Assembly (NCBI GenBank): GCA_018394295.1
Contig: CP074573.1
Coordinates: 2,651,684-2,715,683, forward strand
Length of the DNA stretch: 64,000 nucleotides
Direction: 5' to 3'
Source of the DNA: Mycoplasmatota bacterium
Lineage (GTDB): Bacteria; Bacillota_I; Bacilli_A; Haloplasmatales; Haloplasmataceae
Shown: piece after piece, positions 1 to 64,000 of the stretch
Layout of the letters: each line of letters starts with the position of its first letter
How positions within the stretch are numbered: position 1 is the first letter of the stretch
Notes under the pieces: model-generated
Told to the model about the DNA's origin: nothing
Database searches by the model: none
What the model saw: only the letters and a program-made list of their open reading frames with translations
Made by a program: the position numbers and the translations under genes

Positions 1-68
1 ATTTCTTTATGTTTATCCATTAAATATCTCTCCCTACTTTTTTATTATATAATAGATTATATAAAATA

Positions 69-94
69 AAGACTGACAACTGTATGTCAGTCTT
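69..94 (-). terminator. rho-independent terminator downstream of hcp
   Basis: 9-bp stem hairpin aagactgac...gtcagtctt followed by a T-run on the minus strand, about 200 nt after the hcp stop (289). Confidence 0.45.
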
Positions 95-288
95 TACTAT
101 TGTTTTTTTAGTATAATCAACCAATTATAATATATATTCTTATACCCTAGTAATTACTCTTTATTACATAGTGGTAGATAGTCTCAGATTTTGGACCCTC
201 TTATGCAGTACCACTTATCTATTTAATAATGTATTTAAAAGGTATAATATCATTACTGATTAGACCTTTATACTACATACAAATAAAT

Positions 289-1938
289 CTATCCTAAGAA
301 CATTTTTAAATCTTCATCAACCGTACCTATACCTGCTATTCCAAAATTATCGACTAATACTTTGGCTACATTTGGTGATAAGAATGCAGGTAATGTAGGT
401 CCTAGGTGAATATTTTTTACTCCTAAGTAAAGTAACGCTAGAAGTACAATTACTGCTTTTTGCTCATACCACGCAATATTATATACAATAGGAAGTTCAT
501 TTACATCATTCAATTCAAATATTTCTTTCAATTTTAACGCGATTACAGCTAGAGAATAAGAGTCATTACATTGTCCTGCATCTAGAACTCTAGGAATTCC
601 ACCTATATCACCTAAATCAAGTTTATTATAACGATATTTAGCACATCCTGCCGTTAATATTACCGTATCTTTTGGTAATTTTTCAGCGAACTCTGTATAA
701 TAACTTCTTGATTTCATTCTTCCATCGCAGCCTGCCATCACAAAGAATTTTTTAATCGCACCTGATTTAACTGCTTCAACTACTTTATCCGCTAAGGCAA
801 ATACTTGTGCATGAGCAAAACCACCAACAATTTTACCATTTTCAATTTCTTTAGGAGAAGGTAACTGCTTAGCATGTTTTATAATATCACTAAAGTCTTT
901 TTGTTTTCCATCTACTCTATCTTTAATATACTTAAATCCTGGATAACCTGTAGCTCCTGTAGTATAAACTCTATTCTTATAGCTTTCTCTTGGTGGTACA
1001 ATACAGTTTGTTGTAAATAATATTGGTCCATTAAAGGTTTCAAATTCTTCATTTTGTTTCCACCAAGCATTACCATAATTACCAACAAAATTAGAATATT
1101 GCTTAAAGAATGGATAATAATGAGCAGGTAACATTTCACCATGTGTATAAACATCTACACCTGTACCCTTTGTCTGTTCTAATAACTCTTCTAAGTCTTT
1201 CAAATCATGTCCTGATATTAATATTGCTGGATTATTTCTAACCCCAATATTTACTTCAGTTATTTCAGGGTTTCCATATGTTTTTGTATTAGCTTCATCT
1301 AGCAACGCCATCGTATCTACACCATATTTACCTGTTTCTAAAGTAAGTGCCACTAGATCTTCTCCACTTAAAGTATCATCTAATGTAGCAACTAAGGCTT
1401 TTACGATAAAATTATAGATTGCTTCACTTTCTTTTCCTAGAGCAACTGCATGTTCAGCATAAGCTGCCATTCCTTTAATTCCATAAGTAATTAATTCTCT
1501 TAATGAACGTACATCTTCATTTTCAGTAGCTAATATGCCTACTTCAATAGAATCTGACTTGGCATAAATTTCTGATTCAGTTTCCGCTACAAAGATGGCT
1601 GCATCATGTAATTCTCCTAAAGATATTCCTTTCTCTTTTAATTCTTCTTTTATTTCTTCCCTAAGTGATAATACTTCTTTAATTTTTTCGATAATAGCTA
1701 TTTCATCAAAGTTAGCATTCGTTATCGTCATGAATAATCCATTCAACATAACATGATTCGCTTTAGGAAATCTAATACCATTCTCTAATCCTATTTTTTG
1801 AAGAATAGCCATTCCTTTTAATACATAAATCATTAAATCTTGTAAGTTTGAAACGTCTTCTGTTTTTCCACAGACCCCTTTAATAGTACACCCGGTCCCT
1901 TTTGCCGTTTCTTGGCATTGATAACATAACATACTCAT
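289..1938 (-). CDS. hcp: hybrid cluster protein / hydroxylamine reductase (prismane)
   Basis: 549 aa. N-terminal Cys cluster [18 protein letters not shown] is typical of Hcp. Conserved C-terminal Cys ligands (AGCAKY, MAGCDGR). Length fits the Hcp family. Confidence 0.9.
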
Positions 1939-2094
1939 TTAAATTCCTCCTATATATTTATTTACATTAAGACATATGCTTATATTTAGCAAGCAATTCT
2001 TAATTTTTATAAAAATATTTAAATTATAATTTTCAATTAGATAATATATCTTTCTAAATCAAATTTCAGTATCCTATGGTACAAGAAATGATAT

Positions 2095-2343
2095 TTAATA
2101 ATTATTTCCAGCTGCTTTGACATTATCTGGGTCAAAAGCATGACAAGGTGTTACCCCATAAACCATATTACACTGTGGACACTTATCCTCAAATGTACTC
2201 ATTTCAAAAGTATTTCCACAGTCTACACATGTAATTGAGAAAGCCATCGGCAGATATTGATTTGAAAACCCCATTGCTCTAACTTTATCTACTATTTGTT
2301 TTCCATTCTGAAATTTTCCACTACATCCTTCATGCATATTCAT
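2095..2343 (-). CDS. small Cys-rich zinc-ribbon protein, hcp-cluster associated
   Basis: 82 aa with C7, CxxC(39-42), CxxC(55-58) and C67. Lies 14 bp downstream of the ABC-type ATPase gene on the same strand. Confidence 0.5.
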   Translation of the reverse strand: MNMHEGCSGKFQNGKQIVDKVRAMGFSNQYLPMAFSITCVDCGNTFEMSTFEDKCPQCNMVYGVTPCHAFDPDNVKAAGNNY

Positions 2344-2357
2344 TCACCTCTATTCTT

Positions 2358-3377
2358 TTATTCACTTTTTAATATTTCGCCTTTTCTTAGTTTTGTTCTC
2401 ATCGAGTTATACACTTGATCCATTTTCTCTAATTCTAACAATATGCTTTTTTCTTCATCATCGGTTTCTATCACTTTATAGATTCCACCATTTTTTATGA
2501 CAATCCTTTTATCTGCCATAAGTGCTAAACTCGGATCATGTGTTGCCATTAAGACAATTTTCTCTTCATTTACAAGAAGATTTAATGCTCTTTTTCTATC
2601 AATTCCAGCATTTTCAATTTCATCTATTAAAACAATTGGTGATTTACTTAATATGGCCGTATCTGCAATCATTAAAGCTCTTGATTGACCACCACTTAAA
2701 CCAGTAATAGGTGTATCTAAATTAAACTTTTCACCTGCTAATTCATTGGCTGCTTCGATTATTTTTCTAATCACTTCTTCTTCATTATCAATCATTCTAC
2801 TTTTAGCATGTAATTCTAGAAATTCCTTCACGGTTAAATCCATCACAAAATTCATGTTTTGCGACAATTGCGCGACCAATTTATTACTTGTTGAAAAGCG
2901 AATGCTTTTATCAGGCAAATCTCCGTTAATTAAGATTGTTCTTTCAGTGGGTGTATCTTTATTTGCTGCCCATTCTATATCTGCGAGTAATCTACTTTTT
3001 CCAGAACCTGTAGGACCGACTATGGATATAATCTCACTTTTGTTAATGGTTAATTGATCAATATTCTCTTTATTCCCATATTTATCTTTACCAGAAACAA
3101 TCGTTATTGATTCTACTTTATCTTTATCTAATCCTAAAAACTCAAGCATTTGATTAATATACTCAACTAAATCAGATTTAATCTTTTCTATGTCTATTGC
3201 CCACTCTTCCCTATCTTCTTCTGTAAATTTATTTAAGTAATCTAAGAACGTATATTCTTCATAACCATTTACATCTAATTGATTATTTTCAAAAAATGAT
3301 AATATAAATGGGTATTTCTTCTCTAAATAACTGATTTTTTTTGTTTCTAATTCTTTTATATTAATCATTGTCATCAC
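2358..3377 (-). CDS. orphan ABC-type ATPase (single NBD, no permease partner) with ~100-aa N-terminal extension
   Basis: Walker A GPTGSGKS, ABC signature LSGGQSRAL, Walker B VLIDEIEN, H-loop ATHD. Start overlaps the upstream GTPase gene (translational coupling). No TM genes in the cluster. Confidence 0.7.
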   Translation of the reverse strand: MMTMINIKELETKKISYLEKKYPFILSFFENNQLDVNGYEEYTFLDYLNKFTEEDREEWAIDIEKIKSDLVEYINQMLEFLGLDKDKVESITIVSGKDKYGNKENIDQLTINKSEIISIVGPTGSGKSRLLADIEWAANKDTPTERTILINGDLPDKSIRFSTSNKLVAQLSQNMNFVMDLTVKEFLELHAKSRMIDNEEEVIRKIIEAANELAGEKFNLDTPITGLSGGQSRALMIADTAILSKSPIVLIDEIENAGIDRKRALNLLVNEEKIVLMATHDPSLALMADKRIVIKNGGIYKVIETDDEEKSILLELEKMDQVYNSMRTKLRKGEILKSE

Positions 3378-4071
3378 CGATTTTCATTTTTCTTACATTC
3401 CCCATCTGATATTCTTCACCAATTCTTGTCTCTCCTAAACAGTATGAGCATAAAGCTGATGGCATTGGGAATTTTAATTCCCTTCCTTTTACGGTTTCAA
3501 TACTCGCCTCGATGTCATAAACAAGTGTACTTAGTTCAAAGGCTCCTTGCCCTGTCAGTCCATTTACAAAAATAATTATAGCTTTAGGATTGACTGAATT
3601 TACACGAGATGCAAAAACCTCTCTCTCAGCTTGCGATACAATATCCCCTTTTGTGATTACGATTATATCAGCTGTTTTTAACATGGGTCCTATTTTTTTA
3701 GGTGTATTTATACCACTTAAGTTATCAATTACACAGATTGCTTTAATCCCTTTCATATAAGGAGAGCATCGATTACATAATCCTGCACTTTCAGTGATCA
3801 GTAAATCTAATTTTTCCTTTTTTCCCCATCTTACAACTTCTTCAATATTACTTGCAAAATAGTGGTCTGGACATAATGAACCTGATAATCCTTTTTTTAC
3901 AGGTACTTTTGCTTTTTCATATAGAATATCATCATCTGTATATAAACAATCAAATTTAACTACCCCTACTGATAATCCTCTCTTTTTAATCGCTTCTATC
4001 GTTTTTAATATGACAGAAGTCTTCCCAGATGAAGGAGGACCTGATATCGTTACTAAATTCATCCTAAACAT
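3361..4071 (-). CDS. G3E-family P-loop GTPase metallochaperone (UreG/HypB-like)
   Basis: GPPSSGKTS P-loop, CPDH motif (compare UreG CPH metal site), ESAG switch, ITKGD (NKxD-like). Additional CNRCSP and C-terminal CxxC. Overlaps both neighbouring genes. Confidence 0.6.
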   Translation of the reverse strand: MFRMNLVTISGPPSSGKTSVILKTIEAIKKRGLSVGVVKFDCLYTDDDILYEKAKVPVKKGLSGSLCPDHYFASNIEEVVRWGKKEKLDLLITESAGLCNRCSPYMKGIKAICVIDNLSGINTPKKIGPMLKTADIIVITKGDIVSQAEREVFASRVNSVNPKAIIIFVNGLTGQGAFELSTLVYDIEASIETVKGRELKFPMPSALCSYCLGETRIGEEYQMGNVRKMKIGDDND

Positions 4072-5284
4072 CTCCTTTTACAGCACGATTAAATATAGCT
4101 TCACATTCTTTGATTAAACTTGAAGTATCATGTTCTTTTATATAATCCCAACCAATCCACATATATTTATTTTCTTTCGTGATCATATTATTGACTTTAG
4201 GATTTACACTTGGAAATTTACCATTATGAGATAATATTTCTCCTATTTCTTTTGAAGCAAAAAACTCAACAATTGGTTTCAATTTATCTTTTTTATCTTT
4301 TTTAGTTAACATAAATATCGGACTTATAATAGCCCCATCCTTTGGCCAAACAGCAATCATTGGACCACCTTTTTTAACCATTTTGGTAAAGAAATAAGGC
4401 ATTATTGTAACGACTGGTTTATCAGTTTTTTTGATATGTGATTTCACCATTTCAGATGGATGCATACTCCTTTGTAAACTTTTTCCTAATCTTTTTACCC
4501 CATCTTCTCCATAGGTTTTGTAAATATTCAACAATATTGCATTAAACAAATCAAAATCTCCAATAGGTAAACTAACACTATTTTCAAATTCTTCTTTCAA
4601 AATATCTTCCCAACTAGATGGTATTTTTCTCCCCTTTAATTCTTCTTGATTCACTAAGAAAACAGCTGGGACAACACCAATAATAGAATATTGTTTATTT
4701 GGGTCCTCTAATTTAATATAATCATTATGAAAATCTTCATTATACTGATTAAAACCAGTTAAATCTTCAAACATATCTTCTGATTTATATTTACCAAACA
4801 GTTTTTTATCAAAGAATAAATCAAAACCTGCTGATATAAAGATATCTGGTAAATCATCTTTTGATTGACTTTTTAGAGTATCTTCTAACCAGTCAATCCC
4901 CATCGAAGCAGCTTTTAATTCATAATCAATATGAAAATCATAATTTTTATCAGTAAGCCAATCTTCAAAAGCTTCTGTTAAAGGTACTCTAACTGGACAC
5001 GGCAATATTCCCGCTATTTTCACAGAGTCTTTTTTATTAGATGATTTATTTAACCTAACTTCATTATTTTCTATCCGTTCAACAAGTTGAGCTACAAATG
5101 TATCAACATTTATTTTTTTTAACTTTAAAGCATCTTCTAATGTTATTGATTTACCAATAGCTCTTCTCATATTTTCATCTTTTATCTTATCAAACCCAAC
5201 TGATATTAACAGTTCTAAAGCTTCATCATATTTTTCTGTAATATCATATATTTTATCTTTTATATCAAAATATTTATTTTTCAT
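4064..5284 (-). CDS. fusion protein: N-terminal DUF1858-like helical domain + cytoplasmic periplasmic-binding-protein-like (SBP type II) domain
   Basis: The first ~70 aa resemble DUF1858 (the N-terminal domain of ScdA/RIC-type proteins) but lack Cys. The rest has alternating beta-alpha SBP-like segments (IAGILPCPVRV, VVPAVFLVN, IMPYFF..MIAVWPKDGAI). No signal peptide. Confidence 0.45.
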   Translation of the reverse strand: MKNKYFDIKDKIYDITEKYDEALELLISVGFDKIKDENMRRAIGKSITLEDALKLKKINVDTFVAQLVERIENNEVRLNKSSNKKDSVKIAGILPCPVRVPLTEAFEDWLTDKNYDFHIDYELKAASMGIDWLEDTLKSQSKDDLPDIFISAGFDLFFDKKLFGKYKSEDMFEDLTGFNQYNEDFHNDYIKLEDPNKQYSIIGVVPAVFLVNQEELKGRKIPSSWEDILKEEFENSVSLPIGDFDLFNAILLNIYKTYGEDGVKRLGKSLQRSMHPSEMVKSHIKKTDKPVVTIMPYFFTKMVKKGGPMIAVWPKDGAIISPIFMLTKKDKKDKLKPIVEFFASKEIGEILSHNGKFPSVNPKVNNMITKENKYMWIGWDYIKEHDTSSLIKECEAIFNRAVKGDV

Positions 5285-5349
5285 GTTACTTACATCTCCT
5301 TTTATCCTATTGATGTATTATTAGTCTACCACTAAATACATATGATATC

Positions 5350-5365
5350 GGTATCCTTTGTTACC
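5350..5365 (-). promoter_or_regulatory. putative HcpR half-conserved operator GGTATC-N4-GTTACC upstream of the 4-gene hcp-associated cluster
   Basis: Matches the perfect GTAAC-N4-GTTAC palindrome found upstream of the regulator gene, with 1 mismatch. Lies ~70-85 nt upstream of the start at 5284. Confidence 0.35.
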
Positions 5366-5443
5366 ATTTTTATCGTATTAAATAATAAAAAAACGCATAT
5401 AAATGCATTAAATACACTATATACGTTATTAATTTATTCTATA

Positions 5444-6169
5444 TCATAAACATGCTTTTAATCTTTTTAAATCTAATATTTTAAAATAATTTCTATAAAA
5501 ATCTATAATTCCTTCTTCCTGCATCTTGATTAATTCTCTAGAAAGAGAAGGTCTAGACACCAATAAATACTCAGCTAATTCATTTCTTTTTAAAGGGATA
5601 TCAAAATGAACTTTATTATTCATTCGATATTGTCGAAGTAAATATGTACTAATCTTTTTTCTAATACTTTTTAATGAAAGAATCTCTACTTTTTTATTTA
5701 AAATCAAGGCTTTTTTTGCCACAATTTGAAGCATATTTTCAATCATTATTCTATGCCCATGACAAACCTTAGTACATATTCCAACAATTTTCTGAGGTGG
5801 CAAAAACAAAATAGTACAATCTGTATTAGCAACTACTGTTGCTAACCATACATCACTTGTAAAAGCAGCTACTTCTCCAAATAAATCTCCACTCTTTAAC
5901 CTACTCATTATCACTCTATCACCAGCTAATGAGTCTTTCCCAACAATAACCTCTCCTTCTAAAACGATACCTATTCCATTTAATTCCTCTTTTTCAATCG
6001 TTATTACATCCTTTTTATTGTAGATTTTTATACTTGGTGTTAAACAATTTAATATACGTCTTAGTTCATCCTTCTCTATACCTTTAAATAACTCAATCTT
6101 CATCAATTGATTGATCCATTTTTCATACATCCCCATCAACCTCACTTTATATAAGTTAATTTTAATCAT
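5444..6169 (-). CDS. Crp/Fnr-family transcriptional regulator (HcpR-like by context)
   Basis: N-terminal cNMP-binding-like domain (GDLFGEVAAF) and C-terminal HTH (RNELAEYLLVSRPSLSRELIKMQEEG). Located directly upstream of the hcp locus. Confidence 0.8.
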   Translation of the reverse strand: MIKINLYKVRLMGMYEKWINQLMKIELFKGIEKDELRRILNCLTPSIKIYNKKDVITIEKEELNGIGIVLEGEVIVGKDSLAGDRVIMSRLKSGDLFGEVAAFTSDVWLATVVANTDCTILFLPPQKIVGICTKVCHGHRIMIENMLQIVAKKALILNKKVEILSLKSIRKKISTYLLRQYRMNNKVHFDIPLKRNELAEYLLVSRPSLSRELIKMQEEGIIDFYRNYFKILDLKRLKACL

Positions 6170-6225
6170 ACATATTAAATCTGAATATCTATTATATTAT
6201 TATATAATAATTAATAATATATTTC

Positions 6226-6241
6226 TGTAACATATGTTACC
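6226..6241. promoter_or_regulatory. perfect palindrome TGTAACATATGTTACC (GTAAC-N4-GTTAC), candidate HcpR/Crp-Fnr operator
   Basis: 14-bp perfect inverted repeat ~57 nt upstream of the regulator start codon. Suggests autoregulation. Confidence 0.55.
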
Positions 6242-6262
6242 GATTTTAAAATATAATTTTTA

Positions 6263-6712
6263 TTATACTTTATTGTTTTTGATTCGTTCTTTGCCTTTTT
6301 CAGTAGCAGCAGTTTTTCTTGTCAATTTTTTAATTTTATCAACATGTCTAAACCGCATTGCAGACCAGTCATTATTAATTGATACTTGTGATACTGGCTC
6401 AAATTCAAATGGTGCAAAAACATCCCACGCTTTATTTCTTTTTATATCCGATTTATATTTCTTAGAAGTTCCCTTTGGATAACAGAACCATAAGTATCCA
6501 TCATCTCCTAATGCTTTTATCACTGATTCTGCAATTTGGTAAGCATCTACCAAATTCATAACAAAGATTTGAATGAAATCATACTTCCCATTTATTTCTG
6601 TATGAATTTCAGATTCTATATCTTCTATGACTTCATTATATTCTTCTGGCATATTTACTATAAGAATTGGATTTTGTTCTTTTAAACCTAGTTTTTTCAA
6701 AATTGGATTCAT
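6263..6712 (-). CDS. hypothetical protein (149 aa)
   Basis: Intact ORF with codon usage consistent with neighbours. No recognisable motifs. Confidence 0.4.
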   Translation of the reverse strand: MNPILKKLGLKEQNPILIVNMPEEYNEVIEDIESEIHTEINGKYDFIQIFVMNLVDAYQIAESVIKALGDDGYLWFCYPKGTSKKYKSDIKRNKAWDVFAPFEFEPVSQVSINNDWSAMRFRHVDKIKKLTRKTAATEKGKERIKNNKV

Positions 6713-6768
6713 ATTAATCTCCTTGATTCATATAATATGACCTATCTATTTTTATTTTTAATTACATT

Positions 6769-7914
6769 TTATAAATTATTTTCAGTAATTATTATATTTT
6801 TTAATACATTGATTAATTCTATTTCCATTAAAGCTAAACCCTTATAAGGAAATTCATCTATAACTGATAAAGCATCTTGACAATACTGTAATGGTAATTC
6901 AACTTTTCTATTTATATAATACTCATAATATGCTTTAATACGTAGTCCATTAATATCATTGTCTTTTTGTAGCTTTTCTTCTATTTGTGTATAATATTTC
7001 TTAACTTTTTCAAAGTTATTAGTTATACAACCGATATAGCATATTTCATAGATAATAGTTCGTTGAAGTGGGACAGGTATAATCTTTATATTTTTTTCTA
7101 AAAAATCTATATAATACATCATTTTTTCAATATTATTTTCATCTAAAGCTTTATAATATAATAAGATAACATATCTAATATTCGCTCCAAATAAATACTC
7201 TATGTTATATGAATGTGAGATTTGAATATCTCTTGGACGAATACCAGATGATAGTTGAGTTATAAAGACACTTATATCACCCTTTATCCTCTGTATTGGT
7301 TTATTCAAAATTATATTTATTATACATCTTCCATCATTAGGATTATTCTTAATATATAACGGAATTAGATTAAATAAAGCAAAGAATATTGATAAAAAAC
7401 CTAACATAAGGATAAACACTTCGATAAATTTAGGTATATCATCAAAAATCATTAATAATAATAAAACTATAATTCCTGTAATAAAATTAATAATAATTCC
7501 ACCAGCAGTAAATAAAATATCTTTACCTCTTGATGTATGTCCCTTTGGCGGAATCATAACACAATAACAACCATAGCCTTTTGGTTTAACAATTGTAAAT
7601 CTTATTTTTGAATCTACCATTTTCCATAAAAAGATACTGAATCTATATGTGATAAGTTCAAATCCAAGCATCCTACCAAATAAATAATGACCAAACTCAT
7701 GTATATTAAGAGTAATAAAATATGAAATAAAAAAGTAAATTAAATATAACATAGGATGCTCTTCATAAAAATTACTAACACTATAAACTTTTAACACATA
7801 CAACCATCCAATAAATCCAATAATACATAGTGTCCATTGTAACATCCAATTATTTTTGTTTTTCTTCTTTTTACTATGTTCCATATACCCTCCACTTTTC
7901 CCTAATAAATCCAT
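6769..7914 (-). CDS. membrane protein with intramembrane HExxH (putative M50-like zinc metalloprotease) and C-terminal helical/TPR-like domain
   Basis: HEFGH motif after TM2, a later NPNDG (LDG-like) motif in a TM segment, multiple TM helices. Confidence 0.45.
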   Translation of the reverse strand: MDLLGKSGGYMEHSKKKKNKNNWMLQWTLCIIGFIGWLYVLKVYSVSNFYEEHPMLYLIYFFISYFITLNIHEFGHYLFGRMLGFELITYRFSIFLWKMVDSKIRFTIVKPKGYGCYCVMIPPKGHTSRGKDILFTAGGIIINFITGIIVLLLLMIFDDIPKFIEVFILMLGFLSIFFALFNLIPLYIKNNPNDGRCIINIILNKPIQRIKGDISVFITQLSSGIRPRDIQISHSYNIEYLFGANIRYVILLYYKALDENNIEKMMYYIDFLEKNIKIIPVPLQRTIIYEICYIGCITNNFEKVKKYYTQIEEKLQKDNDINGLRIKAYYEYYINRKVELPLQYCQDALSVIDEFPYKGLALMEIELINVLKNIIITENNL

Positions 7915-7940
7915 ATTTATACGTTATATATATTATATTA

Positions 7941-7975
7941 TATCAAAAAGATACTGCGTTTACAGTAACTTTTAT
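7941..7975. repeat. dispersed 35-bp palindromic repeat, copy 1 (TATCAAAAAGATACTG-N6-CAGTAACTTTT)
   Basis: Member of a 5-copy family sharing AAAAGrTACTG-N6-CAGTAmCTTTT. Sits immediately upstream of the gene starting at 7914. Confidence 0.6.
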
Positions 7976-8048
7976 TATTTATATTTTATATAAGAAGAGC
8001 CTGTCGTCTTTTTAATTTTTTTACAACTCCCCTTCAAAAAGTCAAAAA

Positions 8049-8079
8049 CCACTACTTATGATTTATCATAAATTAGTGG
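8049..8079 (-). terminator. rho-independent terminator after the FtsX-like permease gene
   Basis: Long imperfect palindrome ccactac ttatga..tcataa attagtgg followed by T-rich sequence on the minus strand. Confidence 0.5.
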
Positions 8080-8099
8080 CTATTCTCAGTTTTTAAGTA

Positions 8100-10094
8100 T
8101 CAATCTGAAATAATTTTCTTACACCGTTCATGAGTAAAAAGAATAAAAACAATATATATAATCATAAAAATTATAGAAGAAATGACGGTTGAATAAATAA
8201 AAGAATGAGCATCTACTGTCATCAAACTGTAGGAAGACATAGCGATTGTTCCAACTATACTATGAGAAATTGCGACGATTAACGGAAGTGAAAAATACAT
8301 AAATATCTGTTTGAAAATAGAACTGTGAACATCAGCTTTCTTCACACCAAGCTTATTCATAATTTCATAACACCTTTTATTATCCATTGTTTCTGTCATT
8401 TGCTGTAAGGACAATATAGAGGCTCCAACAATTAATAGAATACTTCCAATGAACAAACCTGTGAAAACATAAGAAGAGGCTTGCTTTAGGTTGTAATCCC
8501 TTTGATCACTTCTCAAAATAACCTGATGACCACCACTATAGCTTGCTATATAATTATATAGACCTTTATCACTGTTGCTTTCAAAGTCACTTTTCAACAT
8601 ATCGGTTCTTAATTCCTTGGTGTTAATAATCAAAGAAATATCATAGTTACCAATCTTTGAATTGATAAAATCTTCGTCTGATACTACTATTGTTACCCCA
8701 CCACCTATAACACCTCTAGAATCGTTAAGGGGCTCCAAATAGATAAGCTGATTCGGATTGAAAAGTTTTTTACTGCTTATCTTAACCTCTCTACAATTAC
8801 CAATAGATTGCATAACAGCCTTGTCTGCATGAAGCAAATATTCTCCTTGATTAATCAATACACTTTTATAACCTGAGATTTCTCGTACCTTATTATAATC
8901 AGATAGCATAATTAAACGTGTTGATATATCCTCAAAAAACGCATATTCATCACCCAGTTTGTAGGTTTTATGAGGATCTAAGAAGTAACTTAGGGTATAG
9001 TCTGTTCGATATAAAGGGAAACTATATTCTTTTTCGATAGTATAACCTTGTTCTTTAATATAATTTGTCACTTTGTCTATTGAAACATCGGGTTGTATTC
9101 CGCTAACTGATATGGAATATGGTGCAGTATATTTTAAATTTTCATCAATCCAAATATGTGCTGAAAAACCTAGATTAAGCATAACAAGTGTTAGGCTCAT
9201 TACAAATGAGATGATACTTAGTAAAATTCCATTTTGTCCTACTTTACTTGTAAGTTGTTTATTTGAAAAGAGATTTATTCCACTATACATTTTCTTTCTA
9301 TTATGACTAATTAAGAATGACATTACTGATGAGCCAAATAAAAAGATTCCAATGTGACCTAATAGTCCAATTCCAAACGCAATTTCTGTTGAGGTATCGG
9401 TGAAATCAATGTTTGGTTTTAACATTAAGATGTAAAAATATATGATTGCCACTATGCTTAAAACAAAACAAATAACAGAATAGTTGATAATTCCCTTTCT
9501 TTTTCTCTTTTTCAATATTGCTCTTTTTGATTTAACAATATTTATCAAATTTGCACGAGATATAATAAAATAGTTAAATATCGAAATGAGTACAAAGATA
9601 ATAAAAAATGTAAACAGTGTATTAATAAATGCAGTTCTTTCAAAAAGAATAGTACTATGTTGTATTTTAAGACCAAGCAATTTTATAATTAGTAAATCAA
9701 AGATTCGTGTTCCAAATATCCCTAAAACACAACCAGAAACAAAGGAAATAACACTTATTATAAGAGTTTCTAAGATCATCATAAGGTGAACCTGAGAATA
9801 TTTTAATCCAAGCATTAAATAAATACCAATCTCACGACTGCGTTTTTTTAAGATAAAATTGTTTGAATAAAGAGCAAGTCCTGTAACAATTAGCGTAATC
9901 GAAAGTGAAAGTTGCGTTAATATTCTTGTCAAATCCTCTACTGAATTTTCAGAAAACTCCTTCATAAAGGGTTGAAACTTAAGTAAATTGAATATATAGC
10001 TAAAAGAGACAGTAAGGGTTAAGGTAATGAAATAAATAGTATAATCATGGAAATTCTTTTTAACATTTTGGTACGATAGTTTAAATATCATCAT
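8100..10094 (-). CDS. ABC transporter permease, FtsX/MacB family with large extracellular domain (BceB-like)
   Basis: 664 aa with ~10 TM segments and a large loop between TM7 and TM8. Start overlaps the ATPase gene stop. Confidence 0.8.
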   Translation of the reverse strand: MMIFKLSYQNVKKNFHDYTIYFITLTLTVSFSYIFNLLKFQPFMKEFSENSVEDLTRILTQLSLSITLIVTGLALYSNNFILKKRSREIGIYLMLGLKYSQVHLMMILETLIISVISFVSGCVLGIFGTRIFDLLIIKLLGLKIQHSTILFERTAFINTLFTFFIIFVLISIFNYFIISRANLINIVKSKRAILKKRKRKGIINYSVICFVLSIVAIIYFYILMLKPNIDFTDTSTEIAFGIGLLGHIGIFLFGSSVMSFLISHNRKKMYSGINLFSNKQLTSKVGQNGILLSIISFVMSLTLVMLNLGFSAHIWIDENLKYTAPYSISVSGIQPDVSIDKVTNYIKEQGYTIEKEYSFPLYRTDYTLSYFLDPHKTYKLGDEYAFFEDISTRLIMLSDYNKVREISGYKSVLINQGEYLLHADKAVMQSIGNCREVKISSKKLFNPNQLIYLEPLNDSRGVIGGGVTIVVSDEDFINSKIGNYDISLIINTKELRTDMLKSDFESNSDKGLYNYIASYSGGHQVILRSDQRDYNLKQASSYVFTGLFIGSILLIVGASILSLQQMTETMDNKRCYEIMNKLGVKKADVHSSIFKQIFMYFSLPLIVAISHSIVGTIAMSSYSLMTVDAHSFIYSTVISSIIFMIIYIVFILFTHERCKKIISD

Positions 10095-10848
10095 TATTAC
10101 CGCCCTCTAGTACGGATATTGTATCAAGAATTTGTTCAAAAAATTCTCTTCTTGACCTATTCCCTTTTTCTGCACGAGTAAATACCCTTCCATCCCGAAT
10201 AAAAATAACACTATTGGCATAACTTGCAGCAACTGAGTCATGTGTTACCATTAAAACTGTAGTGTTAAGTTCGGAATTGATATATGATATTGTTTCAAGC
10301 AAAGTTTTAGAGGTTTTGGAATCAAGTGCTCCTGTAGGTTCATCTGCCAAAACAAGAGAAGGTTTGTTTATGATTGCTCTAGCTGCTGTTGCTCTTTGCT
10401 TTTGACCACCTGAAATCTCATAAGGGAATTTGTTTAATATATCCATTATGTCAAGCTTTTGTGCGATAGAATTCACCTGACTTTTTATTATTTTCTCATT
10501 GGCATGATTGATTGCAAGCGAAAATGCAATATTATCATAGATTGTTAAAGTATCAAGAAGATTAAAGTCCTGAAATATAAACCCCAATTCCTCACGTCTA
10601 AAATCAGAAGCCTTATTTTTATTTATCTTTGACACATCAATATCATTTATCAAAAGTTTTCCACTTGTAGGCTTATCAAGCGTGGAGAACATATTTAAAA
10701 GAGTTGTTTTACCACTTCCAGAAGCACCCATAATAGCGATAAACTCCCCCTCATAAACCCTAAGATCAATGCCATTTACAGCTTTAGTGATAGAGGTTCC
10801 TTTACCATAATATTTTTTTATGTTTTCTGCTTTTATTATTTGATTCAT
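10081..10848 (-). CDS. ABC transporter ATP-binding protein (BceA/MacB-type)
   Basis: GASGSGKTT Walker A, LSGGQKQR signature, Walker B LVLADEPTGALD, H-loop VTHD. Confidence 0.85.
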   Translation of the reverse strand: MNQIIKAENIKKYYGKGTSITKAVNGIDLRVYEGEFIAIMGASGSGKTTLLNMFSTLDKPTSGKLLINDIDVSKINKNKASDFRREELGFIFQDFNLLDTLTIYDNIAFSLAINHANEKIIKSQVNSIAQKLDIMDILNKFPYEISGGQKQRATAARAIINKPSLVLADEPTGALDSKTSKTLLETISYINSELNTTVLMVTHDSVAASYANSVIFIRDGRVFTRAEKGNRSRREFFEQILDTISVLEGGNNDDI

Positions 10849-10935
10849 ACTATTTTCACACCTACTTAAATACGTTTTTATTGATTTAATCTATTATATT
10901 TTAGCATTATCAAATTATATTAGAAATCGATTTTC

Positions 10936-10978
10936 CTTACAAAAAAAGAGGAACCTTTCATTTTTGAAAGATAACTCT
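10936..10978 (-). promoter_or_regulatory. conserved upstream element CTTACAAAA-N-ACCTTTCA-N5-GAAAGATAAC (candidate RR binding site/promoter of the ABC operon)
   Basis: Near-identical 43-bp element also found upstream of the acyltransferase gene (13912-13955). Contains the palindrome CTTTCA-N5-TGAAAG. Lies ~90-130 nt upstream of the ATPase start. Confidence 0.5.
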
Positions 10979-10983
10979 CATAA

Positions 10984-11985
10984 CTACGTTAACTGAAGTA
11001 CAGAAAATATAATTGATACAGTAGTTTTCTGTCTTTCAGAAGTAACAACAACCTTGTGTCCTAATCCATCACAGATTTTTTTAACAAGATAAAGTCCCAT
11101 ACCAGTACTATAACCGATGGCTCTACCATTTTGTCCTGTAAAACCTTTCTCAAATACTCTTTTAATATCTTGTGAAGGTATACCTTTTCCATTATTTGTG
11201 ATCGATAGAATAATCGAATGATCCCTTTTTTCTATTACGATAAAAACTTCTGGTTCGGTTTCATCACTGTATTTAACCGCATTGTCAAGAATTTGGCTGA
11301 TAACAAATTCAATCCACTTTGAATCAGTTAGTACTAATTCACTGTTTTGACAAATACTTAAATGTACATTTTTAGCAATAACCTGGCTTCTATGCTTATT
11401 AATCGCTTTCTTTACAACTGGAAGTAAAACAATTTCATTGACAAAATAATCTTTTTCAATGTTGTAGCTTCTAGCATAAAACAGTGCTTGCTCTACATAT
11501 TTTTCGATTATCTCATTTTCTTCTTTAATACTACGACTATCAGGGGTATCCGTTTTATCAGATATTAACTTAATAACAGATATAGGTAGCTTTATCTCAT
11601 GCACCCATCTTTCGATATACTCACGATATTCATCACGCATTTTTTCTATTTCAGCAATTTTATTATTATAGGAAATACAACTTCCTTCAATAATGTCATG
11701 ATAAATCTTGGTTTCCTCACTAAGTGATTCATCAATAAACTCACTTACTAAAGTTTTCTCATCAAGGGAATCAAAGCGATATAATAGATCATTATAGTAA
11801 TTTCGCTTTCTGATAAACCGAATAATGTGATATAGAATATTTAAAGATATCATAAATAGATTGATAATTAATATATCTTGTAAGGACAGATTAATCAACA
11901 TGAAAAATATAATAAGAAATATAAATGTACTTATTTGTAGAACAACTAACCATTTTTCATCTTTTAAATATGTTCTTAGTTTCAT
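10984..11985 (-). CDS. sensor histidine kinase, intramembrane-sensing type (BceS-like)
   Basis: Two N-terminal TM helices with no extracellular domain. H-box region, HATPase_c motifs (GTGMGL, N-box). Confidence 0.8.
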   Translation of the reverse strand: MKLRTYLKDEKWLVVLQISTFIFLIIFFMLINLSLQDILIINLFMISLNILYHIIRFIRKRNYYNDLLYRFDSLDEKTLVSEFIDESLSEETKIYHDIIEGSCISYNNKIAEIEKMRDEYREYIERWVHEIKLPISVIKLISDKTDTPDSRSIKEENEIIEKYVEQALFYARSYNIEKDYFVNEIVLLPVVKKAINKHRSQVIAKNVHLSICQNSELVLTDSKWIEFVISQILDNAVKYSDETEPEVFIVIEKRDHSIILSITNNGKGIPSQDIKRVFEKGFTGQNGRAIGYSTGMGLYLVKKICDGLGHKVVVTSERQKTTVSIIFSVLQLT

Positions 11986-12653
11986 TTTATTATATATCCT
12001 TGTCCACGTATAGTAGATATGATGTCATTTAGACCAATATCAGTAAGCTTTGAACGAAGTCTTGTAATATTAACTGACAAGGTATTTTCATCTACAAAAT
12101 CATCATTATCCCATAGTGTTTCTATCAGTCTACCACGGCTTACAATACTCCCCTTACTTTTTAAGAGAACAGCTAAAAGTCGTTGTTCATTTTTTGTAAG
12201 TTCAACTTTTTTATCTTTATATTCAAGAATGTTTGAAGCTGTATAAAGTTTTATACCATCAGTGGAAATCGTTTCACTCATTTGGGTTATTCCATAACTA
12301 CGCTTAAGTACTGCAGAAATTCTTGAAAGCAATACTTGATTGTCATAGGGTTTGGTGATGTAATCATCGCCACCCATAGTCATCGCCATCACCTCATCAG
12401 CAGTATTGTTTCGACTTGTCAGGAATATAATAGGCACATTTGAGATTTCTCTGATTTTTCTACAAAAATGGTATCCGTCAAAAGAAGGGAGGTTAATATC
12501 CAGTAATATAATATCTGGACGTTTTAATTTGTATTCTTCAAAAACATAATCAAAATCATCTATTCTATAAACTTCATAACCATACTTTTTAAGCAAGTAG
12601 CATAATTCGTTACATAGCTTGAGATTATCTTCAATAACAAGAATTTTATACAT
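11982..12653 (-). CDS. response regulator, OmpR/PhoB family (BceR-like)
   Basis: Receiver domain (DD..D phosphoacceptor region, K site) and C-terminal winged-helix (LT.NEQRLL...RGQGY). Confidence 0.85.
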   Translation of the reverse strand: MYKILVIEDNLKLCNELCYLLKKYGYEVYRIDDFDYVFEEYKLKRPDIILLDINLPSFDGYHFCRKIREISNVPIIFLTSRNNTADEVMAMTMGGDDYITKPYDNQVLLSRISAVLKRSYGITQMSETISTDGIKLYTASNILEYKDKKVELTKNEQRLLAVLLKSKGSIVSRGRLIETLWDNDDFVDENTLSVNITRLRSKLTDIGLNDIISTIRGQGYIIK

Positions 12654-12681
12654 TTTATACCTCCTTCGTCTATTGTTTTAT

Positions 12682-13938
12682 TTAATTACAGCATTCTGAA
12701 AGATTATTTCTACATATTATACCACAATATTTTTCCCATATAAACAAGTTAATATTCTGCATTCTTCCCCCTAAAACTAACGTACCTAATAGTACAACAC
12801 AAACAAAGACAAAATCATTTTCAATAAATAAATTATTGTTTCTAAATATATACATAACAATTCCGTGAGATAAGTAAATTTCATAGGATATACTACCTAA
12901 GTATTCCCACAGTTTATTATTAGGTGACTTTCGATTAAATACTAGGAGTATCATCACACAACTAAAAATAGTAATCAATTGTAAACAAAGGATAGACAAA
13001 GGCTTACCTAATATTTTATCCCCTAATGTTGGTGTTGCTTTTAATTCCGATATAGAGTATCCACTAAAAAAGTAACTAACAACTAATCCTAACAAGCATA
13101 AAGTAATACCACTAATTAAATAAAATATAAATCTTTTAGAGTTATTTGAAAAAAATTTTTGAAATTTGTTTTTATATACCGCCCAAAACATACCTATAAC
13201 AAAAGTAAAACATGAACTATACCACCAATATCCATATCCCAAAATAATACAAATAATCGCATAAACAACCATTCCTAAAAACATACTAACAATAATCATA
13301 TTGTAGCTTCTTTGAAACAATAACGCTATGATGTAAAATATAATATAGAAAACCAAGGTCGCCAACACATACCAAGAAAAGGCAACAATTGGTTCACCAT
13401 TAAACAGTGATAATATCACATCAAAAGTAGTGATAACTTCTCCAGTAATATTATAAAAAAATATATAAATTACGATGGTAATAATATATGGAAAAAGCAA
13501 TTTAGGTATTCTCTTCTTAATAAATGATTCTAAATAATCTTCTTTATTAATGTATTGAGTCATCAAACCATATCCAGAGATAAAGAAAAATACACCTACT
13601 GATTCAATTCCCAAAATTGAAAAACAAGAAAATACAAGTCCCATATCTGTAAATAATGACAAATGGTGTAGCACAATTATAACCGAAAAAAAGCCTTTTA
13701 TTTTTATTGAATTGTTTTGTGATAAGACATCATTAACCTCAGTATATGATTTATTTAGTCTGACTTTTTTAACAAGAAATAAAATAGTTAAAATAAATAT
13801 AATATCATAAATCATTTTCTCCCTACTTTCAAACAAGTAATACCATACCTGTAATCCAATAATTTTATAATTTATTTTAACAATGCTACTGTATAAGTAA
13901 AATCGATTTATCTTACAAAATAAAGGGTTACCTTTCAA
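12682..13938 (-). CDS. acyltransferase family 3 integral membrane protein (O-acyltransferase). True start probably at M ~13816 (MIYDII...)
   Basis: ~10 TM helices typical of the Acyl_transf_3 fold. Internal ATG at ~13816 is preceded by an AGGGAG RBS. Shares the upstream motif with the Bce-like operon. Confidence 0.55.
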   Translation of the reverse strand: MKGNPLFCKINRFYLYSSIVKINYKIIGLQVWYYLFESREKMIYDIIFILTILFLVKKVRLNKSYTEVNDVLSQNNSIKIKGFFSVIIVLHHLSLFTDMGLVFSCFSILGIESVGVFFFISGYGLMTQYINKEDYLESFIKKRIPKLLFPYIITIVIYIFFYNITGEVITTFDVILSLFNGEPIVAFSWYVLATLVFYIIFYIIALLFQRSYNMIIVSMFLGMVVYAIICIILGYGYWWYSSCFTFVIGMFWAVYKNKFQKFFSNNSKRFIFYLISGITLCLLGLVVSYFFSGYSISELKATPTLGDKILGKPLSILCLQLITIFSCVMILLVFNRKSPNNKLWEYLGSISYEIYLSHGIVMYIFRNNNLFIENDFVFVCVVLLGTLVLGGRMQNINLFIWEKYCGIICRNNLSECCN

Positions 13939-13955
13939 AAACGAAAGATAACCCT
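13912..13955 (-). promoter_or_regulatory. second copy of the CTTACAAAA...CCTTTCA-N-GAAAGATAAC element (also forms a 15-bp-stem hairpin)
   Basis: ~85% identical to 10936-10978. Lies ~100 nt upstream of the probable acyltransferase start. Confidence 0.5.
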
Positions 13956-14017
13956 TTGTTCTAGTTATTATATTTAGATCAACTCTACTAATAAATTATG
14001 TATGTTACACCATGCTC

Positions 14018-14293
14018 TTACTTTTTAGTCTTATTAATATTTATAACATTAGACACAATTGTAATGCCACCAACAATTAAACACCCTATTCCAAATAAAT
14101 TTCGTTCTAACACTACTCCAATTGAACCGACAACAATAAGCCCAACACCTATACTATTTCCAATAACTGATCCAATGAAAGATACTTTCTTTGAAGGATG
14201 AATTAATTTTTCTACCGTGTCCATGGATTTACTCAAAGTATTTTGTGAAATATTTTTTGTTGCTTCAATTAGATTTTTATTGTATTTATTCAT
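14018..14293 (-). CDS. small hydrophobic/membrane protein (91 aa), hypothetical
   Basis: GGAGG RBS 8 nt upstream of the ATG. Gly/Ile-rich TM segments. Start codon 23 nt from the IS6-like left end. Confidence 0.35.
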   Translation of the reverse strand: MNKYNKNLIEATKNISQNTLSKSMDTVEKLIHPSKKVSFIGSVIGNSIGVGLIVVGSIGVVLERNLFGIGCLIVGGITIVSNVININKTKK

Positions 14294-14504
14294 ATTATCA
14301 CCTCCATATAGTAGTTGGTAGTGTAAAAGTTTTTCTTAAAACCAATACAAAACCTTATATATATATTATTTTTTATTATATAATGAGTTCCCCCCCTGTG
14401 TTTGGGAGGTTGCTCGTTATATTTTTTTAACCCTTTATATACAAAAAGATAGATACACCTGATATAATTTAATCACCACAAAAAAACTATAAGGAGTATC
14501 TATC

Positions 14505-14768
14505 ATGGTTAAAATTATATCAGTTCTTTCAGTATTTTTAAAGTATTTAAACAAACTACTTTATAAATTTATTCTTTTTCTAGATTCACACATTATTTCT
14601 ACACCTAGTTCTAAGTCATCTGGCACTTATTATGAACCTTTTAGGAAGTTCACTGTTGATGGTGAACCTATTATTCAGAAGGTTGAAAAGCTAGATTATC
14701 AAGAATTGCTTAATGTGTATTTTTTAAAGTACAATAAGCATCTCAAACCAGTTACTAGACGAATATAA
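14505..14768 (+). pseudogene. IS6-like transposase, N-terminal segment interrupted by IS21 insertion
   Basis: First 85 aa identical or near-identical to the intact-length copies at 55564 and 31229. The reading frame ends 2 codons after the IS21 junction. Confidence 0.8.
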
Positions 14769-14816
14769 ATGTCAAGATAATAATGTACATTTTTGATCAT
14801 TTAATAATGTACATTT

Positions 14817-15566
14817 TTAATTTTCTTCGATAAAGTAATTTTTAAGTCGATAAGATTTACCTGTAATGTTAACTACATGAGCATGATGAAGAACTCGATC
14901 AAGGATAGCGTTAGCTATTACAGGGTCTTTAAAAATATCATCCCAATTAGAAAAGTTAATGTTGGTTGTAATTATCGTACTTCGTTTTTCATATCGTCTA
15001 TCTATTAGCTGAAAGAACAATTTAGAATCTTCTTTGTCGATAGGTAAATAGCCTAGTTCATCAATAATCAATAATTTGTACTTGGTAAAATGCTTGAGTC
15101 TATCGTTTAAGCGATTTTCTAACTTAGCTTTCTTTAACTGGGCTATCAAATCATGACATTTTATAAAGTAAGTTGATATACGCTTCTTCGCAGCGGATAT
15201 ACCTATTGATGTAGATAAGTGGGTTTTACCAACACCACTCGTTCCCATAAAAACGATGTTCTCGCATTGATGGATGAATCGATGACTCTCAAAATCTAAT
15301 ATTTGTTCTTTGTTTATATTTTCTTGGAAAGAGAAGTCAAAATCCTTCAATTCTTTGTAATGGGGGAATGCCCCTACTTTAACCATAGCTTTGATCATAC
15401 TAGCCTCTTTATAATCAATTTCATATGTTGTTAATTTAATAAGCCCATCAACGAAAGATAGATTATTTTTATTAATAAAGTTAATAGTATCGTCTAAATG
15501 ATTTTTCATTTCTTTTAATTTTAAATATTCTAAATTTGCGATTAATTGCTCGTGTGCTGTTGTCAT
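14817..15566 (-). CDS. istB: IS21-family helper ATPase IstB
   Basis: GTSGVGKTHL Walker A, LLIIDELGYLP Walker B, RYEKRSTIITTN and ILDRVLHH motifs. Confidence 0.85.
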   Translation of the reverse strand: MTTAHEQLIANLEYLKLKEMKNHLDDTINFINKNNLSFVDGLIKLTTYEIDYKEASMIKAMVKVGAFPHYKELKDFDFSFQENINKEQILDFESHRFIHQCENIVFMGTSGVGKTHLSTSIGISAAKKRISTYFIKCHDLIAQLKKAKLENRLNDRLKHFTKYKLLIIDELGYLPIDKEDSKLFFQLIDRRYEKRSTIITTNINFSNWDDIFKDPVIANAILDRVLHHAHVVNITGKSYRLKNYFIEEN

Positions 15567-16866
15567 TATTTATAACGTTCTCCTATCTTATTAAGATTTT
15601 CTTTTGCGAATTTTTGAATATCTTCATCATCAAAAGATAGAGTCATTCTGGCAATCTGTATATAGTGCTCCTCTAAATAATTCAACTTTTTACTACTTAA
15701 CGAGTGTATTGTCACCAAATTTGTGTTAGAATATATGTGAATTTGATTATCATATACCTGCAGTTGAAGTGTACGGTTCATATATTTAGGTGGTACTGAA
15801 TATTGATTACCCTTATAACTAATCATTGATGATGAGTTTACTTTCGCTGTTATGGTTTTAATCAAGTATAGATTTCTTATCGTGTCTCGTGGAGGGGACT
15901 GTAAGAAATCTTTTTCATTTTGTAGGCCAAATAGTGGAATCATATCATAAGCTCTATGTAACCTACTGTTTTCTCTGTTGTTTATTTCTTGTACCTTTTT
16001 CACTAATTGTTCATAATTTAAATCACCACTATATGCTTTTAATTCATCTAAAATTTTCATAGGGGATTCAACCTTTGCTTTTGTATTTGGTCTGCCTGCG
16101 ATACAGGGTTTAACTTCAAATCCATAATCATTAGCGAATTGTTGAAATTTATTATTTACTTTTCCTTTTGAATATTCAGTTCTTGGTACATCCATTACTG
16201 TTTTCATATTATCAGTTAGTATTTCATGAGGTACACCACCAAATGCTTGAAATGCTTCGTCTATGAAGTTAAACAGTATGTCTTGAGATTTAGTTAATGA
16301 TAATCTATAAACTCTAAACCTTGAGTAACTCAGTAATAAAACGAATATATTGATTGTGATGACTTCTCCTGTATCAAGCACGAAATTCATTGATTCTTTC
16401 CAATCTAGCTGTGCTTGTTGACCTTTATCTGTTTCATAACGTATAACTGAAGGTGCTTTGATAGCACTTTTTTCTTTTGATCAAAGTACTCTTGAAATTC
16501 TGGTGTTTTACTTATATATCGCCTAAATGATGATTCAGCACATTTTAGTCCATAATTATCACTAAGATACTGCCAAAGCACTTTTTTATATTCAAAAACT
16601 TTTATTTTATCATTGAGTAAATCTTTAATTAAGTAGTAATAATCATCTACTATACTTGATCGTTTTCTATTTTTAGACTTCTCATAACCATTAATGTACT
16701 TACTTATCGTTCTTCTATCAACATTTAACTCTCTTGCTAATCGACTTTTATTTACCTTTAAGTTTGTTGTTTCCATTAAATTCTTTAATACCTTCAAATC
16801 ATTTAATTTCTGTATTTCTATATTAGTATCTATTTCATAGTTTAGTATCATAAGTTGTCCTCCCAT
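15566..16866 (-). pseudogene. istA: IS21-family transposase IstA with a single frameshift
   Basis: N-terminal HTH part (16405-16866) and DDE catalytic part (15566-16390) lie in different frames. The frameshift maps to an A/T homopolymer run near 16470-16480. Confidence 0.65.
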
Positions 16867-16952
16867 TGATTAACTATGAAATTATACTATATTAACTGTA
16901 CATTTTAAAGTGATCACTTCTGTACATATCTATCTTATCATTTATAGACGAA

Positions 16953-18121
16953 GGCCATCAAAACTTGATTTCAAAGGAAATTGCCCTATTTGTGGTGCTC
17001 CTCATGATTACATCTATGAAAATAATATTAAATCAAAACAGTTACTTTGTAAGGTATGTAGTCATACATTTACCTTGAATAATGATTTTCTTGAAAAGAT
17101 TATTTTAAAATGTCCTCATTGTTCAAAGAACCTTGAAAGAATTAAAGACCGTAATAGTTATATTATTTATAAATGTAGACATAAGAAATGTTCCTTTTAT
17201 TTAGATAAATTAAAGAAATTAACACCAGATCAATTAAAACAATTCAAAAAGAAACCAGGTAAATTTAAACTTCATTATATCTATCGTGCTTTCGATATTA
17301 ACTTTGATTCCCTAGAACGTGACTCTATGTCTAATTTAAATATGAAGGTTGATTTAGCCAATATCAGACATTCTAAGCATACTCTAGGCTTAATCTTAAC
17401 GTATTACGTTAACTACGGTTTGTCGAGTAGGAAAACTGCAGCTATCATGTATGATATTCACCAAGTTAAGATTTCCCATCAAACCGTGATGAATTATGCA
17501 AATAGTGTTTCTACAATGATTCGTCCCTTACTTGAAAATTACCCATATGATTTATCATCTGACCTTTGTGGGGATGAAACATATGTTAGGGTTAAGGGGA
17601 AGAAGCATTATATCTTCTTCTTCTCAGATAAAATTAAAAAGATTATTACTTCTTATCAAGTTTTTAGTAAACGTGATACTTTTTCAGCAGTCGTTTCACT
17701 ATATCAAACATTCAAAAAATACACTGAACTACCTAAGAATTTGAAAGTAGTTGTGGATGGTAATCCTATTTACAACGTTGCATGGTCATACTTTAAAAGC
17801 ATGAACATAAATTTCGATTTATTTCAAGTTATAGGACTCACTAATAACACGAAAACAGACAAGGATTACCGTCCATTTAAACAAGTAACTGAGCGTTTAA
17901 ATAGAACTTTCAAAGACGATTATATCCAAATGAACGGATTTGGTAATATCAAGAGCGCTAATGCTTATATGGTCTTGTTTACAACGTTTTTTAACTTTCT
18001 AAGACCACATAAATCGTTAGGTTATAACCCACCTGTTAAATTAGAAGAGTTTGAGGATTTACCTCATATGCCAAGCAAATGGCTTTCTCTAATAGATATG
18101 AGTTACTCTTATATAAACTAA
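16953..18121 (+). pseudogene. IS6-like transposase, C-terminal segment (resumes after IS21)
   Basis: Continues ...PSKLDFKGNCPICGAP (Zn-finger CxxC x2, CPHC) and the DDE region DETYVRVKGKKHY / VDGNPIY / RPHKSLGYNPP. Confidence 0.8.
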
Positions 18122-18431
18122 TTTTTAACTAAGGAGTATCTCTATATAAGCGTATTTAAATATGCCTTTTTTATTTGCATATAATGATATAGTAAGATAA
18201 AACTGAGTATTGTAATCTAACATACTACAATTCCAGTTTTTTTTATTTTGGGTCATAGAGTTATCATGAGTTTTCATAATTTATTTGACACTACCTAGTA
18301 GTTAAATATTAAAATAATTTTTAACCTTCTACCTCAGCTCTATCTTTTCTAACCATTACTAGTATTGTTGAATAAATCACTGACTATTTCATCTTACATA
18401 CAAACCGTTAGTATGTAAAAATGCAAAAATA

Positions 18432-18452
18432 AACTTCCTCTTTAGGAAGGTT
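18432..18452 (-). terminator. rho-independent terminator after the TetR gene
   Basis: aacttcctc-ttt-aggaaggtt hairpin followed by a T-run on the minus strand. Confidence 0.5.
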
Positions 18453-18472
18453 ATTGTATATAATAAATCAAT

Positions 18473-19114
18473 CTATATAGATGTTACATTATGGAAGTCA
18501 TTAAGTACCTCTATAATATCATCATCAATAACTGGCAATCCTATGCCATCGAGTATTTTTTTTAGAAAATTGACTTTATCAACAAATTGTTTTTTACTTA
18601 CAACAAATACAGCAGGATTTAACCAAATATTTAATAAAAGCATTAAAACTTCAGACAGTTCTTTTGGATTAGTAATATTGATAGAACCATCTGTCATACC
18701 CTCTTCAATTAATTGTTGTAACAAAGGTGCATAATTAGATACTGATTGATTTAGCTGCCTTGATAAAAATTCTGGGTTTTTCATCAGTGTTGGTGATGAT
18801 TTGTAAAGTTGTTGTTGCTTTTTACTGGATATAGATTCAATAAAAATTTTTTTTATCTTTTGTAATCCATTCAATGGACTATCCTCTTTTATTTTGTTAA
18901 ATGGATTATGTTCTTGGTACATTCTTACAGTTACAGCATCAATTATTTCTTCTTTTGACTTGAAATGATGATATATAGCTCCTTTACTAAGGTCTCCTAA
19001 ATTATCTACTATATCTTGAATCGTCGTCTTCTCATAACCTTTTTTTAAAAATAATTCAAGAGAAATATCTAAGATGCGATTTACTGTTACTTCTGGATAT
19101 TTATTTCTAGACAT
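18473..19114 (-). CDS. TetR/AcrR-family transcriptional regulator
   Basis: N-terminal HTH TetR_N signature (ILDISLELFLKKGYEKTTIQDIVDNLGDLSKGAIYHHFKSKEEI). Confidence 0.8.
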   Translation of the reverse strand: MSRNKYPEVTVNRILDISLELFLKKGYEKTTIQDIVDNLGDLSKGAIYHHFKSKEEIIDAVTVRMYQEHNPFNKIKEDSPLNGLQKIKKIFIESISSKKQQQLYKSSPTLMKNPEFLSRQLNQSVSNYAPLLQQLIEEGMTDGSINITNPKELSEVLMLLLNIWLNPAVFVVSKKQFVDKVNFLKKILDGIGLPVIDDDIIEVLNDFHNVTSI

Positions 19115-19140
19115 TTAACCCCTCTTTTCATACATTCGTT

Positions 19141-19430
19141 CGGTATGTATAATATTAACATTTTATTAAAAACTTGTCAAGAACTCTTTCGGGTATCTAT
19201 CTATACTGTTTTGAGGGGCATCTTAAACCAACCAGTTATCACAGTTTAATCCCCTACCACACCAGAACATTCATATTTATTATATCTTATTAGAAACCTT
19301 CTCAATTATATAACTTAATATACAATATCCCCTATTAGAGTATTCATTTTCTCCTGGATCATTAGCAAGAGGCTTATATTTAAACATATCTATATATTAA
19401 CCTAATGAATGTTTCTCTTTGATGTAGATT
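19141..19430 (-). pseudogene. possible serine-hydrolase (beta-lactamase family) gene fragment
   Basis: Translates to ...KYKPLANDPGENEYSN (YxN-type motif) but contains stops. A ~75-bp stretch is ~85% identical to 32708-32783. Confidence 0.25.
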
Positions 19431-19627
19431 TGATATTCAGGATCATTATATAAAGGAGCTAAAACTGATGTATCGTAATCTTATTACCCTATGGATAATC
19501 ATCACTTATCTAATGTATCATTCATATCTTGTTTATTTTCTTGGGCTATAGTATGATTGCCAGCACAGTAATTGACTTTGTTATAAACGCTTAATGTCAA
19601 GGTAGTTGTCGCATATTTTTAATTTTT

Positions 19628-20716
19628 TTAAGAAGATTTTGTTTCTTCTTTTTCCAAAATTGATGATTTTTCTGGGTTTAACCAAACAATGTTTTCCACA
19701 CTCCAATTTCTTATGTTTCTCGACCATCTTTCTGGGTGTTTAAGTTGTGCTTGTTCATAGACTTTAATTCGCTTTTTTAATATTTTATTAGATAAACCGG
19801 AATGCCTTTGGTGTGGAGTTAAATATTTTATCCCACTATGAAGATGTTCATAGTTATACCAGTTTATAAACTGTAATGTCCAAGTTCTTGCTTGTTTAAT
19901 AGTCTCAAAGCCCTTATCTGGGTAACCTGGACAATATTTGAATGTTTTAAATATAGACTCCGCATAAGGGTTATCATTACTTACTCTAGGTCTACTATTT
20001 GATGGAGTAATACCTAGTTGATAAAGGGTCTCTAAAAGAGTGGCTCCTTTCATCGGACTTCCATTGTCAGAATGAAGCACTAAAGGTTTTTTATGTAAAA
20101 GTATATTTTCTGCTAATACTGCTCTTTTAACTAATTCACTAGCGTGTTGAGCAGATTGTTCAGACCATATTTCCCATCCTACTACTTTTCTACTAAATAA
20201 ATCTAGGATCAAATATAAATAATAATATATCCCTTTTATTGGTCCTTTTAGATAAGTAATATCCCACATCCATACTTGATTAGGACCTGTGGCATAATGT
20301 GTTGATATAGGTCTATTTTGGGGTTTTTTAGTATTTCCTCTATGTTTTAGTTGTTTTTCTTCTCTTAAGATTCTATATATTGTTGATTCAGATGCTAAAT
20401 ATATTCCTTTATCAGCTAGGAGCGGCACAATTTCATTAGGAGATAAGTTTTTATATTCAGGCTGATTTACCACTTTTAAAATTTCTTCTCGTTCTTTTTT
20501 AGTTAATCTATTTTTGGGTACTTTTTTTTTACTAATAGGTCTTTGATCTTCATTTGGTGATGAATCACTTCTCCATCGTTGAAGTGTTCGTAAACTAATT
20601 CCTATTTCTTCACATGCTTTTTCTTGTCTTGCTCCATTATCTACAGCTTCTCTTATCAGTGATATTGCTTTTTTGCGATCTGTGGCACTGATTAATCTTC
20701 CTCGTCTTCCCCCCAA
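19628..20716 (-). CDS. IS3-family transposase OrfB (integrase core, DDE)
   Basis: rve-domain motifs (WMWDITY, HSDNGSPM, ES..TFK, YNYEHLHSGIKYLTP). Confidence 0.8.
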   Translation of the reverse strand: MGGRRGRLISATDRKKAISLIREAVDNGARQEKACEEIGISLRTLQRWRSDSSPNEDQRPISKKKVPKNRLTKKEREEILKVVNQPEYKNLSPNEIVPLLADKGIYLASESTIYRILREEKQLKHRGNTKKPQNRPISTHYATGPNQVWMWDITYLKGPIKGIYYYLYLILDLFSRKVVGWEIWSEQSAQHASELVKRAVLAENILLHKKPLVLHSDNGSPMKGATLLETLYQLGITPSNSRPRVSNDNPYAESIFKTFKYCPGYPDKGFETIKQARTWTLQFINWYNYEHLHSGIKYLTPHQRHSGLSNKILKKRIKVYEQAQLKHPERWSRNIRNWSVENIVWLNPEKSSILEKEETKSS

Positions 20717-21190
20717 ATCGCACTTGCCTTTTTTCTAAGTACAAGAAGGGCTGCTGCTTCTGCAAGTGCTGATTCTTTTCTTTGGAGTTCTTTATTTAAT
20801 TTCTTAAGTTCTTGATTTTTTTCTCTTAACTGCTTTTGTAGTTCTGTTGCTTGTTTAGCTACACCACCATTAGCCTGCATACATGCATCTCGCCATTCTT
20901 TAACTTGATTAACATATAGTCCTTTATTTCTACAATACTTAGATAATTCTACTTCACTTAATGTTGCAGTTTCTAAGACAATATGAAACTTATCTTGTGT
21001 ACTCCCATTCTTCTGATTTTAAAGGTTGTTCGTTAACAGGGATTCCATTTTCTTTCGCTTTCTTTTTCCAAGTAAAAAGTGTTATTTCTGGTATTCCTGA
21101 TTCTCTTGATAATTCTTTGACTGATTCATTATGTGGTGGCATCATTCTTTGTATTAATGATAACTTATAATCCTTTGAGTATCTTGCCAT
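20692..21190 (-). pseudogene. IS3-family OrfA disrupted by frameshifts (HTH piece 20990-21190, leucine-zipper piece 20692-20880)
   Basis: Two ORF fragments in different frames separated by ~110 nt. A normal IS3 has one orfA with a -1 frameshift into orfB. Confidence 0.5.
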
Positions 21191-21485
21191 AAAGTTGTTC
21201 TCCTTACTAAGTTATTAAATTTTATTTCAAGACAACTAGTTGTCTTGAAATAACTTACTATGTCTACTATACTATTTTTAGAGCTCCATGACAACTATTC
21301 TAACACAGAGGGTAAACGCTATACTAAATTTTGTATCCAATGTTTCACTATCTATATCACTTACTATATTCTAAAGATCAAATGTTATTATAGTATTTTC
21401 ATAAGTCATTAAGTGTGTATGATGTGCAATTGGTGCATCATTACTAACAACAGATAATTATAATATATAATGGATTTTATATATT

Positions 21486-22004
21486 TTACAAATTCAGTTT
21501 ATTACACCATGCTTTTACTTCTTTATGTCCATTTAAAATAATAACTTGTTTACCTAACTTTTCTGCTTCATTAAATAGTAATTGACGCTCGATTTTCTTC
21601 TTTGGATATCCAGATAATACATATTTCACAACTTCCATATTATATTCTTCGTAACATCCCTCGGAAAGTTCCGGACGTGCATCATATTTATGTTTAAAAT
21701 ATCTTCTCAGTCCTCTAAATAAGTATATAAATCGATTTATATTTATATATATTATAGTGTCACAATTTTCGAATCTACCGTCTTTCTTTGATGCACTGAA
21801 TTTGTTTCCATCAAATATCCATTTATCTTTTTCTGATAACTCCTTAATTATATCAATCTGTTCTTTCTCTGATCGCTCTTGCCAGTTTTCCTTCCAGGTA
21901 ATACTGTCTCTATGATATACAGAAATATTAAATTTGTTTTCAAGCTTATTTGCTAAGGTAGTTTTCCCAGAACCAGACGAACCAGTTATCCATATCCTTT
22001 GCAT
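21486..22004 (-). CDS. small P-loop NTPase/kinase (AAA_33/topology-modulation-protein-like)
   Basis: ITGSSGSGKTT Walker A. 172 aa. ~80% identical paralog at 26267-26785. Confidence 0.6.
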   Translation of the reverse strand: MQRIWITGSSGSGKTTLANKLENKFNISVYHRDSITWKENWQERSEKEQIDIIKELSEKDKWIFDGNKFSASKKDGRFENCDTIIYININRFIYLFRGLRRYFKHKYDARPELSEGCYEEYNMEVVKYVLSGYPKKKIERQLLFNEAEKLGKQVIILNGHKEVKAWCNKLNL

Positions 22005-22074
22005 TACGACCTCCTACAAATATTGACTGTGATTATAATATCAATTATAATTGACATTACTATTTACTTAATTA

Positions 22075-22108
22075 TATCAAAAAGATACTGAGTTAACAGT
22101 ACCTTTTG
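22075..22108. repeat. dispersed 35-bp palindromic repeat, copy 2
   Basis: TATCAAAAAGATACTGAGTTAACAGTACCTTTTG, between the NTF2-like fragment and the kinase gene. Confidence 0.6.
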
Positions 22109-22193
22109 TTTATTATAATTATATTTAAACAATAAAATAATTTATTATTAGAGGTTTCTGTTTAATTATGGAATCCTATCTAAAAGTTTATAT

Positions 22194-22433
22194 TTATTCA
22201 TCTTGCCATAACATATTTGAAATCTTCCAACCACTTCCATCATTTAATAAATGGATTAAGTTTACACCTCTTTTTATAATTTCTTCATGTTCTTTAGACT
22301 TTTTCGCTTCATACTTACTATAAACATTAGCTATATTCTTATAAGTTTTAATCTCATAGTTTAATCCATATTCATAAAAATTATGCTCTCTAAGGAAATT
22401 TCTAACCTTTAAAATATATTGATTAACATCCAT
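22194..22433 (-). pseudogene. N-terminally truncated NTF2/SnoaL-like protein (paralog of 27002-27409)
   Basis: 79 aa, ~90% identical to the C-terminal 79 aa of the 135-aa paralog. The 5' part is deleted. Confidence 0.55.
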
Positions 22434-22640
22434 TTGTAATAGTTTACCTATATGGATCCATCGAATTCTGCAAAATAATTAATTCTGTTCCTAAAGAATC
22501 TGCTATTTTCTTATTTATCTTTACAAACCATTTACCAAATTCACTTCCAACCATTACCACAGCATATTATATTTTTTATCAGCTGATTTTTTCATATTTT
22601 TTCAAGCACTAATATGAGAAAATAAGATCACTTAAATAAC
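22434..22640 (-). pseudogene. remnants of alpha/beta-hydrolase gene and downstream sequence (deleted copy of 27560-28860)
   Basis: ~110 bp nearly identical to part of the hydrolase gene at 27570-27680, followed by ~80 bp matching 28760-28850. Internal deletions. Confidence 0.5.
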
Positions 22641-23212
22641 TATCATTTGATAGCACTTTAATTTTTTTTATTATCATCTATATATCTAACTTAAAATGTA
22701 ATTGTCTATATGCTTTTTTTATCATGATATTTAATAATTATTATACTCCAGTCTTCGCAAAAGATAAAATTAATCTATTCCTTTGGCTACTTGGTAATAA
22801 CAAAAAACTAACTCTGTTTTTATTACTTTCGCTCTTTCTAATATTTTTATAGATAATAGTTTTTGTTCCATTCTTTCAGTTAATAGTCCTATAAACCCAA
22901 TTGAATAAATTAATAGTTTTACTCCAAGCATCTTCATAAACATTCCCAACAGGTGTAACAATCGTAAATATAATTTTATTCATCCCTTGCTTATATGCAA
23001 ATTTAACATAATCTTCGTTTAACATATTCTGAGTAAGAAATTATTGCCTATCTTCTAGTTTCAATTAATAATAATTGAAATTATATATTTTTGTATTAAC
23101 TTTGTTTTGATTTCTTATTTAAAAAATTACTTGATTAAAAAATAGTGTAAATTCGAGATTTTTAATTATATATAATGTATAATTAAACTAATTATAAAAA
23201 AGGAGATATTTT

Positions 23213-24334
23213 ATGAAACTAAAAGAATTCAAGTTAGAAGTATTCTTTGGAAAGCATGAGTTTACAGCTCCATATTTACTGACGCAATCTGATTGTGAGG
23301 CAATGACAATTAAAGAGCTGCTTACATATGAATCAGATTCGGAAGTAAACTTTCTTAATGAACCACTTGGATATACCGAGGTACAAGGAAATCCTAAACT
23401 TCGAAATGCCATATCGAATCTTTATAAAACAATTAACCCTGAAGAAATCCTAGTCCATGTTGGAGCACAAGAACCAATATTTAATTTTATGAATGTTCTT
23501 CTACAAAAAGATGATCATGTTATTTGTCAATTTCCTATCTATCAATCATTATTTGAGGTTGCAAATGCAATAGGATGTGAAATATCTAAATGGTCTATTG
23601 AACAAGGTGATCATGGTTGGTTATTTGATATTGAAAAATTAGAAGGACTTATAAAACCAAACACAAGACTCTTATGCTTAAATAGTCCCAATAATCCAAC
23701 TGGATATACGTTGAAAAAAGAAGAAATGTACAAGATTGTAGAAATTGCAAGAAAATATGACATCTTTATTTTTTGTGATGAAGTATATAAAGGGATTGAA
23801 TTGGATGGAATCAATAGACCATGGTTTGCTGATTGTTATGAAAAAGGGATTTCATTAGGAGGGATGTCAAAAGCTTATGGTTTAGCAGGTCTACGCGTAG
23901 GTTGGATTGCTACAAAGGATCATAATTTAATAAAAGAAATGAAAAAGTTCAAACATTATACAAGTATTTGTACTAGTGGACCTTCTGAGTACCTAGCTAC
24001 AATAGCACTAAAGCATAGTGATAAGATACTTAAAAAAAATAAAAAGATAATTGAAGATAACCTTAAAACTTCAGATATTTTTTTCGAAAAATATTCACAC
24101 TTATTTGAATACAATCGACCTATGGCTGGACCTGTCGCTTTCCATAAAATCAATATTGATATGCCAATACATGATTTTTGTGAAAGATTAGTTTCTGATC
24201 AAGGTGTCCTTTTATTACCCTCTGATATTTACTTATACGATGGTCAATATTTTAGAATGGGATATGGTAGAACTAATTTTAGAGATAGCCTATTAAAGTT
24301 TGAAGAATATTTAATTGCTAATAAATATGTTTAA
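23213..24334 (+). CDS. PLP-dependent aminotransferase, class I/II
   Basis: 373 aa. Conserved Lys region GMSKAYGLAGLRVGW and NNPTG motif. Confidence 0.85.
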   Translation: MKLKEFKLEVFFGKHEFTAPYLLTQSDCEAMTIKELLTYESDSEVNFLNEPLGYTEVQGNPKLRNAISNLYKTINPEEILVHVGAQEPIFNFMNVLLQKDDHVICQFPIYQSLFEVANAIGCEISKWSIEQGDHGWLFDIEKLEGLIKPNTRLLCLNSPNNPTGYTLKKEEMYKIVEIARKYDIFIFCDEVYKGIELDGINRPWFADCYEKGISLGGMSKAYGLAGLRVGWIATKDHNLIKEMKKFKHYTSICTSGPSEYLATIALKHSDKILKKNKKIIEDNLKTSDIFFEKYSHLFEYNRPMAGPVAFHKINIDMPIHDFCERLVSDQGVLLLPSDIYLYDGQYFRMGYGRTNFRDSLLKFEEYLIANKYV

Positions 24335-24603
24335 GTTATTTCATCTTGTTTATTAGGTACTACCATACATCTAATTTGCCTTTAAACACATATCCTACTT
24401 TTTTGAGTTTGTTACTATTATGTTTACTTATCATTCTACCTCTACTCCTTTTTCCCTTACTAAATATTATTTATAAAAAATACCTATATAGCCAACACTT
24501 TTTTGTGTCTACCATATAGGTATAATATCATCTTTCAATCTTTTTTCTATTTTTTATTATATTTCTACATATTCTCTTAGTCAGAATATCATAATTAGTA
24601 GAC

Positions 24604-25822
24604 TTATTTGAATAATGTACGTTGAAGATGTTTATAAAATTCGTCTTTTGTTAATGGAGGGCTATAGTAGAAACCCTGAATTAAATTACATCCTATAGAT
24701 TTAAGATAATTAATTTGTTCTTTACTTTCTGCTCCTTCCATGATTACCTTCAAATTTAACTTATTAGCTATATTTGAAATTACGTGAGCAATCTCTCCAT
24801 TATCCTTTTCAGGGTAATCCTTTATAAAGCTTCTGTCAATCTTTAGTTTATCTATATGTAGGTTCTTTAAATAACTCAATGATGAAAAACCAGTTCCAAA
24901 ATCATCTATAGCTACTGTCATACCCAATTCTTTAAATTGGTTTAATTTTTCATTAACAATCCAATGTCATTCATGAAAATACTTTCTGTTATCTCACTTT
25001 CAAAGTTTCTAAAATTAATATTATATTTTCTAGCAATTTCATTAAACTTAGGTAATAGCTCCTTATCCTTAAATTGTAAAGGTGAAATATTTATAGATAT
25101 TCTAAAACCAGAGTTTATTTTCTCTTTTATAGACAAGTAATCTTGAAATATTCTTTCTATTAGCCAATATCCCAATTCAATAATTTGACCTGTTTTTCTG
25201 CAAGTGGAATAAATTCACCTGGTGATATAATACCTAACTGTTTATTCCACCTTAATAGTGCCTCAGCACCTACCGTTTTTTCTTTTTCTATCTCTACCTG
25301 CGGTTGATAATAAACACTAAGTTCATTATTAGAAATGGCATTTCTTAAAAAGAGATTCATTCTTATGTCTTTTTCAATATTATCTTTTAAAACCGGTTCA
25401 TAATACTTATATTTTATTTCTTTTACATTTATAACATTTTCTAATGCTATGTATGCATTAATAATAAATTCATATGAGGTAGTTCCATTTTCAGGATACA
25501 TAGAAATACCTGCTTTTATATCAAAAAATAATTCATTACCTTCTAAATTAATTGGTTTTTTGTTTTGACTAAAAAATTCTTTAAGAAAATGCTCTATTTC
25601 TTCTCTATTGGCGTAAGATGCTACTCCTATAACAATATTATTTTTTGTTATTTGAGCTATAAAATCTTCTCCATTAAGCGTAGCTTTTATACGGTCTATA
25701 AAATCATCAAGAAAATTCTGATTACTATCTTTCATCTTTATCATAATATTATTATAATTCATAATAGAAAAATAAATAATACTAAATTTTGGGGGATTAC
25801 TACTAATACTTTTATCTATCAA
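24604..25822 (-). pseudogene. EAL-domain c-di-GMP phosphodiesterase (with degenerate GGDEF-like N-terminal region), split by two frameshifts
   Basis: EAL motifs appear in order across three ORFs: ELSVYYQPQ..GAEALLRW (25160-25822), ISPLQF..ESEITES (24942-25175), DDFGTGFSS..EGAES..Q (24604-24927). Confidence 0.6.
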
Positions 25823-26266
25823 TCCCTTAAGGAGATTTTCATTAGGTAAATTAGTTTCTATATTATAATTCTTTAACTTAGTTGCATTTTTTGTTCTTCT
25901 TTAATTTTTGTCAAATCGGTAAATATACCTAAATATTTATCAACTTTACTGTTAGATTTATTTTTCATCACGTATATGAACAGTTTTTTGGGATACAACA
26001 TACCATCTTTTTTTCTGTCCCACAACTCTCCCTTCCAAATGTAATGCATAAAGTAAACAACTGTTGTTTCTGAACTTAATCCAAATTTTTTTTCATCTAA
26101 TTGGCTTCCTATAAGCATTTTCAGTAGTGCCTATTCAACAAGTTGTCTTTCTTCAAATTTCATAGCGCAACTCCCTTTAATAGGTTTATTTTATACTCTA
26201 TAAGATTTCTTTAATAATCAATAAGTATCTTTGTAAAAGTATACTTAATATTGGCTCTTATAATAT

Positions 26267-26785
26267 TTATAAATTCAGTTTATTACACCATGCTCTTACT
26301 TCTTTACGTCCATTCAATATAATTACTTCTTTCCCTAACTTTCTAGCTTCATTAAATAGTAATTGTCGCTCATATTTCTTTTTTGGATAGCCAAATAATA
26401 CATATTTTATTGCTTCCATATTATATTCTTCATAACATCCTTCTGAAAATTCAGGTCTTGTATGATGTCTATGTTTTAAATATCTTCTTACTCCTCTATA
26501 TAAACATAAAAATCGATTTATATTTATATGTATTATCATGTCACAATTATCAAATCTACCATCATTCTTTGAAGCACTGAATTTATTACCATCAAATATC
26601 CATTTATCTTTTTCTGATATCTCTTTTATTATTTCAATCTGTTCTTTCTCTGAACGCTCTTGCCAATTTTCCTTCCAGGTAATTCTGTCTCTATGATATA
26701 CAGGAATATTTAATTTGTTTCCAAGTTTATTCGCGATAGTAGTTTTCCCTGAACCAGACGAACCTGTTATCCATATCCTATACAT
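26267..26785 (-). CDS. small P-loop NTPase/kinase (paralog of 21486-22004)
   Basis: ITGSSGSGKTT Walker A. 172 aa. Confidence 0.6.
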   Translation of the reverse strand: MYRIWITGSSGSGKTTIANKLGNKLNIPVYHRDRITWKENWQERSEKEQIEIIKEISEKDKWIFDGNKFSASKNDGRFDNCDMIIHININRFLCLYRGVRRYLKHRHHTRPEFSEGCYEEYNMEAIKYVLFGYPKKKYERQLLFNEARKLGKEVIILNGRKEVRAWCNKLNL

Positions 26786-26865
26786 TTACGATCTCCTACA
26801 TATATTATTTTTTTGACTGTGATTTGATACTAATAATAAATGAATTTACTATTTACTTAATTATA

Positions 26866-26900
26866 TCTAAAAAGATACTGAATTAACAGTACCTTTTGTT
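26866..26900. repeat. dispersed 35-bp palindromic repeat, copy 3
   Basis: TATCTAAAAAGATACTGAATTAACAGTACCTTTTG. Confidence 0.6.
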
Positions 26901-27001
26901 ATTAATATTTCTTTTTAAACAATATAATAATTAGTAATAAAAAGATTAATAATTTCAGTTTAATGGAAACCTCGCTATCTTTACAATATCTAAATAAATT
27001 T

Positions 27002-27409
27002 TTATTCATCTTGCCATAACATATTTGAAATCTTCCAACCACTTCCGTCATTAAATAAATGGATTAAGTTTACACCTCTTTTTATAATTTCTTCATGTTC
27101 TTTAGACTTTTTCGCTTCATACATACTATAAACATTAGCTATATTCTTATAAGTTTTAATCTCATAGTTTAATCCATATTCATAAAAATCATGCTCTTTA
27201 AGGAAATTGTTAACCTTTAAAATATATTGATTTACATCAATTTGTAATGACAAAACTTCATTTTCTTCATTTATTATTATTGGTTTTATTATTGCGTCTT
27301 TTGTAAATAGATTTTTAAAATAAACCCAATCCCGTTTTTCATTAGATTTTCCTGAAATTATCCTGTAAAACTCATTTATAACTTTTGTTATCCTCTGTTT
27401 TTCTGACAA
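27002..27409 (-). CDS. NTF2/SnoaL-like small protein (135 aa)
   Basis: Intact ORF. Paralog of the truncated 22194-22433 copy. Confidence 0.45.
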   Translation of the reverse strand: MSEKQRITKVINEFYRIISGKSNEKRDWVYFKNLFTKDAIIKPIIINEENEVLSLQIDVNQYILKVNNFLKEHDFYEYGLNYEIKTYKNIANVYSMYEAKKSKEHEEIIKRGVNLIHLFNDGSGWKISNMLWQDE

Positions 27410-27511
27410 TTAAATCCCTCCATTTTATAAATTTCACCCTCTGTGTAACCATTTCTGATAATCGTATACTTCAGGTTTCTTATTGTTTTCCCATAAAATT
27501 TCTTCTAATAT

Positions 27512-28297
27512 TTATTCATCGAGAAATTCAAGTACATTTTTATTAAATTCATCTGGATTTACTAAATTAGATGGATCCATCGAATTCTGTAAAATAATTA
27601 AATCTGTTCCTAAAGAATCTGCTATTTTCTTATTTATCTTTACAAACCATTTACCAAATTCACTTCCAACCATTACCATAGCATTAAATTTATGGTTGTT
27701 TAATTCATCTAAAATAGCTATCTGATTAATCGCCTTTCTTGACAAAACCATTTGTTTCAGATCAACCTCTAGGCAGATTTCCTTAAAATATTTTTTAGCT
27801 CTATAAGCAAAATCAGCTTTGTAAGTAGACTCCATTCCTTTTGCTAATGCTTTGTTCCCTAAAATTTTAAATAATTTATATCCTATTACCGATGAAAAAC
27901 CAAGTATTCTTTCAGGGATTGTTTTTAACTCTCCAAAACTATCAGAAATTATTATTTTATCTACTAAATCAGGATAGTTTACAATAAATGATAAAGCTAT
28001 TACTCCTCCCATACTCACACCGATTATAGATACTTTATGTATATTTAAATGTATTAGTAATTCCTCTATTTGTTTTGTCCAATCAGAGAGTGTTAATTTA
28101 TTAACCCTTGAAGATTTTCCATGTGCAATCATATCAGGAACAATAATATGATATCCTTTTGAAGCATACAATTCTGTTTGAGGTCTCCACATTTGATTGT
28201 CTGCACCTATTCCATGAATTAAAAGTATAGTAGGATCGCATTTTTCCCCATACTCCTCATAATATGTTCTTAAACCCTTTTGATTTTCAAATATCAT
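27512..28297 (-). CDS. alpha/beta-fold hydrolase
   Basis: HG oxyanion motif (LLIHGIGAD), nucleophile elbow GVSMGG, C-terminal His region. Confidence 0.8.
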   Translation of the reverse strand: MIFENQKGLRTYYEEYGEKCDPTILLIHGIGADNQMWRPQTELYASKGYHIIVPDMIAHGKSSRVNKLTLSDWTKQIEELLIHLNIHKVSIIGVSMGGVIALSFIVNYPDLVDKIIISDSFGELKTIPERILGFSSVIGYKLFKILGNKALAKGMESTYKADFAYRAKKYFKEICLEVDLKQMVLSRKAINQIAILDELNNHKFNAMVMVGSEFGKWFVKINKKIADSLGTDLIILQNSMDPSNLVNPDEFNKNVLEFLDE

Positions 28298-28821
28298 CTT
28301 ATTACCTCCAACTTTAGTCTTGCTTTTATCATTAAATTAAGCTTTCGTATGACTTTATTCCTAAAATAAGATTCCATAAATGTAGGGATAATTGATAATA
28401 TATTATTATCAATTATTATTCACTATTCTATTGCTCAATTCTGATTTCGCCCTTAAAATGAACATTTACTGGGTAGTAATCCTATTTAATAATCATTGGA
28501 ATATCTACATAAACTAAATCAAGTATTCTGATATTATTTCCCTTTCAATACCCTTTGAGAAACCTTTTTAATTCTAGGCAATGTACCTCCTATAATCTCA
28601 GAAAAGTTAAAAAACTACATACTGAATACCAACTTAACTACTTCGCTATAAAATTTAATGTCTGTTACGGACCACACAGTCTAGACCAAGTGGTCTATAT
28701 AATCTATATTACTACTTCCTTTATTCTTTGTCAACACTTATCTACTTTATGTTTTTGTATATTGTATTTTTTATCAGCTGATTTTGAATAACATCAGCCG
28801 CTTTTTTAAAATTTCATATTT

Positions 28822-29061
28822 TCAAGCAATAATATGAGAAAATAAGCTTACTAAAATAACTATTACCATAATAATAGGTTCATCACCAATAACTTTGTTT
28901 ATCTCTTTCATATAATTCTGATATAATTTTTCTAAACTTAAATCTTGATTTGAAATTCTTGATAATCTTTCAACTGTATTTATCTTTTTAATTTTTTCAT
29001 CTAATGCATCAGAGATATTAGATAGTATTGTTGAATGACTCTTAGTGATTCCATAAACCAT
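28822..29061 (-). CDS. hypothetical small protein (79 aa)
   Basis: ORF only. C-terminal hydrophobic helix. Confidence 0.25.
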   Translation of the reverse strand: MVYGITKSHSTILSNISDALDEKIKKINTVERLSRISNQDLSLEKLYQNYMKEINKVIGDEPIIMVIVILVSLFSHIIA

Positions 29062-29627
29062 TTCTATTATAAACTTGGATTCAACCTGCCCTAGACCTAC
29101 TGAATCTGGTGGTTTTTTATTTCTCTAATTTTTTAACGATATATAAATCATCTATAATATTGATATATATATAAAATTATAACATAATTAAATCGTAATT
29201 AAAATTTCTATATGATTAACTCTGAATGTTAATGTGGTGCAGTTAAATGCTTTTTATCTGTATACCGGAATTTTAATTTACCAAATTGGGGGTTCGATTC
29301 CCCACAACATCAGGAATGTTGCTATGGTTTAGATCTGACTTTTAATCAGAAATAAAAAAAAAGAATAGAAATTTTAAGTTAATATTTCCATTAATATTTT
29401 TATATTAATAAAAAAGTAAATTACCTTGTATAAATTAGGATACCGTAGACATTTTATATTTACCAACACTTATTTATCCTAACGTTTATGTCTATTAATA
29501 CCAATGGCTAAACCACTTGTGTCCGTAAATATATAATGCTACTTAATAATTTATCCGTTATTTACTTTTGAAATATTCGCTTATTATTTCTATAGGCATT
29601 TACCCTCAGGGGATTATCTTATAAAAA

Positions 29628-31418
29628 GGTAGTGTCAAATAAATTATGAAAACTCATAATAACTCTATGACCCAAAATAAAAAAAACTGGAATTGTAGTA
29701 TGTTAGATTACAATACTCAGTTTTATCTTACTATATCATTATATGCAAATAAAAAAGGCATATTTAAATACGCTTATATAGAGATACTCCTTAGTTAAAA
29801 ATTAGTTTATATAAGAGTAACTCATATCTATTAGAGAAAGCCATTTGCTTGGCATATGGGGTAAATCCTCAAACTCTTCTAATTTAACAGGTGGGTTATA
29901 ACCTAACGATTTATGTGGTCTTAGGAAGTTAAAAAACGTTGTAAATAAGACCATATAAGTGTTAGCACTCTTGATGTTACCAAAGCCGTTCATTTGGATA
30001 TAATCGTCTTTGAAAGTTCTATTTAACCGCTCAGTTACTTGTTTAAATGGACGATAATCCTTGTCTGTTTCCGTGTTATTAGTGAGTCCTATAACTTGAA
30101 ATAAATCGAAATTTATGTTCATGCTTTTAAAGTATGATCATGCAGCGTTGTAAATAGGGTTACCATCCACAACTATTTTCAAATTCTTAGGTAGTTCAGT
30201 GTATTTTTTGAATGTTTGATATAGTGAAACAACTGCAGAAAAAGTATCACGTTTACTAAAAACTTGATAAGAAGTAATAATCTTTTTAATTTTATCTGAG
30301 AAGAAGAAGATATAATGCTTCTTCCCCTTAACCCTAACATATGTTTCATCCCCACAAAGGTCAGATGATAAATCATATGGGTAATTTTCAAGTAAGGGAC
30401 GAATCATTGTAGAAACACTATTTGCATAATTCATCACGGTTTGATGGGAAATCTTAACTTGGTGAATATCATACATGATAGCTGCAGTTTTCCTACTCGA
30501 CAAACCGTAGTTAACGTAATACGTTAAGATTAAGCCTAGAGTATGCTTAGAGTGTCTGATATTGGCTAAATCAACCTTCATATTTAAATTAGACATAGAG
30601 TCACGTTCTAGTGAATCAAAGTTAATATCGAAAGCACGATAGATATAATGAAGTTTAAATTTACCTGGTTTTTTTTTATATTGTTTTAATTGATCAAATG
30701 ATAATTTCTTTAATTTATCTAAATAAAAGGAACATTTCTTATGTCTGCATTTATAAATAATATAACTATTACGGTCTTTAATTCTTTCAAGGTTCTTTGA
30801 ACAATGAGGACATTTTAAAATAATCTTTTCAAGAAAATCATTATTCAAGGTAAATGTATGACTACATACCTTACAAAGTAATTGTTTTGATTTAATATTA
30901 TTTTCATAGATATATTTATGAGGAGCACCACAAATAGGGCAATTTCCTTTAAAATCAAGTTTTGATGGATTTCTTCTAGAAACAGGTTTTAATTGCTTAT
31001 TGTGCTTTAAAAAATACTCATTAAGCAATTCTTGATAATCTAGCTTTTCAATCTTTTGAATAATAGGTTCACCATCAACAGTGAACTTCCTAAAAGGTTC
31101 ATAATAAGTGCCAGATGACTTAGAACTAGGTGTAGAAATAATGTAGGAATCTAGAAAAAGAATAAATTTATAAAGTAGTTTGTTTAAAGACTTTAAAAAT
31201 ACTGAAAGAACTGATATAATTTTAACCATGATAGATACCCCCTGTATGGTTGGTTGTGGTGACTTAATTATATCAGGGGTATCTATCTTTTTGTATATAA
31301 AGGGTTAAAAAAATATAACGAGAAACCTCCCAAACACAGGGGGGGAACTCATTATATAATAAAAAATAATATATATATAAGGTTTTGTATAGGGTTTAAG
31401 AAAAACTTTTACACTGCC
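29628..31418 (-). mobile_element. IS6/IS26-like insertion sequence copy B (inverted relative to copy A)
   Basis: IRs GGCAGTGTAAAAG / GGTAGTGTCAAAT. Perfect 8-bp TSD TATAAAAA (29620-29627 and 31419-31426). ~1.79 kb. Confidence 0.8.
29802..31229 (-). pseudogene. IS6-like transposase with internal nonsense mutation (TGG to TGA at the ...NPIYNAAW codon)
   Basis: Two ORFs (30138-31229 and 29802-30122) in the same frame, separated by a single stop where the other copies encode Trp. Confidence 0.75.
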
Positions 31419-31441
31419 TATAAAAATAAGGGAGTGGGATA

Positions 31442-32560
31442 ATGAAATATATTATCAAAAGTAATGAAGTTGGTTTACTATTTAAGAAACAAGTATTTAA
31501 AAAAGTATTAACAGTAGGTGAATATACTTATGTTTTAAAATCCAGAAAAGTTATAATAGTAAATAAGAAAATAGCACTTGAAAATAATGGAATTGAGGTT
31601 AAAACATTAGCTAATAATAAAGTGTTACTTAACAAGATTACATCCATTCAAGTTAAAGAAAATGAAGTTGCATTTCACTTCATTGATGGACTTTTCTTTG
31701 AATTATTAACGGCAGGTACTTATTCTTTTTTCAACGATACATACGCACACACTTTCACAATTGTTGATACAAAAGATATTTATATTCCGGACTCGATTGA
31801 TATAAGTGTATTAGAATCACTAATATATCATGATAATTATCGTAAAATAATATGTTCATATGTAGTTGAAGAAGGATTTATTGGAATATTAAAAGTAAAC
31901 GGTAAGTTTGGAAAATTATTAGGTCCTGGAAAATATTATTTCTTTACGAATATCAATGTTATTAATGTTAAATATATTGATACTAGAAATCAAGTATTAC
32001 AAATCAGTGGTCAAGAATTACTAACAAAAGATAAAGTAACATTAAGAATGAATTTTGTATTATCATATAAAATTACAGATAGCCTAAAAGCCGCAACCAC
32101 ATTAGATCATTATGAAGAACAACTCTATCTATTTATGCAACTGGCTCTAAGAGAATATGTATCCACAAAGACACTTGATGAATTATTAGCTGAAAAACAT
32201 GAAATAGGCAAAATTATTTTAGATACAGTTAAACCAAAAGAAAATGACTTTGGAGCTATATTTATGGAAGCTGGTCTTAAAGATATTATTTTACCTGGAG
32301 AAATAAAAGATATCCTTAATACAATACTACTCGCTGAAAAGAAAGCTCAAGCCAATGTGATTACTAGACGTGAAGAAACAGCATCAACACGAAGCCTATT
32401 AAATACCGCAAAAATTATGGACGAAAATGAAACACTATATAAACTAAAAGAATTAGAATATCTAGAAAGAATATGTGATAAAGTCGGGAATATCTCATTT
32501 TCTTCAAGTGGTGGAATTATAGAACAATTAAATGAACTGATTAAAGTTTCTAAAAAATAA
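31442..32560 (+). CDS. SPFH/band-7 (stomatin/prohibitin-like) domain protein
   Basis: Central region (NFVLSYKITD...LALREYVSTKTLDELLAEKHEIG) matches the SPFH fold pattern, followed by a C-terminal coiled coil. Start codon 23 nt from the IS6-like copy B left end. Confidence 0.5.
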   Translation: MKYIIKSNEVGLLFKKQVFKKVLTVGEYTYVLKSRKVIIVNKKIALENNGIEVKTLANNKVLLNKITSIQVKENEVAFHFIDGLFFELLTAGTYSFFNDTYAHTFTIVDTKDIYIPDSIDISVLESLIYHDNYRKIICSYVVEEGFIGILKVNGKFGKLLGPGKYYFFTNINVINVKYIDTRNQVLQISGQELLTKDKVTLRMNFVLSYKITDSLKAATTLDHYEEQLYLFMQLALREYVSTKTLDELLAEKHEIGKIILDTVKPKENDFGAIFMEAGLKDIILPGEIKDILNTILLAEKKAQANVITRREETASTRSLLNTAKIMDENETLYKLKELEYLERICDKVGNISFSSSGGIIEQLNELIKVSKK

Positions 32561-32585
32561 AATATTTACTTATGATTAACTAATA

Positions 32586-32620
32586 TTATCAAAAAGGTAC
32601 TGTATTAACAGTACCTTTTG
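32586..32620. repeat. dispersed 35-bp palindromic repeat, copy 4 (perfect arms GTACTG/CAGTAC)
   Basis: TATCAAAAAGGTACTGTATTAACAGTACCTTTTG, immediately after the SPFH gene stop. Confidence 0.6.
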
Positions 32621-32787
32621 ATATTCATATCTAATTTTCCTAATACATAACATAAATTGAAAAGATGATTAATATCTTGATATCTTTTTTTCTAGATCAT
32701 TATATATTAGAGTATTCAAACTTTTCTACTGGTTCATTAGTAAGAGGCTTATATTTAAACTTATCTATATATTCACCTAACAAAACA

Positions 32788-33183
32788 TTATTTATTAAAT
32801 ATATTAGAATTAAATGGAAATATTTCAGAAATTTCTTCTTTTGAAAGGTAAATATTAATCATTTCAATATCAAATTTCATATAATTACAACCTATAGTTG
32901 TTTTAGAAGCAAGAATATTATCTATAGGTTGTCCGAACATTATCCAGAAATCAGAAATACTTTTGAAAAAATCCTCTGCTTTTTTTTGATTAAATTCTTC
33001 ACTTAATTCTATTGTGACTTCAATTAAAAAACTGTTATCAAATTTATAATATTTTTCTATCTTTTCATATTTTAATAATTTTATGTAATATTGAATATCA
33101 ACTATCATATTTTTAAATATGTTTTTTGCTTCATATTCATTCTTTGAATAAGTGAACATCCTAATATACATTATTTCCTCCAT
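32788..33183 (-). CDS. hypothetical protein (131 aa)
   Basis: ORF only. Confidence 0.3.
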   Translation of the reverse strand: MEEIMYIRMFTYSKNEYEAKNIFKNMIVDIQYYIKLLKYEKIEKYYKFDNSFLIEVTIELSEEFNQKKAEDFFKSISDFWIMFGQPIDNILASKTTIGCNYMKFDIEMINIYLSKEEISEIFPFNSNIFNK

Positions 33184-33486
33184 TTACCTATGTGTAATAT
33201 ATCCATCTAAAGATACATTTATATGGGATCCATCTCATGATGCTCATCCAAGTTGATTCAAACCAGTTTTAGATAATTGTACATTCCACTCAAGAGGTTG
33301 TCCAGGAATTCTGAAAGGTCCTTTTTACCATGCATTACCAAACCTATCAACATAACCGATACCTTGCTTAGTCAATGGTTCATTTTTGTTCTTTCTCTCT
33401 TGGGAGGAACATATCTAAATTTTCCTTTAATTGATAAAAATTTTATACATTTGAGAAATATAAAATCTTATAAACTTTATAAACAT

Positions 33487-34044
33487 TTATTCATTAGACA
33501 ATAAAATCTTATCATTAACTTTTCTATAATAAATAAAGTCCCAAGTCTTAAATGATACAGACTCTACATTACTATCATAGTTAATAAGTGCTAAAAAACC
33601 AATTTCAATTTTTCCACTACTGTCTTCAAAAAGTTCTTTCGGTAGATTTATTTTAATAGAGTATTTATAGTTGATTTTATAACTGGAATTATTAATTATC
33701 AATTTATCAAATTTGAAAGTGTCATTTTGAAAATCATCTATTTCAGTTAATATTACTTTTTCATTTAAATTTTTATTTTGGGCATATATTTGTATTTTTT
33801 CAATTCTAAAAATACTTGTCGAAATTGCAATCTCACTTATTCCAATAAAAAAATTAAGTTCAACTTCATCAATTTGAAATTCATTAACACTACTACTATA
33901 ACCACAAAAGTTGCTTTGACTTGGTTTATCAGATACATTTTTATAAATAAATCCTGACTCCAATGGTTCATTATTATTTTTATCACAACCTGATAAAATT
34001 GATATAATAATAATAATAATTAATATTATTAATGAATTTTTCAT
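33487..34044 (-). CDS. putative lipoprotein (185 aa)
   Basis: Signal peptide with lipobox ILSGC. Confidence 0.5.
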   Translation of the reverse strand: MKNSLIILIIIIIISILSGCDKNNNEPLESGFIYKNVSDKPSQSNFCGYSSSVNEFQIDEVELNFFIGISEIAISTSIFRIEKIQIYAQNKNLNEKVILTEIDDFQNDTFKFDKLIINNSSYKINYKYSIKINLPKELFEDSSGKIEIGFLALINYDSNVESVSFKTWDFIYYRKVNDKILLSNE

Positions 34045-34210
34045 CCTTAATAACTCCTCCTATTAACGTAGAAATCTCGCTTTTACCAAAATTTTTCACT
34101 TCTTGTATCATTCTTTCAATGATATTTTCAAAGTACACATCCCCCTGTTTTCCACATATTTGTTGTAACATTAGTATCATTACCATTTCTATTAAATAAC
34201 ACAAACACCT

Positions 34211-34747
34211 TTATAAAGACTCAGCTTTAGTATATATTCTCTTAATTTCTTCTTTAGAAATCATCTTAGAAAGAATATAAGCAATAATAATTATTCCTAG
34301 TATATCCACCAATAACCTAGTTACAGCAAATTTTGCTCCTAAAGAGGATAATTCAAATAAAAACATAGGAATCTTTGTTGTCGACCATGCACCTATAAAT
34401 ATAAGTACATTACTAAATTTCACACCTTTTTTCATAAACACTGCGGCTACAGGAAATGCTCCATATAATGGACCAGCAGCAGCTGAACCTATAAGAAATG
34501 CTAAAACAATACCTTTAACTCCTGATTCTTCACCCATGTATTTAATCATTGTCTCCCTAGGAATCCATATATCTAAAAGCCCTAGTAAGACAAATACTGG
34601 CGGAATTACCAAAGCCATCTCTTTAAATGAGTATCCTGTAACATTTATTGCCTTTAAACCAATCTCTCTATTTATAAAAAATACTAAACCTAAAGCTACT
34701 AAAGTTACTATAAAGAATCTATATCTTTTCACTATATTCATAAACAT
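34211..34747 (-). CDS. permease half (predicted two-component membrane permease, DUF318/COG0701-like), subunit B
   Basis: 5-6 TM helices. Overlaps the upstream subunit gene by 10 nt. Confidence 0.5.
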   Translation of the reverse strand: MFMNIVKRYRFFIVTLVALGLVFFINREIGLKAINVTGYSFKEMALVIPPVFVLLGLLDIWIPRETMIKYMGEESGVKGIVLAFLIGSAAAGPLYGAFPVAAVFMKKGVKFSNVLIFIGAWSTTKIPMFLFELSSLGAKFAVTRLLVDILGIIIIAYILSKMISKEEIKRIYTKAESL

Positions 34748-35292
34748 GTCGCCACCATTCCTATAATATATGCTACTATAAACGAAAATAGAAAAGCTAA
34801 TATATTTCTTGCTATGGTAAGTCGCTTACCGAAATATTTAACTTCAACAGGTGCTGTTACAACTCCTACCATCATCAATGTTGATACAAAAGCACCAATT
34901 TGCATGTAACCTGCTCCATTTTCAAGTAACAGTGCTGCTGTAGGAAAAGCCACAAATCCTGGAATAAGTGTTATAGCGCCAACAACTGCAGAAATTAATA
35001 CACCATACCATCCTGACTCAGAACCTATAATTTTTGAAATAAATTCTGCATCAAATATGGCAAGTAAAATTCCAACAAGCACAATAACTCCTAAAAACTG
35101 TGGTAATATATTTTCAAATGCTTTCCAAGCTTTTTTCAAAGCTTTTTTTGTCTTTCTCTTATCTTTATAATAAGACAATCCCAAAAGAAATAGTGTGATA
35201 ATATAAAAAGTTATATTCAATTCCATCACTTCCTCTAATATGTAGTATTCTAACTCAAAAATAGTGTAAACAAATATCTGACAAAAGCACAT
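34738..35292 (-). CDS. permease half (DUF318/COG0701-like), subunit A. Probable start at MELNITFY (~35226)
   Basis: 5 TM helices. Paired with 34211-34747. Confidence 0.5.
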   Translation of the reverse strand: MCFCQIFVYTIFELEYYILEEVMELNITFYIITLFLLGLSYYKDKRKTKKALKKAWKAFENILPQFLGVIVLVGILLAIFDAEFISKIIGSESGWYGVLISAVVGAITLIPGFVAFPTAALLLENGAGYMQIGAFVSTLMMVGVVTAPVEVKYFGKRLTIARNILAFLFSFIVAYIIGMVATCL

Positions 35293-35313
35293 ATTTCTTA
35301 GATCTATCTATAA

Positions 35314-36882
35314 TTAATCTTCTATTACATATACATATCCTATTTTCAAAAAACCTTCTTTTTCACCTACATCAACTACATCGCCAATAGTAAGGCTATT
35401 ATAATATTCCTCTGAGATATCTAACTCAATTGTCTTACCATTTGAGACAATCACTTTTATTAAATATTTATCTGGTGACTTTGAACTTTCAGAAACTCGC
35501 TTATCAATAATTTCAGTTTGTATTATTTTTGATTCAGATGAATCAAAAATATAATTTGTTTGAACTACAACTGAAGGAGAAAAGAACAAAGCAGCAAATA
35601 TAATTACAAAAATAGCTGATTTTTTATTTTTATATTCATTTGTAAAAATAAAAAAGACTAGTAAAATAATTGAAAAAATCAAAATACTAAAAACTAAAAA
35701 CGTTTTATAAGACATTAAATCAAAATCAAGAAGTGAACGTAACCCTAAACTAATACAAGGAAACATTAAAACAAAAATAATATTTATCTTATCCTTAGTA
35801 AAAGTTTTATGATTACTATCATCCTCTATAGATATAATATCATTGTACATTACATAAAGTACAAAACTTGATATAAATACTAACATGCACAGTATTGATA
35901 ATATTTTATAACTAAATGGTAAAAATAGAAAAATAGCTGAAACAAGAATAGAAATAAATGTTAAAATTATAAATATTAGCTTTAAATTGCTTATTGATTT
36001 TTGATTATGTTTACCCTTTTTAATAACAGGAGTATTAACCTGTTCCTTTGATTTGATATCAATATTAATTCCTTGAAAAAATGCTTTTACACTTTTTTTC
36101 GATATGATTTCTAATAATTTAAATTTCTTTTTTTTCTTATAATCATGATATATAATAATTGAACCACTATTGTCATAAGATAAGTTTTTTACTTTATCTA
36201 CCTTATATTTTATTGAACTAATATCATTCTTTTTTATTATGTAATCTTTTTTATTACTTATATATTTTTTTTCATCTGAGAAATCTGTTTTTAATAAATC
36301 AAAATCTATACCTATTAATTCACTACCGACATGGATAAAGTAAAATTCATTATATCCTTTAATACACTGATAGAATTTACCACTTGAACTTTGTAAAAGT
36401 AATGATTGATTACTATAATCAATGGAAGATAGAAACTCTTCATTTATATCTTGTAATACTTCATCTAACTCTTCTTGTTCTTTTATAGCCTTAGCAATTT
36501 TTTTATTCTTAGGAAATTTTGAGTTCTTTTCTCGGTCATATAAATACTCTTTTACTACTGGAATTCCCATGAAAACTATTGCACATAAAACAATTAAAAC
36601 TCCACTCCAAAAACGTGGTAATTCCTTCACTAGAACCATAAAAGTTACCATGCCAAAACCTAGCTTAACACCAATAAAAAACGATGGTTTACCACCAAAT
36701 ATATATAATAAACTCCCCAAAAATAATGCCATAGATAATGCTATTATTATATTGTTAATCCATCCAGGTTTTATATCAAACATATTTACATAGAAAACAA
36801 TGAAACCAATAACTACTAAAATTCCTGTAATACCTATTATAACTTGTTGTGCGAATGATTTTTTCATATCTATTCCTCCCAT
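35314..36882 (-). CDS. large polytopic membrane protein with central cytoplasmic domain, hypothetical
   Basis: 522 aa. 4 N-terminal TM, a ~170-aa soluble domain, 4-5 C-terminal TM and a C-terminal beta-rich domain. Confidence 0.45.
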   Translation of the reverse strand: MGGIDMKKSFAQQVIIGITGILVVIGFIVFYVNMFDIKPGWINNIIIALSMALFLGSLLYIFGGKPSFFIGVKLGFGMVTFMVLVKELPRFWSGVLIVLCAIVFMGIPVVKEYLYDREKNSKFPKNKKIAKAIKEQEELDEVLQDINEEFLSSIDYSNQSLLLQSSSGKFYQCIKGYNEFYFIHVGSELIGIDFDLLKTDFSDEKKYISNKKDYIIKKNDISSIKYKVDKVKNLSYDNSGSIIIYHDYKKKKKFKLLEIISKKSVKAFFQGINIDIKSKEQVNTPVIKKGKHNQKSISNLKLIFIILTFISILVSAIFLFLPFSYKILSILCMLVFISSFVLYVMYNDIISIEDDSNHKTFTKDKINIIFVLMFPCISLGLRSLLDFDLMSYKTFLVFSILIFSIILLVFFIFTNEYKNKKSAIFVIIFAALFFSPSVVVQTNYIFDSSESKIIQTEIIDKRVSESSKSPDKYLIKVIVSNGKTIELDISEEYYNSLTIGDVVDVGEKEGFLKIGYVYVIED

Positions 36883-37047
36883 ATCTAATTCATATACATT
36901 TCATTATACCAAAAAAGCGCCTTTCTTTCAGCGCTTTATCCACTTTTTACCATTTATTTCGACACTCTATTTTTTTGATTTCTATTACAACTTACTTATA
37001 ATCACCCTTCCTTTAATTACATAAACATGCTTGTATTAAACAATATA

Positions 37048-37386
37048 TTAGTGAGTATAATCAATAATCTTAATTGATTCTCCTATTTTTTTTTCGATTG
37101 CAGCTTTCATTTGATCTGCATGTGGACAGGCAAAGCCAATAGGATTGCCTTTAGTAATACAGGAAGCCAGAACAATAGTATCTGCTCCTCGTTTAACCAT
37201 CTCAGCAGCTCTCATCACCGCTTTTTTGCTTGGGCAGCCACCACAGGTATTCACTCCAATTACTTCGATATCTTCATCGATACCTTCAAAGGCTAACTTT
37301 TTTTTGTTCATCACTTTAAAACAAGAAGTTGTCGGACACATATCCTCTGTCTGCATACATCTGATTAATCCTACCTTCATAAACAT
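37048..37386 (-). CDS. CGGC-domain protein
   Basis: CGGC motif (NTCGGCP) plus conserved flanking Cys (CPTTSC, ASCITKG). Typical neighbour of ArsR-family regulators. Confidence 0.6.
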   Translation of the reverse strand: MFMKVGLIRCMQTEDMCPTTSCFKVMNKKKLAFEGIDEDIEVIGVNTCGGCPSKKAVMRAAEMVKRGADTIVLASCITKGNPIGFACPHADQMKAAIEKKIGESIKIIDYTH

Positions 37387-37405
37387 TACCTCTCTCTATC
37401 ATTTA

Positions 37406-37732
37406 TTATTTTATTGATTTTATCATGTCAATTTGCTTTTCTATCTGTTCCACCATAGCCTCTCTCATGATGATGCAGGCTTGAAGAGTTTTAGGATTAG
37501 CAAGCGTGTAATACATCTTTCTGCCCTCACGTCTTACCTCGACAACGCCTTTTTCTCGCATCACAGCTAAATGTTGGGAAATATTAGGAATCTTAATCTG
37601 CATTTCTGAAGCAATCTCATCTACACACATTTCTTTTTCTCCTAATAGAAAAAGAATTTCTATCCTCTTTGGATTAGCCATGAATTTACAATAATCTGCG
37701 TGGAGTTTATAAAGTTCTTTCTGATTTATCAT
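37406..37732 (-). CDS. ArsR/SmtB-family transcriptional regulator
   Basis: HTH_20 pattern (EMCVDEIASEMQIKIPNISQHLAVMREKGVV). Confidence 0.8.
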   Translation of the reverse strand: MINQKELYKLHADYCKFMANPKRIEILFLLGEKEMCVDEIASEMQIKIPNISQHLAVMREKGVVEVRREGRKMYYTLANPKTLQACIIMREAMVEQIEKQIDMIKSIK

Positions 37733-37985
37733 TTTTAAATTTCTCCTTTAATTATTTTCGAAAATATGCAAATAAAGACTATAGAAATAATATCACTCTT
37801 CAAATAAACTGTCAAACTTTAATCGTTGTTATTTTTTTCCAAATTATATAAAAATATTATCAATTAGAATCATAAAAAAATAGGTTCTCTTGTCTTGAAA
37901 TCTGTGACTTTTACTTTGACGAATTTAGAGTTACTATGGATTAGATGGTAAATATTTATTTAATAATATTAACAAAATACTAAAA

Positions 37986-38012
37986 TTCCGCTTCAAATCT
38001 CTTAAAGCGGAA
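37986..38012 (-). terminator. rho-independent terminator after the GNAT gene
   Basis: TTCCGCTT...AAGCGGAA 8-bp stem flanked by A/T runs on both strands. Confidence 0.5.
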
Positions 38013-38053
38013 TTTTTTATCTCCATAATAATTAAATTTTTATATCAGCATTT

Positions 38054-38476
38054 TTATATTTTATATGTAAACACTATATCATCGTTATTCTTTGCTATTC
38101 CTTCCATTGTTTCATATAATGCTACAGCAGGTAAATTAGATTTCTCTGTTATAAGGAATATCCTAAATACATTTCTATTTTTACATATTTCTTTTAAAGA
38201 ATCCATTAACTTTTTTCCAATTCCTTTTTTTCTGTAATCAGGTAATACTTCAATTTCATGCATGTACATCATATTATTTTTTCCATCAAATCTTTGTAAT
38301 TCATATCCAAGAACAAAGCCAGCAATTTTATCTTCAACATAGTAGATTATCAAATGATTTTTATCATTTGATAAAAATTGAATAATCTTTTTTTCATCTG
38401 ACTCAAGGCAATGAAAAATTTTTGATACATCATTAGCAATCTGTATATCATCTTTGTTTAACTTATAAATACCCAT
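38054..38476 (-). CDS. GNAT-family N-acetyltransferase
   Basis: Motif A region RKKGIGKKLM. Confidence 0.8.
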   Translation of the reverse strand: MGIYKLNKDDIQIANDVSKIFHCLESDEKKIIQFLSNDKNHLIIYYVEDKIAGFVLGYELQRFDGKNNMMYMHEIEVLPDYRKKGIGKKLMDSLKEICKNRNVFRIFLITEKSNLPAVALYETMEGIAKNNDDIVFTYKI

Positions 38477-38798
38477 TTGTTATCTCCTCCCTAATTATGA
38501 ACTTAAATCTATATTTTAATAAAAAACTTATCTATATCTTAGCAGATATTATACCCTTATGCAATAATCATAAATATATTTACAAAAATAGTTGATTTTT
38601 CATTTTTATATTCATTTGTGAAAAAATCAATACACTATAAACTATTAAAATTTTAATAAAACAAGAAGAGAGCGTAAAATAACTGTAAGACCTATTATTA
38701 CTTGATTTACGAATGACCTTTTCCTCCCATAACTAATCATATATTTTACAATATACCAAAAAGCGCCTTTCTACCAGCACTTTTTTCATTTTTTACTA

Positions 38799-39734
38799 TT
38801 AACTACAATTACATGATTTTTTCACAGCTAGACAATAATTCACATTTTCAAAAGCAAATATTTGCTTATGTTTATTTATGTTATTGTATGTTTCAAAGTA
38901 ACGTTTATTTATATCTTCTGGAGTCAAATGGTCATATATTAGAAATCCACAATCAGATAAAATATTTTCCATTTCATTATAGCTATAAGCTGCTAACATT
39001 TTCTCTCCACTGAAATTAGCCATTGCAACCTGTTTTTGGACTCGTAAACTTGCCTTTTCAGTAAAAGTATTTTCATCTGGATAGTCAAAAACTATGCTAC
39101 TCCCATCTGGAAATAGGTTGTATAATTTTTTTATAAGTTTTTTAAAATTATCTACAGTTAGGTAATACACCAGACCTAATAAAGTACAGTAAGTAATTTC
39201 TGAACCATTGAAGTTGCCACAGTTTGTAAGTGCCTTTTCCCAACTTTCATTGGTTAAGTCTGTTGATATTAAACTAAGATTCTTAGGTAATTCCCAATTT
39301 AGGTCTGTAATTCTTTTCATCTTAAAATTTTGTGTATTAGGAAGATCAAGTTCAAATATAGTCAAGTGTTTTACGTAATTAGGTTGCCTGAAAGCAAAAG
39401 TGTCCATTCCAGCTCCTAATATAACATATTGACTTGCTCCTATTCTTATCGCATTTTCTAACATCTCTTCTGCAAAGGCTGCTCTTCCTAAAGGGGTAGG
39501 AGATAGTTGATTGTTAACAATCCACTCCAAAGCTTCACTATCATTTCCATTAAAGGATGGATTAAAAAAGTTAATGCCTTTTCTCATATTTTCACTAATA
39601 CTCTCATATTCCTCAGCTTTTAAAAATTCTGTAGCTAAACTATCACTGAAAACTCTATAATCATTATTCTTTGTATGATAGGCCCTACTAAAAGAACTCA
39701 CCAATGCTGTCATACTATGTTTATTTTCTTTCAT
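38799..39734 (-). CDS. class I SAM-dependent methyltransferase, LCM/TcmP-like O-methyltransferase family
   Basis: VILGAGMDTFAFR glycine-rich SAM motif characteristic of the leucine carboxyl methyltransferase family. Confidence 0.6.
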   Translation of the reverse strand: MKENKHSMTALVSSFSRAYHTKNNDYRVFSDSLATEFLKAEEYESISENMRKGINFFNPSFNGNDSEALEWIVNNQLSPTPLGRAAFAEEMLENAIRIGASQYVILGAGMDTFAFRQPNYVKHLTIFELDLPNTQNFKMKRITDLNWELPKNLSLISTDLTNESWEKALTNCGNFNGSEITYCTLLGLVYYLTVDNFKKLIKKLYNLFPDGSSIVFDYPDENTFTEKASLRVQKQVAMANFSGEKMLAAYSYNEMENILSDCGFLIYDHLTPEDINKRYFETYNNINKHKQIFAFENVNYCLAVKKSCNCS

Positions 39735-40378
39735 TATATCCTCTCCTCTAAAATTGAATTAATTATTTGAATGTATCCATAATTTAAAAATTCTTCTTTT
39801 GTGGTATTAGTATCTTTTTCTATAAACTGCCCTTTATTATTTATTAAACTAAGTAATGACGCAATATTTGACCACATAATATATACTGTTTCTTTTGTTT
39901 TAATATCAACTCTAAAAACCCCTTGTTTCTTACCAGTTTCTATATATGCTTCAAGTAAATCATTAATTTCCTTGCCAACAGCAAAAATTTTTTTGACAGT
40001 TGTTGATACTGTATCAATATCAATGTTTTTGTTTTGCATCTGATCCACCATCTTAAAAGAAAACGGTGAATTTAAATAGTAACTTTCCATAGCCTTACAT
40101 ATTAATTTATACTGTCCAAGATAATTATTACTAGATTCTAGGGCTACGGTAACATTTCTTAACAATTCTTCAAGTCCCTGCAAAACAATATAGTTCAAAA
40201 TCTCCTCCTTACTATTAAAATATGAGTAAATCGTCCTCCTACTATATTCTGATAGTCTAGAAATATCATTAATTGTTGTATTGATGAAACCTTGTTCTTT
40301 AAATAATTCTTCTGCACTACATAATATGTTTTTTCTATGTAATTCCGCAATAATTTTATTCTTATTTTCTCTACCCAT
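39734..40378 (-). CDS. TetR/AcrR-family transcriptional regulator
   Basis: N-terminal HTH (LFKEQGFINTTINDISRLSEYSRRTIYSYFNSKEEI). Confidence 0.8.
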   Translation of the reverse strand: MGRENKNKIIAELHRKNILCSAEELFKEQGFINTTINDISRLSEYSRRTIYSYFNSKEEILNYIVLQGLEELLRNVTVALESSNNYLGQYKLICKAMESYYLNSPFSFKMVDQMQNKNIDIDTVSTTVKKIFAVGKEINDLLEAYIETGKKQGVFRVDIKTKETVYIMWSNIASLLSLINNKGQFIEKDTNTTKEEFLNYGYIQIINSILEERI

Positions 40379-40644
40379 AACGACCCTCCTTTTAGTATAT
40401 CATTAGTATACTAAATATACTATCAGTATACTTATTAGTTGTCAATATATATTTATTAAAAATGATAATGTTTTAATTAAAACAAAAAACCAATTGAAGT
40501 AATTAAAACAAATAAATTACTTCAATTGGCTCTCATATTTTTGTATCCTATTCAACCTCCACTTTATTGTCTTAGTTATAGGAAACTTTAATTTAAAATC
40601 CTTACTTAACAAATATAAATTGAACTTATTTATCAATTTAAATA

Positions 40645-41556
40645 TTATAATTGTACGACAAAGCCTTTCGTATACCCATCTATATCAGAATCAATAAAGA
40701 TTTTTCCGCCATGTTTCTCTACTATTTTTTTTGTTATGGCTAATCCCAATCCACTTCCGCCTTTGCTATTTCTTGATTCATCACCACATATAAAGGGATT
40801 AAAAATGTCTTCCTTCATCTCATCGCTAATATTTTCTCCATTATCTGCCACTATTATTTTAATCTCGTTATCTTCTTCTAAACGAACTTTCACTTTACTT
40901 CCAGATTTATTATGTCGATATGCATTTATAAGTAGATTTGAAATAGCTCTAGAAAACTGCACATGATCAAGATTTCTTTTGATAGTTCTTTCGGGTATTT
41001 CTATATTTATCTCGATATTCTTTTCTTCAAATTCATTATAATGAAGGGCTATTACTTCTTTAATAAGCCTTCCAACATCCTGGTCTTTTAGCTTCATTTC
41101 ATAATCTAGTCCATCAAGTTTAGTATATTGAAACATTAAATCTAATAATTCATTTACCTTTATAGACTTTCCATAAATTGAATTTAATAGTTCCTTTTTT
41201 TCTGTTTCATCGGTTACTTCATCATCGTATAATGCCTTCGAAAATCCCATTATAGTTGTAATAGGGGTCTTTAAATCATGAGTAATATTAGCAAACAACA
41301 TACTTCTTTCTTGGTTATATTTTGTATTTTCTTTTTCGATTTTCTTACTAACTAGGCGAACAAATATAACTACACCAAAAACAAAAATTAAGATACTTGC
41401 AATTAAATATAAAATTAAAGCTAGTTCCATTATTCGTTCATCTGTAATATCTACTGTGACAGTATCGAATACACTATCTATTATAGAGTTCAAAAATGCC
41501 ATAGTAACCGTAATTATAATAAATATTCTAATTAAGTATTTTTTTAATGTCTTCAT
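40645..41556 (-). CDS. sensor histidine kinase (small, 2 TM)
   Basis: H-box (NITHDLKTPIT), N and G boxes (DNGENISDE, GGSGLGL). Confidence 0.8.
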   Translation of the reverse strand: MKTLKKYLIRIFIIITVTMAFLNSIIDSVFDTVTVDITDERIMELALILYLIASILIFVFGVVIFVRLVSKKIEKENTKYNQERSMLFANITHDLKTPITTIMGFSKALYDDEVTDETEKKELLNSIYGKSIKVNELLDLMFQYTKLDGLDYEMKLKDQDVGRLIKEVIALHYNEFEEKNIEINIEIPERTIKRNLDHVQFSRAISNLLINAYRHNKSGSKVKVRLEEDNEIKIIVADNGENISDEMKEDIFNPFICGDESRNSKGGSGLGLAITKKIVEKHGGKIFIDSDIDGYTKGFVVQL

Positions 41557-41557
41557 A

Positions 41558-42232
41558 CTATTTCTCCAATCTATACCCTAAACCTCGAATTGTTTTAATT
41601 TCTTCTTCACCAACTTTATTTCTCAACTTACTGATACATACTCGTATGGTATTATCATCAACTACATATTCTTCTCCCCATCCAGAATCAAATATTTGCT
41701 CTTTAGTAAATACTCTTCCTGGTGACTCCATAAACAACTTTAACACTTTGTATTCAACAGAAGTCAAGTCTATTTTTTTATCATCTTTATATAATACGCA
41801 TTGACTTGTATCAAGAATTAAATCCCTAACTTTAATTTCTGTGATATTATCTGTTTTCAACTGATTTAGGTTATAGAAACGTCTTAAATTTGCCTTTACT
41901 CTTGCAGCCACTTCCATTGGATCAAAGGGTTTTGTTATATAGTCATCTGCACCGAGCTCTAAACCAAATATTTTATCAGCTGTTTCAACTTTTGCTGAAA
42001 TAATCATAATAGGAATATTATTTGATACTCTTATTTTTTTTATTAATTCAAATCCATTTAATTTAGGCATCATAATATCTACAATAGCTAAATCAATCTC
42101 ATTTTCTTCTAGTACACCTATAGCTGCTTCCCCATCATTAGCCTCATATATTTTGATATCATCTTTTTCAAGATATAACCGCAAAAGTTTTATTATATCA
42201 CTTTCATCATCTGCGATTAGAATTTTGTACAT
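41558..42232 (-). CDS. response regulator, OmpR/PhoB family
   Basis: Receiver domain (DDESDI..D..MPKLNG..K) and winged-helix trans_reg_C. Confidence 0.85.
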   Translation of the reverse strand: MYKILIADDESDIIKLLRLYLEKDDIKIYEANDGEAAIGVLEENEIDLAIVDIMMPKLNGFELIKKIRVSNNIPIMIISAKVETADKIFGLELGADDYITKPFDPMEVAARVKANLRRFYNLNQLKTDNITEIKVRDLILDTSQCVLYKDDKKIDLTSVEYKVLKLFMESPGRVFTKEQIFDSGWGEEYVVDDNTIRVCISKLRNKVGEEEIKTIRGLGYRLEK

Positions 42233-42258
42233 TATGTAACCTCCTTAAAATACTATTA

Positions 42259-44172
42259 CTATTTATAAATCCCACAGGCTACGATTATCACTACATACAA
42301 TACAGCAATTATATTTGCAAGAATATAACCTATCTTTCTTTTATCTTCCGTTTTTCTTTTTATCGCTGAAATTAAATTCCTGCATAGAGTAAACATTATC
42401 AATACTACTGCTATAATATTAACTATAAAATGAATTTTTAAATCATTATAACTAGGATACATTGATGATCTATAGAACAAAATGCCTGTATTCACAATTG
42501 AAACAAATCCAACTATATTCAATATTATCATTCTTTTAGCCTTAATGGAAAGATTATTTTTCCTTTTCAATCCATAAATTACTGAAATAATAAATGCAAA
42601 GATAAAATATATTAAACTGAAAACAAGAAAAGCCATTACTCCTAAACGACTTATAACTACTAAGTTACTTATAGGCTCATATTCTCCATATTCCTGATAC
42701 ATACTTTTTACTTGTCCGTTTATAACATCCAAATAAATTAACTCACTAGCTCCACCTTTATCTGTATATTGATAGACATACGGTCTTATTTGATAATAAA
42801 CATCCCCATCAATATCTATTGTGTTTTCATCAACTACTGTAACTTCATTTATAATTAAATTCATCCATTGTGAAAACCCACTGTGAGTTCTTCTCATACT
42901 CCAATAGTTTCCTTTTACAATACTTGAATCTGGAAGTTCACCATCAAAATTATCTGTTTTATATGAACCGAATATCTTGTCTTTAAGCCCAAAACATATA
43001 GCTCTTTCATGTGCTTGATTGCTCATTATAAGAACTGCCACTCCTTCTTCTGGTGCAAAGGTGATTTGAGCTGAAAATGAATCAGTATTACCACCATGTT
43101 CCAATGTACGAACAGAGTAATAATGCTCCCAAAAGCCATGAGAGATACCTGGAAAATCATCGGTTGGTACATAACTTTTTGAAAACAAGAAATCAAGCGT
43201 ATCTTCCTTTTTGAACAATGGTGATGTTTCCCCATCTTTTGGGATTAATGCACTGACAAATTTACACATATCAGATAATGTTCCAATCGCACCACCAGCA
43301 GGGTAAAGTCCTAAATAATAAATTGGTCTTTCTTTAAAACCGTTTGAATAACCCTTGGTTAACTGACGATTTTTTTGAATAAACAAGTTATCCTCTTGTA
43401 ATGGATGGATGGATGTTTTCTTCATATCAAGAACATCAAAAATATATTGATTTACATATTCATAAAAATCCATACCTGTAATACATTCAACAATATAAGC
43501 GGCTAAACCTGCACCATAATTAGAATAAGATACTACCTCACCTGGTTTATAAACCTGTTTTGGCTCAAAGATTTCTAATGTTTCTTTTAACGATTTCACA
43601 TTTTGTGGATTACTATTAAATAAATCAGTCAGATGTTCTTCCCAACCACCATTATGATTCATAAGATTTAACATAGTAATTGGCTGTTTAAACTGTGATT
43701 TTTTAAAAAAGTTTTCTGGTAAATATACTTTGATATCTTCGTTTAAATCTAATTTATCTTCCTCTACTAACTGCATAACGCTAACCCAAACAAATAATTT
43801 GGTTACTGATCCCCACTCAAATACTGTATTATCTGTAATAGGAATTTTGTTTTTAATATCGCTGTATCCATAGTTTGATTTAAATATGGTTTCATCATTT
43901 TGTAAAACTGCTACAGATGCTCCAGCAGTCGTATTACCTATATATTCATTTACATAGTTATCGATAACATCCTTTAACTCTGAGTAAGCAATACCTGAAG
44001 GTGTATAATTTGTTTCCTCTGCAGAAACTTTTAATGAAAGTGATGACATTAACAAAACAAATAACAATAAAGTAAACATGGTTCTAGATATAATTTTATG
44101 CATATAAATCTCTCCTTTATTTTTATACACATAGTATAAATGGGTAATATTTCTATAAAGTGAGAGAAACAT
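42259..44172 (-). CDS. beta-lactamase-family serine hydrolase with C-terminal polytopic membrane domain. Probable start MHKIISRT (~44103)
   Basis: Signal peptide, SVTK (S-x-x-K), YSNYG (YxN), HGG region. ~6 TM helices at the C-terminus. Immediately downstream of the HK/RR pair. Confidence 0.7.
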   Translation of the reverse strand: MFLSLYRNITHLYYVYKNKGEIYMHKIISRTMFTLLLFVLLMSSLSLKVSAEETNYTPSGIAYSELKDVIDNYVNEYIGNTTAGASVAVLQNDETIFKSNYGYSDIKNKIPITDNTVFEWGSVTKLFVWVSVMQLVEEDKLDLNEDIKVYLPENFFKKSQFKQPITMLNLMNHNGGWEEHLTDLFNSNPQNVKSLKETLEIFEPKQVYKPGEVVSYSNYGAGLAAYIVECITGMDFYEYVNQYIFDVLDMKKTSIHPLQEDNLFIQKNRQLTKGYSNGFKERPIYYLGLYPAGGAIGTLSDMCKFVSALIPKDGETSPLFKKEDTLDFLFSKSYVPTDDFPGISHGFWEHYYSVRTLEHGGNTDSFSAQITFAPEEGVAVLIMSNQAHERAICFGLKDKIFGSYKTDNFDGELPDSSIVKGNYWSMRRTHSGFSQWMNLIINEVTVVDENTIDIDGDVYYQIRPYVYQYTDKGGASELIYLDVINGQVKSMYQEYGEYEPISNLVVISRLGVMAFLVFSLIYFIFAFIISVIYGLKRKNNLSIKAKRMIILNIVGFVSIVNTGILFYRSSMYPSYNDLKIHFIVNIIAVVLIMFTLCRNLISAIKRKTEDKRKIGYILANIIAVLYVVIIVACGIYK

Positions 44173-44349
44173 TAATATAACATTAAATTATAACTAAAGA
44201 ACAGATACTTTATTTTCTTACATTTTACGATTAATCTAAAATTTATACAGATATGGAAATTTATGATATAATCAAATGAGATTTTGTACATCTTTTCTTT
44301 GAATTGTATCTTATATATAGAATTTACGAAGTAATGTCGTTAACTTTTA

Positions 44350-44886
44350 TTGTATTTAGATTATGAAAAAATAAGGGTGCATAGTAATACTTTGTATAAA
44401 AGGAGAAGAAAAACAATGAGTTATAAATTTGTTCCTATGAATAAAAAATATGCAAATGAGATTGCATACAATTGGAAATATAATGGGATTTTTTCATTCT
44501 ATGATATGACAGCTGATGAAGAAGATCTAGATGATTTTCTTAATGAAGAAAATTGGGATGGAATTTATTTTGGAGTGCTAAATGAAGAATGTGAGTTAAT
44601 TGGATTTTATTCATTTAATTTTGAAGACGACATTATGTGGTTGGGATTTGGTCTTAAACCAGAATTAACAGGAAGAAGTCTTGGATATGAGTTTGTAATT
44701 TCAGGTATCAATTTTGCAATAAAAAAGTTTAATTATAGAAAAAATTATGTTATGCTGGCAGTCGCCTTATTTAACAAAAGAGCAATCAGATTATATGAGA
44801 AAATTGGATTTCAACCTATAGAGAAATATATGCAAAAAACAAATGGGGGAGAATTTGAATTTATCAAAATGAAGAAATATTTATAA
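44350..44886 (+). CDS. GNAT-family N-acetyltransferase. Probable start at MSYKF (~44416)
   Basis: Acetyl-CoA binding motif region RSLGYEFV. RBS AAGGAGAAG precedes the internal ATG. Confidence 0.65.
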   Translation: MYLDYEKIRVHSNTLYKRRRKTMSYKFVPMNKKYANEIAYNWKYNGIFSFYDMTADEEDLDDFLNEENWDGIYFGVLNEECELIGFYSFNFEDDIMWLGFGLKPELTGRSLGYEFVISGINFAIKKFNYRKNYVMLAVALFNKRAIRLYEKIGFQPIEKYMQKTNGGEFEFIKMKKYL

Positions 44887-45159
44887 ATAATATTATTGGG
44901 ATACTATTTATCGTAGTTAAAGTATCAAAGTAAATAGATCAAATTTTTAAGAAGGTCATTTACTTTTTTTTAATTTTAACTTATCTTTTATAATTTCCAT
45001 TTTATTAAAATAATTTGAGCACACAATATAATTTAAGCCATTTATAATATATTTTTTCTATTAATCCTTTTTTTTGAAAGTATAATATGGTACCTGCAAA
45101 TAACATTAATGGATAACATTCTAACTTAATTTATACTGTTAAATTATATTATCATTCAA

Positions 45160-46074
45160 TTAAGCTTTCAGCAAAAAAGATTCTTGAATCATTGTTTCAT
45201 TTTTTCTTATCCATTTAAACATTTCAGCTGCATTTTGAGCAAGTTTGTAGTCTTTATTTTTTGTAAAATATGCTAAAAATAATATTTCAATACACTCCAT
45301 TACGCAACTAGCAGACTTTTTCTCATTGTCTGTTAAAGATATATTTCTCTCATATCCTATAATAAAGTTCTTTAATACTATAAACCATTTATTTATTTTT
45401 TCTTTATCATTAATACAATCAATAAGTAAACCAAGTACAAAGTAACATATGTCAAAGATACGTATGTTTTTTTGAGATAGATCAAAGTCTATATAACCTG
45501 AGACCTTTCCTTGTTCAAACAATAGATTTCCAAAATGTAAATCTCTATGAATAAGCTGTTTAGGTAATTCTGAATAGACCTCATCAAGTCTTCTAACAGT
45601 TACTAAAAACTCTTCTTTACTAACAAGTGAATAACCCTCAGAATCAAAAACATCTTTAATCCAACCGTTCATTTCTGTTAAGAGACTATTTTCCCAACAT
45701 TCTATTTTGTTTTGACATTCTAAAAAAGCAAGATGGAGCTTAGCTATAATATCCCCAGATTCTTGTGCAATATCAATGTAATTCATATCATATATATTTT
45801 TTGTATGTCTTCCACAAATTCGTTTGCTTAGGATAAAATATTTGTCTTCAACAATTACTAAATTATCTCCATGTATTGTTGGAACTATTTCTGCCACTGG
45901 TATTCCGATCTCATTAAGACATTTTATGATTGTCAGATTTCTCTTTGCACTCTCTAAATTTTTTCCTGATTTTATTATATAATCAGGACCTATTGACCAA
46001 GCACTTGTATATATTTGGTTCACAGAATCACTCTTTATATCCCAATTATGCAAAACATCAACTACCTTTATCAT
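45160..46074 (-). CDS. phosphotransferase enzyme family protein (APH/CotS/homoserine-kinase-II-like)
   Basis: Catalytic loop HRDLHFGNLLF and DFD motif (IDFDLSQ). Confidence 0.7.
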   Translation of the reverse strand: MIKVVDVLHNWDIKSDSVNQIYTSAWSIGPDYIIKSGKNLESAKRNLTIIKCLNEIGIPVAEIVPTIHGDNLVIVEDKYFILSKRICGRHTKNIYDMNYIDIAQESGDIIAKLHLAFLECQNKIECWENSLLTEMNGWIKDVFDSEGYSLVSKEEFLVTVRRLDEVYSELPKQLIHRDLHFGNLLFEQGKVSGYIDFDLSQKNIRIFDICYFVLGLLIDCINDKEKINKWFIVLKNFIIGYERNISLTDNEKKSASCVMECIEILFLAYFTKNKDYKLAQNAAEMFKWIRKNETMIQESFLLKA

Positions 46075-46483
46075 AATTTTCTCCTTTAAATATTAAAGTT
46101 TTTAACTAACCTCTTCCTATCTTCTGAACTATGTGTTTCCTATTAACATAATATTCTTGCTCATAAACCCTATTACCATTAAATGTTTTCTTGGTCCCTT
46201 GAATTCATTTGAATACCCAATAAATTCAATTCCATAACTAAAACCAACAATATGTTTTCTTTATTTTCGATATTAATGTTGACCACAATTACAAAAAATA
46301 AACTCTTTTACCAATGAGCTTTTCTTTTCACTATAGCCACAAATAAAATATACATGTAAAAATCCCTTAATATTTTTGGCTTAATGAAGAATTGATACCA
46401 CTAAAAGTAAATCTTAATACAGCTTCCCTCTATGTTTTAATAAGTTTCCCTAAAATCACTCAAAAAAAAGGCAACTGAAATTC

Positions 46484-46937
46484 TTAATGAAGAACAAAAA
46501 AAGGATATTTTAAGCTGTGGAAGAAGTTGGACTAGACTTCTTTATTTTAATGTATTAACATCAAATATAACTTATTTTATAAGTTGTAATGATTTAATAC
46601 TACAACTTAAAATAGCTCATTTGGATAAAAGGCTAAAAAAAATACTTAAATTCTTCGCAAATTATAAAGTTTTAATCATTGATGAAGTTGGATTTTTACC
46701 TTTAGACATAGAATCATCAAATTTATTTTTCAGTTAGTAGCAAAACGTTATAATATGACATCAACCATCATTACAACAAATAAACCACTTTCTAAATGGG
46801 GATAAATATTTAGTGATAACGTCCTAGTTAATGCGATATTAGATAGACTTCCCCATCATTGCAATATCATCAATATAGAATGTCGATCATACAGAACTAA
46901 AGATAAAATAGATAATATAGCACCTAATAATAAATGA
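46484..46937 (+). pseudogene. IS21-family istB remnant (C-terminal half, in-frame stop)
   Basis: Translates to ...VLIIDEVGFLPLDIESSNLFFQLVAKRYNMTSTIITTNKPLSKWG*...AILDRLPHHCNII, matching the IstB C-terminus. No istA or IRs remain. Confidence 0.6.
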
Positions 46938-47025
46938 TTATGATTTATATTTTGTATATCAAGGAATGCCGCATTTTATGCCTACATTTTATTCCTGTTA
47001 TATATTTATCTTCTTATTTTAATAA

Positions 47026-47805
47026 TTACTCTGATAAGAACCTTTCAACCATAACATTATTACGATTATAAACATATTCATCGTTTCCACAACCTTGTAA
47101 AACAATTTGATCATCAGTAAATCTATTAATGGTCCAATAAGTACCTTGGTTGGTTTGAATACATTTACCATTTTCACAAACATTTTTATTAAATTCAACA
47201 TCTTTTACTTTTTCACCTAAATCACAAATCCACCAACAATAAGCTTCTTTATTATCTTTATAATTTCTAATTCTAAAATATTGTCCTCCTCCAAACAATC
47301 CATTATCATAAGGTATATTTATAGATATTCCACAGTAAATATTATCTTTCTCTTTTGATATTGAAAATACATATTGAAGTTTATTTGTTTGCATATAAAA
47401 ATATAATGATTCACTATTTAAATTAAAACTAATACCTAAAGTCCATATTTTTAAACATCTTGCGATACCTACCTCACTTACCGAAGGAACTTTAGAATGA
47501 CTATCAATTAAATTAATAGAATCTTTTAATAATAAATCTACGTCTTTTTCATATGTAGACCAATCAAATTCTTCATTTAATATATTTACATATTTGTCAG
47601 TATTAGAAATAATTTCATTTTTATTATTTAAAAATGAGTATGATGAAATAACACTATCTTCTAATTTTCTTTCTACAATCGCTAATAATTTCCCTTCCCT
47701 ATATAATTTGGTCCCATAATAATCTTTTTTTCTATAGTGCAATAATATAAATTGTTCAGTTATTGTTAATTCTAAATCCCTTTTTGCATATACTCCAGTT
47801 TTCAT
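47026..47805 (-). CDS. hypothetical protein (259 aa) with C-terminal Cys-rich segment
   Basis: ORF only. CWWIC, CENGKC and GCG motifs near the C-terminus. Confidence 0.35.
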   Translation of the reverse strand: MKTGVYAKRDLELTITEQFILLHYRKKDYYGTKLYREGKLLAIVERKLEDSVISSYSFLNNKNEIISNTDKYVNILNEEFDWSTYEKDVDLLLKDSINLIDSHSKVPSVSEVGIARCLKIWTLGISFNLNSESLYFYMQTNKLQYVFSISKEKDNIYCGISINIPYDNGLFGGGQYFRIRNYKDNKEAYCWWICDLGEKVKDVEFNKNVCENGKCIQTNQGTYWTINRFTDDQIVLQGCGNDEYVYNRNNVMVERFLSE

Positions 47806-47845
47806 AAATTTTTCCTTTCTGATAATTCTTTAAATCAATCGCTTA

Positions 47846-48676
47846 TTATTTATTAAAATACTTTACATTTCCATCCCATATATTATAACAAAAACCATTA
47901 GGTCTGTTAACAATCATATCTACAAATGATAATAATCCAATAATAGCAGGGTTATTTCGCAATGAATAAGTATTTCGTATTTCATCATCTAGTTCTATTT
48001 CAGTAGTATCTAATAAATTTAAACTTCTTAAGTCTTCAATTATTTCTTTACTTCTTTCTAGTGATAACCCGAATTCTTTCATTAACAGACTTGAAGTAAA
48101 GTTTTTATTATCTCTTGTATTTAAAAAAATTAAAACATTATAAAAATCTTCTTTACTTAATAATTCAAAAGCCTTTAGTTGTTTTTGTTTTGTATTAAGT
48201 AAGAAATTAAAAGCTGTTTCAGGCTTAGGTGCAATAAAGAAAAAAGAACCATCCTCAGCTAATCTCATCATAGTGACTCCCTCTTTTTGAACTATTTGAG
48301 AATGATTTAAATCTTTTCTAGCTATAGTTTCATCTAAAGTACATTTATTGACATCATGGTTACCAAAAAATGATTTTTCCATGTTCCAACACATATTCAA
48401 TACCTCTTGATATTTATCCTTTTTACTAGGGATAGCAGCAATATATTTTGCTATTAGTTGTTCACAATTATCAAATTCATGTGAAGGCAATCCGAATAAA
48501 AAATCTGTTGATACATTAAAATAATTTGCTATAGACGGTAAAAGTTCAATATCAGGTAATCCTCCATTTTCCCATTTACTCACTGCTTGTGTAGAAACAC
48601 CAACAGCTTTGGCTAATTCCTCTTGAGTTATTCTTTTTTTAGTTCTTAACTCTTTAATCTTCAATCCAATATTCAT
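47846..48676 (-). CDS. XRE-family HTH transcriptional regulator with ~210-aa C-terminal domain (RNPP/Rgg-like architecture possible)
   Basis: N-terminal HTH_XRE (IKELRTKKRITQEELAKAVGVSTQAVSKWENG). Confidence 0.7.
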   Translation of the reverse strand: MNIGLKIKELRTKKRITQEELAKAVGVSTQAVSKWENGGLPDIELLPSIANYFNVSTDFLFGLPSHEFDNCEQLIAKYIAAIPSKKDKYQEVLNMCWNMEKSFFGNHDVNKCTLDETIARKDLNHSQIVQKEGVTMMRLAEDGSFFFIAPKPETAFNFLLNTKQKQLKAFELLSKEDFYNVLIFLNTRDNKNFTSSLLMKEFGLSLERSKEIIEDLRSLNLLDTTEIELDDEIRNTYSLRNNPAIIGLLSFVDMIVNRPNGFCYNIWDGNVKYFNK

Positions 48677-49031
48677 AATTCATTTCCTCCTAATCAAAAT
48701 AATTCATATGACAATTATAACACAATTAATACTTGATAAAAATGGAGGTGTATTTGAGGAAATTAAACCATTAGTTGATAAAAATACAATCAAAATTATA
48801 TATTGTATATCATTAAGTTAAATTATCACCAATTTAATATAGATATTCTAAAATTTAATCAAAAGAATATCAACTACACTTAGAAGTTAAATATATAAAC
48901 TAGTGAATTCGATATTACATATATTTTTACTCTACACACTAGACAACATTGGCTACAAAAACATTCTTTATTAACTTCTACACGTTTCCCAAAACCATCA
49001 AATATTAAATAGAGTTTTCAACTGTGTAAAT

Positions 49032-49895
49032 TCATTTATTTTTTCTTCTTTCTAAAGCATGTTTAGAGAATTCTTGATTTAACAATTTTTCATCATCATA
49101 TCTTAACATTTTTTTAAATATATTACTTAAAAATATTGAAGCAATTATTTGTAAAATAGCCATTACTATAAATATAATTACATTAGTTAATTCGGTTTTC
49201 CCCAAAAAATAAAGTAATGAGAAAGTTCCTATTAGAATAATTGATAACATTAAAGCCAACACTGGAAAAAGTATGGTATTTCTTTTCAATAATTTTCTAA
49301 TATATAAACAAGAGTCATCTTTTATTTGATTATTATTAACATATTCAATACCATCTAATAGATGTTTATTATTGATAGATTCTTCTAATAAATAATGTCC
49401 TTTATCTTCAATAGAGCAACCTATGTTCTTTAAACCCTCACCCCAGTTTTTTCTACGTTCTTTAAATTTGATTTGTGATGTCATAGACTCAAGTAAGATA
49501 TATGAACAAATTTTTGAACAATTACTATCTAAAAAGGTTAATTTAAATCCTCTATTCCTTGCCGTTGTATAATTAACTTGTATTGTCATTAATTTAGTAT
49601 TTAATTTATAAATTTTTTCCTTTCTAAAAATTGAATAAATGGAAATATGATCTGAAAATATTTGTAACTCACGATTTTTAAAAGATAAAAGTAGAAAAAA
49701 CATACTAATAGCAAATACAAAAGGCATTATGGAACTAATAATTTCAACATTATCCTTTTTAATTAATCCTTCTATAATCATTAATATACCTGTAATAATA
49801 AGTCCAATAAAAACAAATATAAATACCCAATACCCAACTTTTATAGTTTTATCAGTTTTATATGGATAGTATTCAAAAAGCACATTATCATCCAT
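49032..49895 (-). CDS. membrane protein, hypothetical (287 aa, 4 TM + middle soluble segment)
   Basis: ORF with clear TM helices. Confidence 0.4.
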   Translation of the reverse strand: MDDNVLFEYYPYKTDKTIKVGYWVFIFVFIGLIITGILMIIEGLIKKDNVEIISSIMPFVFAISMFFLLLSFKNRELQIFSDHISIYSIFRKEKIYKLNTKLMTIQVNYTTARNRGFKLTFLDSNCSKICSYILLESMTSQIKFKERRKNWGEGLKNIGCSIEDKGHYLLEESINNKHLLDGIEYVNNNQIKDDSCLYIRKLLKRNTILFPVLALMLSIILIGTFSLLYFLGKTELTNVIIFIVMAILQIIASIFLSNIFKKMLRYDDEKLLNQEFSKHALERRKNK

Positions 49896-49926
49896 GTTTT
49901 TATCTCCTCCTCTAGTTAGTTTTATT

Positions 49927-49963
49927 ATATCAAAAAAGGCACTGTAAAACAGTACCTTTTATC
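49927..49963. repeat. dispersed 35-bp palindromic repeat, copy 5
   Basis: TATCAAAAAAGGCACTGTAAAACAGTACCTTTTA, ~30 nt upstream of the 49895 start. Confidence 0.55.
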
Positions 49964-50212
49964 ATTTATATCTTTATTTCCCTTCATAAACCACAGACAC
50001 TACAACCTCTACATGCCTTGTTTTGGGTGTAGGTACACGCTAGTTGTTACTCGTTTGTTGATCTTTCAATATACTCTAATTCTAAATCTAAATAATAGGC
50101 AAAATACACGAACAACTGAGTTGCATTTTGTTTATGCTATCCTAATTCTGAGCTATCTTCAATAATTTTTAAATACTGGTTATTCATTATAACCGTTCTC
50201 CTTCTGGTACAT

Positions 50213-51274
50213 TTATAATTGATTAACTACATTAAGAAGCATAAATCGAACACCTTTACTTTTATATGAAAAATCATTAAAGCATCCAATGATATATGTA
50301 TCTTTTTCCTGGTGATAAAACATAAACGCACCTGTTGCCCCTGCAGCCCCCCAGGAATTGAATTTTTTAGGCATCAACAAAGGCACGGTTGTAAACTTCC
50401 AAATTCCGTATCCATAATCAATTCCTAGTCCAAATCTAGCACAATTATTCTTCATTTCTTCAAGGGTATTTTTTGTCACTATTTGATAGTTCACCAAAGC
50501 TTTCATGAATTTGAGTAAGTCTTCATAAGTAGCCACTACTCCTCCACCGGTATAGTCAAGACCGGCATACCCTTTAATATCATTTAATCTGGTTTCACGT
50601 ATAAAAAAATCGGCAGTAGGAAACTGGGATTTTTCCATTGGCTCTGAATAGTGATTCATATATGAGTGCCTCATATCAAGAGGTTCAAAAATATAATTTT
50701 TTAATGTAGCATGAAATGGTTCACCGGTGATACTTTCGATTATCAAACCTAGTAATTGATAATTTGTATCTGTATATTTGAATCCTTTACCCGGAGGAAA
50801 ATGAGGTCTTGTATTATTTTTTACCCAGACAACTGCTTCTCTGGGCGTTATATTTAGATTCTGATCCTTAATAAGTTCATCTAAGAGAGTCCAAAAATTA
50901 TCAGCTAAACCCGATGTTTGATTTAGCAGATGTTTGATCCTGATTTCATCAGTATAGTCCTTCCCCTTGTATAAATGTAGGTTATTCAATAACTCATGAT
51001 CTAAGTATTTAGTGATTTTATCATCAAAAGACAACTTTTTCTTTTCTACTAATATGCCGATAATTGCTGAAGTAAACAATTTACCCACACTAGCCATATA
51101 GATTGGCTGCTGCGGGTTGGCAGGCATATTACCCGTTGACCCTTCTGCAATATTTATGTGAATGCCTTCTTTTTCCGAATGAACTAATAAATAAGCGTTC
51201 TTTATTTTACTATCTTTTTGCACTTGTTTTCTAAACGTGTTTTCTATTGATTTTTGTAAATTGTTTGTTTTCAT
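50213..51274 (-). CDS. beta-lactamase-family serine hydrolase (class C-like / PBP4*-like), cytoplasmic or secreted
   Basis: SVGK (S-x-x-K: MASVGKLF), YTDTNY (YxN), HLLNQTSGL. Confidence 0.75.
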   Translation of the reverse strand: MKTNNLQKSIENTFRKQVQKDSKIKNAYLLVHSEKEGIHINIAEGSTGNMPANPQQPIYMASVGKLFTSAIIGILVEKKKLSFDDKITKYLDHELLNNLHLYKGKDYTDEIRIKHLLNQTSGLADNFWTLLDELIKDQNLNITPREAVVWVKNNTRPHFPPGKGFKYTDTNYQLLGLIIESITGEPFHATLKNYIFEPLDMRHSYMNHYSEPMEKSQFPTADFFIRETRLNDIKGYAGLDYTGGGVVATYEDLLKFMKALVNYQIVTKNTLEEMKNNCARFGLGIDYGYGIWKFTTVPLLMPKKFNSWGAAGATGAFMFYHQEKDTYIIGCFNDFSYKSKGVRFMLLNVVNQL

Positions 51275-51386
51275 TCTTTTATCTCCTCTCTACATAGAAA
51301 ATTCTTGTTTTACTACTAGACATAACTTTATAAGATGCATTATGTCAAAATCTGCTTAACTGAGATTCTAAACCACATTTTTTGCT

Positions 51387-52090
51387 CTAGGAAAAACCAT
51401 TCCAAAGCAGGGGGTCACAACTGATCCTAGAGCAACCATAAGAAGTACCAAGGCAAGGAGCCAACCTAACACGGGTACCATGGTCAATACTCCCACAAGT
51501 AGCACTCCCAACGCTAAAGCTTTGAAGCCAGGGGGTAGGTGTCCTGGTCGCTGAATCTCTTCTGAAATTCCGGGTAGAGGTACTACCCCTTAAGCAGTTT
51601 TTCATACAACACATTAGCATCACATGTTGCAATAAAGTAATCGGCTTCAAAAGATTTACTGTTACTCAAGGTTACTCTCCTCACTGAATCTCCTTCGATT
51701 TCCAGCTCCACTGCCTCACAGGAAATCTCAATATTTCCGCCCAGGGCAAGATACTTTTCTTTCATCCGCCTGGCCAGAGCCCTTGAGCCCCCTAAGGGAA
51801 TAGAAGATTGGCGTCCGGTAAAAGTTCCGAGCGAACAAATTATCGATACAGCACTGTAATCACTTTCAGTCAAGGGCTCCTACAGCATTCCACAATTCCC
51901 GGATGGGGGTTCCTTCTTTTGTCCCTACCAGCCAGTGAATGCAACCATCAATATGATATCCCTGACGATCCCAGCCAGTACATTCTCCACCTAAAGAATG
52001 GTGCTTCTCCAAAATAATGCTTTCAAAACCATTTTTTTTGACAAACATACCTGCGCTTAATCCAGCGATTCCTCCACCGATAATATCAAT
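51387..52090 (-). pseudogene. FAD-dependent oxidoreductase (CrtI/phytoene-desaturase-like) fragment with multiple frameshifts, located in a GC-rich foreign segment
   Basis: N-terminal dinucleotide-binding motif IIGGGIAGLSAG is out of frame with the ATG. Three overlapping ORF pieces. Only ~230 codons are present out of the ~490 expected for this family. Local GC ~48% vs ~27% genome. Confidence 0.55.
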
Positions 52091-52096
52091 TTATCA

Positions 52097-52672
52097 TTAC
52101 AAATTCTCCTTTCGTTTCATTTGTTGTGCTAGCATTACGTCATCTCCCACTTCCATAAGCAACTGGTCGAACTCTTGATTATCGAGCCACGAAGGCATAT
52201 GGCCGTTGGCCACCATGACTGAGAGTCCCATCTGAAAGACCCGCAATTTCAGAAACAATCGTTTACGTTCCTTAAGAGTCCAGCCTCGCATAGCTTCATC
52301 CTCAGCCATTGCCTCAAACATGGCATTCTCTATTGTTTCATAAGAAGTCATATATGGATTAGGCTGTATTGACAATTCCCGAAACAACACCGGGTACTCC
52401 TTAGCAAAAGCCAAGCTGGCTTTCCCAATCTTTTCAAACATACTTTGCCCTTTTTGCTTTGCAAACAATTCCTCCGATATAGCAAATACCTGCTGTACTA
52501 CAGCCTCTACTAAGTCATCAACAGTAGCAAAATTAACATAGATTGGAGCGACCGAACAGTTAAGCCTATTCGCTACACTTCGAGCAGTGATTCCAGAAAA
52601 GCCCTTTTCTTTAGCGACCTCCAAAGCGGCATCCAAAATAGTGTTTTTATCAAATTTTGTTTTTGGTGGCAT
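52097..52672 (-). CDS. TetR-family transcriptional regulator (GC-rich, likely horizontally acquired)
   Basis: HTH ILDAALEVAKEKGFSGITARSVANRLNCSVAPIYVNFATVDDL. GC-rich codon usage unlike neighbours. Confidence 0.8.
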   Translation of the reverse strand: MPPKTKFDKNTILDAALEVAKEKGFSGITARSVANRLNCSVAPIYVNFATVDDLVEAVVQQVFAISEELFAKQKGQSMFEKIGKASLAFAKEYPVLFRELSIQPNPYMTSYETIENAMFEAMAEDEAMRGWTLKERKRLFLKLRVFQMGLSVMVANGHMPSWLDNQEFDQLLMEVGDDVMLAQQMKRKENL

Positions 52673-53164
52673 ATTAACATCTCCTTACACCGTGTTATAT
52701 TACTTAAGTTATATAATATGGTGTAAGGAGATGTTAGTCAAGTGTAATTTGGAATTTAACTTGATATTTTTAAAGGAATATCAGAAGTGGTAAGCATAAA
52801 TATTATCTAAAACTATAAAGAAATGCTTCCAAACTTCCGATTAGTTATTATTTATATGTAACCAGCAGACGTCTATTAATAATAATTGTTAGACGAAGTC
52901 TTACCATACCTCAAATCAAAAAAGATATTATGAAGTAAAATTCATAATATCCCTTGTATTTTACGTTATATCAAAACCGCCTTACTTATGGTACGGTTCA
53001 CCGTATCATAAATAAATGAGGTTTTTATCAATTTAATTTTTATTACTATCTACTTAGATTCCTATTCTGAATCCGAAAAATATGATTCACTTTTACTATC
53101 AAAATAATTCTTTATCAAATTTTAGTCCTTTATGATTTAACACATAGTTAGTTAACAGAAATTG

Positions 53165-54181
53165 TTACAACAGCTTAATACTCGGGTTGCTAAAGTTTGC
53201 CCATGCTATATTATTGTCAATAGATCTAACCATTCTGTAAGCTATTGGCTTAAATCCACACTTAGGCCAAAAGGTTGAAGCAGAAAGGTTGCTTATTTTC
53301 CAATCTGCTATTATGCTATTATATCCCTTTTCCTTCATAATCCTGTAGCCTTCATTCATTAACTTTTTACCAACACCTCTTCCACTTTGGGAATAGTAAG
53401 TGCCCGCAATATTTAGCTCTACTCCATCATCAGGTGCCATCAAATCTGGAGTAATAGGATCATATATATGAAATCCTAATTCCTTCTTATCCTTTTCCGC
53501 AATAAGAATCGTTGAATCATTATCCTCTACTGAACTTTTATACCCAACGTTTATTTTCATTACAAGTTCAGGTATTACAGGTAAAAAAGTAGGTGCTGAA
53601 TTTAGAGATGAGAAGATTATGCTGGACATATTACCCATTCTTTCACTATCATTTTTGTTAGCAAATCTAATCTCTGCATCAGATAAATTTTCAAAAGGCT
53701 TGTAATCCTCCATATTCATTATCCCATATACATGATCAATAGAAAAGCTTAATCGTAGGAAGGCTTCATAGTACACCTGATTTCCAAGAGGTATAAATGT
53801 ATGATGGCTGAAGCAGCCTTGTTCAAGCCATACAACAGAAACCTTTGCATAAAGCTCCCTTATAAGCTCAGAGGATTGATCCATTCTGATTGCTATTCCC
53901 TCATAGGGCACCCATACATGTCTACCTCTACCCCTTAAATTGTCAATTTTTATATCACCAATTATATAACCTACTAGTTCATCATTAGCAAAAGCTCCTA
54001 TTCCAATCACTTTGCTATTAACAATCAAATTTTCAAGTAAATTAGTGATATATTTTGCATTAAGACAACTGTTCTTCAGGGATGGAAACCCCTTACTTTC
54101 AAGGTTTTGCCTGCATATTAACAACTCAGACATTGCAGGTATATCCTCAATAGTAATTGTTCTGAATTCACATTTGTTCAT
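53165..54181 (-). CDS. GNAT-family acetyltransferase (338 aa, possibly tandem GNAT folds)
   Basis: C-terminal motif RGVGKKLMNEGY. N-terminal second acyl-CoA N-acyltransferase-like region. Confidence 0.6.
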   Translation of the reverse strand: MNKCEFRTITIEDIPAMSELLICRQNLESKGFPSLKNSCLNAKYITNLLENLIVNSKVIGIGAFANDELVGYIIGDIKIDNLRGRGRHVWVPYEGIAIRMDQSSELIRELYAKVSVVWLEQGCFSHHTFIPLGNQVYYEAFLRLSFSIDHVYGIMNMEDYKPFENLSDAEIRFANKNDSERMGNMSSIIFSSLNSAPTFLPVIPELVMKINVGYKSSVEDNDSTILIAEKDKKELGFHIYDPITPDLMAPDDGVELNIAGTYYSQSGRGVGKKLMNEGYRIMKEKGYNSIIADWKISNLSASTFWPKCGFKPIAYRMVRSIDNNIAWANFSNPSIKLL

Positions 54182-54386
54182 TCCTGTACCTCCTCGATAA
54201 ATTTATATTACATGTTCTATCATAGAAAATATTATTAAATATTCAAAATAATTTTGCTAGTTGTTATGGTGTAAGATATTCATCAGCACTAAATGTAGTA
54301 AGTTTAAGCAATATTCCATCATGCTTTTCCTCCCTCTTTTATTAACCGCTTATATCTTAATCATTTTTTCTTGAAATAACAAAGTT

Positions 54387-55355
54387 TTATATCTCTAACA
54401 TCAATTTACCCATTATGCTCCAATCATATATGCCCGTTACTTGAACTGCTTTCTTTCCATTATGAGTTTTAAAAGATAGCTTAATAGGAAATGACATCAA
54501 TAGAAATTCATGATTACCTAATGGTATTAGTTTTATATTTTTAAAGAAAAAAACCTCACAGTATATATTCTCTTTGGATTCATCTAATTTAATTTTTAGC
54601 TCATGCTGCCTATCATCAATTGTAACAGAATATCTTCCACAATATTGTTGCAGAAATTCAGGTACTATCACCTTTTCATAATTATACTCTAACCCCAAAT
54701 ATTCCATTAAATCCTTCATATATTTTTCCCATAATTCATTTGAGGTGTTTATCTTAATTTTATTACCTTGGTAACGCCTGAACATAGTATCGGCAATTTC
54801 TTGGTAATTTTCCCACATATTATAAACACTATCATCGCCTTTATATTCATGCTCATTAAAATAGCCTTCTCCTTCTGCATTGAGAATAATATTTTTCCAT
54901 CTTTCTCCACGAACTTCAAATGCCGTTCTAAAGGAATCTCTTAATTCTGAACGATATAAAAATACTATAGTTGGATTAAGTTTTGAGATTATTTCCATAA
55001 CTGTATCATAAAACTTAGTTATTTTTTCTATTGAATAATTACAGTTAAAGAAATAACGTATTATATTCTGATATAGACATCCTTCCATTATAAATACATC
55101 ATCAGATTTCTCTATGTCGTCAGCTAATTTTCCCCATAAACTGTACATATATGAAACATTTTTATCCATATCTTCTTCAGAATCTATACTTGCAATACTA
55201 AACTCTTTGTCTCGTATAGGATGAGCTTTAATTTCTTCATGTAACCATCGATGTTTAATCCCATTTTGTTCATATTGATATGCTAACTTCTGTGAAGTAG
55301 TAGATTTACCAGCTCCACTTATCCCTGTGACAATAATTAATTTAGAATCTTTCAT
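54387..55355 (-). CDS. P-loop NTPase/kinase-like protein (322 aa), hypothetical
   Basis: Walker A GISGAGKST. Start codon 22 nt from the IS6-like copy C left end. Confidence 0.5.
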   Translation of the reverse strand: MKDSKLIIVTGISGAGKSTTSQKLAYQYEQNGIKHRWLHEEIKAHPIRDKEFSIASIDSEEDMDKNVSYMYSLWGKLADDIEKSDDVFIMEGCLYQNIIRYFFNCNYSIEKITKFYDTVMEIISKLNPTIVFLYRSELRDSFRTAFEVRGERWKNIILNAEGEGYFNEHEYKGDDSVYNMWENYQEIADTMFRRYQGNKIKINTSNELWEKYMKDLMEYLGLEYNYEKVIVPEFLQQYCGRYSVTIDDRQHELKIKLDESKENIYCEVFFFKNIKLIPLGNHEFLLMSFPIKLSFKTHNGKKAVQVTGIYDWSIMGKLMLEI

Positions 55356-55377
55356 ATCTTCTCCCCCATTAGATTTT

Positions 55378-56664
55378 TGGTAGTGTAAAAGTTTTTCTTA
55401 AAACCAATACAAAACCTTATATATATTTTGTTTTTATTCTATAATGAGAATCCCCCCCTGTATTTTGGAGGAGCTCGTTATATTTTTTTATCATATAAAT
55501 ACAAAAAGATAGATACCCCTGATATAATTAAGTCACCACAACCAACCATACAGGGGGTATCTATCATGGTTAAAATTATATCAGTTCTTTCAGTATTTTT
55601 AAAGTATTTAAACAAACTACTTTATAAATTTATTCTTTTTCTAGATTCGCACATTATTTCTACACATAGTTCTAAGTCATCTGGCACTTATTATGAACCT
55701 TTTAGGAAGTTCACTGTTGATGGTGAACCTATTATTCAGAAGGTTGAAAAGCTAGATTATCAAGAATTGTTTAATGTGTATTTTTTAAAGTACAATAAGC
55801 AATTAAAACCTGTTTCTAGAAGAAATCCATCAAAACTTGATTTCAAAGGAAATTGCCCTATTTGTGGTGCTCCTCATGATTACATATATGAAAATAATAT
55901 TAAATCAAAACAGTTACTTTGTAAGGTATGTAGTCATACATTTACCTTGAATAATGATTTTCTTGAAAAGATTATTTTAAAATGTCCTCATTGTTCAAAG
56001 AACCTTGAAAGAATTAAAGACCGTAATAGTTATATTATTTATAAATGTAGACATAAGAATTGTTCCTTCTATTTAGATAAATTAAAGAAATTAACACCAG
56101 ATCAATTAAAACAATTCAAAAAGAAACCAGGTAAATTTAAACTTCATTATATTTATCGTGCTTTCGATATTTACTTTGATTCCCTAGAACGTGACTCTAT
56201 ATCAAATTTAAATATGAAGGTTGATTTAGCCAATATCAGACATTCTAAGCATACTCTAGGCTTAATCTTAACGTATTACGTTAACTACGGTTTGTCGAGT
56301 AGGAAAACTGCAGCTATCATGTATGATATTCACCAAGTTAAGATTTCCCATCAAACCGTGATGAATTATGCAAAGAGTGTTTCTACAATGATTCGTCCCT
56401 TACTTGAAAATTACCCATATGATTTATCATCTGACCTTTGTGGGGATGAAACATATGTTAGGGTTAAGGGGAAGAAGCATTATATCTTCTTCTCAGATAA
56501 AATTAAAAAGATTATTACTTCTTATCAAGTTTTTAGTAAACGTGATACTTTTTCTGCAGTTGTTTCACTATATCAAACATTCAAAAAATACACTGAACTA
56601 CCTAAGAATTTGAAAGTAGTTGTGGATGGTAATCCTATTTACAACGCTGCATGGTCATACTTAT
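55378..56664 (+). mobile_element. IS6/IS26-like insertion sequence copy C, truncated at the right end
   Basis: Left IR GGTAGTGTAAAAG and left arm conserved. Similarity to the other copies stops at ~56664, inside the transposase gene. No right IR or TSD. Confidence 0.75.
55564..56664 (+). pseudogene. IS6-like transposase, 3'-truncated (ends after ...NPIYNAAWSY then unrelated sequence)
   Basis: Near-identical to copies A and B up to the truncation point. The annotated ORF 55428-56708 runs into flanking DNA. Confidence 0.75.
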
Positions 56665-56699
56665 TCTCTCAAACTCCTCCTTCTTGTCCAAATATGCTT

Positions 56700-57249
56700 C
56701 ATATATAGCCCTCTGTGCTTTTTCTCTAGCCATACAATCTGCACTTTTCTTCATGGTACATAATTCATTTGAAGATATTTCTCTTCCCTCAAGTGAATAT
56801 TGTAAGGTTTGTACAAGCATCTGATATTCATTTTGTAGCATTTGATCTTGCATCAGAAGCTCCTGTCCTTTATTAGTTCTCAAACTATCTTGAAACTGTC
56901 TTTTAATTATAATCCCATATTCTTCTGTCAACTGACTTATAAATTTCGAATTTAAAAATCCACTGCATAAATTTGCTGGTAATATGATAGAATCTGCCAC
57001 AGCAGTAAACTCCACATACTCTTTTTGATAAAACTCATCAGTTATATCACATAAAAACCTTAATTATACTAATACTGCCTGTGTGCGTACCTTACTTACA
57101 ATTTCCTCATAAGTTTCATATAAAGCCTTAACTTCCAGATAAGACTTGGCATTTTTTACTTTATCCGAAATCCCTTCTAATCTCTTAGACACCATCTCTA
57201 TATCAGGCCTCTTATACTGTAATTCCCTATATGTACATTTTTCCTGCAT
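56700..57249 (-). pseudogene. 5' fragment of an M3-family oligoendopeptidase F-like gene, truncated at the IS6-like copy C junction
   Basis: N-terminal piece MQEKCTYRELQYKRPDIEMV... and second frame-shifted piece ...EFTAVADSIILPANLCS. No catalytic HExxH region remains. Confidence 0.4.
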
Positions 57250-57607
57250 CTATTTATCTTCCTTCCACCATTAAATAAGTTTATACTTAAGTTCCATGTG
57301 TATTTTTTATTATCGTCAAACCAGCACTTTCTCCTCTAATAATATTATATACTGCAACTTCAAAATATTCAATATTATACCATTACTTCGCTTATATGTT
57401 AGCAAAACAAGTTTTGTTCACATTTTGTTAACATTCTTCTGTGAGTGTTGTGTCCAATATTTCGATAATGATGCCAATCTTTGTCCTTGCTCTAATTCTA
57501 ATACCAAACGAGCTAAGTTAATAATTGAAAAATATAAAGAAGTTACTCCTAGGAATGGTATATACTCAAAAGAAAAGTTCTATGAAGAGTTTATGAATAT
57601 GACGTAA

Positions 57608-57665
57608 AAAACCACGACAAATTGTCGTGGTTTTTATTGGTGGAGGCGAATCGAACTAAGCGAAA
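57608..57665. repeat. ~55-bp repeat R1 (hairpin CCACGAC..GTCGTGG + TTTT + TGGTGGAGGCGAA(T/C)CG(A/C)AC), copy downstream of the alkylsulfatase gene
   Basis: Shares ~45 conserved positions with 59841-59900. The hairpin, flanked by A-run and T-run, acts as a bidirectional intrinsic terminator. Confidence 0.6.
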
Positions 57666-57721
57666 TCCACCATATTTTTTTTATGATATGGTTCTCTATT
57701 TAGCTCAATTGCTGTTTTTTA

Positions 57722-59683
57722 TTATTTTTCATAATTTTTTTTCTTTGATACAGGTGTCATTATATTGAAATCCAAATCTATTTTGTCTTGCACCCATAGA
57801 AACAACTGCCACTTGCAAATATCTCCTTCTACTATTATTGCTGAACTATCTGGTCTGTTATTAGTTGTTGCTAGCTCATACAATGTATCTTTTGACATTG
57901 TAACTGTTACAGCTGCATCATCAGCAAGTTTATTGTTTAAATATCTAAATATTCCTCGTCTAATTTCAGTCGAGGCTACTTCTTTTTTATCAGGAATAAC
58001 AAAATTAATTTTATAATCAAAATCTCCAGCTTTCAATCCATCTATTCTTATACTAAACAAATACAATACATTCTCAAGTGGTAGCGTATTTAAAACCTCC
58101 TCAGTTATAAGAGAACGGTTAATTAAGATAATTCCTTGGCGTAATTCTTGTGCTCCCATTAAATATTCATTTCTCCATGGACCTGATTCTGCTATATATC
58201 CTAATTGCTCTAAAGCATCTGCACAAAGCAGTTTTGCATCTTTATTATTGGGATTAGCGTATATAACTTGTTTAGTAACCTCTGCTACCCATTGATATTC
58301 ACCCTTTTCAAAGGATTTCTTAGCCTTTTCTAAAACAGAATTCTCTCCACCCATGTATTCTATATATTTTTTTGCCGATTCCTCTGGGAGTAATTTGTTT
58401 AAATCTACAGGGTTTCCATTGTACCATCCAATATATTTTTGATAAACAGCTTTTGAGTTATGACTTACAGTTCCATAGAATGAACTATCATACCACTCAT
58501 CGCTTAAACTTTCAGGAAGTTTAACCATTCTGCCAACTTCATCTATTGTATATCCTTTATTTATCAATCTTAAAGTTTGATCGTTTATATATTGATATAA
58601 ATCCCTTTGTTTCTCCATGTAATCTATGCAGTATTCATTGCCAAATCTTGGCCAGTTGTGAACTTCAAATATTGATGTTAAATCATTCCCCCATAAGTCT
58701 ATAGCTTTTTGTATATCCTTAGCCCATGCAACTGGATCTCTAACTTCTGCCCCTCTTAAAGTATATATATTATGAAGTGTTGCAGTACAGTTTTCTGCTA
58801 TACACAAAGATTTTTCACTTGGAATATATATATCCATTTCTGCAGGAGCCTCAGTATCTTCTGTTAATAGAAACTGCATAATTAATCCATCAATTTCTTT
58901 TTCTACATACTTCTCATTTGCAATCTGAGATATTTCATAAACATTATCTGTAAAGGTTACTGTTCCTGAAGAAACATACTTACCAATACCACAGTCTATT
59001 TGACCTTTTTTATCACGTGGTAATACTTCACCATACATATACAAGCCTCTGCGAGTCATTGCAACTCCTGCATTTACATTTTCTTCTATGACTGCATCAG
59101 TAAAGCCTTTTGGCGCATATACCTTAATATTTTTTTCTGCACTACTATTTAATACTCCTAATATTCCTCCATAATGATCTACGTGGGAATGAGAACATAT
59201 TACAGCACTAATTGGTATGTCTCCAAAATATTCATTAACTAACTTTATTGCAGCTTCTGCTGTTTCTTGTGAAGTTAAACAATCTATTATAATCCAGCCT
59301 GTATTTCCTCTAACAAAACTCATATTTGCTAGATCAAAACCTCTAACCTGATATATTTTTTCTGTAACCTTAAATATACCAGAAATTAGATTCAACTTCC
59401 CTTGTTCCCAAAGTTTCGGATTAACAGTATAGGGGATTTTATCCTTTAATAAAAAATTATACCTTTCTAAATCCCATACAGGCATTAAAGCTCCTTCTAT
59501 ATATATTACAGGGAGTGGTACATCAACAACCACATTCTTTTTCGCTAATTTTTCTTCAATTTCCAATCTACCCCAGTGAATATTCTTATATATTTCTTCA
59601 TTTATTAACTTTGTTTTAAGGGTAGCATTTTTTCTTCTACCATTTAGTTCTTCGGTATTATTTTTTTTCTCTTTACAATTCAA
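57722..59683 (-). CDS. MBL-fold alkyl/aryl-sulfatase (SdsA1/BDS1-like) with C-terminal SCP2-like domain
   Basis: Metallo-beta-lactamase motif HSHVDHYGG. 653 aa, a length typical of type III alkylsulfatases. Confidence 0.75.
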   Translation of the reverse strand: MNCKEKKNNTEELNGRRKNATLKTKLINEEIYKNIHWGRLEIEEKLAKKNVVVDVPLPVIYIEGALMPVWDLERYNFLLKDKIPYTVNPKLWEQGKLNLISGIFKVTEKIYQVRGFDLANMSFVRGNTGWIIIDCLTSQETAEAAIKLVNEYFGDIPISAVICSHSHVDHYGGILGVLNSSAEKNIKVYAPKGFTDAVIEENVNAGVAMTRRGLYMYGEVLPRDKKGQIDCGIGKYVSSGTVTFTDNVYEISQIANEKYVEKEIDGLIMQFLLTEDTEAPAEMDIYIPSEKSLCIAENCTATLHNIYTLRGAEVRDPVAWAKDIQKAIDLWGNDLTSIFEVHNWPRFGNEYCIDYMEKQRDLYQYINDQTLRLINKGYTIDEVGRMVKLPESLSDEWYDSSFYGTVSHNSKAVYQKYIGWYNGNPVDLNKLLPEESAKKYIEYMGGENSVLEKAKKSFEKGEYQWVAEVTKQVIYANPNNKDAKLLCADALEQLGYIAESGPWRNEYLMGAQELRQGIILINRSLITEEVLNTLPLENVLYLFSIRIDGLKAGDFDYKINFVIPDKKEVASTEIRRGIFRYLNNKLADDAAVTVTMSKDTLYELATTNNRPDSSAIIVEGDICKWQLFLWVQDKIDLDFNIMTPVSKKKNYEK

Positions 59684-59840
59684 AGTAACACCTCCAATAT
59701 TACACTACACTTTAATTTATTCAGACTATCCGTTAAGTGTGATGTATAACAACATAAAGTAGTAAATCTACATGGATAAATATTTATCTTATATCTACTT
59801 AATGATACTTGCTACTTGTATTTATTCAAAAAAACAATAA

Positions 59841-59900
59841 AAAAACCACGACATCAAGTCGTGGTTTTCAATGGTGGAGGCGAACCGCACCTTGCTACCA
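59841..59900. repeat. ~55-bp repeat R1, copy upstream of the alkylsulfatase gene
   Basis: AAAAAACCACGACATCAAGTCGTGGTTTTCAATGGTGGAGGCGAACCGCAC, a direct repeat of 57608-57665. Confidence 0.6.
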
Positions 59901-60420
59901 TTATGTCACCCAAACTTAATAAACTCATCTCTTATTTATGATATATTTACTCTATCATCATCAAAATTTAAAAATTTCCTCAATTCTTAACTACTTTAAT
60001 CACGGCATTTTAACTTCCTATTAATAGACATAACTGAACAATTATCTAAAACTGATAATTTTACCTATTAATTGATTTCTTCAAAATAACAATTCATTAT
60101 AGTATTCTACAAACTTCTAACTATACCTTTTAAATATCAGTAAATATTCCAATATATTTATATTTTATCATCAATATATAAAATAAACATTAATTTACTA
60201 ATATACAATTTACAATACACAAAAAGACCATGAATTTTTAAGCTATAATAGCTCTCTTCATAGTCTTTCTCTACTTTATATTAAATTTGAAATAACATAT
60301 CCCCTTATACCCTATCAAATACCAACTCTTACTTTAACACCATTAATTTGCTCTTTATTCTTAAAATCATCACCTTTTGAGCTAAAGTTAAAAAGCTGGT
60401 AAAGTGCGCGAATTCAACGT

Positions 60421-61794
60421 TTACAAGGTATCTTTGCGTTGTATTCCTATTACACATTCCACATGCATCGTATGTGGGAACATATCAACTGGTTGTACCT
60501 CAATAATCTTATAATTATTTTCATTTAATATCTTTAAATCTCTTGCTAAGGTTGCTGGGTCACATGATACATAAACTATTCTTGGTATTTCCATTTCAAT
60601 TATAGTCTCTAGTAGTTTCTTATCGCACCCTTTTCTTGGTGGGTCTACAACAATCACATCTGGTTTAATGTTATCCTCTTGCCAGTTTTTTATGATTTCT
60701 TCTGCCTTACCTGCTTCATAATGGGCATTAGTGAAATTATTTAACTTCGCATTTAATTTCGCATTTTCAATCGCATCTGGTATGATTTCTACCCCGTATA
60801 TCGCTTTCGCTTGTTTCGATAAATATAGTCCAATTGTTCCAATTCCACAATAAGCATCTATTATATATTCATTTCCTGTTAGATTAGCATATTCTAAGAC
60901 TTTATCATATAACTTTTTAGTTTGAACTGGATTTACTTGATAAAATGAACGTGATGATATCGCAAACTTCACATCCCCTATATAATCATAAATATAAGGT
61001 TTTCCATAAAGAACAACAGTTTTTTCTCCCATAATGGTATTTGTCTTACTTTTATTAATATTTTGAATAATTGATTTAATTAGAGGAAATTTTGTGATTA
61101 AGTCATTAATAACCTCTTCTTTATTTTTTAGATTCTCTTCCTTTGTTACTAAGGTAACCATATATTCATCTGTTATATATCCTTTTCTTACAATCACATG
61201 GCGTAGAATCCCGCTATGTGATTCTTCATTATAAGGAGTAATATTATACCTTTTAGAAATAACCTTCATATAATTAATGATTTCATCCGTTACTTTATCT
61301 TGAATATCACAACTTGTCATATCGATAATCTCATGGGTGTTTTCTTTATAAAATCCCGCTACAACATTACCATTACTTAAACCAAATGGTACTTGTGTCT
61401 TATTACGATACTTCCAACTATCATCCATTCCTATACAATCATGGACATTAATATCAATTTTCCCAATTCGCTTTAAAGTCTCTTGAACCATATCTTTTTT
61501 TATAGTTAATTGCCCATTATAAGAAAGATGTTGAATACTACATCCACCACACTGATTATATATTGGGCAATTTGGCTCTACTCTGTCCTCACTTTTTTTA
61601 TACATTTGCAATACTTTACCAATCGCAAAATTCTTTTTTATCGCAATGATTTTGACAGATATCGATTCCCCGGGTAATGAATTTTTGATAAATATCGGAA
61701 AATTATTAACTTTTGCGACACCTAATCCTTGATGTGTCATTCCTGTTATTTCAACATCATATAGTCTATTCTTTTCTACTGGCCTACTAGTCAT
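60421..61794 (-). CDS. rlmD: 23S rRNA (uracil-C5)-methyltransferase RlmD/RumA family (TRAM + 4Fe-4S + SAM-MTase)
   Basis: N-terminal TRAM domain, Cys cluster CPIYNQCGGCSIQH, class I MTase motif DAYCGIGTIG and catalytic DPPRKGC. Confidence 0.85.
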   Translation of the reverse strand: MTSRPVEKNRLYDVEITGMTHQGLGVAKVNNFPIFIKNSLPGESISVKIIAIKKNFAIGKVLQMYKKSEDRVEPNCPIYNQCGGCSIQHLSYNGQLTIKKDMVQETLKRIGKIDINVHDCIGMDDSWKYRNKTQVPFGLSNGNVVAGFYKENTHEIIDMTSCDIQDKVTDEIINYMKVISKRYNITPYNEESHSGILRHVIVRKGYITDEYMVTLVTKEENLKNKEEVINDLITKFPLIKSIIQNINKSKTNTIMGEKTVVLYGKPYIYDYIGDVKFAISSRSFYQVNPVQTKKLYDKVLEYANLTGNEYIIDAYCGIGTIGLYLSKQAKAIYGVEIIPDAIENAKLNAKLNNFTNAHYEAGKAEEIIKNWQEDNIKPDVIVVDPPRKGCDKKLLETIIEMEIPRIVYVSCDPATLARDLKILNENNYKIIEVQPVDMFPHTMHVECVIGIQRKDTL

Positions 61795-61870
61795 TTATTA
61801 ATACACCTTCTTTTTCATCATACCCTTATTTTACCTTAATCTAATGTTTTTTAGTAGTAAAAAAACAAAT

Positions 61871-61890
61871 AAACTGGTATACACCAGTTT
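61871..61890 (-). terminator. rho-independent terminator after the DUF89 gene
   Basis: AAACTGGT-atac-ACCAGTTT hairpin followed by a T-run on the minus strand. Confidence 0.5.
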
Positions 61891-61909
61891 ATCTAATAAA
61901 TCAAACTTG

Positions 61910-62797
61910 TTAGTTTCTATAAGCACTCTCATGCATAAATACACATTCAAATTTTTTCTTATTCAATTTATCAACTAACATATCACATTTACATAAAAAT
62001 AGATAATATATATTTTTACCACAACCAAACAAAGTTTCAAAATTACCCTGACCCTTTGAAATAATTAAATCTGAATTTTCTATAATAGAATTACATTCCT
62101 GACTAACACAATTAATATCTGTACCAGGAATACCCGTCCCATTATCAACAATCATTCCATATTTATCAAGCCCTACATAATAAGCATCTTCTTTTGTTAC
62201 ATCATTATACACAGGTCTACCTCTTGTAATAATACTTATAGTAATATTAGGATATTGTTTCTTAATTTCCCTTATTAATACCTTATCTAATACTACTTCT
62301 CCTGCATTATCCAATAGATAACATAAATGAGTAGCCTTATTCAACTCATTTTTAAACTTCATATATACTTCATTATCTATTTGATGTTTTAAAGATTTTT
62401 CAATACTTTCCATTACCATACATTCATTAACATCTTCTAAAGCACCAAAATCAATAATATTACCTGCCATCGCATATTTTATGCTTTCTAATAAACCATC
62501 TTCACAATCATCTAATTTTCCATAAATACTTGCTTCCAATTTAAGAATTAAATCATTAAAATATTTTTTCTCTTCTACATATATATTAGTATCTATTCCA
62601 TACTCTTCTTCAAGTATATCAAATAATTTTTCATTAATCGTCGGAGAACTTGATTTTCCATCTTCTTCACTGATAATTCTTAAAGACCTTTTTATAAATT
62701 CAAATTTTTTCTCTTCATCTTTAAAATAATAATTAGCCAGTTCAACGACCTTTTTTACCATACATGGTATACATTCAATACTTAAACGCAATTGCAT
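61910..62797 (-). CDS. DUF89 / ARMT1-like damage-control phosphatase family protein
   Basis: N-terminal CxxC (ECIPCM), 295 aa, and conserved acidic metal-site region (LLDNAGE...D). Confidence 0.55.
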   Translation of the reverse strand: MQLRLSIECIPCMVKKVVELANYYFKDEEKKFEFIKRSLRIISEEDGKSSSPTINEKLFDILEEEYGIDTNIYVEEKKYFNDLILKLEASIYGKLDDCEDGLLESIKYAMAGNIIDFGALEDVNECMVMESIEKSLKHQIDNEVYMKFKNELNKATHLCYLLDNAGEVVLDKVLIREIKKQYPNITISIITRGRPVYNDVTKEDAYYVGLDKYGMIVDNGTGIPGTDINCVSQECNSIIENSDLIISKGQGNFETLFGCGKNIYYLFLCKCDMLVDKLNKKKFECVFMHESAYRN

Positions 62798-62897
62798 CTC
62801 CTCTTTCTTTATAAAAATATTTCTTTGCTGTAGTAGACTTCTTTCATAATTAAATCTTAATAACTAGTCAATCTTATGTTAATTTGCTTTAACTACT

Positions 62898-62935
62898 TAT
62901 TTAAATACTTATTAATTAATTAATAAGTACTTAAA
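62898..62935. promoter_or_regulatory. 38-bp AT-rich near-perfect palindrome (core TACTTATTAATTAATTAATAAGTA), candidate operator
   Basis: 24-bp perfect inverted repeat with extended arms, located in the 445-bp intergenic region upstream of the DUF89 gene. Confidence 0.3.
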
Positions 62936-63243
62936 TGCGAGATGGCTACATATCTTGTTAGTTTAGTGGTCTAGACAAACCTGCACTTACTTAATTTTAA
63001 CACAAATAAATTAGTAAACACAATAAAGGTCTTACTCTTACTCTAATTATGATAGAATATTATCAGTTTGTCTAAATATAAATTTGATTTTGGTATGAGA
63101 TTTTTTTTATGTTTTCTCTAACATTATCTAAACAACATGCAAAAAAACCATAAAATCACTAGAGGATCAAATGGTTTTGTTTTATTTATATAATTTACAA
63201 GCGTATAATATTATCTCTTATTATTTAATTTTTAAAGAAGCTT

Positions 63244-63936
63244 TTATCTTAAAGTTATTTTTTTCTCAATATTTCCTTGATTTAGAAATACAATTTGATC
63301 TGCCAACACATTTGCATCTACTCTATCATGCGTAACAAATATAGATGTAATATTTGCTTCTTTTAATATTAATCTTAATTCATTTCTTATCTTCTGTTTT
63401 AAGTTTGTATCTAAATTACTAAACGGCTCGTCTAGTAGTAACAGTGCTGGATTGGGTGCTAATGCTCTAGCTAGAGCAATCCTTTGCTGTTGTCCACCAC
63501 TTAGTTCATAAGGATAACGTTTTTTAATTTCTGGTAGATTGACGAGTTTTAGAAGTTCATTCACTCTTTCTATTTTATCTTTCTTATTCTTTCCTTTTAA
63601 TCCATACATAATGTTTTTTTCTACTGTCATATGAGGAAATAATGCATAATCTTGAAACACAAAACCTATTCCTCTTTTTTCTGGTTCAATAAATTTTTCA
63701 TTATCAAATACAATCTGATCATGAATTTTTATTTCACCACTACTTGGTATTTCTAAACCTGAAATAAGCCGTAATAAAGTACTTTTACCACTTCCACTTT
63801 GTCCTAATATCGCAACAATTTTTCCTTCTTTAATTTCTAAATCGAAATCCTTTATCACATGAGTATTTGTTGATTCATATGTGAAATTTAGTTTCTTAAT
63901 ATTAATAATCAACTCTTTTCCCGACCTTTCCCACAA
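63244..63936 (-). CDS. ABC transporter ATP-binding protein (importer type)
   Basis: GQSGSGKST Walker A, LSGGQQQRIALARAL signature, LLLDEPFSNLD Walker B, VTHD. Confidence 0.85.
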   Translation of the reverse strand: MWERSGKELIINIKKLNFTYESTNTHVIKDFDLEIKEGKIVAILGQSGSGKSTLLRLISGLEIPSSGEIKIHDQIVFDNEKFIEPEKRGIGFVFQDYALFPHMTVEKNIMYGLKGKNKKDKIERVNELLKLVNLPEIKKRYPYELSGGQQQRIALARALAPNPALLLLDEPFSNLDTNLKQKIRNELRLILKEANITSIFVTHDRVDANVLADQIVFLNQGNIEKKITLR

Positions 63937-64000
63937 TTTTATTCAGAATATAGATAGATAATACACTTATCATAATAATCATCAAAGCAGGAATTGCAGC
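63933..64000 (-). CDS. ABC transporter permease, C-terminal end (partial, continues beyond the window)
   Basis: Reverse-strand translation ...AAIPALMIIMISVLSIYILNKIVGKV is hydrophobic. Overlaps the ATPase gene start by 4 nt. Confidence 0.45.

Follow-up and report, generated by a model that had tools for sequence, protein, structure and literature searches.

Gene content and organization of the locus

Within the window, the whole 64,000-nucleotide stretch of DNA analyzed here, we detected four tightly packed minus-strand genes between an HcpR2-type regulator gene and hcp (Table 1), encoding a DUF1858–SBP fusion protein, a G3E GTPase, an ABC ATPase, and a Zn-ribbon protein, together referred to below as the cassette. 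An initial annotation of this DNA had already placed them between a Crp/Fnr (HcpR-like) regulator and hcp, and its ORF coordinates, strand, and domain assignments were all borne out (DUF1858 plus SBP_bac_6, cobW/G3E, ABC_tran, and CxxC...CxxC in our searches). The 8- and 17-nt overlaps and 14-nt spacer that it described are right for the longest ORFs, but orthologue alignments, RBS spacing, and deposited gene calls favor other starts for the GTPase, ABC ATPase, and Zn-ribbon genes (4062, 3368, and 2337). The four genes are still tightly coupled, since with these starts the first junction is a spacer of 1 nt, the second an overlap of 8 nt, and the third a spacer of 20 nt. The gene hcp, which encodes the NO-detoxifying hybrid cluster protein, is identified by a score of 861.7 bits for NF003658 (cutoff 367) and by its Prismane match (E 1.3e-183), and the hairpin beyond it, together with the minus-strand T-tract, marks a candidate operon terminator.

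Table 1. Genes and sequence features of the cassette region (positions in the window).
Feature	Position	Strand	Details
Candidate operon terminator	67..96	+ (as listed)	12-bp palindromic hairpin after hcp; minus strand then TTTATTTTAT
hcp, hybrid cluster protein / hydroxylamine reductase	289..1938	-	549 aa
Promoter-like CTGAAA-17-TATTAT	2041..2069	-	9/12 match; directly after degenerate box
Degenerate HcpR2-like box GTACCATAGGATAC	2069..2082		2 mismatches; gap between Zn-ribbon gene and hcp
Zn-ribbon protein	2095..2337	-	80 aa, starts MHEGCSG; longest ORF from 2343
Orphan single-NBD ABC ATPase	2358..3368	-	336 aa; longest ORF from 3377; ABC_tran E 1.8e-16
G3E P-loop GTPase	3361..4062	-	233 aa; longest ORF from 4071
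DUF1858 + SBP fusion protein	4064..5284	-	406 aa; cytoplasmic
Candidate -10 hexamer TAGACT	5323..5328	-	read from sequence
HcpR2 box GTAACAAAGGATAC (as on coding, minus strand)	5351..5364		1 mismatch; 73 nt before fusion-gene start codon
HcpR2-type Crp/Fnr regulator	5444..6169	-	241 aa; cNMP_binding + HTH_Crp_2
HcpR2 box GTAACATATGTTAC	6227..6240		perfect, 0 mismatches; upstream of regulator gene
FtsX permease	8100-10094		only permease near cassette within window; own ATPase present

Regulation of the cassette and hcp

The HTH of the regulator reads VSRPSLSR in translation; its Pro occupies the position equivalent to CRP Glu181, where the residue correlates with the GTAAC motif (Rodionov 2005, PMC1274295, also the source of the HcpR2 box consensus). 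The reported GTAAC-N4-GTTAC palindrome was recovered, perfect before the regulator gene and with one mismatch before the fusion gene, and the window holds four sites with at most one mismatch against 1.0 expected. Boxes of this quality precede the fusion-gene orthologue in 52/77 loci (background 0.024 per 300 nt), at distances of 60-203 nt, mostly 65-110. The GATAC half-site variant of the window's cassette box was found again in many genera and was scored as an HcpR2 site in Table S1 of Rodionov 2005 (PMC1274295). The cassette box is more than a chance match, and its conservation and the regulator's Pro bear out the proposed membership of the cassette in the HcpR regulon. The first base of TAGACT is 29.5 nt from the center of this box, a spacing that suggests class II Crp/Fnr geometry.

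The earlier statement that hcp has no site of its own is only partly right, because a degenerate box precedes it. The TATTAT -10 starts 29.5 nt from the center of this degenerate box, equal to the spacing of TAGACT from the cassette box, though two-mismatch sites number 34 against 22 expected, so that one such site alone is not statistically significant.

Predicted properties of the four proteins

The fusion protein combines a DUF1858 domain (residues 8-64; Pfam E 1.2e-15) with a type II SBP fold (residues ~85-406; SBP_bac_6 E 2.3e-83), and its AF2 model has a pLDDT of 84. The DUF1858 domain is Cys-less, as first described, and the SBP carries neither signal peptide nor lipobox in the translation. 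C96, just after beta1, is invariant, H275 is nearly so (80/81), and H283 and H353 are ~93% conserved. The top Foldseek matches were FutA, AfuA, P5PA, FbpA, and PotD at 10-17% identity; these neighbors bind iron, sugar phosphates, PLP, or polyamines, and the predicted fold does not reveal the ligand.

The GTPase matches Pfam cobW/G3E (PF02492, E 6e-14) above cutoff, and among NCBIfam families and PDB sequences it is closest to HypB and UreG, so its description as a G3E metallochaperone-type protein holds. Its motifs are GPPSSGKT, C67-P-D-H70 (the CPxH-like motif noted earlier), ESAG-L-C99-N-R-C102, TKGD, and C208-x-x-C211. All seven Cys and the single His are invariant in 74 orthologues, and CPDH, E[ST]AGLCxRC, and the C-terminal CxxC are retained in relatives at 30-45% identity. 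Because only 478 relatives were found among 1.84 billion representatives, the GTPase forms a separate small clade, and from its sequence we regard it as an isolated new G3E subfamily.

The ABC ATPase has intact Walker A, LSGGQ, Walker B-Glu, and H-loop motifs behind an N-terminal extension of ~100 aa without an assigned fold, which gave weak DUF1858-like hints only. Its NBD is nearest the transporter NBDs EcfA2, MJ0796, and BceA (E about 1e-12), and SufC was absent among the matches listed (the best 25 of 142 NCBIfam families, and 22 PDB sequences). We also weighed whether the cassette is an anti-phage defense or other conflict system built around this ATPase. The NBD did give weak partial PADLOC matches to mads_3, AriA, and GajA-type ATPases and weak AAA_21/AAA_23 matches, but the PADLOC matches span generic NBD motifs only, the SBP and Zn-ribbon proteins had no PADLOC match, and the GTPase matched mad8 only weakly, through its P-loop (E 0.0025). 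HcpR regulation and synteny with hcp favor stress metabolism, and the GTPase is 77-95% identical between genera, unlike fast-evolving defense genes, making a conflict system extremely improbable.

The CxxC...CxxC motif of the last protein was confirmed, but the favored start gives 80 rather than 82 aa. In this numbering H2, C5, C37, C40, C53, C56, and C65 are invariant and H66 nearly so. The AF2 model (pLDDT 89.6) had no significant structural neighbors in a structure search, and homology with HypA was tested and not demonstrated.

Conservation and genomic context

We compared the cassette loci of 80 reference genomes (the close set). The SBP-GTPase-ABC trio was found wherever the contig permits (74/74 loci), supporting the view of the cassette as a genuine, conserved, uncharacterized unit. 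The Zn-ribbon gene was found in 42/66 loci and went undetected in about a third. Across lineages, the only recurring neighbors in the close set were hcp and hcpR; the synteny with hcp expected in relatives held in part, with hcp directly downstream in 22/51 informative loci and missing there in the rest. An Rrf2 regulator takes the place of HcpR in some other phyla, as at a spirochaete locus (Rrf2 regulator, cassette, and hcp) and a Cloacimonadota locus (Rrf2 and cassette). Elsewhere the cassette stands alone, or beside a ferredoxin gene or ygbA, as at a Deferribacter locus with YgbA_NO (NF007714, 111 bits; cutoff 88). At one locus of the close set, L003, an hcpR-like gene intervenes between the cassette and the downstream hcp.

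More distant relatives, some apparently archaeal, combine a GTPase-ABC pair with an SBP-like or Fe-S partner. In the majority of 80 distant loci these two genes lie side by side, and the SBP-like partner there is homologous to that of the cassette (hhalign probability 99.9%, E 1e-36). No hcp was found nearby in these 80 loci, which suggests that the activity of the core module is more general than NO defense. GTPase and ABC ATPase also occur as a natural fusion, twice independently, and one fragment fuses SBP and GTPase; with the adjacent pair in distant loci, these point to a single complex.

The claim that the ABC ATPase lacks a permease stood, as no recurring adjacent permease was detected across 160 loci (80 close and 80 distant); the sole permease cluster among the distant loci, seen in 17 of them, is part of a distinct NMT1-type transporter ~2.6 kb off. 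Together with the missing signal peptide, this argues that the cassette is not a transporter. Membership in a conventional binding-protein-dependent importer (of iron, for example) with a permease gene elsewhere would agree with the database names "ABC transporter substrate-binding protein" and "ABC transporter ATP-binding protein" and with the periplasmic iron-binding proteins among the fold neighbors, but it is very improbable given an SBP that begins with a soluble DUF1858 domain, an ABC protein that two lineages carry fused to the GTPase, and FtsX, the window's only nearby permease, having its own ATPase.

Comparison with known systems

No literature on the cassette was found, and no component attained the cutoff of any curated family, in line with the initial view that the components form no described system. 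Partial likenesses to several systems were detected. As in HypB and UreG, the GTPase has a G3E P-loop with Walker A and an ExxG G3 motif, and a Cys/His motif between G1 and G3 (CPDH, compare UreG CPH); its LCNRC directly after G3 aligns through C102 with the Cys of HypB NLICP. The Zn-ribbon protein resembles HypA in its N-terminal Met-His-Glu, its four-Cys zinc ribbon, and its position beside a GTPase gene. However, the GTPase scores far under the cutoffs (hypB 52.5 versus 121.2, ureG 29.8 versus 204.2), has extra invariant Cys (C42, C99, C113, and C208-x-x-C211) and a TKGD G4, and lies away from any hydrogenase or urease genes. The cassette GTPase always comes with an ABC ATPase and an SBP-like partner, a combination that no described G3E system has. 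Domain PF02492 is shared with COG0523 (CobW/ZigA/Nha3), metal-regulated GTPases whose clients are often predicted from gene context (PMC9164220), but the cassette GTPase lacks a CxCC motif and CobW_C, and its NCBIfam CobW and ZigA matches are marginal.

Like SufC (SufBCD) and MCR activation component A2, the cassette NBD lacks a membrane domain, is encoded with metal-center proteins, and retains all catalytic motifs, but its nearest relatives are transporter NBDs, and SufB/D and Mcr partners are absent. RIC/YtfE/ScdA is a member of the nitrosative-stress regulon that acts alongside Hcp, and its N-terminal helical domain has been reported as DUF1858-related. That proposed relationship could not be shown for the cassette: the YtfE N-terminus is collinear with its DUF1858 domain at an hhalign probability of 2% (E 0.02, not significant), and no ScdA_N Pfam match was found. 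The cassette also differs from RIC in lacking a hemerythrin-like di-iron domain and the Cys pair of the DUF1858 domain, and RIC needs no NTPase. CooC is a MinD-type ATPase, not a G3E GTPase. The CooC/CooT/CooJ system, which matures the CODH C-cluster (PMC6006190), is similar in being an NTPase-dependent accessory system adjoining a Prismane/CODH-family enzyme, but the cassette has no CooT or CooJ homologues, and the cluster to be served would be an all-iron hybrid one.

Relationship to Hcp and proposed function

By analogy with CooC and the homologous CODH C-cluster, the four proteins might be dedicated to assembling the hybrid [4Fe-2S-2O] cluster of Hcp and inserting it into apo-Hcp. Frequent linkage speaks for a role in hybrid-cluster assembly: a same-strand hcp directly follows the cassette in 22/51 loci, hcp lies within 10 kb in about 33/80, and the linkage is kept despite the change of regulator in the spirochaete. 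In L001 and L003, which have two hcp copies, the copy downstream of the cassette is the 83-84% orthologue and the upstream copy a 49% paralogue. The 155-nt gap between cassette and hcp in the window contains no terminator or stable RNA structure. In relatives, hcp lacks its own box in 8/25 cases, which fits co-transcription. A dedicated system, as first proposed, was nevertheless only partly supported and appears unlikely, since more than half of informative loci have no adjacent hcp, hcp has its own box in 17/25 cases, other phyla carry the cassette on its own or beside ygbA or a ferredoxin gene, and the wider homologous modules showed no link to hcp in 80 loci. Hcp is also made in bacteria not known to carry the cassette, E. 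coli among them. The protein works in E. coli and Desulfovibrio, and its recombinant form has been produced in E. coli, which also counts against a dedicated role.

SBP folds are often reused as sensor domains, and the cassette could instead be a regulatory switch in which the SBP-like domain binds a nitrogen-oxide-derived or metal ligand and the NTPases control Hcp, HcpR, or another target, with no metal delivery. The Foldseek neighbors include a two-component signaling SBP (6lkg), and a stress regulator adjoins or controls the cassette. We consider such a switch quite unlikely, as a domain search found an output domain (HTH, kinase, or cyclase) in none of the four components, the module lacks a nearby regulator in many loci, and the invariant Cys/His set and G3E ancestry of the GTPase point to metal handling.

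The cassette most likely builds or repairs a metal center. Our preferred reading, to which we give a probability of about one half, is a nucleotide-driven complex that belongs to the nitrosative-stress regulon and delivers or repairs a metal center, Hcp being a likely client though not the only one. A G4 motif of TKGD, not NKxD, counts against it by making the nucleotide specificity of the GTPase less certain, and so do an SBP fold that does not disclose its ligand, the undemonstrated DUF1858-RIC relationship, the lack of nearby hcp in 80 distant loci, and a Zn-ribbon gene undetected in about a third of loci. The four proteins would form one cytoplasmic machine that handles either a metal ion or a small metal cluster and whose expression rises with the rest of the nitrosative-stress regulon, under HcpR2 in Clostridia and, in some other phyla, under an Rrf2 regulator of the Fe-S type. 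A dimer of the Cys/His-rich GTPase may bind metal at the CPDH / ESAG-LCxRC site, like UreG and HypB, with release gated by GTP binding and hydrolysis. The Zn-ribbon protein may serve as metal donor or adaptor in a HypA/UreE-like role, acting via its conserved N-terminal Met-His-Glu-Gly-Cys and C-terminal Cys-His. The cleft of the SBP-like protein would hold cargo or client, with Cys96 at the usual ligand-contact position after beta1, and the ABC ATPase dimer, replacing a transporter, would be an ATP-driven clamp that opens and closes the assembly. The client would probably be Hcp and/or other NO-damaged iron centers. If this is true, the cassette would be an energy-dependent functional counterpart of RIC/YtfE-type repair.

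Gene organization and regulation

Six minus-strand genes follow one another in series from position 6169 down to 289 in the window, and the four between the hcpR2-type regulator gene and hcp make up the cassette: a DUF1858 + SBP_bac_6 fusion, a G3E GTPase, an orphan ABC ATPase, and a Zn-ribbon protein (see table). The starts that we favour for the last three were taken from orthologue alignments, RBS spacing, and the source genome's deposited annotation (locus tags KHQ81_12365/12375), and they leave 1 nt between the fusion and GTPase genes, an overlap of 8 nt between the GTPase and ABC genes, and 20 nt before the Zn-ribbon gene. The initial annotation had reported overlaps of 8 and 17 nt and a 14-nt spacer, values that are correct for the longest ORFs; whichever starts are used, the coupling is tight. 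Its domain calls were confirmed by Pfam and NCBIfam, in which none of the cassette proteins reached a curated family cutoff, with hcp alone passing.

Genes and regulatory sites of the cassette locus (window positions)
Feature	Position	Strand	Details
Crp/Fnr regulator gene	5444-6169	minus	
DUF1858 + SBP_bac_6 fusion gene	4064-5284	minus	406 aa
cobW-type GTPase gene	3361-4071 (longest ORF)	minus	favoured start 4062 (233 aa); annotated 'hypothetical protein'
Single-NBD ABC ATPase gene	2358-3377 (longest ORF)	minus	favoured start 3368 (336 aa)
Zn-ribbon gene	2095-2343 (longest ORF, 82 aa)	minus	favoured start 2337 (80 aa); annotated 'hypothetical protein'
hcp	289-1938	minus	NF003658, 862 bits
HcpR2 box GTAACATATGTTAC	6227-6240		palindrome, matches Rodionov 2005 consensus
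One-mismatch HcpR2 site	5351-5364		upstream of fusion gene
Two-mismatch box	2069-2082		in the 155-nt gap before hcp, followed by CTGAAA-17-TATTAT

Rodionov et al. 2005 (PMC1274295) defined the HcpR2 consensus, tied a Pro at the CRP Glu181 position to the GTAAC motif, and scored the GATAC half-site variant as a site in their Table S1. The recognition helix of the window regulator reads SRPSLSR, with a Pro at the CRP Glu181 position, and by this residue the adjacent regulator would fall in the HcpR2 branch. A GTAACnnnnGTTAC box upstream, conserved in orthologous loci, points to membership of the HcpR2 regulon. A box with no more than one mismatch lies ahead of the fusion gene in 52 of the 77 orthologous loci with enough upstream DNA, against a background of 0.024 box per 300 nt, at distances of 60-203 nt that are mostly 65-110, and the window's GATAC half-site variant was found again across genera. 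By these comparative criteria, the one-mismatch site is predicted to be functional. A TAGACT hexamer starts 29.5 nt from the box centre, making it a candidate element of a class II Crp/Fnr-activated promoter, for which such spacing is expected.

No terminator or structured RNA was found in the 155-nt gap between the Zn-ribbon gene and hcp (fold z-score -0.40). The two-mismatch box there, which alone has no statistical significance, shows the same 29.5-nt spacing to the sequence that follows it. Because the gap has no terminator yet holds this box and promoter-like sequence, hcp may be expressed both by read-through from the cassette and from a weak HcpR promoter of its own.

A G3E GTPase probably outside the described subfamilies

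G3E GTPases are defined by a Walker A motif GxxxxGK[ST] together with a Glu-bearing G3 motif (ExxG), and four subfamilies are recognised (PMC9164220). The cassette GTPase carries Walker A GPPSSGKT and G3 ESAG, both invariant in 74 orthologues, and matches Pfam PF02492 (cobW/HypB/UreG) at 52.5 bits against a cutoff of 20.7. Its conserved G4 motif is TKGD (ITKGDI), with Thr in place of the Asn of NKxD, the motif for guanine specificity. All seven Cys and the sole His are invariant (C42, C67-P-D-H70, C99-x-x-C102, C113, and C208-x-x-C211), and C99-x-x-C102 directly follows ESAG. The nearest solved relatives are UreG and HypB (E about 4e-6); C102 aligns with the Cys of the HypB NLICP motif in a local alignment whose aligned part leaves out the CPDH region. 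Among 1.84 billion representative proteins, 478 relatives were found at E <= 1e-3 and 69 at E <= 1e-30, so that by these searches the clade is small and isolated.

HypB is recognised at 121.2 bits (TIGR00073) and is encoded with hyp or [NiFe]-hydrogenase genes, whereas the cassette GTPase scores 52.5 bits and no hydrogenase or hyp genes occur among the annotated neighbour clusters of 80 close loci (cassettes of reference genomes), 80 distant loci (from a metagenome scan), and six cross-phylum loci. UreG has a threshold of 204.2 bits (TIGR00101) and a CPH motif, compared with 29.8 bits and CPDH here. COG0523 (CobW-like) proteins combine CxCC with a C-terminal CobW_C domain; the cassette GTPase has no CobW_C match, and we do not place it in this group because it has no CxCC motif.

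The binding-protein fusion, the ABC protein, and the missing permease

An AF2 model of the fusion protein (pLDDT 84) has an N-terminal helical domain, a long helix, and a type II binding-protein fold. Its closest folds (FutA, AfuA, P5PA, FbpA, and PotD) bind Fe, sugar phosphates, PLP, or polyamines and, at 10-17% identity, are uninformative about its ligand. C96 is invariant and sits just past the first beta-strand, the usual ligand-contact position. H275 is kept in 80/81 sequences, and H283 and H353 in about 93%. The initial annotation had related the DUF1858 domain to the N-terminal domain of ScdA/RIC repair proteins, which was not borne out: the collinear hhalign alignment to the RIC/YtfE domain has a probability of 2%, with no significant alignment, and Pfam ScdA_N does not match even at E 10. 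RIC/YtfE (ScdA) proteins join ScdA_N to a hemerythrin-like di-iron domain, whereas the cassette has no Pfam match to either.

The ABC protein retains every catalytic motif, is closest to transporter NBDs, and has an N-terminal extension of about 100 aa. The first ~30 residues of this extension (window 3054-3368) recall the start of DUF1858 (a 'kYP' stretch). A second DUF1858 there was rejected by hhalign (probability 4%, 25 columns, E 0.0098) and is kept as a hint; one ABC orthologue (locus L056) has a Pfam DUF1858 match at E 0.009 over the same stretch. If the resemblance is true, both the SBP and the ABC proteins of the NO branch would have DUF1858-like heads. SufC is distinguished by a specific model and SufB/SufD partners, neither of which was seen here: SufC is not among the ABC protein's best 25 of 142 NCBIfam families nor among 22 PDB sequences, and the close loci have no SufB/D neighbours.

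The database names 'ABC transporter substrate-binding protein' and 'ABC transporter ATP-binding protein' describe a conventional ABC importer, a reading that we consider very improbable. The fusion begins with a soluble DUF1858 helical domain that has no hydrophobic leader, signal peptide, or lipobox, and no permease recurs beside the cassette in the 80 close loci. In the distant set the one permease cluster, seen in 17 loci, is that of a separate NMT1-type transporter. Across these neighbourhoods the initial claim that the ATPase has no permease is supported. The FtsX permease of the window was also rejected as the missing partner: at 8100-12653 it and its own ABC ATPase make up a complete module of BceAB-like type, alongside genes for a histidine kinase and an OmpR-type regulator of the response, and this module is unrelated to the cassette. 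An anti-phage defence system is the least credible reading, since PADLOC returned partial generic NTPase matches alone (several ATPase models for the NBD, and mad8 for the P-loop of the GTPase at E 0.0025) and the SBP and Zn-ribbon proteins had no match.

The Zn-ribbon protein

Orthologues of the Zn-ribbon protein start with MHEGCSG. M1, H2, C5, C37, C40, C53, C56, and C65 are invariant and H66 nearly so, while position 3 is acidic (Glu or Asp) with few exceptions (A, K, or Q). Those residues outside the ribbon cysteines could form a putative second site of two Cys and two His. The protein shares the N-terminal Met-His-Glu and four-Cys zinc ribbon of HypA, a motif that alone is insufficient for membership, and it scores 17.7 bits for PF01155 (cutoff 28.9) and 13.4 bits for TIGR00100 (cutoff 88.1) and does not have the HypA fold. 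Some orthologues are auto-annotated as HypA, a name that, like the two transporter names, is probably misleading; we treat HypA as a functional analogy and make no family assignment.

Conservation and genomic neighbours

We found 2543 relatives of the fusion protein at E <= 0.001, and the best 120 (62-83% identical) all keep the DUF1858 + SBP_bac_6 architecture. The 80 close loci come from distinct reference genomes of Clostridiaceae, Peptostreptococcaceae, Tissierellia, Lachnospiraceae, and others, and GTPase identity between their genera is 77-95%. Every locus whose contig allows the check (74/74) carries the SBP-GTPase-ABC trio, and 42/66 carry the Zn-ribbon gene; hcp lies directly downstream in 22/51 and an HcpR-like gene upstream in 24/67. 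When all neighbours were clustered, hcp and hcpR were the sole ones to recur across lineages. Loci in other phyla, reached through the Zn-ribbon family, hold all four genes together: with an Rrf2 gene and hcp in Spirochaetales, with an Rrf2 gene in Cloacimonadota, with a YgbA_NO gene ('nitrous oxide-stimulated promoter' family protein, above its cutoff) in Deferribacter, with a ferredoxin in Ca. Sabulitectum, and alone in Bacteroidales. The Rrf2 proteins have a three-Cys motif and score best to SUF-regulator, IscR, and NsrR models, but all these matches are below cutoff and the superfamily cutoff alone is reached, so we did not assign them as NsrR. The stress and regulator setting thus differs among these loci, with the cassette intact in all of them. 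Its link to NO and Fe-S stress is robust, and its link to hcp is frequent, not obligatory.

At two loci (L001 and L003), hcp paralogues flank the cassette on both sides; the downstream copy is an 83-84% identical orthologue of the window hcp and the upstream copy is 49% identical. A tie between the cassette and one particular Hcp subtype is possible.

Almost every named homologue of the cassette proteins comes from Clostridia, while the source genome (3.2 Mb) is labelled 'Mycoplasmatota bacterium', and the fusion protein is at most 83% identical to metagenome proteins. A horizontal-transfer island was considered and rejected, as GC is 0.29-0.31 in the locus and 0.26-0.30 around it, with no clear anomaly; given the Clostridia-like homologues and no GC island, the taxonomic label or an old transfer would explain the pattern. 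Elsewhere the window abounds in mobile elements: an IS240-type DDE transposase element present twice (16910-18121 and 55428-56708; 98% identical over 300 nt), a further repeat at 96% (14488-14763 and 55549-55824), and an IS21 IstB-like gene (14817-15566). Two direct-repeat pairs (21456-22440 and 26237-27248; 83% and 96% identical), about 4.8 kb apart, suggest a duplicated segment of about 1 kb. GC is 0.37 at 51001-54000, compared with ~0.27 elsewhere, and this stretch might hold rRNA/tRNA genes or foreign DNA.

A wider GTPase-ABC module family

GTPases at 30-45% identity, which seeded the metagenome scan for the 80 distant loci, keep CPDH, E[ST]AGLCxRC[SAT]P, and the C-terminal CxxC. In most of these loci the GTPase adjoins, in either order, a homologue of the cassette ABC protein that is 41-56% identical and consists of the NBD only. 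Two further partners recur. One, in 37 loci, is a ~318-aa protein with no Pfam match; hhalign shows it to be clearly homologous to the SBP domain of the window (probability 99.9%, E 1e-36), and it retains the Cys that follows beta-strand 1. The other, in 25 loci, is 228 aa long and combines a PF04060 [4Fe-4S] domain, similar in type to RnfB/CFeSP, with a C-terminal domain rich in Cys and His; it often occurs in apparently archaeal contexts (ComA, TFE, FtsZ). GTPase relatives also include two GTPase-ABC fusions, of 509 aa and 613 aa with differing linkers, and an SBP(C-terminal part)-GTPase fusion fragment. None of the 80 distant loci contains hcp. From this shared module we conclude that the core is an SBP-like/GTPase/ABC module of general function, to which the NO-regulon branch alone has added DUF1858, the N-terminal extension of the ABC protein, and the Zn-ribbon protein.

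Apparently archaeal GTPase-ABC pairs lie beside comA, TFE, and FtsZ genes (L096:6852-10300, L119:8314-9198, and L130:1164-1850 in the metagenome set). The archaeal-type 228-aa partner has conserved RPLGCPITHF, VGPCH, and PGHCMMQKVHSG motifs and is followed by a CofE-like (PF01996) gene, seen downstream of the module at L119:8314-9198. A CofE-like F420-ligase-family gene also stands upstream of hcpR in nine Proteiniclasticum-type loci (for example L074:7889-9151). Its recurrence next to the module in two unrelated branches could reflect a functional link or chance. One metagenome contig (L105) carries a DUF1858-branch cassette with the Zn-ribbon gene and a 76% identical GTPase (773-2884) as well as a distant GTPase-ABC pair on the opposite strand (6164-7607), so that the branches are paralogues rather than interchangeable versions.

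Proposed function

The best-supported reading is that the cassette encodes a cytoplasmic complex, driven by GTP and ATP, that under nitrosative stress delivers a metal ion or small cluster, or restores one. We favour this reading because of the G3E ancestry, the ligand-type residues that never vary, a donor motif resembling that of HypA/UreE, the component fusions, the lack of a permease, and the regulon and neighbours. The cassette proteins would bind a metal and hand it over, with the SBP cleft and the ABC clamp taking part in delivery, and Hcp is a likely client by prediction. The initial annotation had gone further and proposed a system dedicated to assembling the hybrid cluster of Hcp; such a role has some chance of being right, but the many loci without hcp and the hcp-independent wider family weaken it, and we regard it as unlikely. 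That the cassette acts instead as a sensing switch is more doubtful still.

More broadly, we tentatively propose, at a probability of roughly 0.3, that the trio is an ancient class of cytoplasmic metallocentre-insertion machine, new to science, in Bacteria and Archaea. It would be built on a fifth G3E subfamily whose members always work with an ABC motor and a scaffold of binding-protein fold, and its DUF1858 + Zn-ribbon branch would be specialised in building or re-metallating the hybrid cluster of Hcp, or further iron centres that NO has damaged, in nitrosative stress. The superfamilies of the parts are known, as is the principle of pairing a G3E metallochaperone with a small donor. Full-text literature searches found no paper describing the cassette, an accessory GTPase for Hcp, or a G3E-ABC partnership, nor any expression data on induction by NO or nitrite through HcpR, and the literature searched describes no accessory factor for the iron-sulfur-oxygen cluster of Hcp. 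The cassette is absent from the regulon tables of Rodionov 2005, and PGAP names two of its four proteins 'hypothetical protein'.

The clients of orphan G3E members are an open problem, for which the cassette offers an NO-stress context and a plausible client in Hcp. Hcp is a central NO and hydroxylamine detoxifier of anaerobes, gut pathogens included; if the proposal is true, the trio would supply the missing accessory system for its hybrid cluster and would be the first case of an ABC ATPase and a G3E GTPase in one chaperone complex. The partnership of the GTPase with an ABC ATPase that lacks a transporter and with a binding-protein fold in the cytoplasm is itself unprecedented, and all four proteins are small, soluble, and suited to biochemistry. 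With its apparently archaeal versions and their Fe-S-domain partner, the broader family suggests that a general mode of metal-centre handling has been overlooked.

What the first reader, a model, noticed from the sequence alone, without database searches (positions are those of the whole stretch)
6226..6241. Perfect GTAAC-N4-GTTAC palindrome upstream of the Crp/Fnr regulator, with a one-mismatch copy upstream of the hcp-associated cluster
TGTAACATATGTTACC (6226-6241) is a perfect 14-bp inverted repeat ~57 nt upstream of the regulator start codon. GGTATCCTTTGTTACC (5350-5365) upstream of the 4-gene cluster shares the GTTAC half and the 4-nt spacer.

This geometry (5-bp half-sites, N4 spacer) fits Crp/Fnr-type dimer binding. 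It defines a small local regulon: the regulator, the novel cluster and probably hcp. No comparably good site lies directly in front of hcp. A degenerate AAGAC-ATAT-GCTTA at ~1969-1982 is the best candidate there.
Basis: partly seen in the sequence, partly recalled or inferred. Interest (0 to 1): 0.5.

Follow-up and report, generated by a model that had tools for sequence, protein, structure and literature searches.

The report
HcpR binding sites at hcp locus
The palindrome is a textbook binding site for HcpR, a nitric-oxide-stress regulator of anaerobic bacteria whose motif was published in 2005; three such sites here switch on the regulator gene, a four-gene helper operon and the NO-detoxifying enzyme gene hcp, so the finding is correct but ordinary.

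Summary
GTAACATATGTTAC (6227-6240) is the only perfect GTAAC-N4-GTTAC in 64 kb (0.04 expected), and a 1-mismatch copy lies at 5351-5364. The motif is not new: it is the published consensus of the HcpR2 branch of Crp/Fnr regulators (Rodionov 2005). The adjacent regulator carries that branch's signature recognition helix (R-P-S-L-S-R).

Its own candidate (1969-1982) scores about -31 bits and is not a site.

A matrix built only from 90 sites in other genomes ranks these three sites top in the window (28.0, 27.9, 20.9 bits; next 12.9). Each lies exactly 22 nt upstream of a -10 hexamer, as do 81 of 90 sites elsewhere. That places the sites at -41.5, the class II activator geometry.

In six genomes where the regulator's helix is R-S instead of R-P, the same operon carries a different palindrome (TGTTG-N6-CAACA) at the same position.

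The regulator's start codon is 6130, not 6169.

The modestly new points are that the conserved DUF1858-SBP/GTPase/ABC-ATPase/Zn-ribbon operon is a widespread HcpR2 target, and that this lineage autoregulates hcpR.

Verdict: a new instance of a known system.

The parts
6227..6240 (-). HcpR2 box 1 (GTAACATATGTTAC), perfect palindrome in the promoter of hcpR; predicted centre at -41.5
   Evidence: Unique perfect match in the window. PWM 28.0 bits, the top hit in 64 kb. The identical 14-mer is found upstream of hcpR in relatives L081, L083 and L084 and in C. acetobutylicum CAC0884/0885 (Rodionov Table S1).
6199..6204 (-). -10 hexamer TATAAT of the hcpR promoter, 22 nt downstream of box 1; predicted TSS near 6192
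   Evidence: The 22-nt spacing is the one found in 81 of 90 sites in other genomes.
5444..6130 (-). hcpR: Crp/Fnr-family regulator of the HcpR2 type, 228 aa (start at 6130, not 6169)
   Evidence: Pfam cNMP_binding plus HTH_Crp_2. 100% identical to a 228-aa NCBI protein, and the listed homologues are mostly 228-229 aa. R-P...R at CRP positions 180/181/185.
5351..5364 (-). HcpR2 box 2 (gene strand GTAACAAAGGATAC) in the promoter of the sbp-gtp-abc-znr operon
   Evidence: PWM 27.9 bits. The same GTAAC-N4-GATAC form lies upstream of sbp in L002, L003, L007, L009, L012, L021, L024, L081, L083 and others.
5323..5328 (-). -10 hexamer TAGACT preceded by TGG (extended -10), 22 nt downstream of box 2; predicted TSS near 5316
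   Evidence: L083 has an identical 'gtgg TAGACT'.
4064..5284 (-). sbp: DUF1858 plus SBP_bac_6 protein with no signal peptide; first gene of the regulated operon
   Evidence: Pfam. 2543 homologues. A site with at most 1 mismatch lies upstream in 54 of 80 species loci.
3361..4071 (-). gtp: CobW/HypB/UreG-family GTPase (metallochaperone-like)
   Evidence: Pfam and NCBIfam. PDB hits to UreG and HypB. Conserved directly after sbp in 76 of 80 loci.
2358..3377 (-). abc: soluble ABC-type ATPase with no partner permease in the cluster
   Evidence: Pfam ABC_tran. Conserved order across loci.
2095..2343 (-). znr: 82-aa Cys-rich (CxxC...CxxC) protein with no Pfam family
   Evidence: Present after abc in 44 of 80 loci.
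2069..2082 (-).
   Evidence: 2 mismatches. PWM 20.9 bits, third best in the window. The same GTACC...GATAC form lies upstream of hcp in Marinisporobacter L024.
2041..2046 (-). -10 hexamer TATTAT of the hcp promoter, 22 nt downstream of box 3; predicted TSS near 2034
   Evidence: The generic promoter scan picked the same hexamer.
289..1938 (-). hcp: hybrid cluster protein (hydroxylamine/NO reductase)
   Evidence: Pfam Prismane 611.8 bits; NCBIfam NF003658 861.7 bits.

Best explanation
The palindrome is an operator for the adjacent Crp/Fnr regulator, which belongs to the HcpR2 branch (Rodionov 2005). Three such operators lie in the window, upstream of hcpR, of the sbp-gtp-abc-znr operon and of hcp. 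Each occupies -48 to -35 of a promoter that has a -10 hexamer but only a remnant -35 (n-G-A).

The proposed mechanism is that an HcpR dimer, once activated by nitrosative stress (NO or nitrite), binds the box centred at -41.5 and recruits RNA polymerase as a class II activator. That turns on hcp for NO detoxification, the four-gene accessory operon, and hcpR itself as a positive feedback.

Shown here: the sites, their statistical significance, the fixed promoter geometry, conservation across species, and co-variation between regulator and motif. Inferred from homologues: activation rather than repression, NO as the signal, and the nature of the sensor cofactor.
For: 1. The motif is identical to the published HcpR2 consensus GTAACnnnnGTTAC. 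The same 14-mer is listed upstream of C. acetobutylicum hcpR/frdX.
2. The regulator has Arg-Pro...Arg at CRP positions 180/181/185, the signature Rodionov correlated with this motif.
3. A PWM built from 90 sites in other genomes ranks the three window sites first (28.0, 27.9 and 20.9 bits; next locus 12.9). Simulated 64-kb windows reach at most 18.4.
4. Among 80 species loci, a site with at most 1 mismatch lies within 300 nt upstream of sbp in 54 of 80 and of hcp in 25 of 35. Internal genes have essentially none, and the background is about 0.02 per 300 bp. All 91 sites of at least 20 bits in 1.18 Mb are in front of these genes.
5. A TAnnnT hexamer lies exactly 22 nt after the site in 81 of 90 independent sites and in all three window sites. 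The chance rate per site is 0.04-0.085.
6. Natural specificity swap: six loci whose regulator has R-S...A or R-S...S carry TGTTG-N6-CAACA upstream of the same operon, with the same n-G-A and 22-nt geometry. This is Rodionov's profile 5.
7. Reverse test: a metagenome scan with the promoter architecture alone gave 24 of 118 hits upstream of hcp. It also recovered FrdX-type ferredoxins, DUF1858, DUF438-hemerythrin, NIR_SIR and sbp.
8. Experiments on homologues: hcpR is required for hcp expression in B. thetaiotaomicron (where EMSA and heme binding are also shown), P. gingivalis and C. difficile.
Against: There is no experimental data for this organism or this regulator. The transcription start sites are predicted, not mapped, and the region is so AT-rich that alternative -10 hexamers exist. 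For example, the generic scan paired GTTACA with TATTAT 5 nt upstream of my -10 at hcpR.

The hcp site has two mismatches to the consensus.

Autoregulation is lineage-restricted: only about 4 of 32 hcpR genes in the wider set have a site upstream. In C. difficile the hcpR transcript rose in the hcpR::Tn mutant, so the sign of autoregulation is uncertain.

The P. gingivalis heme ligand Met68 is not conserved here, so the sensing chemistry may differ.
Confidence: 0.88

Rival explanations
1. The sites are HcpR operators, but HcpR acts there as a repressor. At least at its own promoter this would be negative autoregulation by occluding the -35 region.
For: The box overlaps the -35 position. The generic scan can read the proximal half-site GTTACA as a -35 hexamer with a TATTAT -10. 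In C. difficile the hcpR transcript was higher in the hcpR::Tn mutant.
Against: The spacing to the -10 hexamer is fixed to the nucleotide in 81 of 90 sites. That is expected for stereospecific RNAP contact by an activator and is not needed for a repressor. The -35 is degenerate. Loss of hcpR abolishes or lowers hcp expression in three species. The hcpR promoter has the same geometry as the hcp and sbp promoters.
Confidence: 0.07
2. The boxes are bound by a different Crp/Fnr paralogue encoded elsewhere in the genome that has the same R-P-S-x-x-R helix, rather than by the adjacent regulator.
For: Other Crp/Fnr proteins share the RPSLSRE helix, for example Listeria Lmo0753. Some loci contain a second, distant paralogue with R-P (L022, L033). 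Only 64 kb of the genome could be examined.
Against: The regulator gene is adjacent to and co-oriented with its targets in many species. The motif upstream of the same operon switches exactly when the adjacent regulator's helix switches. No other Crp/Fnr gene lies between hcp and the upstream edge of the locus (ORFs of window 1-10000).
Confidence: 0.04
3. The palindrome is a chance inverted repeat or an RNA hairpin or terminator for the upstream 149-aa gene, with no regulatory protein involved.
For: It lies 23 nt downstream of the stop codon of the upstream ORF (6263). As RNA it can form a 5-bp hairpin.
Against: Only 0.04 perfect matches are expected per window. The hairpin has just 5 pairs and no U tract, and no terminator is predicted there. 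Across species the half-site sequence itself is invariant while the 4-nt spacer varies, which is the pattern of a protein-binding site rather than of a structure. The same box recurs at two other promoters in the window.
Confidence: 0.01

Closest known systems
HcpR2 regulon of Clostridia, Thermotogales, Bacteroides, Fusobacterium and Treponema (Rodionov et al. 2005, PLoS Comput Biol 1:e55; Table S1 profiles 3, 6, 7, 8)
   Same: Same consensus GTAAC-N4-GTTAC. Same Crp/Fnr branch with Pro at CRP position 181. Same core target hcp and same co-localisation of hcpR with hcp. Sites upstream of hcpR itself and a GTAAC-N4-GaTAC variant are already listed there.
   Different: The sbp-gtp-abc-znr operon is not in that table. 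frdX, the commonest partner there, is absent from this locus. The fixed -41.5 geometry and the n-G-A remnant -35 were not found in the passages and supplementary table of the paper that I read.
Bacteroides thetaiotaomicron and Porphyromonas gingivalis HcpR (experimentally studied; PDB 9DAY, 5V30, 6NP6)
   Same: These are NO/nitrite-responsive Crp/Fnr activators of hcp. B. theta HcpR binds hcp promoter DNA in EMSA and is modelled to contact DNA through Pro187/Ser188/Arg191, equivalent to P-S-x-x-R here. 9DAY is the second-best PDB hit (E 2.7e-15).
   Different: P. gingivalis has Gln at position 181 and the motif TGTCGC-N4-GCGACA. Its heme ligand Met68 aligns with a non-Met residue (Lys by my reading of the alignment). 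The clostridial proteins instead conserve C29 and C119-x3-C123-x2-H126. B. theta uses an additional RNA (SnoA), and no Rfam family matched anywhere in this window.
HcpR of C. thermocellum type (Rodionov profile 5, TGTTG-N6-CAACA, Ser at 181)
   Same: Same operon (sbp-gtp-abc-znr) and same promoter geometry in six Lachnospiraceae loci. The regulators share the Cys/His pattern.
   Different: The recognition helix is R-S...A or R-S...S and the half-site is different. The regulator gene is divergent rather than co-oriented.
E. coli FNR / CRP class II promoters (site centred at -41.5)
   Same: A dimeric Crp/Fnr protein on a 5-N4-5 palindrome that replaces the -35 element, 22 nt before the -10 hexamer.
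   Different: The half-site is GTAAC instead of TTGAT, through E181 changing to P. There is no N-terminal FNR Cys cluster, and the signal is nitrosative stress rather than O2.

Membership tests
HcpR2 operator (Rodionov 2005) | 14-bp palindrome matching GTAAC-N4-GTTAC | tested here: met
   6227-6240 is a perfect match, 5351-5364 has 1 mismatch and 2069-2082 has 2 mismatches. PWM scores are 28.0, 27.9 and 20.9 bits.
HcpR2 operator (Rodionov 2005) | Located upstream of hcp and/or genes co-localised with hcpR | tested here: met
   The sites lie in the three intergenic regions preceding hcpR, sbp and hcp. The same placement is seen in 54 of 80 sbp and 25 of 35 hcp upstream regions of other species.
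HcpR2 regulator (Crp/Fnr branch) | cNMP-binding-type sensor domain plus C-terminal Crp-type HTH | tested here: met
   PF00027 at 3.1e-16 and PF13545 at 1.5e-14.
HcpR2 regulator (Crp/Fnr branch) | Arg at CRP position 180 and Pro (not Glu) at position 181 of the recognition helix | tested here: met
   MAFFT alignment with E. coli CRP gives R/P/R at positions 180/181/185 (VSRPSLSRE).
HcpR2 regulator (Crp/Fnr branch) | Absence of the FNR-type N-terminal Cys cluster motif | tested here: met
   There is no CX2CX5C near the N-terminus. The cysteines are at positions 29, 105, 119, 123 and 227.
HcpR2 regulator (Crp/Fnr branch) | Regulator binds the box and activates transcription in response to NO/nitrite | not testable with these tools
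   Only homologue data are available. EMSA, footprinting and expression experiments are needed.
Class II Crp/Fnr-dependent promoter | Site centred near -41.5, that is, the site ends 22 nt before the -10 hexamer | tested here: met
   All three window sites and 81 of 90 sites in other genomes have TAnnnT at offset 22. TSS positions are inferred, not mapped.
Heme-type HcpR sensor (P. gingivalis) | Met68 and His149 axial heme ligands | tested here: not met
   Reading the phmmer alignment to 9DAY, Met68 aligns to a non-Met residue (Lys). The His region is gapped and ambiguous. The family's invariant residues are instead C29, C119, C123 and H126.

The most novel reading that the evidence does not exclude
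The HcpR2-controlled sbp-gtp-abc-znr operon is mis-annotated as an ABC transporter. It has no signal peptide, no permease, a DUF1858 domain, a HypB/UreG-type GTPase and a Zn-ribbon protein. It could be a cytoplasmic, NO-inducible metallocentre assembly or repair machine, serving the Hcp hybrid cluster or NO-damaged Fe-S proteins. A related possibility is that clostridial HcpR senses NO through a Cys3-His-ligated cofactor (C29, C119, C123, H126) rather than the Met/His heme site of P. gingivalis HcpR.
Probability: 0.3. Interest if true: 0.6.

Novelty: new member of a known kind. Interest (0 to 1): 0.25.

Why it matters
The finding gives a confident, mechanistically coherent annotation of a nitrosative-stress module in a poorly characterised anaerobe: three HcpR-dependent promoters with predicted start sites. 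It corrects the regulator's start codon and identifies the real hcp operator.

More generally, it shows that a widely conserved operon of unknown function, seen in at least 228 genome stretches, is a core HcpR target. This holds across two regulator specificity classes, which ties the operon firmly to NO stress and makes it a good candidate for functional study. The motif and the regulator family themselves have been known since 2005.

Tried and rejected
2. Other 1-mismatch hits in the window: 30150 scores 1.3 bits and 58275 scores 12.9 bits. Both are within the range of simulated windows, so neither is accepted as a site.
3. RNA hairpin or terminator reading: only a 5-bp stem with no U tract, and no terminator predicted.
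4. Rfam scan of the whole window found no family, so there is no riboswitch or sRNA in the hcp leader and no SnoA-like element.
5. PDB sequence search for the SBP protein gave only a DUF1858 structural-genomics hit (2fi0) and weak PotD-type hits, which are uninformative about the ligand.
6. A literature search for DUF1858 found no paper on this operon.
7. NCBIfam has no HcpR-specific model. The best hit, FtrB, is far below its cutoff.
The 1.18-Mb locus set and the metagenome architecture scan served as substitutes.
9. Reverse-orientation promoter at box 1 (+ strand): TATACT (read by eye) lies at offset 23 rather than 22, no + strand gene lies downstream, and the relatives have no TAnnnT hexamer at offset 22 on that strand. 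Not pursued.

Full report
**Observation**

The window is AT-rich, and every gene from 289 to about 10,000 lies on the minus strand. TGTAACATATGTTACC is at 6226-6241 and GGTATCCTTTGTTACC at 5350-5365, as reported. GTAAC-N4-GTTAC occurs once without mismatch in 64 kb, where shuffles give 0.04. With up to 1 mismatch there are four hits against 1.02 expected.

The gene map, all on the minus strand, is as follows:

| Gene | Coordinates | Identity |
|---|---|---|
| regulator | 5444-6169 (longest ORF) | Crp/Fnr family (cNMP_binding + HTH_Crp_2) |
| sbp | 4064-5284 | DUF1858 + SBP_bac_6 protein |
| gtp | 3361-4071 | CobW/HypB/UreG-type GTPase |
| abc | 2358-3377 | ABC-type ATPase |
| znr | 2095-2343 | 82-aa Cys-rich protein |
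| hcp | 289-1938 | hybrid cluster protein (Prismane, 612 bits) |

**Corrections to the observation**

First, the 2-mismatch list contains GTATCCTATGGTAC at 2069-2082. This lies in the znr-hcp intergenic region, so hcp does have its own site.

Second, the regulator is 100% identical to a 228-aa NCBI protein, and its listed homologues are mostly 228-229 aa. The ATG at 6130 has a GAGG 9 nt upstream, while the ATG at 6169 has none. The gene therefore starts at 6130, and the palindrome centre is 103.5 nt upstream of it.

**What the motif is**

GTAACnnnnGTTAC is, letter for letter, the consensus that Rodionov et al. (2005, PMC1274295) derived for the 'HcpR2' branch of Crp/Fnr regulators. That branch is found next to hcp in Clostridium, Bacteroides, Thermotogales, Fusobacterium and Treponema.

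Their Table S1 lists the very same 14-mer, GTAACATATGTTAC, between C. acetobutylicum hcpR and frdX. It also lists sites upstream of hcpR in C. botulinum and C. tetani, and a GTAAC-N4-GaTAC variant.

They correlated the motif with Pro replacing Glu at CRP position 181. An alignment with E. coli CRP shows the window regulator has R180, P181 and R185 (VSRPSLSRE). Its best solved relatives are Crp/Fnr regulators. These include full-length P. gingivalis HcpR (9DAY, E 2.7e-15), which has R-Q at those positions and a different motif, as Rodionov noted.

**Comparative test anchored on genes**

Using an alignment of 22 SBP homologues, I fetched 80 loci from distinct species. The order sbp-gtp-abc(-znr)(-hcp) is conserved. 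An hcpR-like gene is adjacent to sbp in 27 of the 80 loci, usually co-oriented just upstream.

| Gene | Loci with a site of at most 1 mismatch within 300 nt upstream |
|---|---|
| sbp | 54 of 80 (34 perfect) |
| hcp | 25 of 35 |
| gtp | 0 of 76 |
| abc | 0 of 74 |
| znr | 2 of 44 |
| hcpR | 4 of 32 |

The overall density is about 0.024 per 300 bp, and that figure includes the true sites.

The window's imperfect forms are recurrent. GTAAC-N4-GATAC precedes sbp in many close relatives. GTATC-N4-GATAC does so in Proteiniclasticum. GTACC-N4-GATAC precedes hcp in Marinisporobacter. The real consensus is therefore closer to GTAWC-N4-GWTAC, with the A/T choice at the position next to the outer C.

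**Position weight matrix**

I built a 22-nt PWM from 90 non-identical sites, none of them from the window. It ranks 6227-6240 (28.0 bits), 5351-5364 (27.9) and 2069-2082 (20.9) as the three best loci in the window, with the next at 12.9. Thirty Markov-simulated windows reached a mean maximum of 11.4 and an absolute maximum of 18.4.

In the 1.18 Mb of related loci, all 91 sites of at least 20 bits lie in front of sbp, hcp, znr or hcpR. The seven that looked unexplained were six of these same palindromes scored on the other strand, plus one sbp gene with a longer N-terminus.

**Promoter geometry**

Reading the gene strand, each of the three window sites is followed by exactly 22 nt and then a -10-like hexamer:
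- TATAAT for hcpR
- TAGACT, preceded by TGG (an extended -10), for sbp
- TATTAT for hcp

TAnnnT occurs at a given position with frequency 0.04 in the window and 0.085 in these intergenic regions. Three out of three by chance is therefore below about 6e-4.

Across the 90 independent sites, TAnnnT sits at offset 22 in 81 cases, and no other offset exceeds 21. The two bases at site+2 and site+3 are G and A in 89% of sites, matching the GA of a TTGACA -35 element with a 17-nt spacer.

The box therefore spans -48 to -35 and is centred at -41.5, which is the class II Crp/Fnr activator arrangement. Predicted start sites are about 6192, 5316 and 2034. These are inferences, because no transcript data exist.

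**Regulator and motif co-variation**

All regulators in the loci that carry R-P...R accompany GTAAC or GTATC-type boxes. Six Lachnospiraceae-type loci (L056, L065, L067, L069, L070, L076) have a divergent regulator with R-S...A or R-S...S and no GTAAC box.

Their hcpR-sbp intergenic regions all contain TGTTG-N6-CAACA (core GTTGT/GTTGG-N4). In the copy counted base by base (L056) the core is followed by A-G-A and, 22 nt after the core, by TAAACT; the other five sequences show the same arrangement by eye.

That motif is Rodionov's profile 5 for C. thermocellum, whose HcpR has Ser at position 181. The same operon, with the same promoter skeleton, changes its half-site exactly when the neighbouring regulator's recognition helix changes. 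This is the strongest non-experimental evidence that the adjacent regulator is the protein that binds the box.

**Autoregulatory site**

In the wider set, few hcpR genes have their own box. In the closest relatives, however, the exact 14-mer is conserved upstream of hcpR, each time with TGA plus a -10 hexamer at offset 22:
- L083, regulator 89% identical
- L081, 80% identical
- L084, Caldisalinibacter, 74% identical

L002 (75%) has GTAACATATGATAC, and C. vincentii (L082) has only a weak site. Autoregulation is thus a conserved feature of this sub-lineage. Because the geometry equals that of the activated promoters, positive feedback is the more likely sign. The rise of the hcpR transcript in a C. 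difficile hcpR::Tn mutant keeps autorepression open as a minor rival.

**Reverse, unbiased test**

I scanned metagenome contigs with the promoter architecture alone: GTAAC-N4-GTTAC-N-GA-N19-TAnnnT. Of 118 evaluable hits, the downstream genes were as follows:

| Downstream gene | Hits |
|---|---|
| hcp within 300 nt | 21 |
| hcp slightly farther | 3 |
| sbp | 2 |
| znr | 1 |
| FrdX-type 4Fe-4S protein | 8 |
| Pyr_redox_2 + rhodanese flavoprotein | 8 |
| GrcA-like glycyl-radical protein | 7 |
| TolC-like OEP (marine samples) | 6 |
| another Pyr_redox_2 family | 3 |
| stand-alone DUF1858 | 2 |
| NIR_SIR | 2 |
| DUF438-hemerythrin-PAS | 2 |

For a gene that occurs about once per genome, 24 of 118 is an enrichment of a few hundred-fold at least.

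**Mechanism and signal**

Activation by nitrosative stress is taken from homologues.
- P. gingivalis HcpR senses nanomolar NO through heme and needs heme to bind the hcp promoter.
- B. thetaiotaomicron HcpR binds heme and shifts hcp promoter DNA. It is required for hcp transcription and is modelled to contact DNA via Pro187/Ser188/Arg191.
- C. difficile hcpR::Tn is eightfold more NO-sensitive and has lower hcp and frdX expression.

The sensor chemistry here is open. P. gingivalis Met68 is not conserved. The 120 closest homologues have invariant C29, C119, C123 and H126, and this pattern persists in regulators down to 33% identity, including the R-S type. It is missing in the Proteiniclasticum type.

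**Rivals**

- A chance palindrome is excluded by the statistics and the conservation.
- An RNA hairpin or terminator is excluded: the stem has 5 bp with no U tract, no terminator is predicted, and it is the sequence rather than the pairing that is conserved.
- A different paralogue as the binding protein is made unlikely by the co-variation.
- Repression rather than activation is unlikely given the fixed stereospecific spacing, the degenerate -35 and the homologue genetics.

**Novelty and score**

The motif, the regulator branch, the hcp target and even sites upstream of hcpR were published in 2005 and are used in RegPrecise-based analyses. This locus is a new, clean instance.

The parts that go beyond what I could find in the literature are these:
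- The conserved sbp-gtp-abc-znr operon is a core HcpR target under two specificity classes. It is not in Rodionov's Table S1, and no paper in the searchable library links it to HcpR. I could not check RegPrecise itself.
- The invariant -41.5 architecture with its n-G-A remnant -35.
- The Cys/His pattern in the sensor domain.

These are useful but incremental. Interest is 0.25.

Noticed in passing
window 2095-5284 (minus strand); loci L001-L080: The 'ABC transporter' cluster has no permease, and its SBP-like protein has an N-terminal DUF1858 domain in place of a signal peptide. It is followed by a HypB/UreG-type GTPase, a soluble ABC ATPase and a Zn-ribbon protein, often directly upstream of hcp. 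It looks like a cytoplasmic metallocentre assembly or repair system rather than a transporter. It is conserved in at least 228 genome stretches.
   Followed up: partly
window 5444-6130 (regulator residues C29, C119, C123, H126): These three Cys and one His are invariant in the 120 closest homologues. They are kept in regulators down to 33% identity, both R-P and R-S types, but are absent in the Proteiniclasticum-type regulators. The P. gingivalis heme ligand Met68 is not conserved. This may be a distinct cofactor site, either Fe-S or Cys/His heme.
   Followed up: partly
loci L056, L065, L067, L069, L070, L076 (hcpR<>sbp intergenic): Lachnospiraceae-type loci use TGTTG-N6-CAACA instead of GTAAC-N4-GTTAC in front of the same operon, with identical n-G-A plus 22 nt plus TAnnnT geometry. 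Their regulators have Ser at CRP position 181.
   Followed up: yes
window 14488-18121 and 55428-56708: Two 96-98% identical copies of an IS element encoding an IS240/IS6-type DDE transposase with a Zn-ribbon. One copy lies next to an IS21-type istA/istB pair (14817-16390). A second repeat pair lies at 21456-22440 and 26237-27248 (83-96% identical) and was not examined.
   Followed up: partly
whole window (source genome): NCBI labels the source genome 'Mycoplasmatota bacterium' (3.2-Mb contig). Yet the closest homologues of the regulator and the SBP protein (75-89% identity) all come from Clostridia or from unnamed metagenome contigs. The taxonomic label may be wrong, or the locus may have been acquired horizontally.
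   Followed up: no
metagenome loci L118, L123, L125, L143, L148, L180, L201 and L093, L107, L121, L164, L171, L178: The architecture-only scan repeatedly hit promoters of small GrcA-like glycyl-radical proteins (7 hits) and of TolC-like outer-membrane proteins in marine samples (6 hits). The first may be an unrecognised HcpR2 regulon member. The second may reflect a different regulator with a similar box.
   Followed up: partly
window 6263-6712 (minus strand): A 149-aa ORF with no Pfam or NCBIfam family lies immediately upstream of the hcpR promoter. It is 85% identical to a 153-aa ORF at the same position in L083. In L081 a different 127-aa ORF sits between the HcpR box and hcpR.
   Followed up: partly

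Follow-up and report, generated by a model that had tools for sequence, protein, structure and literature searches.

What is a terminator-like palindrome doing at five places within 64 kb, when intrinsic terminators ordinarily share no stem sequence and these five copies do? The DNA that we analysed (the window) is a stretch of 64,000 nt from contig CP074573.1 of a Mycoplasmatota bacterium. The window is an IS-rich, mosaic accessory region. A bidirectional terminator, a REP/BOX-like repeat, and a common operator had been proposed for the palindrome in an earlier note.

Five co-oriented intergenic copies

The window contains five copies of the repeat (c1 to c5, table) where the chance expectation is ~0.01 (100 shuffles), so that mere chance in AT-rich DNA, which the earlier note had named as the refuting outcome, is rejected. 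The pattern AAAAGRTACTG-N6-CAGTAMCTTTT is matched exactly by four copies at the hairpin coordinates of c1 to c4 (eight matches counting both strands, versus 0.01 expected from 100 shuffles), and c5 is a variant copy at 49933-49961, in which GGCACTG replaces GGTACTG and the spacer is 5 nt. A repeat finder placed all five in a single 60-nt family (D5) with 65-82% identity to c1. A covariance model recovered just these five copies in the window, each on the minus strand and at 68-77 bits, followed by the opposite strand of c4 (table) and then an unrelated hairpin at 27 bits.

As had been noted, every copy lies between genes. The minus strand that carries them is the gene strand, and their orientation matches that of the neighbouring genes. 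Similarity between the copies runs for ~50-60 nt, past the 35 bp first assigned to the repeat, and is lost sharply outside. The five dispersed copies are real but not all independent: c2 and c3 lie within a larger segmental duplication (21456-22565 vs 26237-27684, 83-96% identical) that covers the repeat families D2, D4, D10, and D18, and because they share this one duplication, the number of independent copies is four.

Table. Coordinates of the five modules, their -10 regions, and adjacent genes in the window (RNA dG in kcal/mol, minus / plus strand).
Feature	Coordinates	Strand	Description
c1 module	7928..7990	-	68.8 bits; hairpin 7946-7973: AAAAGTTACTG taaacg CAGTATCTTTT, one U.U mismatch; dG -8.9 / -7.5
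c1 T-run, then extended -10	7937-7945	-	TGATATAAT
ORF upstream of c1	8100-10094		FtsX-type permease; c1 lies 126 nt past its stop
Gene downstream of c1	6769..7884	-	M50-like membrane metallopeptidase, Pfam PF02163
c2 module	22062..22124	-	76.1 bits; hairpin 22080-22107, one G.U pair on minus strand; dG -11.7 / -7.6
c2 -10 box	22071-22079	-	TGATATAAT
Gene downstream of c2	21486..22004	-	172-aa P-loop kinase-like; Pfam AAA_18/PRK
c3 module	26851..26914	-	77.4 bits; hairpin 26870-26897; dG -11.7 / -7.6
c3 -10 region	26860-26865 (TATAAT)	-	TTTTT-A-GATATAAT
Gene downstream of c3	26267..26785	-	172-aa P-loop kinase-like; -10 box end to ATG 74 nt
c4 module	32574..32636	-	77.4 bits (minus), 35 bits (plus); perfect 12-bp hairpin 32592-32619; dG -18.9 / -18.5
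c4 degenerate -10	32583-32591	-	TGATAATAT
c5 module	49915..49977	-	68.5 bits; hairpin 49934-49960: 12 pairs, one U.G, 3-nt loop; dG -15.1 / -10.1
c5 T6, then -10	49924-49932	-	TGATATAAT
Gene downstream of c5	49032..49895	-	287-aa membrane protein (P0026, KHQ81_12635)

Hairpin and -10 box on the gene strand

Read on the minus strand, the module runs AAAAG-GTACTG, loop, CAGTAyC-TTTTT, and then directly (T)GATATAAT, and the parts AAAAG, TACTG, C.GT, CTTTTT, and GATA..AT are fixed across the copies. The TATC prefix described with the palindrome is indeed conserved, apart from c3, where an additional base follows it before the A-run (TATCT), but its role had been missed: its reverse complement on the gene strand is an extended -10 box (TGnTATAAT), placed at a fixed spacing from the hairpin. 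The box reads TGATATAAT in c1, c2, and c5, AGATATAAT in c3, and TGATAATAT in c4, and a minus-strand start codon follows its end at 28-74 nt in c1, c2, c3, and c5. The central regions (CGTTTA, AGTTAA, AATTAA, TATTAA, and TAAAA) had been described as variable, but they are not free, with a TTAA ending in 3/5. Short and low in GC (3-4 G:C pairs), the 7-bp core stem is followed by 5-6 U residues, for which pairing with the A-tract is possible. This stem is 94% conserved, more than the flanks, and the similarity of c1, c4, and c5 is 65-82% over 60 nt, a pattern that could reflect sequence-specific recognition.

The terminator potential seen in the A-run, 7-bp stem, and T-run holds for every copy. 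On the gene strand, all form a stable stem-loop with a dG of -8.9 to -18.9 kcal/mol and z-scores of -3.0 to -6.7 vs shuffles, and the opposite strand gives -7.5 to -18.5 kcal/mol. Of the stem cells, 98.7% are paired on the gene strand (four G.U cells and one mismatch) and 93.5% on the opposite strand (five mismatches), and the stem changes are G·U-compatible on the gene strand only, a wobble asymmetry that comprises just three independent transitions. Since folding favours the gene strand in 4/5 copies, the repeat is not equally bidirectional, and the proposal of a bidirectional terminator survives for c4, which is symmetric and lies between convergent genes. Selection at the level of the structure is not proven by the alignment because there are no compensatory double changes in the stem among the copies. 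A simple terminator scan called 0/5 copies because pairing with the A-run is possible for most of the T-run. The same A-run/T-run layout recurs in other hairpins of the window and of relatives. The distance to the upstream stop is 86-252 nt in four copies, which is far for a terminator, and 31 nt in c4.

Extended -10 promoters can function without a -35 element. We found no recognisable -35 hexamer in the copies, the best at 17-nt spacing being CTGTTA with 3/6 positions matching, and a promoter scan that requires a -35 listed none of the five. TGnTATAAT is the common -10 form in the window, with 23 occurrences, one of which precedes the Xre gene start by 38 nt. The junction of hairpin and -10 box is specific to the family: among 242 tails of same-stem hairpins in other genomes, TGnTAnnnT was found within 16 nt in only four and TGnTATAAT in one. 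The architecture of hairpin, T-run, and -10 box recurs independently in the window, where a second, unrelated module pair has an equal layout (hairpin, T6, GGTATAAT, RBS).

Because a terminator-like hairpin runs into a -10 box at five intergenic sites, the palindrome most likely belongs to a stop-and-restart junction for transcription that has been reused, rather than to a novel element type. From this anatomy we infer both termination and promoter activity. The A-tract, the 7-bp core stem (11-12 bp including A:U pairs), and the U-tract of 5-6 would make an intrinsic terminator that blocks read-through from the upstream gene, and the final T of the T-run together with the next G would open the extended -10 promoter, which would drive the gene that starts 28-74 nt downstream. 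The copies resemble intrinsic (Rho-independent) terminators, including the bidirectional ones between convergent genes, in having an A-tract, a stem-loop, and a U-tract and, for c4 and a copy outside the window, in lying shortly after a gene end. Unlike in typical intrinsic terminators, their U-tract is fused to a -10 box and their stem is shorter and poorer in G:C.

Neighbouring genes and relatives

The copies differ in their surroundings. c1 follows another good hairpin, since the FtsX-type permease ORF has its own hairpin and T-run at ~8046-8085. The gene downstream of c1 is 100% identical to P0001, 'M50 family metallopeptidase [Mycoplasmatota bacterium]', and likely starts at the ATG at 7884, after GGAGGG and 52 nt from the end of the -10 box. 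The genes downstream of c2 and c3 are paralogs of each other; the distance from -10 box end to ATG is 66 nt for c2, and c3 lies 104 nt past the stop of a 135-aa ORF (27002-27409). In c5, only 28 nt separate the end of the -10 box from the ATG, with the RBS GGAGGAG in between. c4, the sole perfectly symmetric hairpin of the five, lies between convergent gene ends, 31 nt past the stop of a plus-strand SPFH/Band-7 gene (31442-32560) and 168 nt past the stop of a minus-strand ORF (32788-33183), and no minus-strand gene is present downstream of it. We predict that c4 is likely a bidirectional terminator, whose symmetric hairpin would stop transcription of the convergent genes both ways and whose -10 box would be decaying.

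Outside the window, a Haloplasmataceae MAG and strain variants of it (L039, L125-L131) carry a full copy, which lies 9-17 nt past the stop codon of a gltD-like gene and 38 nt ahead of the following start; in one of these alleles, an A-to-G change results in a sense-strand U.G pair. The external copy sits where a terminator would be expected, and an 84%-identical ortholog has an unrelated hairpin and T8 at that place. External copies number one in ~25 kb of the other organism and zero in ~128 kb of other relatives. For the c5 gene, the DNA of two orthologs (L121, L139) is 77% identical as far as 12 nt upstream of the ATG but no further; past that point they have a different hairpin and TGTTATAAT, and the c5 -10 box occupies nearly the same position as TGTTATAAT. 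The palindrome is absent upstream of the c5-gene orthologs (L121-L124, L139) and of an M50-like homolog (L140), which is a weak test of site absence because these relatives are distant (77% DNA identity, 42% protein identity).

Taking these comparisons together, we lean towards a small family of homologous intrinsic-terminator-plus-promoter junctions that spread by duplication or promoter propagation. The shared sequence would reflect common descent, and we infer two routes of copying: the module would have been copied along with genes (c2/c3) and also alone, ahead of unrelated accessory genes in the IS-rich region (c1, c4, c5). In c5, it would have displaced the promoter that the orthologs carry, which would amount to promoter/terminator propagation. 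Putative mobile promoters, for which 50-100 nt at at least 80% identity were required (Matus-Garcia et al. 2012, PMC3488235), are likewise homologous non-coding stretches that lie, in a single genome, within ~100 nt upstream of genes without homology to each other. Our copies lie upstream of three unrelated genes and one paralog pair, a related copy exists in another organism, and c5 appears to replace the promoter of its orthologs. Against the 80% threshold, however, the copies share 65-82% over 60 nt and fall below it except for c1 vs c2; unlike mobile promoters, the module adds a terminator hairpin and one copy is without a downstream gene.

If the junctions are such a family, a compact AT-rich genome would be reusing one short stop-and-restart module by which accessory genes, newly arrived or rearranged in an IS-rich region, are insulated and expressed, and a free-living Mycoplasmatota lineage would join the organisms with promoter and terminator propagation. 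Work on this poorly studied group could also use the module as an off-the-shelf insulated promoter part. More speculatively, and in our estimate improbably, the stem may be kept through a lineage-specific protein that binds it as a duplex operator near -29.5 or as an RNA hairpin in a regulated terminator; the junctions would then be co-regulated, and the module would be a regulated promoter cassette, self-contained and insulated, that moves within and between Haloplasmataceae-like genomes and overwrites the native promoters of accessory genes. The family opens no long-standing question, and its interest would rise only with a specific binding factor or active mobility.

Alternative explanations

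Conservation of the stem over the flanks, the lack of compensatory changes, and the constant spacing to the -10 box would also be expected of an operator for a dimeric palindrome-binding transcription factor, in which the 7-6-7 (or 11-6-11) inverted repeat is bound as duplex DNA and the downstream genes form the regulon. The palindrome is centred near -29.5, ~17 nt ahead of the -10 hexamer, and therefore a bound repressor would occlude RNA polymerase; like palindromic operators that overlap promoters, the copies are dyad-symmetric and immediately precede the -10 box at a constant position. Crp/Fnr-type proteins, like many other dimeric regulators, use the 5-N6-5 core geometry, and two of the downstream operons include a regulator gene (Crp/Fnr-type, 5444-6169; Xre-type, 47846-48676). 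We nevertheless consider an operator unlikely. Unlike such operators, the site is not conserved at orthologous promoters (two c5-gene orthologs and the M50-like homolog are without it), the external copy stands in the place of an ordinary terminator in the ortholog, and c4 has no gene to regulate, all of which weakens the common operator first proposed. In addition, the downstream genes are functionally unrelated, no cognate factor is tied to the motif, and the A/T runs, perfectly conserved as A4/T5 flanks, and the sense-strand G.U pattern suit an RNA hairpin better.

Somewhat less probable still is a REP/MITE-like selfish repeat, copied by a transposase in trans (in a RAYT/IS200-type manner), with terminator and promoter activity as by-products. 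Intergenic stem-loop repeat families are common in bacteria, and REP, BOX, ERIC, and 92 families (Cozzuto et al. 2008, PMC2267715) are likewise short, repeated, intergenic, and foldable and may act at the RNA level. The density of five copies in 64 kb with sharp edges outside ~50-60 nt, the IS-rich surroundings, and the copy in another organism agree with this explanation. REP/REPIN elements number tens to hundreds per genome, with frequent inverted pairs and an associated RAYT (Y1) transposase. In the 64 kb to which our copy number refers, we saw five single copies, no inverted pairs (REPIN-type), and no associated transposase or Y1/RAYT-like ORF among the ORFs scanned or read; we also found no target-site duplication and no empty site. 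Unlike in the REP, BOX, and ERIC families, each copy here has the orientation of the genes and is attached to a promoter box, and the other organism yielded a single copy in ~25 kb, with none in ~128 kb from other relatives.

A tyrosine recombinase site of the Xer/dif type, with 11-bp arms and a 6-bp centre delimiting exchangeable gene modules, would fit the 11-6-11 geometry and the mosaic accessory region, but is very improbable: the central 6 bp vary among the copies (one has only 5), so strand exchange between them would be blocked, we noticed no integrase or Xer-like ORF in the window, and to our knowledge the arms are unlike dif consensus sequences. The least credible explanation is paired DNA-uptake sequences that form terminators by chance, as with Neisseria DUS and Haemophilus USS, which also place one hairpin sequence across a genome and for which PMC2267715 cites Kingsford 2007 on shared-sequence terminators arising from uptake-sequence pairs, since single half-sites are not over-represented here: the isolated half-site G[AGT]TACTG occurs 12 times outside the copies in the 64 kb, versus ~13.8 expected from base composition.

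Copies in the window and their layout on the gene strand

We searched the window for AAAAGRTACTG-N6-CAGTAMCTTTT and found four exact matches (c1 to c4) against 0.01 from shuffled sequence, which rules out a chance origin; the fifth copy, c5, has GGCACTG as one arm and a 5-nt spacer. The earlier note was therefore right that five related copies are present, and all five are intergenic, as it stated. The repeat finder joined them into a single 60-nt family (D5) with 65–82% identity to c1. A covariance model trained on c1 to c5 and two external copies returned in the window c1 to c5 only, at 68–77 bits and all on the minus strand; next came c4 read on its plus strand, at 35 bits, and a hairpin unrelated to the family, at 27 bits. 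Because c2 and c3 lie within one larger duplication, in which the palindrome is accompanied by a 172-aa P-loop kinase gene and by a 135-aa gene or what remains of it (repeat families D2, D4, D7, D10 and D18), the independent copies number four. The 135-aa gene is shortened to 79 aa in the first duplicate.

Positions and properties of the palindrome copies and other repeated features of the window
Feature	Position (nt)	Strand	RNA fold, minus / plus strand (kcal/mol)	-10 box to start codon (nt)	Identity	Downstream gene or content
c1	7946	minus	-8.9 / -7.5	52		M50-like peptidase
c2	22080	minus	-11.7 / -7.6	66		P-loop kinase
c3	26870	minus	-11.7 / -7.6	74		P-loop kinase
c4	32592	minus	-18.9 / -18.5			
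c5	49933-49961	minus	-15.1 / -10.1	28		287-aa membrane protein
Segmental duplication	21456-22565 vs 26237-27684				83-96%	kinase gene, palindrome, 135-aa gene
Second module pair	36860-36975 and 38706-38821				86%	hairpin AAAGCGCT..GGCGCT, T6, GGTATAAT, leader, RBS
51-nt direct repeat	57606-57656 and 59840-59890				84%	hairpin AAAAACCACGAC..GTCGTGGTTTTT adjoining TGGTGGAGGCGAATCGAAC
IS elements	14817-21190, 29802-31229, 55428-56708					IS6/IS240-like transposase x3 (one split), IS21 istA/istB pair, IS3

The minus strand carries nearly all genes of the window, and on this strand every copy has the layout (A/G)ATAT.AAT..-AAAAG-G/T-TACTG-loop-CAGT-A/G-y-C-TTTTT(T)-(A)-GATATAAT. The TATC prefix of the earlier note is indeed common to the copies, but on the gene strand it reads as the GATA of TGATATAAT, an extended -10 promoter box. 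The window contains 23 instances of TGnTATAAT, several of them at obvious promoter positions, one being TGTTATAAT, 38 nt upstream of the start of an Xre-type gene. The most degenerate -10 box of the five, TGATAATAT, belongs to c4, which is located between convergent gene ends, at distances of 31 nt from the stop codon of a plus-strand SPFH/Band-7 gene and 168 nt from that of a minus-strand ORF. Among the copies, we saw neither a small ORF ending before each hairpin nor a conserved upstream sRNA body; Rfam gave nothing at the gathering threshold, and tRNA prediction gave none.

The proposal of a bidirectional terminator suits c4, the sole strand-symmetric hairpin and the only site where two-way termination would be useful, but the other four copies fold better on the minus strand. 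The substitutions in the stem explain this strand difference, as they allow G.U pairing on the gene strand but not on the opposite one: of 77 stem cells in seven sequences, 76 are paired on the gene strand (with four G.U pairs and one U.U mismatch) and 72 on the opposite strand, an argument with only three independent transitions underneath. No stem pair is altered on both sides across the seven sequences, so proof by covariation is absent, and the core stem contains just 3–4 G:C pairs. Simple terminator and promoter scans did not flag c1 to c5, because the stem takes up the T-run and a good -35 is absent. Upstream of c1, a stronger hairpin with a T-run already closes the ABC-transporter operon.

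Background matches, relatives and orthologous loci

The loose pattern AAAGNTACTG-N6-CAGTANCTTT was run over one genome per species, and the matches listed serve as a background set, not as a copy number. At least 121 matches were found, scattered across many phyla; among those listed, the N positions are complementary in 111 of 121, and in almost every case a T-run accompanies a perfectly complementary stem, so that nearly all of them look like ordinary terminators whose stems use TACTG/CAGTA by coincidence. Within 16 nt past the hairpin, TGnTAnnnT is present in 4 of 242 tails and TGnTATAAT in 1 of 242 among the matches listed, a rarity which argues that the hairpin-to--10 junction is a trait of the c1–c5 family and not general to terminators.

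The one exception among the background matches listed is L039, a locus in a Haloplasmataceae MAG, whose similarity to c2 and c3 runs on beyond the -10 box (GATATAATTnAnTAAAT), implying a true relative. L039 and its strain variants (L125–L131) carry the copy 9–17 nt past a gltD-like stop and 38 nt ahead of the next gene, and in one allele an A-to-G change gives a U.G pair on the sense strand. In another organism, an 84%-identical ortholog of this locus has an unrelated hairpin and T8 at the same place, which marks this site as a terminator position. The L039 organism has one copy in the ~25 kb searched, and other relatives have none in ~128 kb. Strict motif scans of metagenome contigs and viral contigs gave no match, blastn of one copy against the plasmid collection gave short chance matches only, and no relatives of the P-loop kinase were found among metagenome sequences.

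At two loci with orthologs of the c5 gene, DNA identity is 77% up to 12 nt ahead of the start codon, and farther upstream lie a different hairpin and TGTTATAAT, placed almost as TGATATAAT is in the window. This placement supports the c5 box as a promoter, and suggests that the c5 module replaced another promoter region or was replaced by one. Two further Haloplasmataceae loci have the hairpin only, L017 at 8 nt past a stop and L046 between two genes. No homolog of the M50-like gene exceeds 46% identity, and the palindrome motif is absent at the one homolog locus examined.

We noticed that L046 (4034–4066; Haloplasma contractile MAG) also has a different hairpin, AAAAAACACAGTTA..TAACTGTGTTTTTT, 5 nt past a stop codon, which runs straight into GATATAGAT with a T-run-to-GATATA junction as in c1–c5. 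Upstream of a c5-gene ortholog, three direct GG(G)GTGCTAA repeats (L121, 9500–9575; L139, ~5040–5060) may form a binding site. L121 also has terminator pairs, at 13891/15623 and 7132/9614, whose members have a common stem, so neighbouring terminators with one stem sequence are seen outside the window too.

Proposed terminator-promoter junctions and alternative readings

We lean, by a little, toward reading c1–c5 as homologous terminator-plus-promoter junctions that form a small family acting on the gene strand, spread by duplication or recombination. Their propagation would have occurred in accessory DNA rich in IS elements (IS6-like, IS21 and IS3). This reading matches the published description of promoter propagation (PMC3488235), and the copies can also be placed among the intergenic stem-loop repeats, a broad class of families (PMC2267715). 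The feature is real; its function is likely ordinary, and it is mildly unusual as a multi-copy, sequence-conserved junction.

The operator raised in the earlier note, as the site of a palindrome-binding repressor, is conceivable because the stem sequence is kept without compensatory change, but we consider it unlikely: the site is missing at orthologous promoters, the external copy L039 occupies a terminator position, there is no gene for c4 to regulate, and the genes downstream of the copies are unrelated. A REP/MITE-like element is a shade less probable still; the window contains neither inverted pairs nor a transposase candidate. Uptake-sequence pairs are unsupported, the isolated half-sites showing no enrichment (12 in the window against ~13.8 expected), Xer-like sites are unsupported because the central regions differ between copies, and an HcpR-type site was weighed for the Crp/Fnr gene near c1, but nothing ties that regulator to the motif. 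LexA CTGT boxes, YodB TACT-N6-AGTA boxes, BlaI/CopY TACA boxes and attC sites resemble the palindrome, but presumably misfit in spacing or sequence.

Other repeats and genes of the accessory region

The window has a heavy IS load and the mosaic make-up of an accessory region. The second module pair has the same layout as c1–c5 with a different hairpin, and from this resemblance a terminator U-tract running into an extended -10 box appears to recur in this genome. Past the 38.7-kb module copy there seems to be a fragment from the 5' part of the 522-aa gene (repeat 35596–35648 / 38572–38624). The 51-nt direct repeat, whose copies lie on either side of a 653-aa ORF (57722–59683), may be an att-like duplication from an integrated element; TGGTGGAGGCGAATCGAAC resembles the 3' end of a minus-strand tRNA gene, yet no tRNAs are predicted in the window. 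Three neighbouring minus-strand ORFs at 24604–25822 resemble parts of one GGDEF/EAL-type signalling gene and are probably a pseudogene. The hybrid-cluster protein gene hcp (289–1938) lies near the Crp/Fnr-family regulator (5444–6169) in a classic HcpR arrangement, and a GGTAAC..GATACC-like dyad is found upstream of the operon starting at 5284.

Follow-up and report, generated by a model that had tools for sequence, protein, structure and literature searches.

A promoter-like element with a variant BceR-type core precedes both the transporter genes of a Bce-type module and a neighbouring membrane acyltransferase gene

The window, that is, the whole 64-kb stretch of DNA analysed here, carries a BceRS-BceAB-like module next to a gene for a family-3 acyltransferase; these gene assignments, made in an earlier note on this DNA, hold on domain and full-length homology evidence. 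All genes of the module lie on the minus strand.

12682..13815, minus strand: membrane acyltransferase, 377 aa, with an Acyl_transf_3 domain only (Pfam PF01757)
12716..12744, minus strand: candidate constitutive promoter TTTATA-17-TGgTATAAT, from a consensus scan only
11982..12653, minus strand: OmpR-family response regulator of the BceR-like group (Response_reg and Trans_reg_C domains)
10984..11985, minus strand: BceS-like short histidine kinase, 333 aa (HATPase_c domain)
10081..10848, minus strand: BceA-like ABC ATPase (Pfam ABC_tran, E = 7e-34)
8100..10094, minus strand: BceB-type permease, 664 aa (Pfam FtsX)

The components of a Bce-type module are all present, namely the permease, the ABC ATPase, an intramembrane-sensing kinase and an OmpR-family regulator, and they are the same four genes as in BceRS-BceAB and PsdRS-PsdAB of Bacillus subtilis. 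Residues 3-655 of the permease align (phmmer) with the PDB structures of BceB (7tcg) and PsdB (9ugg) with E values of about 5e-23, and the ABC ATPase gene immediately precedes the permease gene and overlaps it by 14 nt. As read from its sequence, the kinase has two hydrophobic N-terminal helices within its first ~60 residues, joined by a very short loop, and no external or sensor domain; among NCBIfam models it scores best against SapS, with 233 bits over the full length, short of the curated equivalog cut-off of 550. The regulator and kinase genes, which overlap by 4 nt, follow the acyltransferase gene directly and in the same direction, across a 28-nt gap that holds no hairpin. The candidate promoter at 12716..12744 lies within the 3'-terminal part of the acyltransferase gene and could, judged from its sequence, drive the regulator and kinase genes; the corresponding gap of the closest relative, locus L001, has TTGAAC-17-TATAAT.

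The acyltransferase matches PF01757 with E = 2.7e-27 and 96 bits (cut-off 31) over profile positions 7-320 of 326; the domain spans residues 39-348, and there is no second domain, no NCBIfam match and no related solved structure. Its start is the ATG at 13815, which is preceded by AGGGAG. An open reading frame of 418 aa with a TTG start was considered and rejected because the L001 orthologue (53% identical) aligns from residue 1 at the ATG 13815. The 377-aa protein does not have the OatA-type arrangement of Acyl_transf_3 with a C-terminal SGNH/GDSL domain in ~600 aa. For homologues at 31-39% identity, none of the three contexts examined lies beside a Bce module, and the link between the acyltransferase and Bce genes was found only in the window and in L001, together with a degraded relic in L014/L015.

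Two similar elements occupy the intergenic regions 5' of the ABC ATPase gene (copy 1) and of the acyltransferase gene (copy 2).

10954..10971, no strand assigned: copy 1 core inverted repeat TCTTTCA-AAAA-TGAAAGG, predicted main regulator site, centred at about -71.5
10927..10941, minus strand: copy 1 half-site-like motif TGTAAG-GAA-AATCGA, abutting the -35 hexamer (about -50 to -36)
10898..10926, minus strand: predicted core promoter of the ABC operon, with -35 TTTCTA (10926-10921), a 17-nt spacer and TGc-TAAAAT (10906-10898)
10946..10979, minus strand: copy 1 hairpin, on folding a putative intrinsic terminator of the kinase gene
13931..13948, no strand assigned: copy 2 core inverted repeat TCTTTCG-TTTT-TGAAAGG, predicted main regulator site
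13903..13917, minus strand: copy 2 motif TGTAAG-ATA-AATCGA, from sequence comparison
13874..13902, minus strand: predicted acyltransferase core promoter, with -35 TTTTAC (13902-13897), a 17-nt spacer and TGt-TAAAAT (13882-13874)
13922..13957, minus strand: copy 2 hairpin, which by a terminator scan match and folding looks like the intrinsic terminator of the 91-aa gene
14018..14293, minus strand: upstream gene for a 91-aa membrane protein, with predicted termination of its transcript at the copy 2 hairpin

Both sequences quoted in the earlier note are present in the window and the repeat that they form is real, although several of its dimensions had to be revised. The quoted strings, given as 43-44 nt, are 40 nt (10936-10975) and 41 nt (13912-13952) long, and their identity, put at ~85%, is 32 of 41 aligned columns (78%), with five of the mismatches falling in the loop. 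The likeness runs well past these strings, so that the shared element, formerly described as 43 bp, extends over ~85 nt of the coding (minus) strand (10980-10896 and 13957-13872). The arms CTTTCA and TGAAAG of the inverted repeat were correctly recognized, but their spacer is N4 rather than N5, and in copy 2 one arm is CGAAAG on the plus strand. Likewise, the elements do sit at similar distances from their start codons (10848 and 13815), but measured from the near ends these are 87 and 96 nt, not ~95-130 nt. Read on the minus strand, the order is TCTTTCA-N4-TGAAAGG, 12-13 nt, TGTAAG-N3-AATCGA, a weak -35 hexamer, a 17-nt spacer with a terminal TGn, and TAAAAT; in copy 1 the TGTAAG motif lies 19-20 nt downstream of the matching repeat arm. 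Transcription would be predicted to start near 10891 for the ABC operon and near 13867 for the acyltransferase gene. An alternative promoter in copy 1, TTGTAA-17-TATAAT (10942-10914), was rejected because it is absent from copy 2 and from the relatives, whereas the TGn-TAAAAT promoter is conserved in all.

When copy 1 was aligned locally with the remainder of the window, the best match was copy 2, with a score of 53; since 100 shuffles gave a mean of 35.5 (s.d. 3.5) and a maximum of 47, the likeness of the two copies exceeds chance. A search with TTTTGTAAGNNAAATCGATTT, allowing up to three mismatches, matched only the two copies in the window and a palindromic echo at copy 2, against an expected number of 0.22, and none of the shuffles reached 3. 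A profile (nhmmer) of five such elements picked out both copies (E = 3e-19 and 8e-19) and no other place in the window, a result that is circular because both sites belong to the profile; the next, unrelated, window match has E = 3. Nothing in the window reaches an Rfam gathering score, and megablast of 8000-14400 against a plasmid collection gave no match.

Comparison with related loci places the element in a wider family of promoters. Across nine promoters from six lineages (the two window copies, two copies in L001 and one each in L014, L010, L002, L004 and L007) the geometry is identical base for base: the repeat, 12-13 nt, [T/A]GT[A/T]AG-N3-AATC[G/A]A, 6 nt, 17 nt and TAnnnT, with the spacing of 6 + 17 + hexamer from AATCGA the same in all nine. 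L001, the regulator of which is 74% identical to that of the window, matches it in the arrangement of the genes (acyltransferase, regulator, kinase, ABC ATPase, permease) and, as the one syntenic relative, keeps both copies of the element while the flanks have diverged; upstream of its acyltransferase gene, the likeness to the window starts at the left arm of the repeat (L001 2871). The pattern CTTTC-N6-GAAAG-N12-16-TGTAAG-NN-AAATCGA, scanned against a genome collection that does not contain the source genome, gave one match, in a Saprospiraceae MAG, which looks like chance, and the scan of a metagenome collection returned the L014/L015 relic, two chance matches resembling coding sequence and nothing else.

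The published BceR-like box is an inverted repeat around ACA-N4-TGT, as described in bioRxiv 10.1101/2022.11.16.516778 (citing Dintner 2011), and is given as AnnTTACnAnnnnGTnAG in PMC10858260. Such a box was found in L010, L002, L004, L007 and L020, and in relatives whose regulator is 59-64% identical the canonical ACA-N4-TGT stands exactly at the position of TCA-N4-TGA in the window. Thus, GTTATCTTTCAAAAATGAAAG of the window aligns with GTTATCTAACAAAAATGTAAT of L010, and the copy 1 core aligns base for base with the L010 box TCTAACA-AAAA-TGTAATA. Neither copy in the window has the literal consensus: both have TCA-N4-TGA, as do L001 and L014, and this core departs from ACA-N4-TGT at a position reported as essential. 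In placement, 7-4-7 arrangement and flanking bases the repeat agrees with the canonical boxes of L010, L002, L004 and L007, so that with its different core it looks like a core variant rather than a literal member of the consensus. The TCA form occurs in three independent lineages only and, in the collection scans, only beside Bce-type genes or their relic. In the recognition helix of the regulator no lineage-specific change matching the TCA core was found; T versus N in VNI[T/N]R splits the near relatives by box type, yet this co-variation was rejected because the outgroup P0024 combines T with a canonical box. The core change itself is symmetric, affecting both half-sites in every copy.

Both repeats in the window also look like intrinsic terminators of the gene upstream of each, with a stable stem-loop and a U-rich tract on the same strand at the level of sequence and folding. 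The copy 2 hairpin, for which a 15-bp stem had been noted, is borne out with 16 pairs, two of them G-U on the minus strand only, at -23.1 kcal/mol (z = -5.6), and is followed by UUUAUUUUG. In copy 1, outer arms (GAGAG..CUCUU) lengthen the repeat, which leads into a U7 tract with its end near 10942; the fold (-12.9 kcal/mol, z = -2.4) has an interior loop with the U-run directly 3' of the stem, and a simple terminator scan of the window did not flag it. In L001 the orthologous kinase-ABC hairpin folds as a perfect stem (-21.4 kcal/mol, z = -7.5). These three share U-runs and G-U pairs confined to the coding strand, and their outer arms differ between copies yet still pair, although covariation over five hairpin sequences is weak, the observed score being reached by 27 of 500 shuffles. 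The core repeat of 6-7 bp and the motifs downstream of it are retained in the acyltransferase copy of L001 (-7.7 kcal/mol, z = -1.5) and in the L014/L015 relic (-7.9 kcal/mol, z = -0.8), but both lack the extended stem and the U-run. In relatives with the canonical box, a separate terminator lies just upstream of it.

On this evidence, read from sequence, each copy is likely to be a complete BceR-type activator-dependent promoter that is also a terminator, and the acyltransferase gene is likely to belong to the Bce regulon. That the elements are instead nothing but terminators of the kinase gene and the 91-aa gene, one copied from the other and bound by no regulator, is improbable. The coding-strand hairpins with U-runs behind them are what it would predict, as are G-U pairs that work solely in coding-strand RNA and differing outer arms that still pair; but the likeness extends ~45 nt beyond the U-run, through TGTAAG-N3-AATCGA to the -10 hexamer, and in the relatives a canonical BceR box occupies this place, with the terminator apart from it. 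Since the L001 acyltransferase copy and the relic persist without terminator features, the conserved unit is not the terminator, and termination alone cannot explain the conservation. The terminator role, offered in the earlier note as an alternative to regulation, is therefore indicated, but as an additional function compatible with the promoter role. That the element is a small dispersed repeat of the MITE or REP kind, landed twice by chance, is very improbable: it is palindromic and intergenic in a region rich in insertion sequences, but there are just two copies in 64 kb, each directly 5' of a gene, the collection scans revealed no dispersed family, and the L001 copies stand at orthologous positions despite the diverged flanks.

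It is somewhat less far-fetched, though still unlikely, that the elements are shared-operator promoters bound by another factor, at the AAATCGATTT palindrome or the TCA-type repeat, or that the promoters are constitutive. The departure of the core from the BceR consensus, with no recognition-helix change to account for it, is in keeping with this, and so is the strong conservation of AATCGA, which overlaps the -35 region. However, the whole architecture always accompanies a Bce-type regulator, kinase and ABC genes, with regulators 59-100% identical; the TCA form has the restricted distribution described above; and the -35 hexamers are poor, as expected under activator dependence.

We therefore prefer a regulator-dependent promoter in each copy, by which the acyltransferase and the transporter would probably be switched on together. 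That the acyltransferase gene belongs to the same regulon, as first proposed from the second copy, gains support from the canonical box at the same spot in relatives and from the presence of both copies in L001. Drawing on architecture, conservation, synteny and folding, the phosphorylated response regulator would bind the 7-4-7 inverted repeat centred near -71.5 and probably also TGTAAG-N3-AATCGA abutting the weak -35, and would recruit RNA polymerase to the extended -10 (TGnTAAAAT). Copy 1 would then drive the BceAB-like transporter genes and copy 2 the Acyl_transf_3 gene; as only 28 nt without a hairpin separate the acyltransferase and regulator genes, copy 2 probably reads through into the regulator and kinase genes, which would give positive feedback. 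In RNA, the inverted repeat with its copy-specific outer arms and the U-run behind it would act as an intrinsic terminator, of the kinase gene at copy 1 and of the 91-aa gene at copy 2, and would shield the inducible promoters from read-through. The 91-aa gene itself lies outside the module, with a single homologue (60% identical) in an unrelated context. A peptide antibiotic binding a lipid II cycle intermediate would raise both the transporter and the acyltransferase, the latter presumably O-acylating an envelope glycan.

This arrangement resembles PbceA and PpsdA of B. subtilis in that a predicted regulator-dependent promoter stands between the kinase gene and the ABC genes, a weak -35 is preceded by a 7-4-7 inverted repeat, and a second half-site-like motif lies nearer the promoter; main and secondary sites were reportedly described by Fang et al. 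in 2017. It differs from B. subtilis in the core (TCA-N4-TGA, not ACA-N4-TGT) and in a second promoter copy for the neighbouring acyltransferase, and probably for the two-component genes too, and from its own relatives in that the operator is fused with the terminator hairpin rather than separate from it. Acyl_transf_3-family O-acetyltransferases such as OatA, which has a C-terminal SGNH domain, are induced by envelope stress under sigma-V or CesSR-type control and modify wall glycan, whereas the window protein is the membrane domain only.

For B. subtilis, an insulated circuit that targets the transporter has been described (PMC11009047). Envelope-modification genes, among them dlt and mprF, are under the control of Bce-type regulators (PMC3128592, PMC10858260, PMC11009047), and GraRS-VraFG of S. 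aureus, ApsRS/PsdRS of L. paracasei and SapRS of E. faecalis likewise have extended regulons, in which the same palindromic box precedes the transporter and dlt, mprF or derAB (PMC3128592, PMC10858260, bioRxiv 10.1101/2022.11.16.516778); the GraR regulon predicted from the genome includes a ykrP-like 'probable acyltransferase' (PMC3128592). In contrast to these systems, the predicted extra target in the window is neither dlt nor mprF at another place in the genome; it is an Acyl_transf_3-only enzyme, recognized here from sequence, whose gene directly precedes the regulator gene and is co-oriented with it.

The predicted circuit is a well-supported but unsurprising extension of a known type of resistance circuit and does not overturn current understanding. 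It amounts to a concrete regulon prediction for an uncultured or little-studied low-GC 'Mycoplasmatota bacterium', in which both the transporter and a membrane acyltransferase appear to be under the control of a Bce-type circuit that senses antimicrobial peptides. If so, an Acyl_transf_3-only enzyme would join the short list of Bce-controlled envelope modifications (dlt, mprF), the locus would provide a natural operator-core variant for studies of BceR-like regulator specificity, and it would exemplify an operator and a terminator sharing one palindrome. A more speculative reading, which we hold only tentatively, is that the operator was re-tuned in this lineage from ACA-N4-TGT to TCA-N4-TGA and fused with the terminator of the preceding gene, a single sequence then serving as operator in DNA and as terminator in RNA, and that the whole cassette was duplicated, by which the stand-alone acyltransferase was recruited as a new resistance determinant under Bce control, with feedback on the two-component genes. 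Should the changed core alter regulator specificity, the locus would be a natural example of insulation among paralogous Bce circuits.

The module genes, the 91-aa gene and both copies of the repeated element lie on the minus strand, with the genes in the following order of transcription.

14293-14018, minus strand, 91-aa membrane-protein gene, first in the order and ahead of copy 2 of the element
13815-12682, minus strand, acyltransferase with Acyl_transf_3 as its only domain, following copy 2
12653-11982, minus strand, OmpR-family response regulator, following the acyltransferase
11985-10984, minus strand, short kinase with two membrane helices, following the regulator and ahead of copy 1
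10848-10081, minus strand, ABC ATPase, following copy 1
10094-8100, minus strand, 664-aa FtsX permease, last in the order

Full-length alignment matches the permease to B. subtilis BceB and PsdB, both of solved structure, and the top NCBIfam match of the kinase is the Bce-type kinase SapS. For the acyltransferase, an SGNH domain, an NCBIfam match and a structural relative were all sought and none was found; family membership suggests that it may O-acylate an envelope glycan. It belongs to a rare sub-lineage, in which the nearest relatives beyond the syntenic locus L001 are at most 39% identical and show no linkage to Bce modules.

As the earlier note had claimed, the element precedes both the ABC ATPase gene and the acyltransferase gene, and both quoted strings are found in the window. 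They measure 40 nt (10936-10975) and 41 nt (13912-13952) rather than 43-44 nt, agree at 32 of 41 columns rather than at ~85%, and contain an inverted repeat with an N4 rather than an N5 spacer. On the coding strand the similarity spans ~85 nt (copy 1, 10980-10896; copy 2, 13957-13872). Among local alignments of copy 1 within the window, that with copy 2 scores highest, at 53 against 35.5 ± 3.5 (maximum 47) in the shuffle control, and motif and profile searches of the 64 kb returned no third copy.

Promoter anatomy of the two copies (coding strand)
Inverted repeat: TCTTTCA-AAAA-TGAAAGG in copy 1; TCTTTCG-TTTT-TGAAAGG in copy 2
Gap from repeat to second motif: 12 nt in copy 1; 13 nt in copy 2
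Second motif: TGTAAG-GAA-AATCGA in copy 1; TGTAAG-ATA-AATCGA in copy 2
Weak -35: TTTCTA in copy 1; TTTTAC in copy 2
Spacer ending in TGn: 17 nt in both
-10: TAAAAT in both

With the -10 hexamer set as -12 to -7, the repeat is centred at about -71.5, TGTAAG lies at -50 to -45 and AATCGA at -41 to -36, and transcription would start near 10891 (copy 1) and 13867 (copy 2). The AATCGA adjoining the -35 is strongly conserved and may belong to a secondary site for the regulator; Fang et al. in 2017 reportedly described secondary sites. In copy 2, a larger imperfect palindrome, TGTAAG-AT-AAATCGATTT-TA-CTTATA (13892-13917), surrounds the AAATCGATTT palindrome and is not kept in copy 1 or L001.

The genomic contexts of the closest regulator homologues formed the comparison set. 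In L001, the closest relative (regulator 74% and acyltransferase 53% identical), the gene order of acyltransferase, regulator, kinase, ABC ATPase and permease matches that of the window and the element is present at both positions; upstream of the acyltransferase the likeness to the window starts at the left arm of the repeat. L001 also holds a ~49-codon ORF (~6105-6253) that has a good ribosome-binding site and separates its Bce-type promoter from its ABC ATPase gene; the window has no equivalent of this ORF. The more distant loci L010, L002, L004 and L007 (regulators 59-64% identical) are without the acyltransferase. In their transporter promoters the geometry is precisely that of the window, with a different repeat sequence (TCTAACA-AAAA-TGTAATA, TCTTACG-ATAT-TGTAAGA, TCTTACA-ATAT-TGTAAGA or CCTTACA-AAAC-TGTAAGT), and these repeats are the BceR-like box of the literature, with an inverted repeat centred on ACA-N4-TGT (bioRxiv 10.1101/2022.11.16.516778, with reference to Dintner et al. 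2011); PMC10858260 writes the box as AnnTTACnAnnnnGTnAG. Since the promoter geometry is the same and a BceR-like box occupies that spot in the relatives, the window repeat is, on this comparison, positionally homologous to the operator of the regulator. Its core differs from the BceR-like box by a symmetric A-to-T/T-to-A change in both half-sites, which is common to both window copies, both L001 copies and a relic from a metagenome scan, an 86-nt stretch that shares 88% identity with copy 2. The relic lies on two near-identical contigs (L014, 3604-3688, minus strand; L015, 480-690, plus strand), and is followed only by an acyltransferase fragment (aa 212-244); the loci fetched around it contain no Bce genes. 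No lineage-specific change accounting for the TCA core was found in the recognition helix of the regulator.

A terminator had been proposed in the earlier note as the alternative explanation of copy 2, and terminator features are indeed present. In both window repeats the stem is lengthened into a long hairpin with a U-run after it (copy 1, -12.9 kcal/mol, z = -2.4, with a U7 tract; copy 2, -23.1 kcal/mol, z = -5.6), and the same holds for the copy that separates kinase and ABC genes in L001 (-21.4 kcal/mol, z = -7.5). The G-U pairs can form on the coding strand alone, and the outer arms differ in sequence between the copies with pairing kept, both of which fit selection on the RNA; a covariation test on five sequences gave weak formal support. 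In the acyltransferase copy of L001 and in the L014 relic, only the 6-7 bp core repeat is left, together with all downstream motifs; a U-run is absent and the fold is not significant (z = -1.5 and -0.8), and the relatives with the canonical box have a separate terminator directly upstream of it. Because the core and downstream motifs are kept without stem or U-run, and the terminators of the relatives are separate, we conclude that the conserved unit is most probably the promoter together with its operator. Where a same-strand gene ends just upstream, the operator palindrome of this lineage would double as a terminator stem, so that termination would be an additional, non-competing role rather than an alternative. 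The first of the three insertion-sequence copies described below has one end ~25 nt before the 91-aa gene starts, and outward transcription from this copy would reach the copy 2 hairpin.

The acyltransferase stop is separated from the regulator start by 28 nt, and since this gap contains no hairpin, transcripts from copy 2 would probably extend through the two downstream genes, regulator and kinase, to end at the copy 1 hairpin. The two-component genes could owe basal expression to a consensus-like promoter at 12744-12716, within the 3' end of the acyltransferase gene; the corresponding gap in L001 has TTGAAC-17-TATAAT. The sensor genes would then be basal, the transporter and the acyltransferase inducible, and the two-component system under positive feedback. 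Comparative sequence evidence supports the proposal that the acyltransferase belongs to the same regulon as the transporter.

The use of one palindromic box for transporter and envelope-modification genes under Bce-type regulators is already well documented: for GraR, which has dlt and mprF as targets and, by prediction, a ykrP-like acyltransferase (PMC3128592), for ApsR and PsdR with the same box before both kinds of gene (PMC10858260) and for SapR with dlt (bioRxiv 10.1101/2022.11.16.516778); such systems are reviewed in PMC11009047. The predicted window circuit agrees with existing models of these regulons, but differs from them in its changed core, in an operator fused with a terminator, and in the position of the Acyl_transf_3 gene before that of the regulator.

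The 40645-44172 region of the minus strand includes another OmpR-type two-component system, the second in the window (regulator, 41558-42232; kinase, 40645-41556), and together with the 637-aa Beta-lactamase-domain protein directly upstream (42259-44172) it may be another envelope-stress unit. Bce modules have lipid II cycle intermediates as their target, and the presence of one here, with a Beta-lactamase/PBP-like protein nearby, suggests that this organism, labelled 'Mycoplasmatota bacterium', builds a cell wall, in contrast to classical mycoplasmas. An insertion sequence of ~1.8 kb, with a transposase carrying DDE_Tnp_IS240 and rve_3 domains, is present in three copies that are 94-98% identical (14289-18296, 29627-31450 and 55347-56662), the first of which is interrupted by an IS21-like istA/istB pair (14817-16866). 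A duplicated block (21456-22565 and 26237-27684) is 83-96% identical in pieces, with a 172-aa ORF in each copy. The G+C content is 0.35-0.37 at 50001-54000, compared with 0.24-0.31 in the remaining window.
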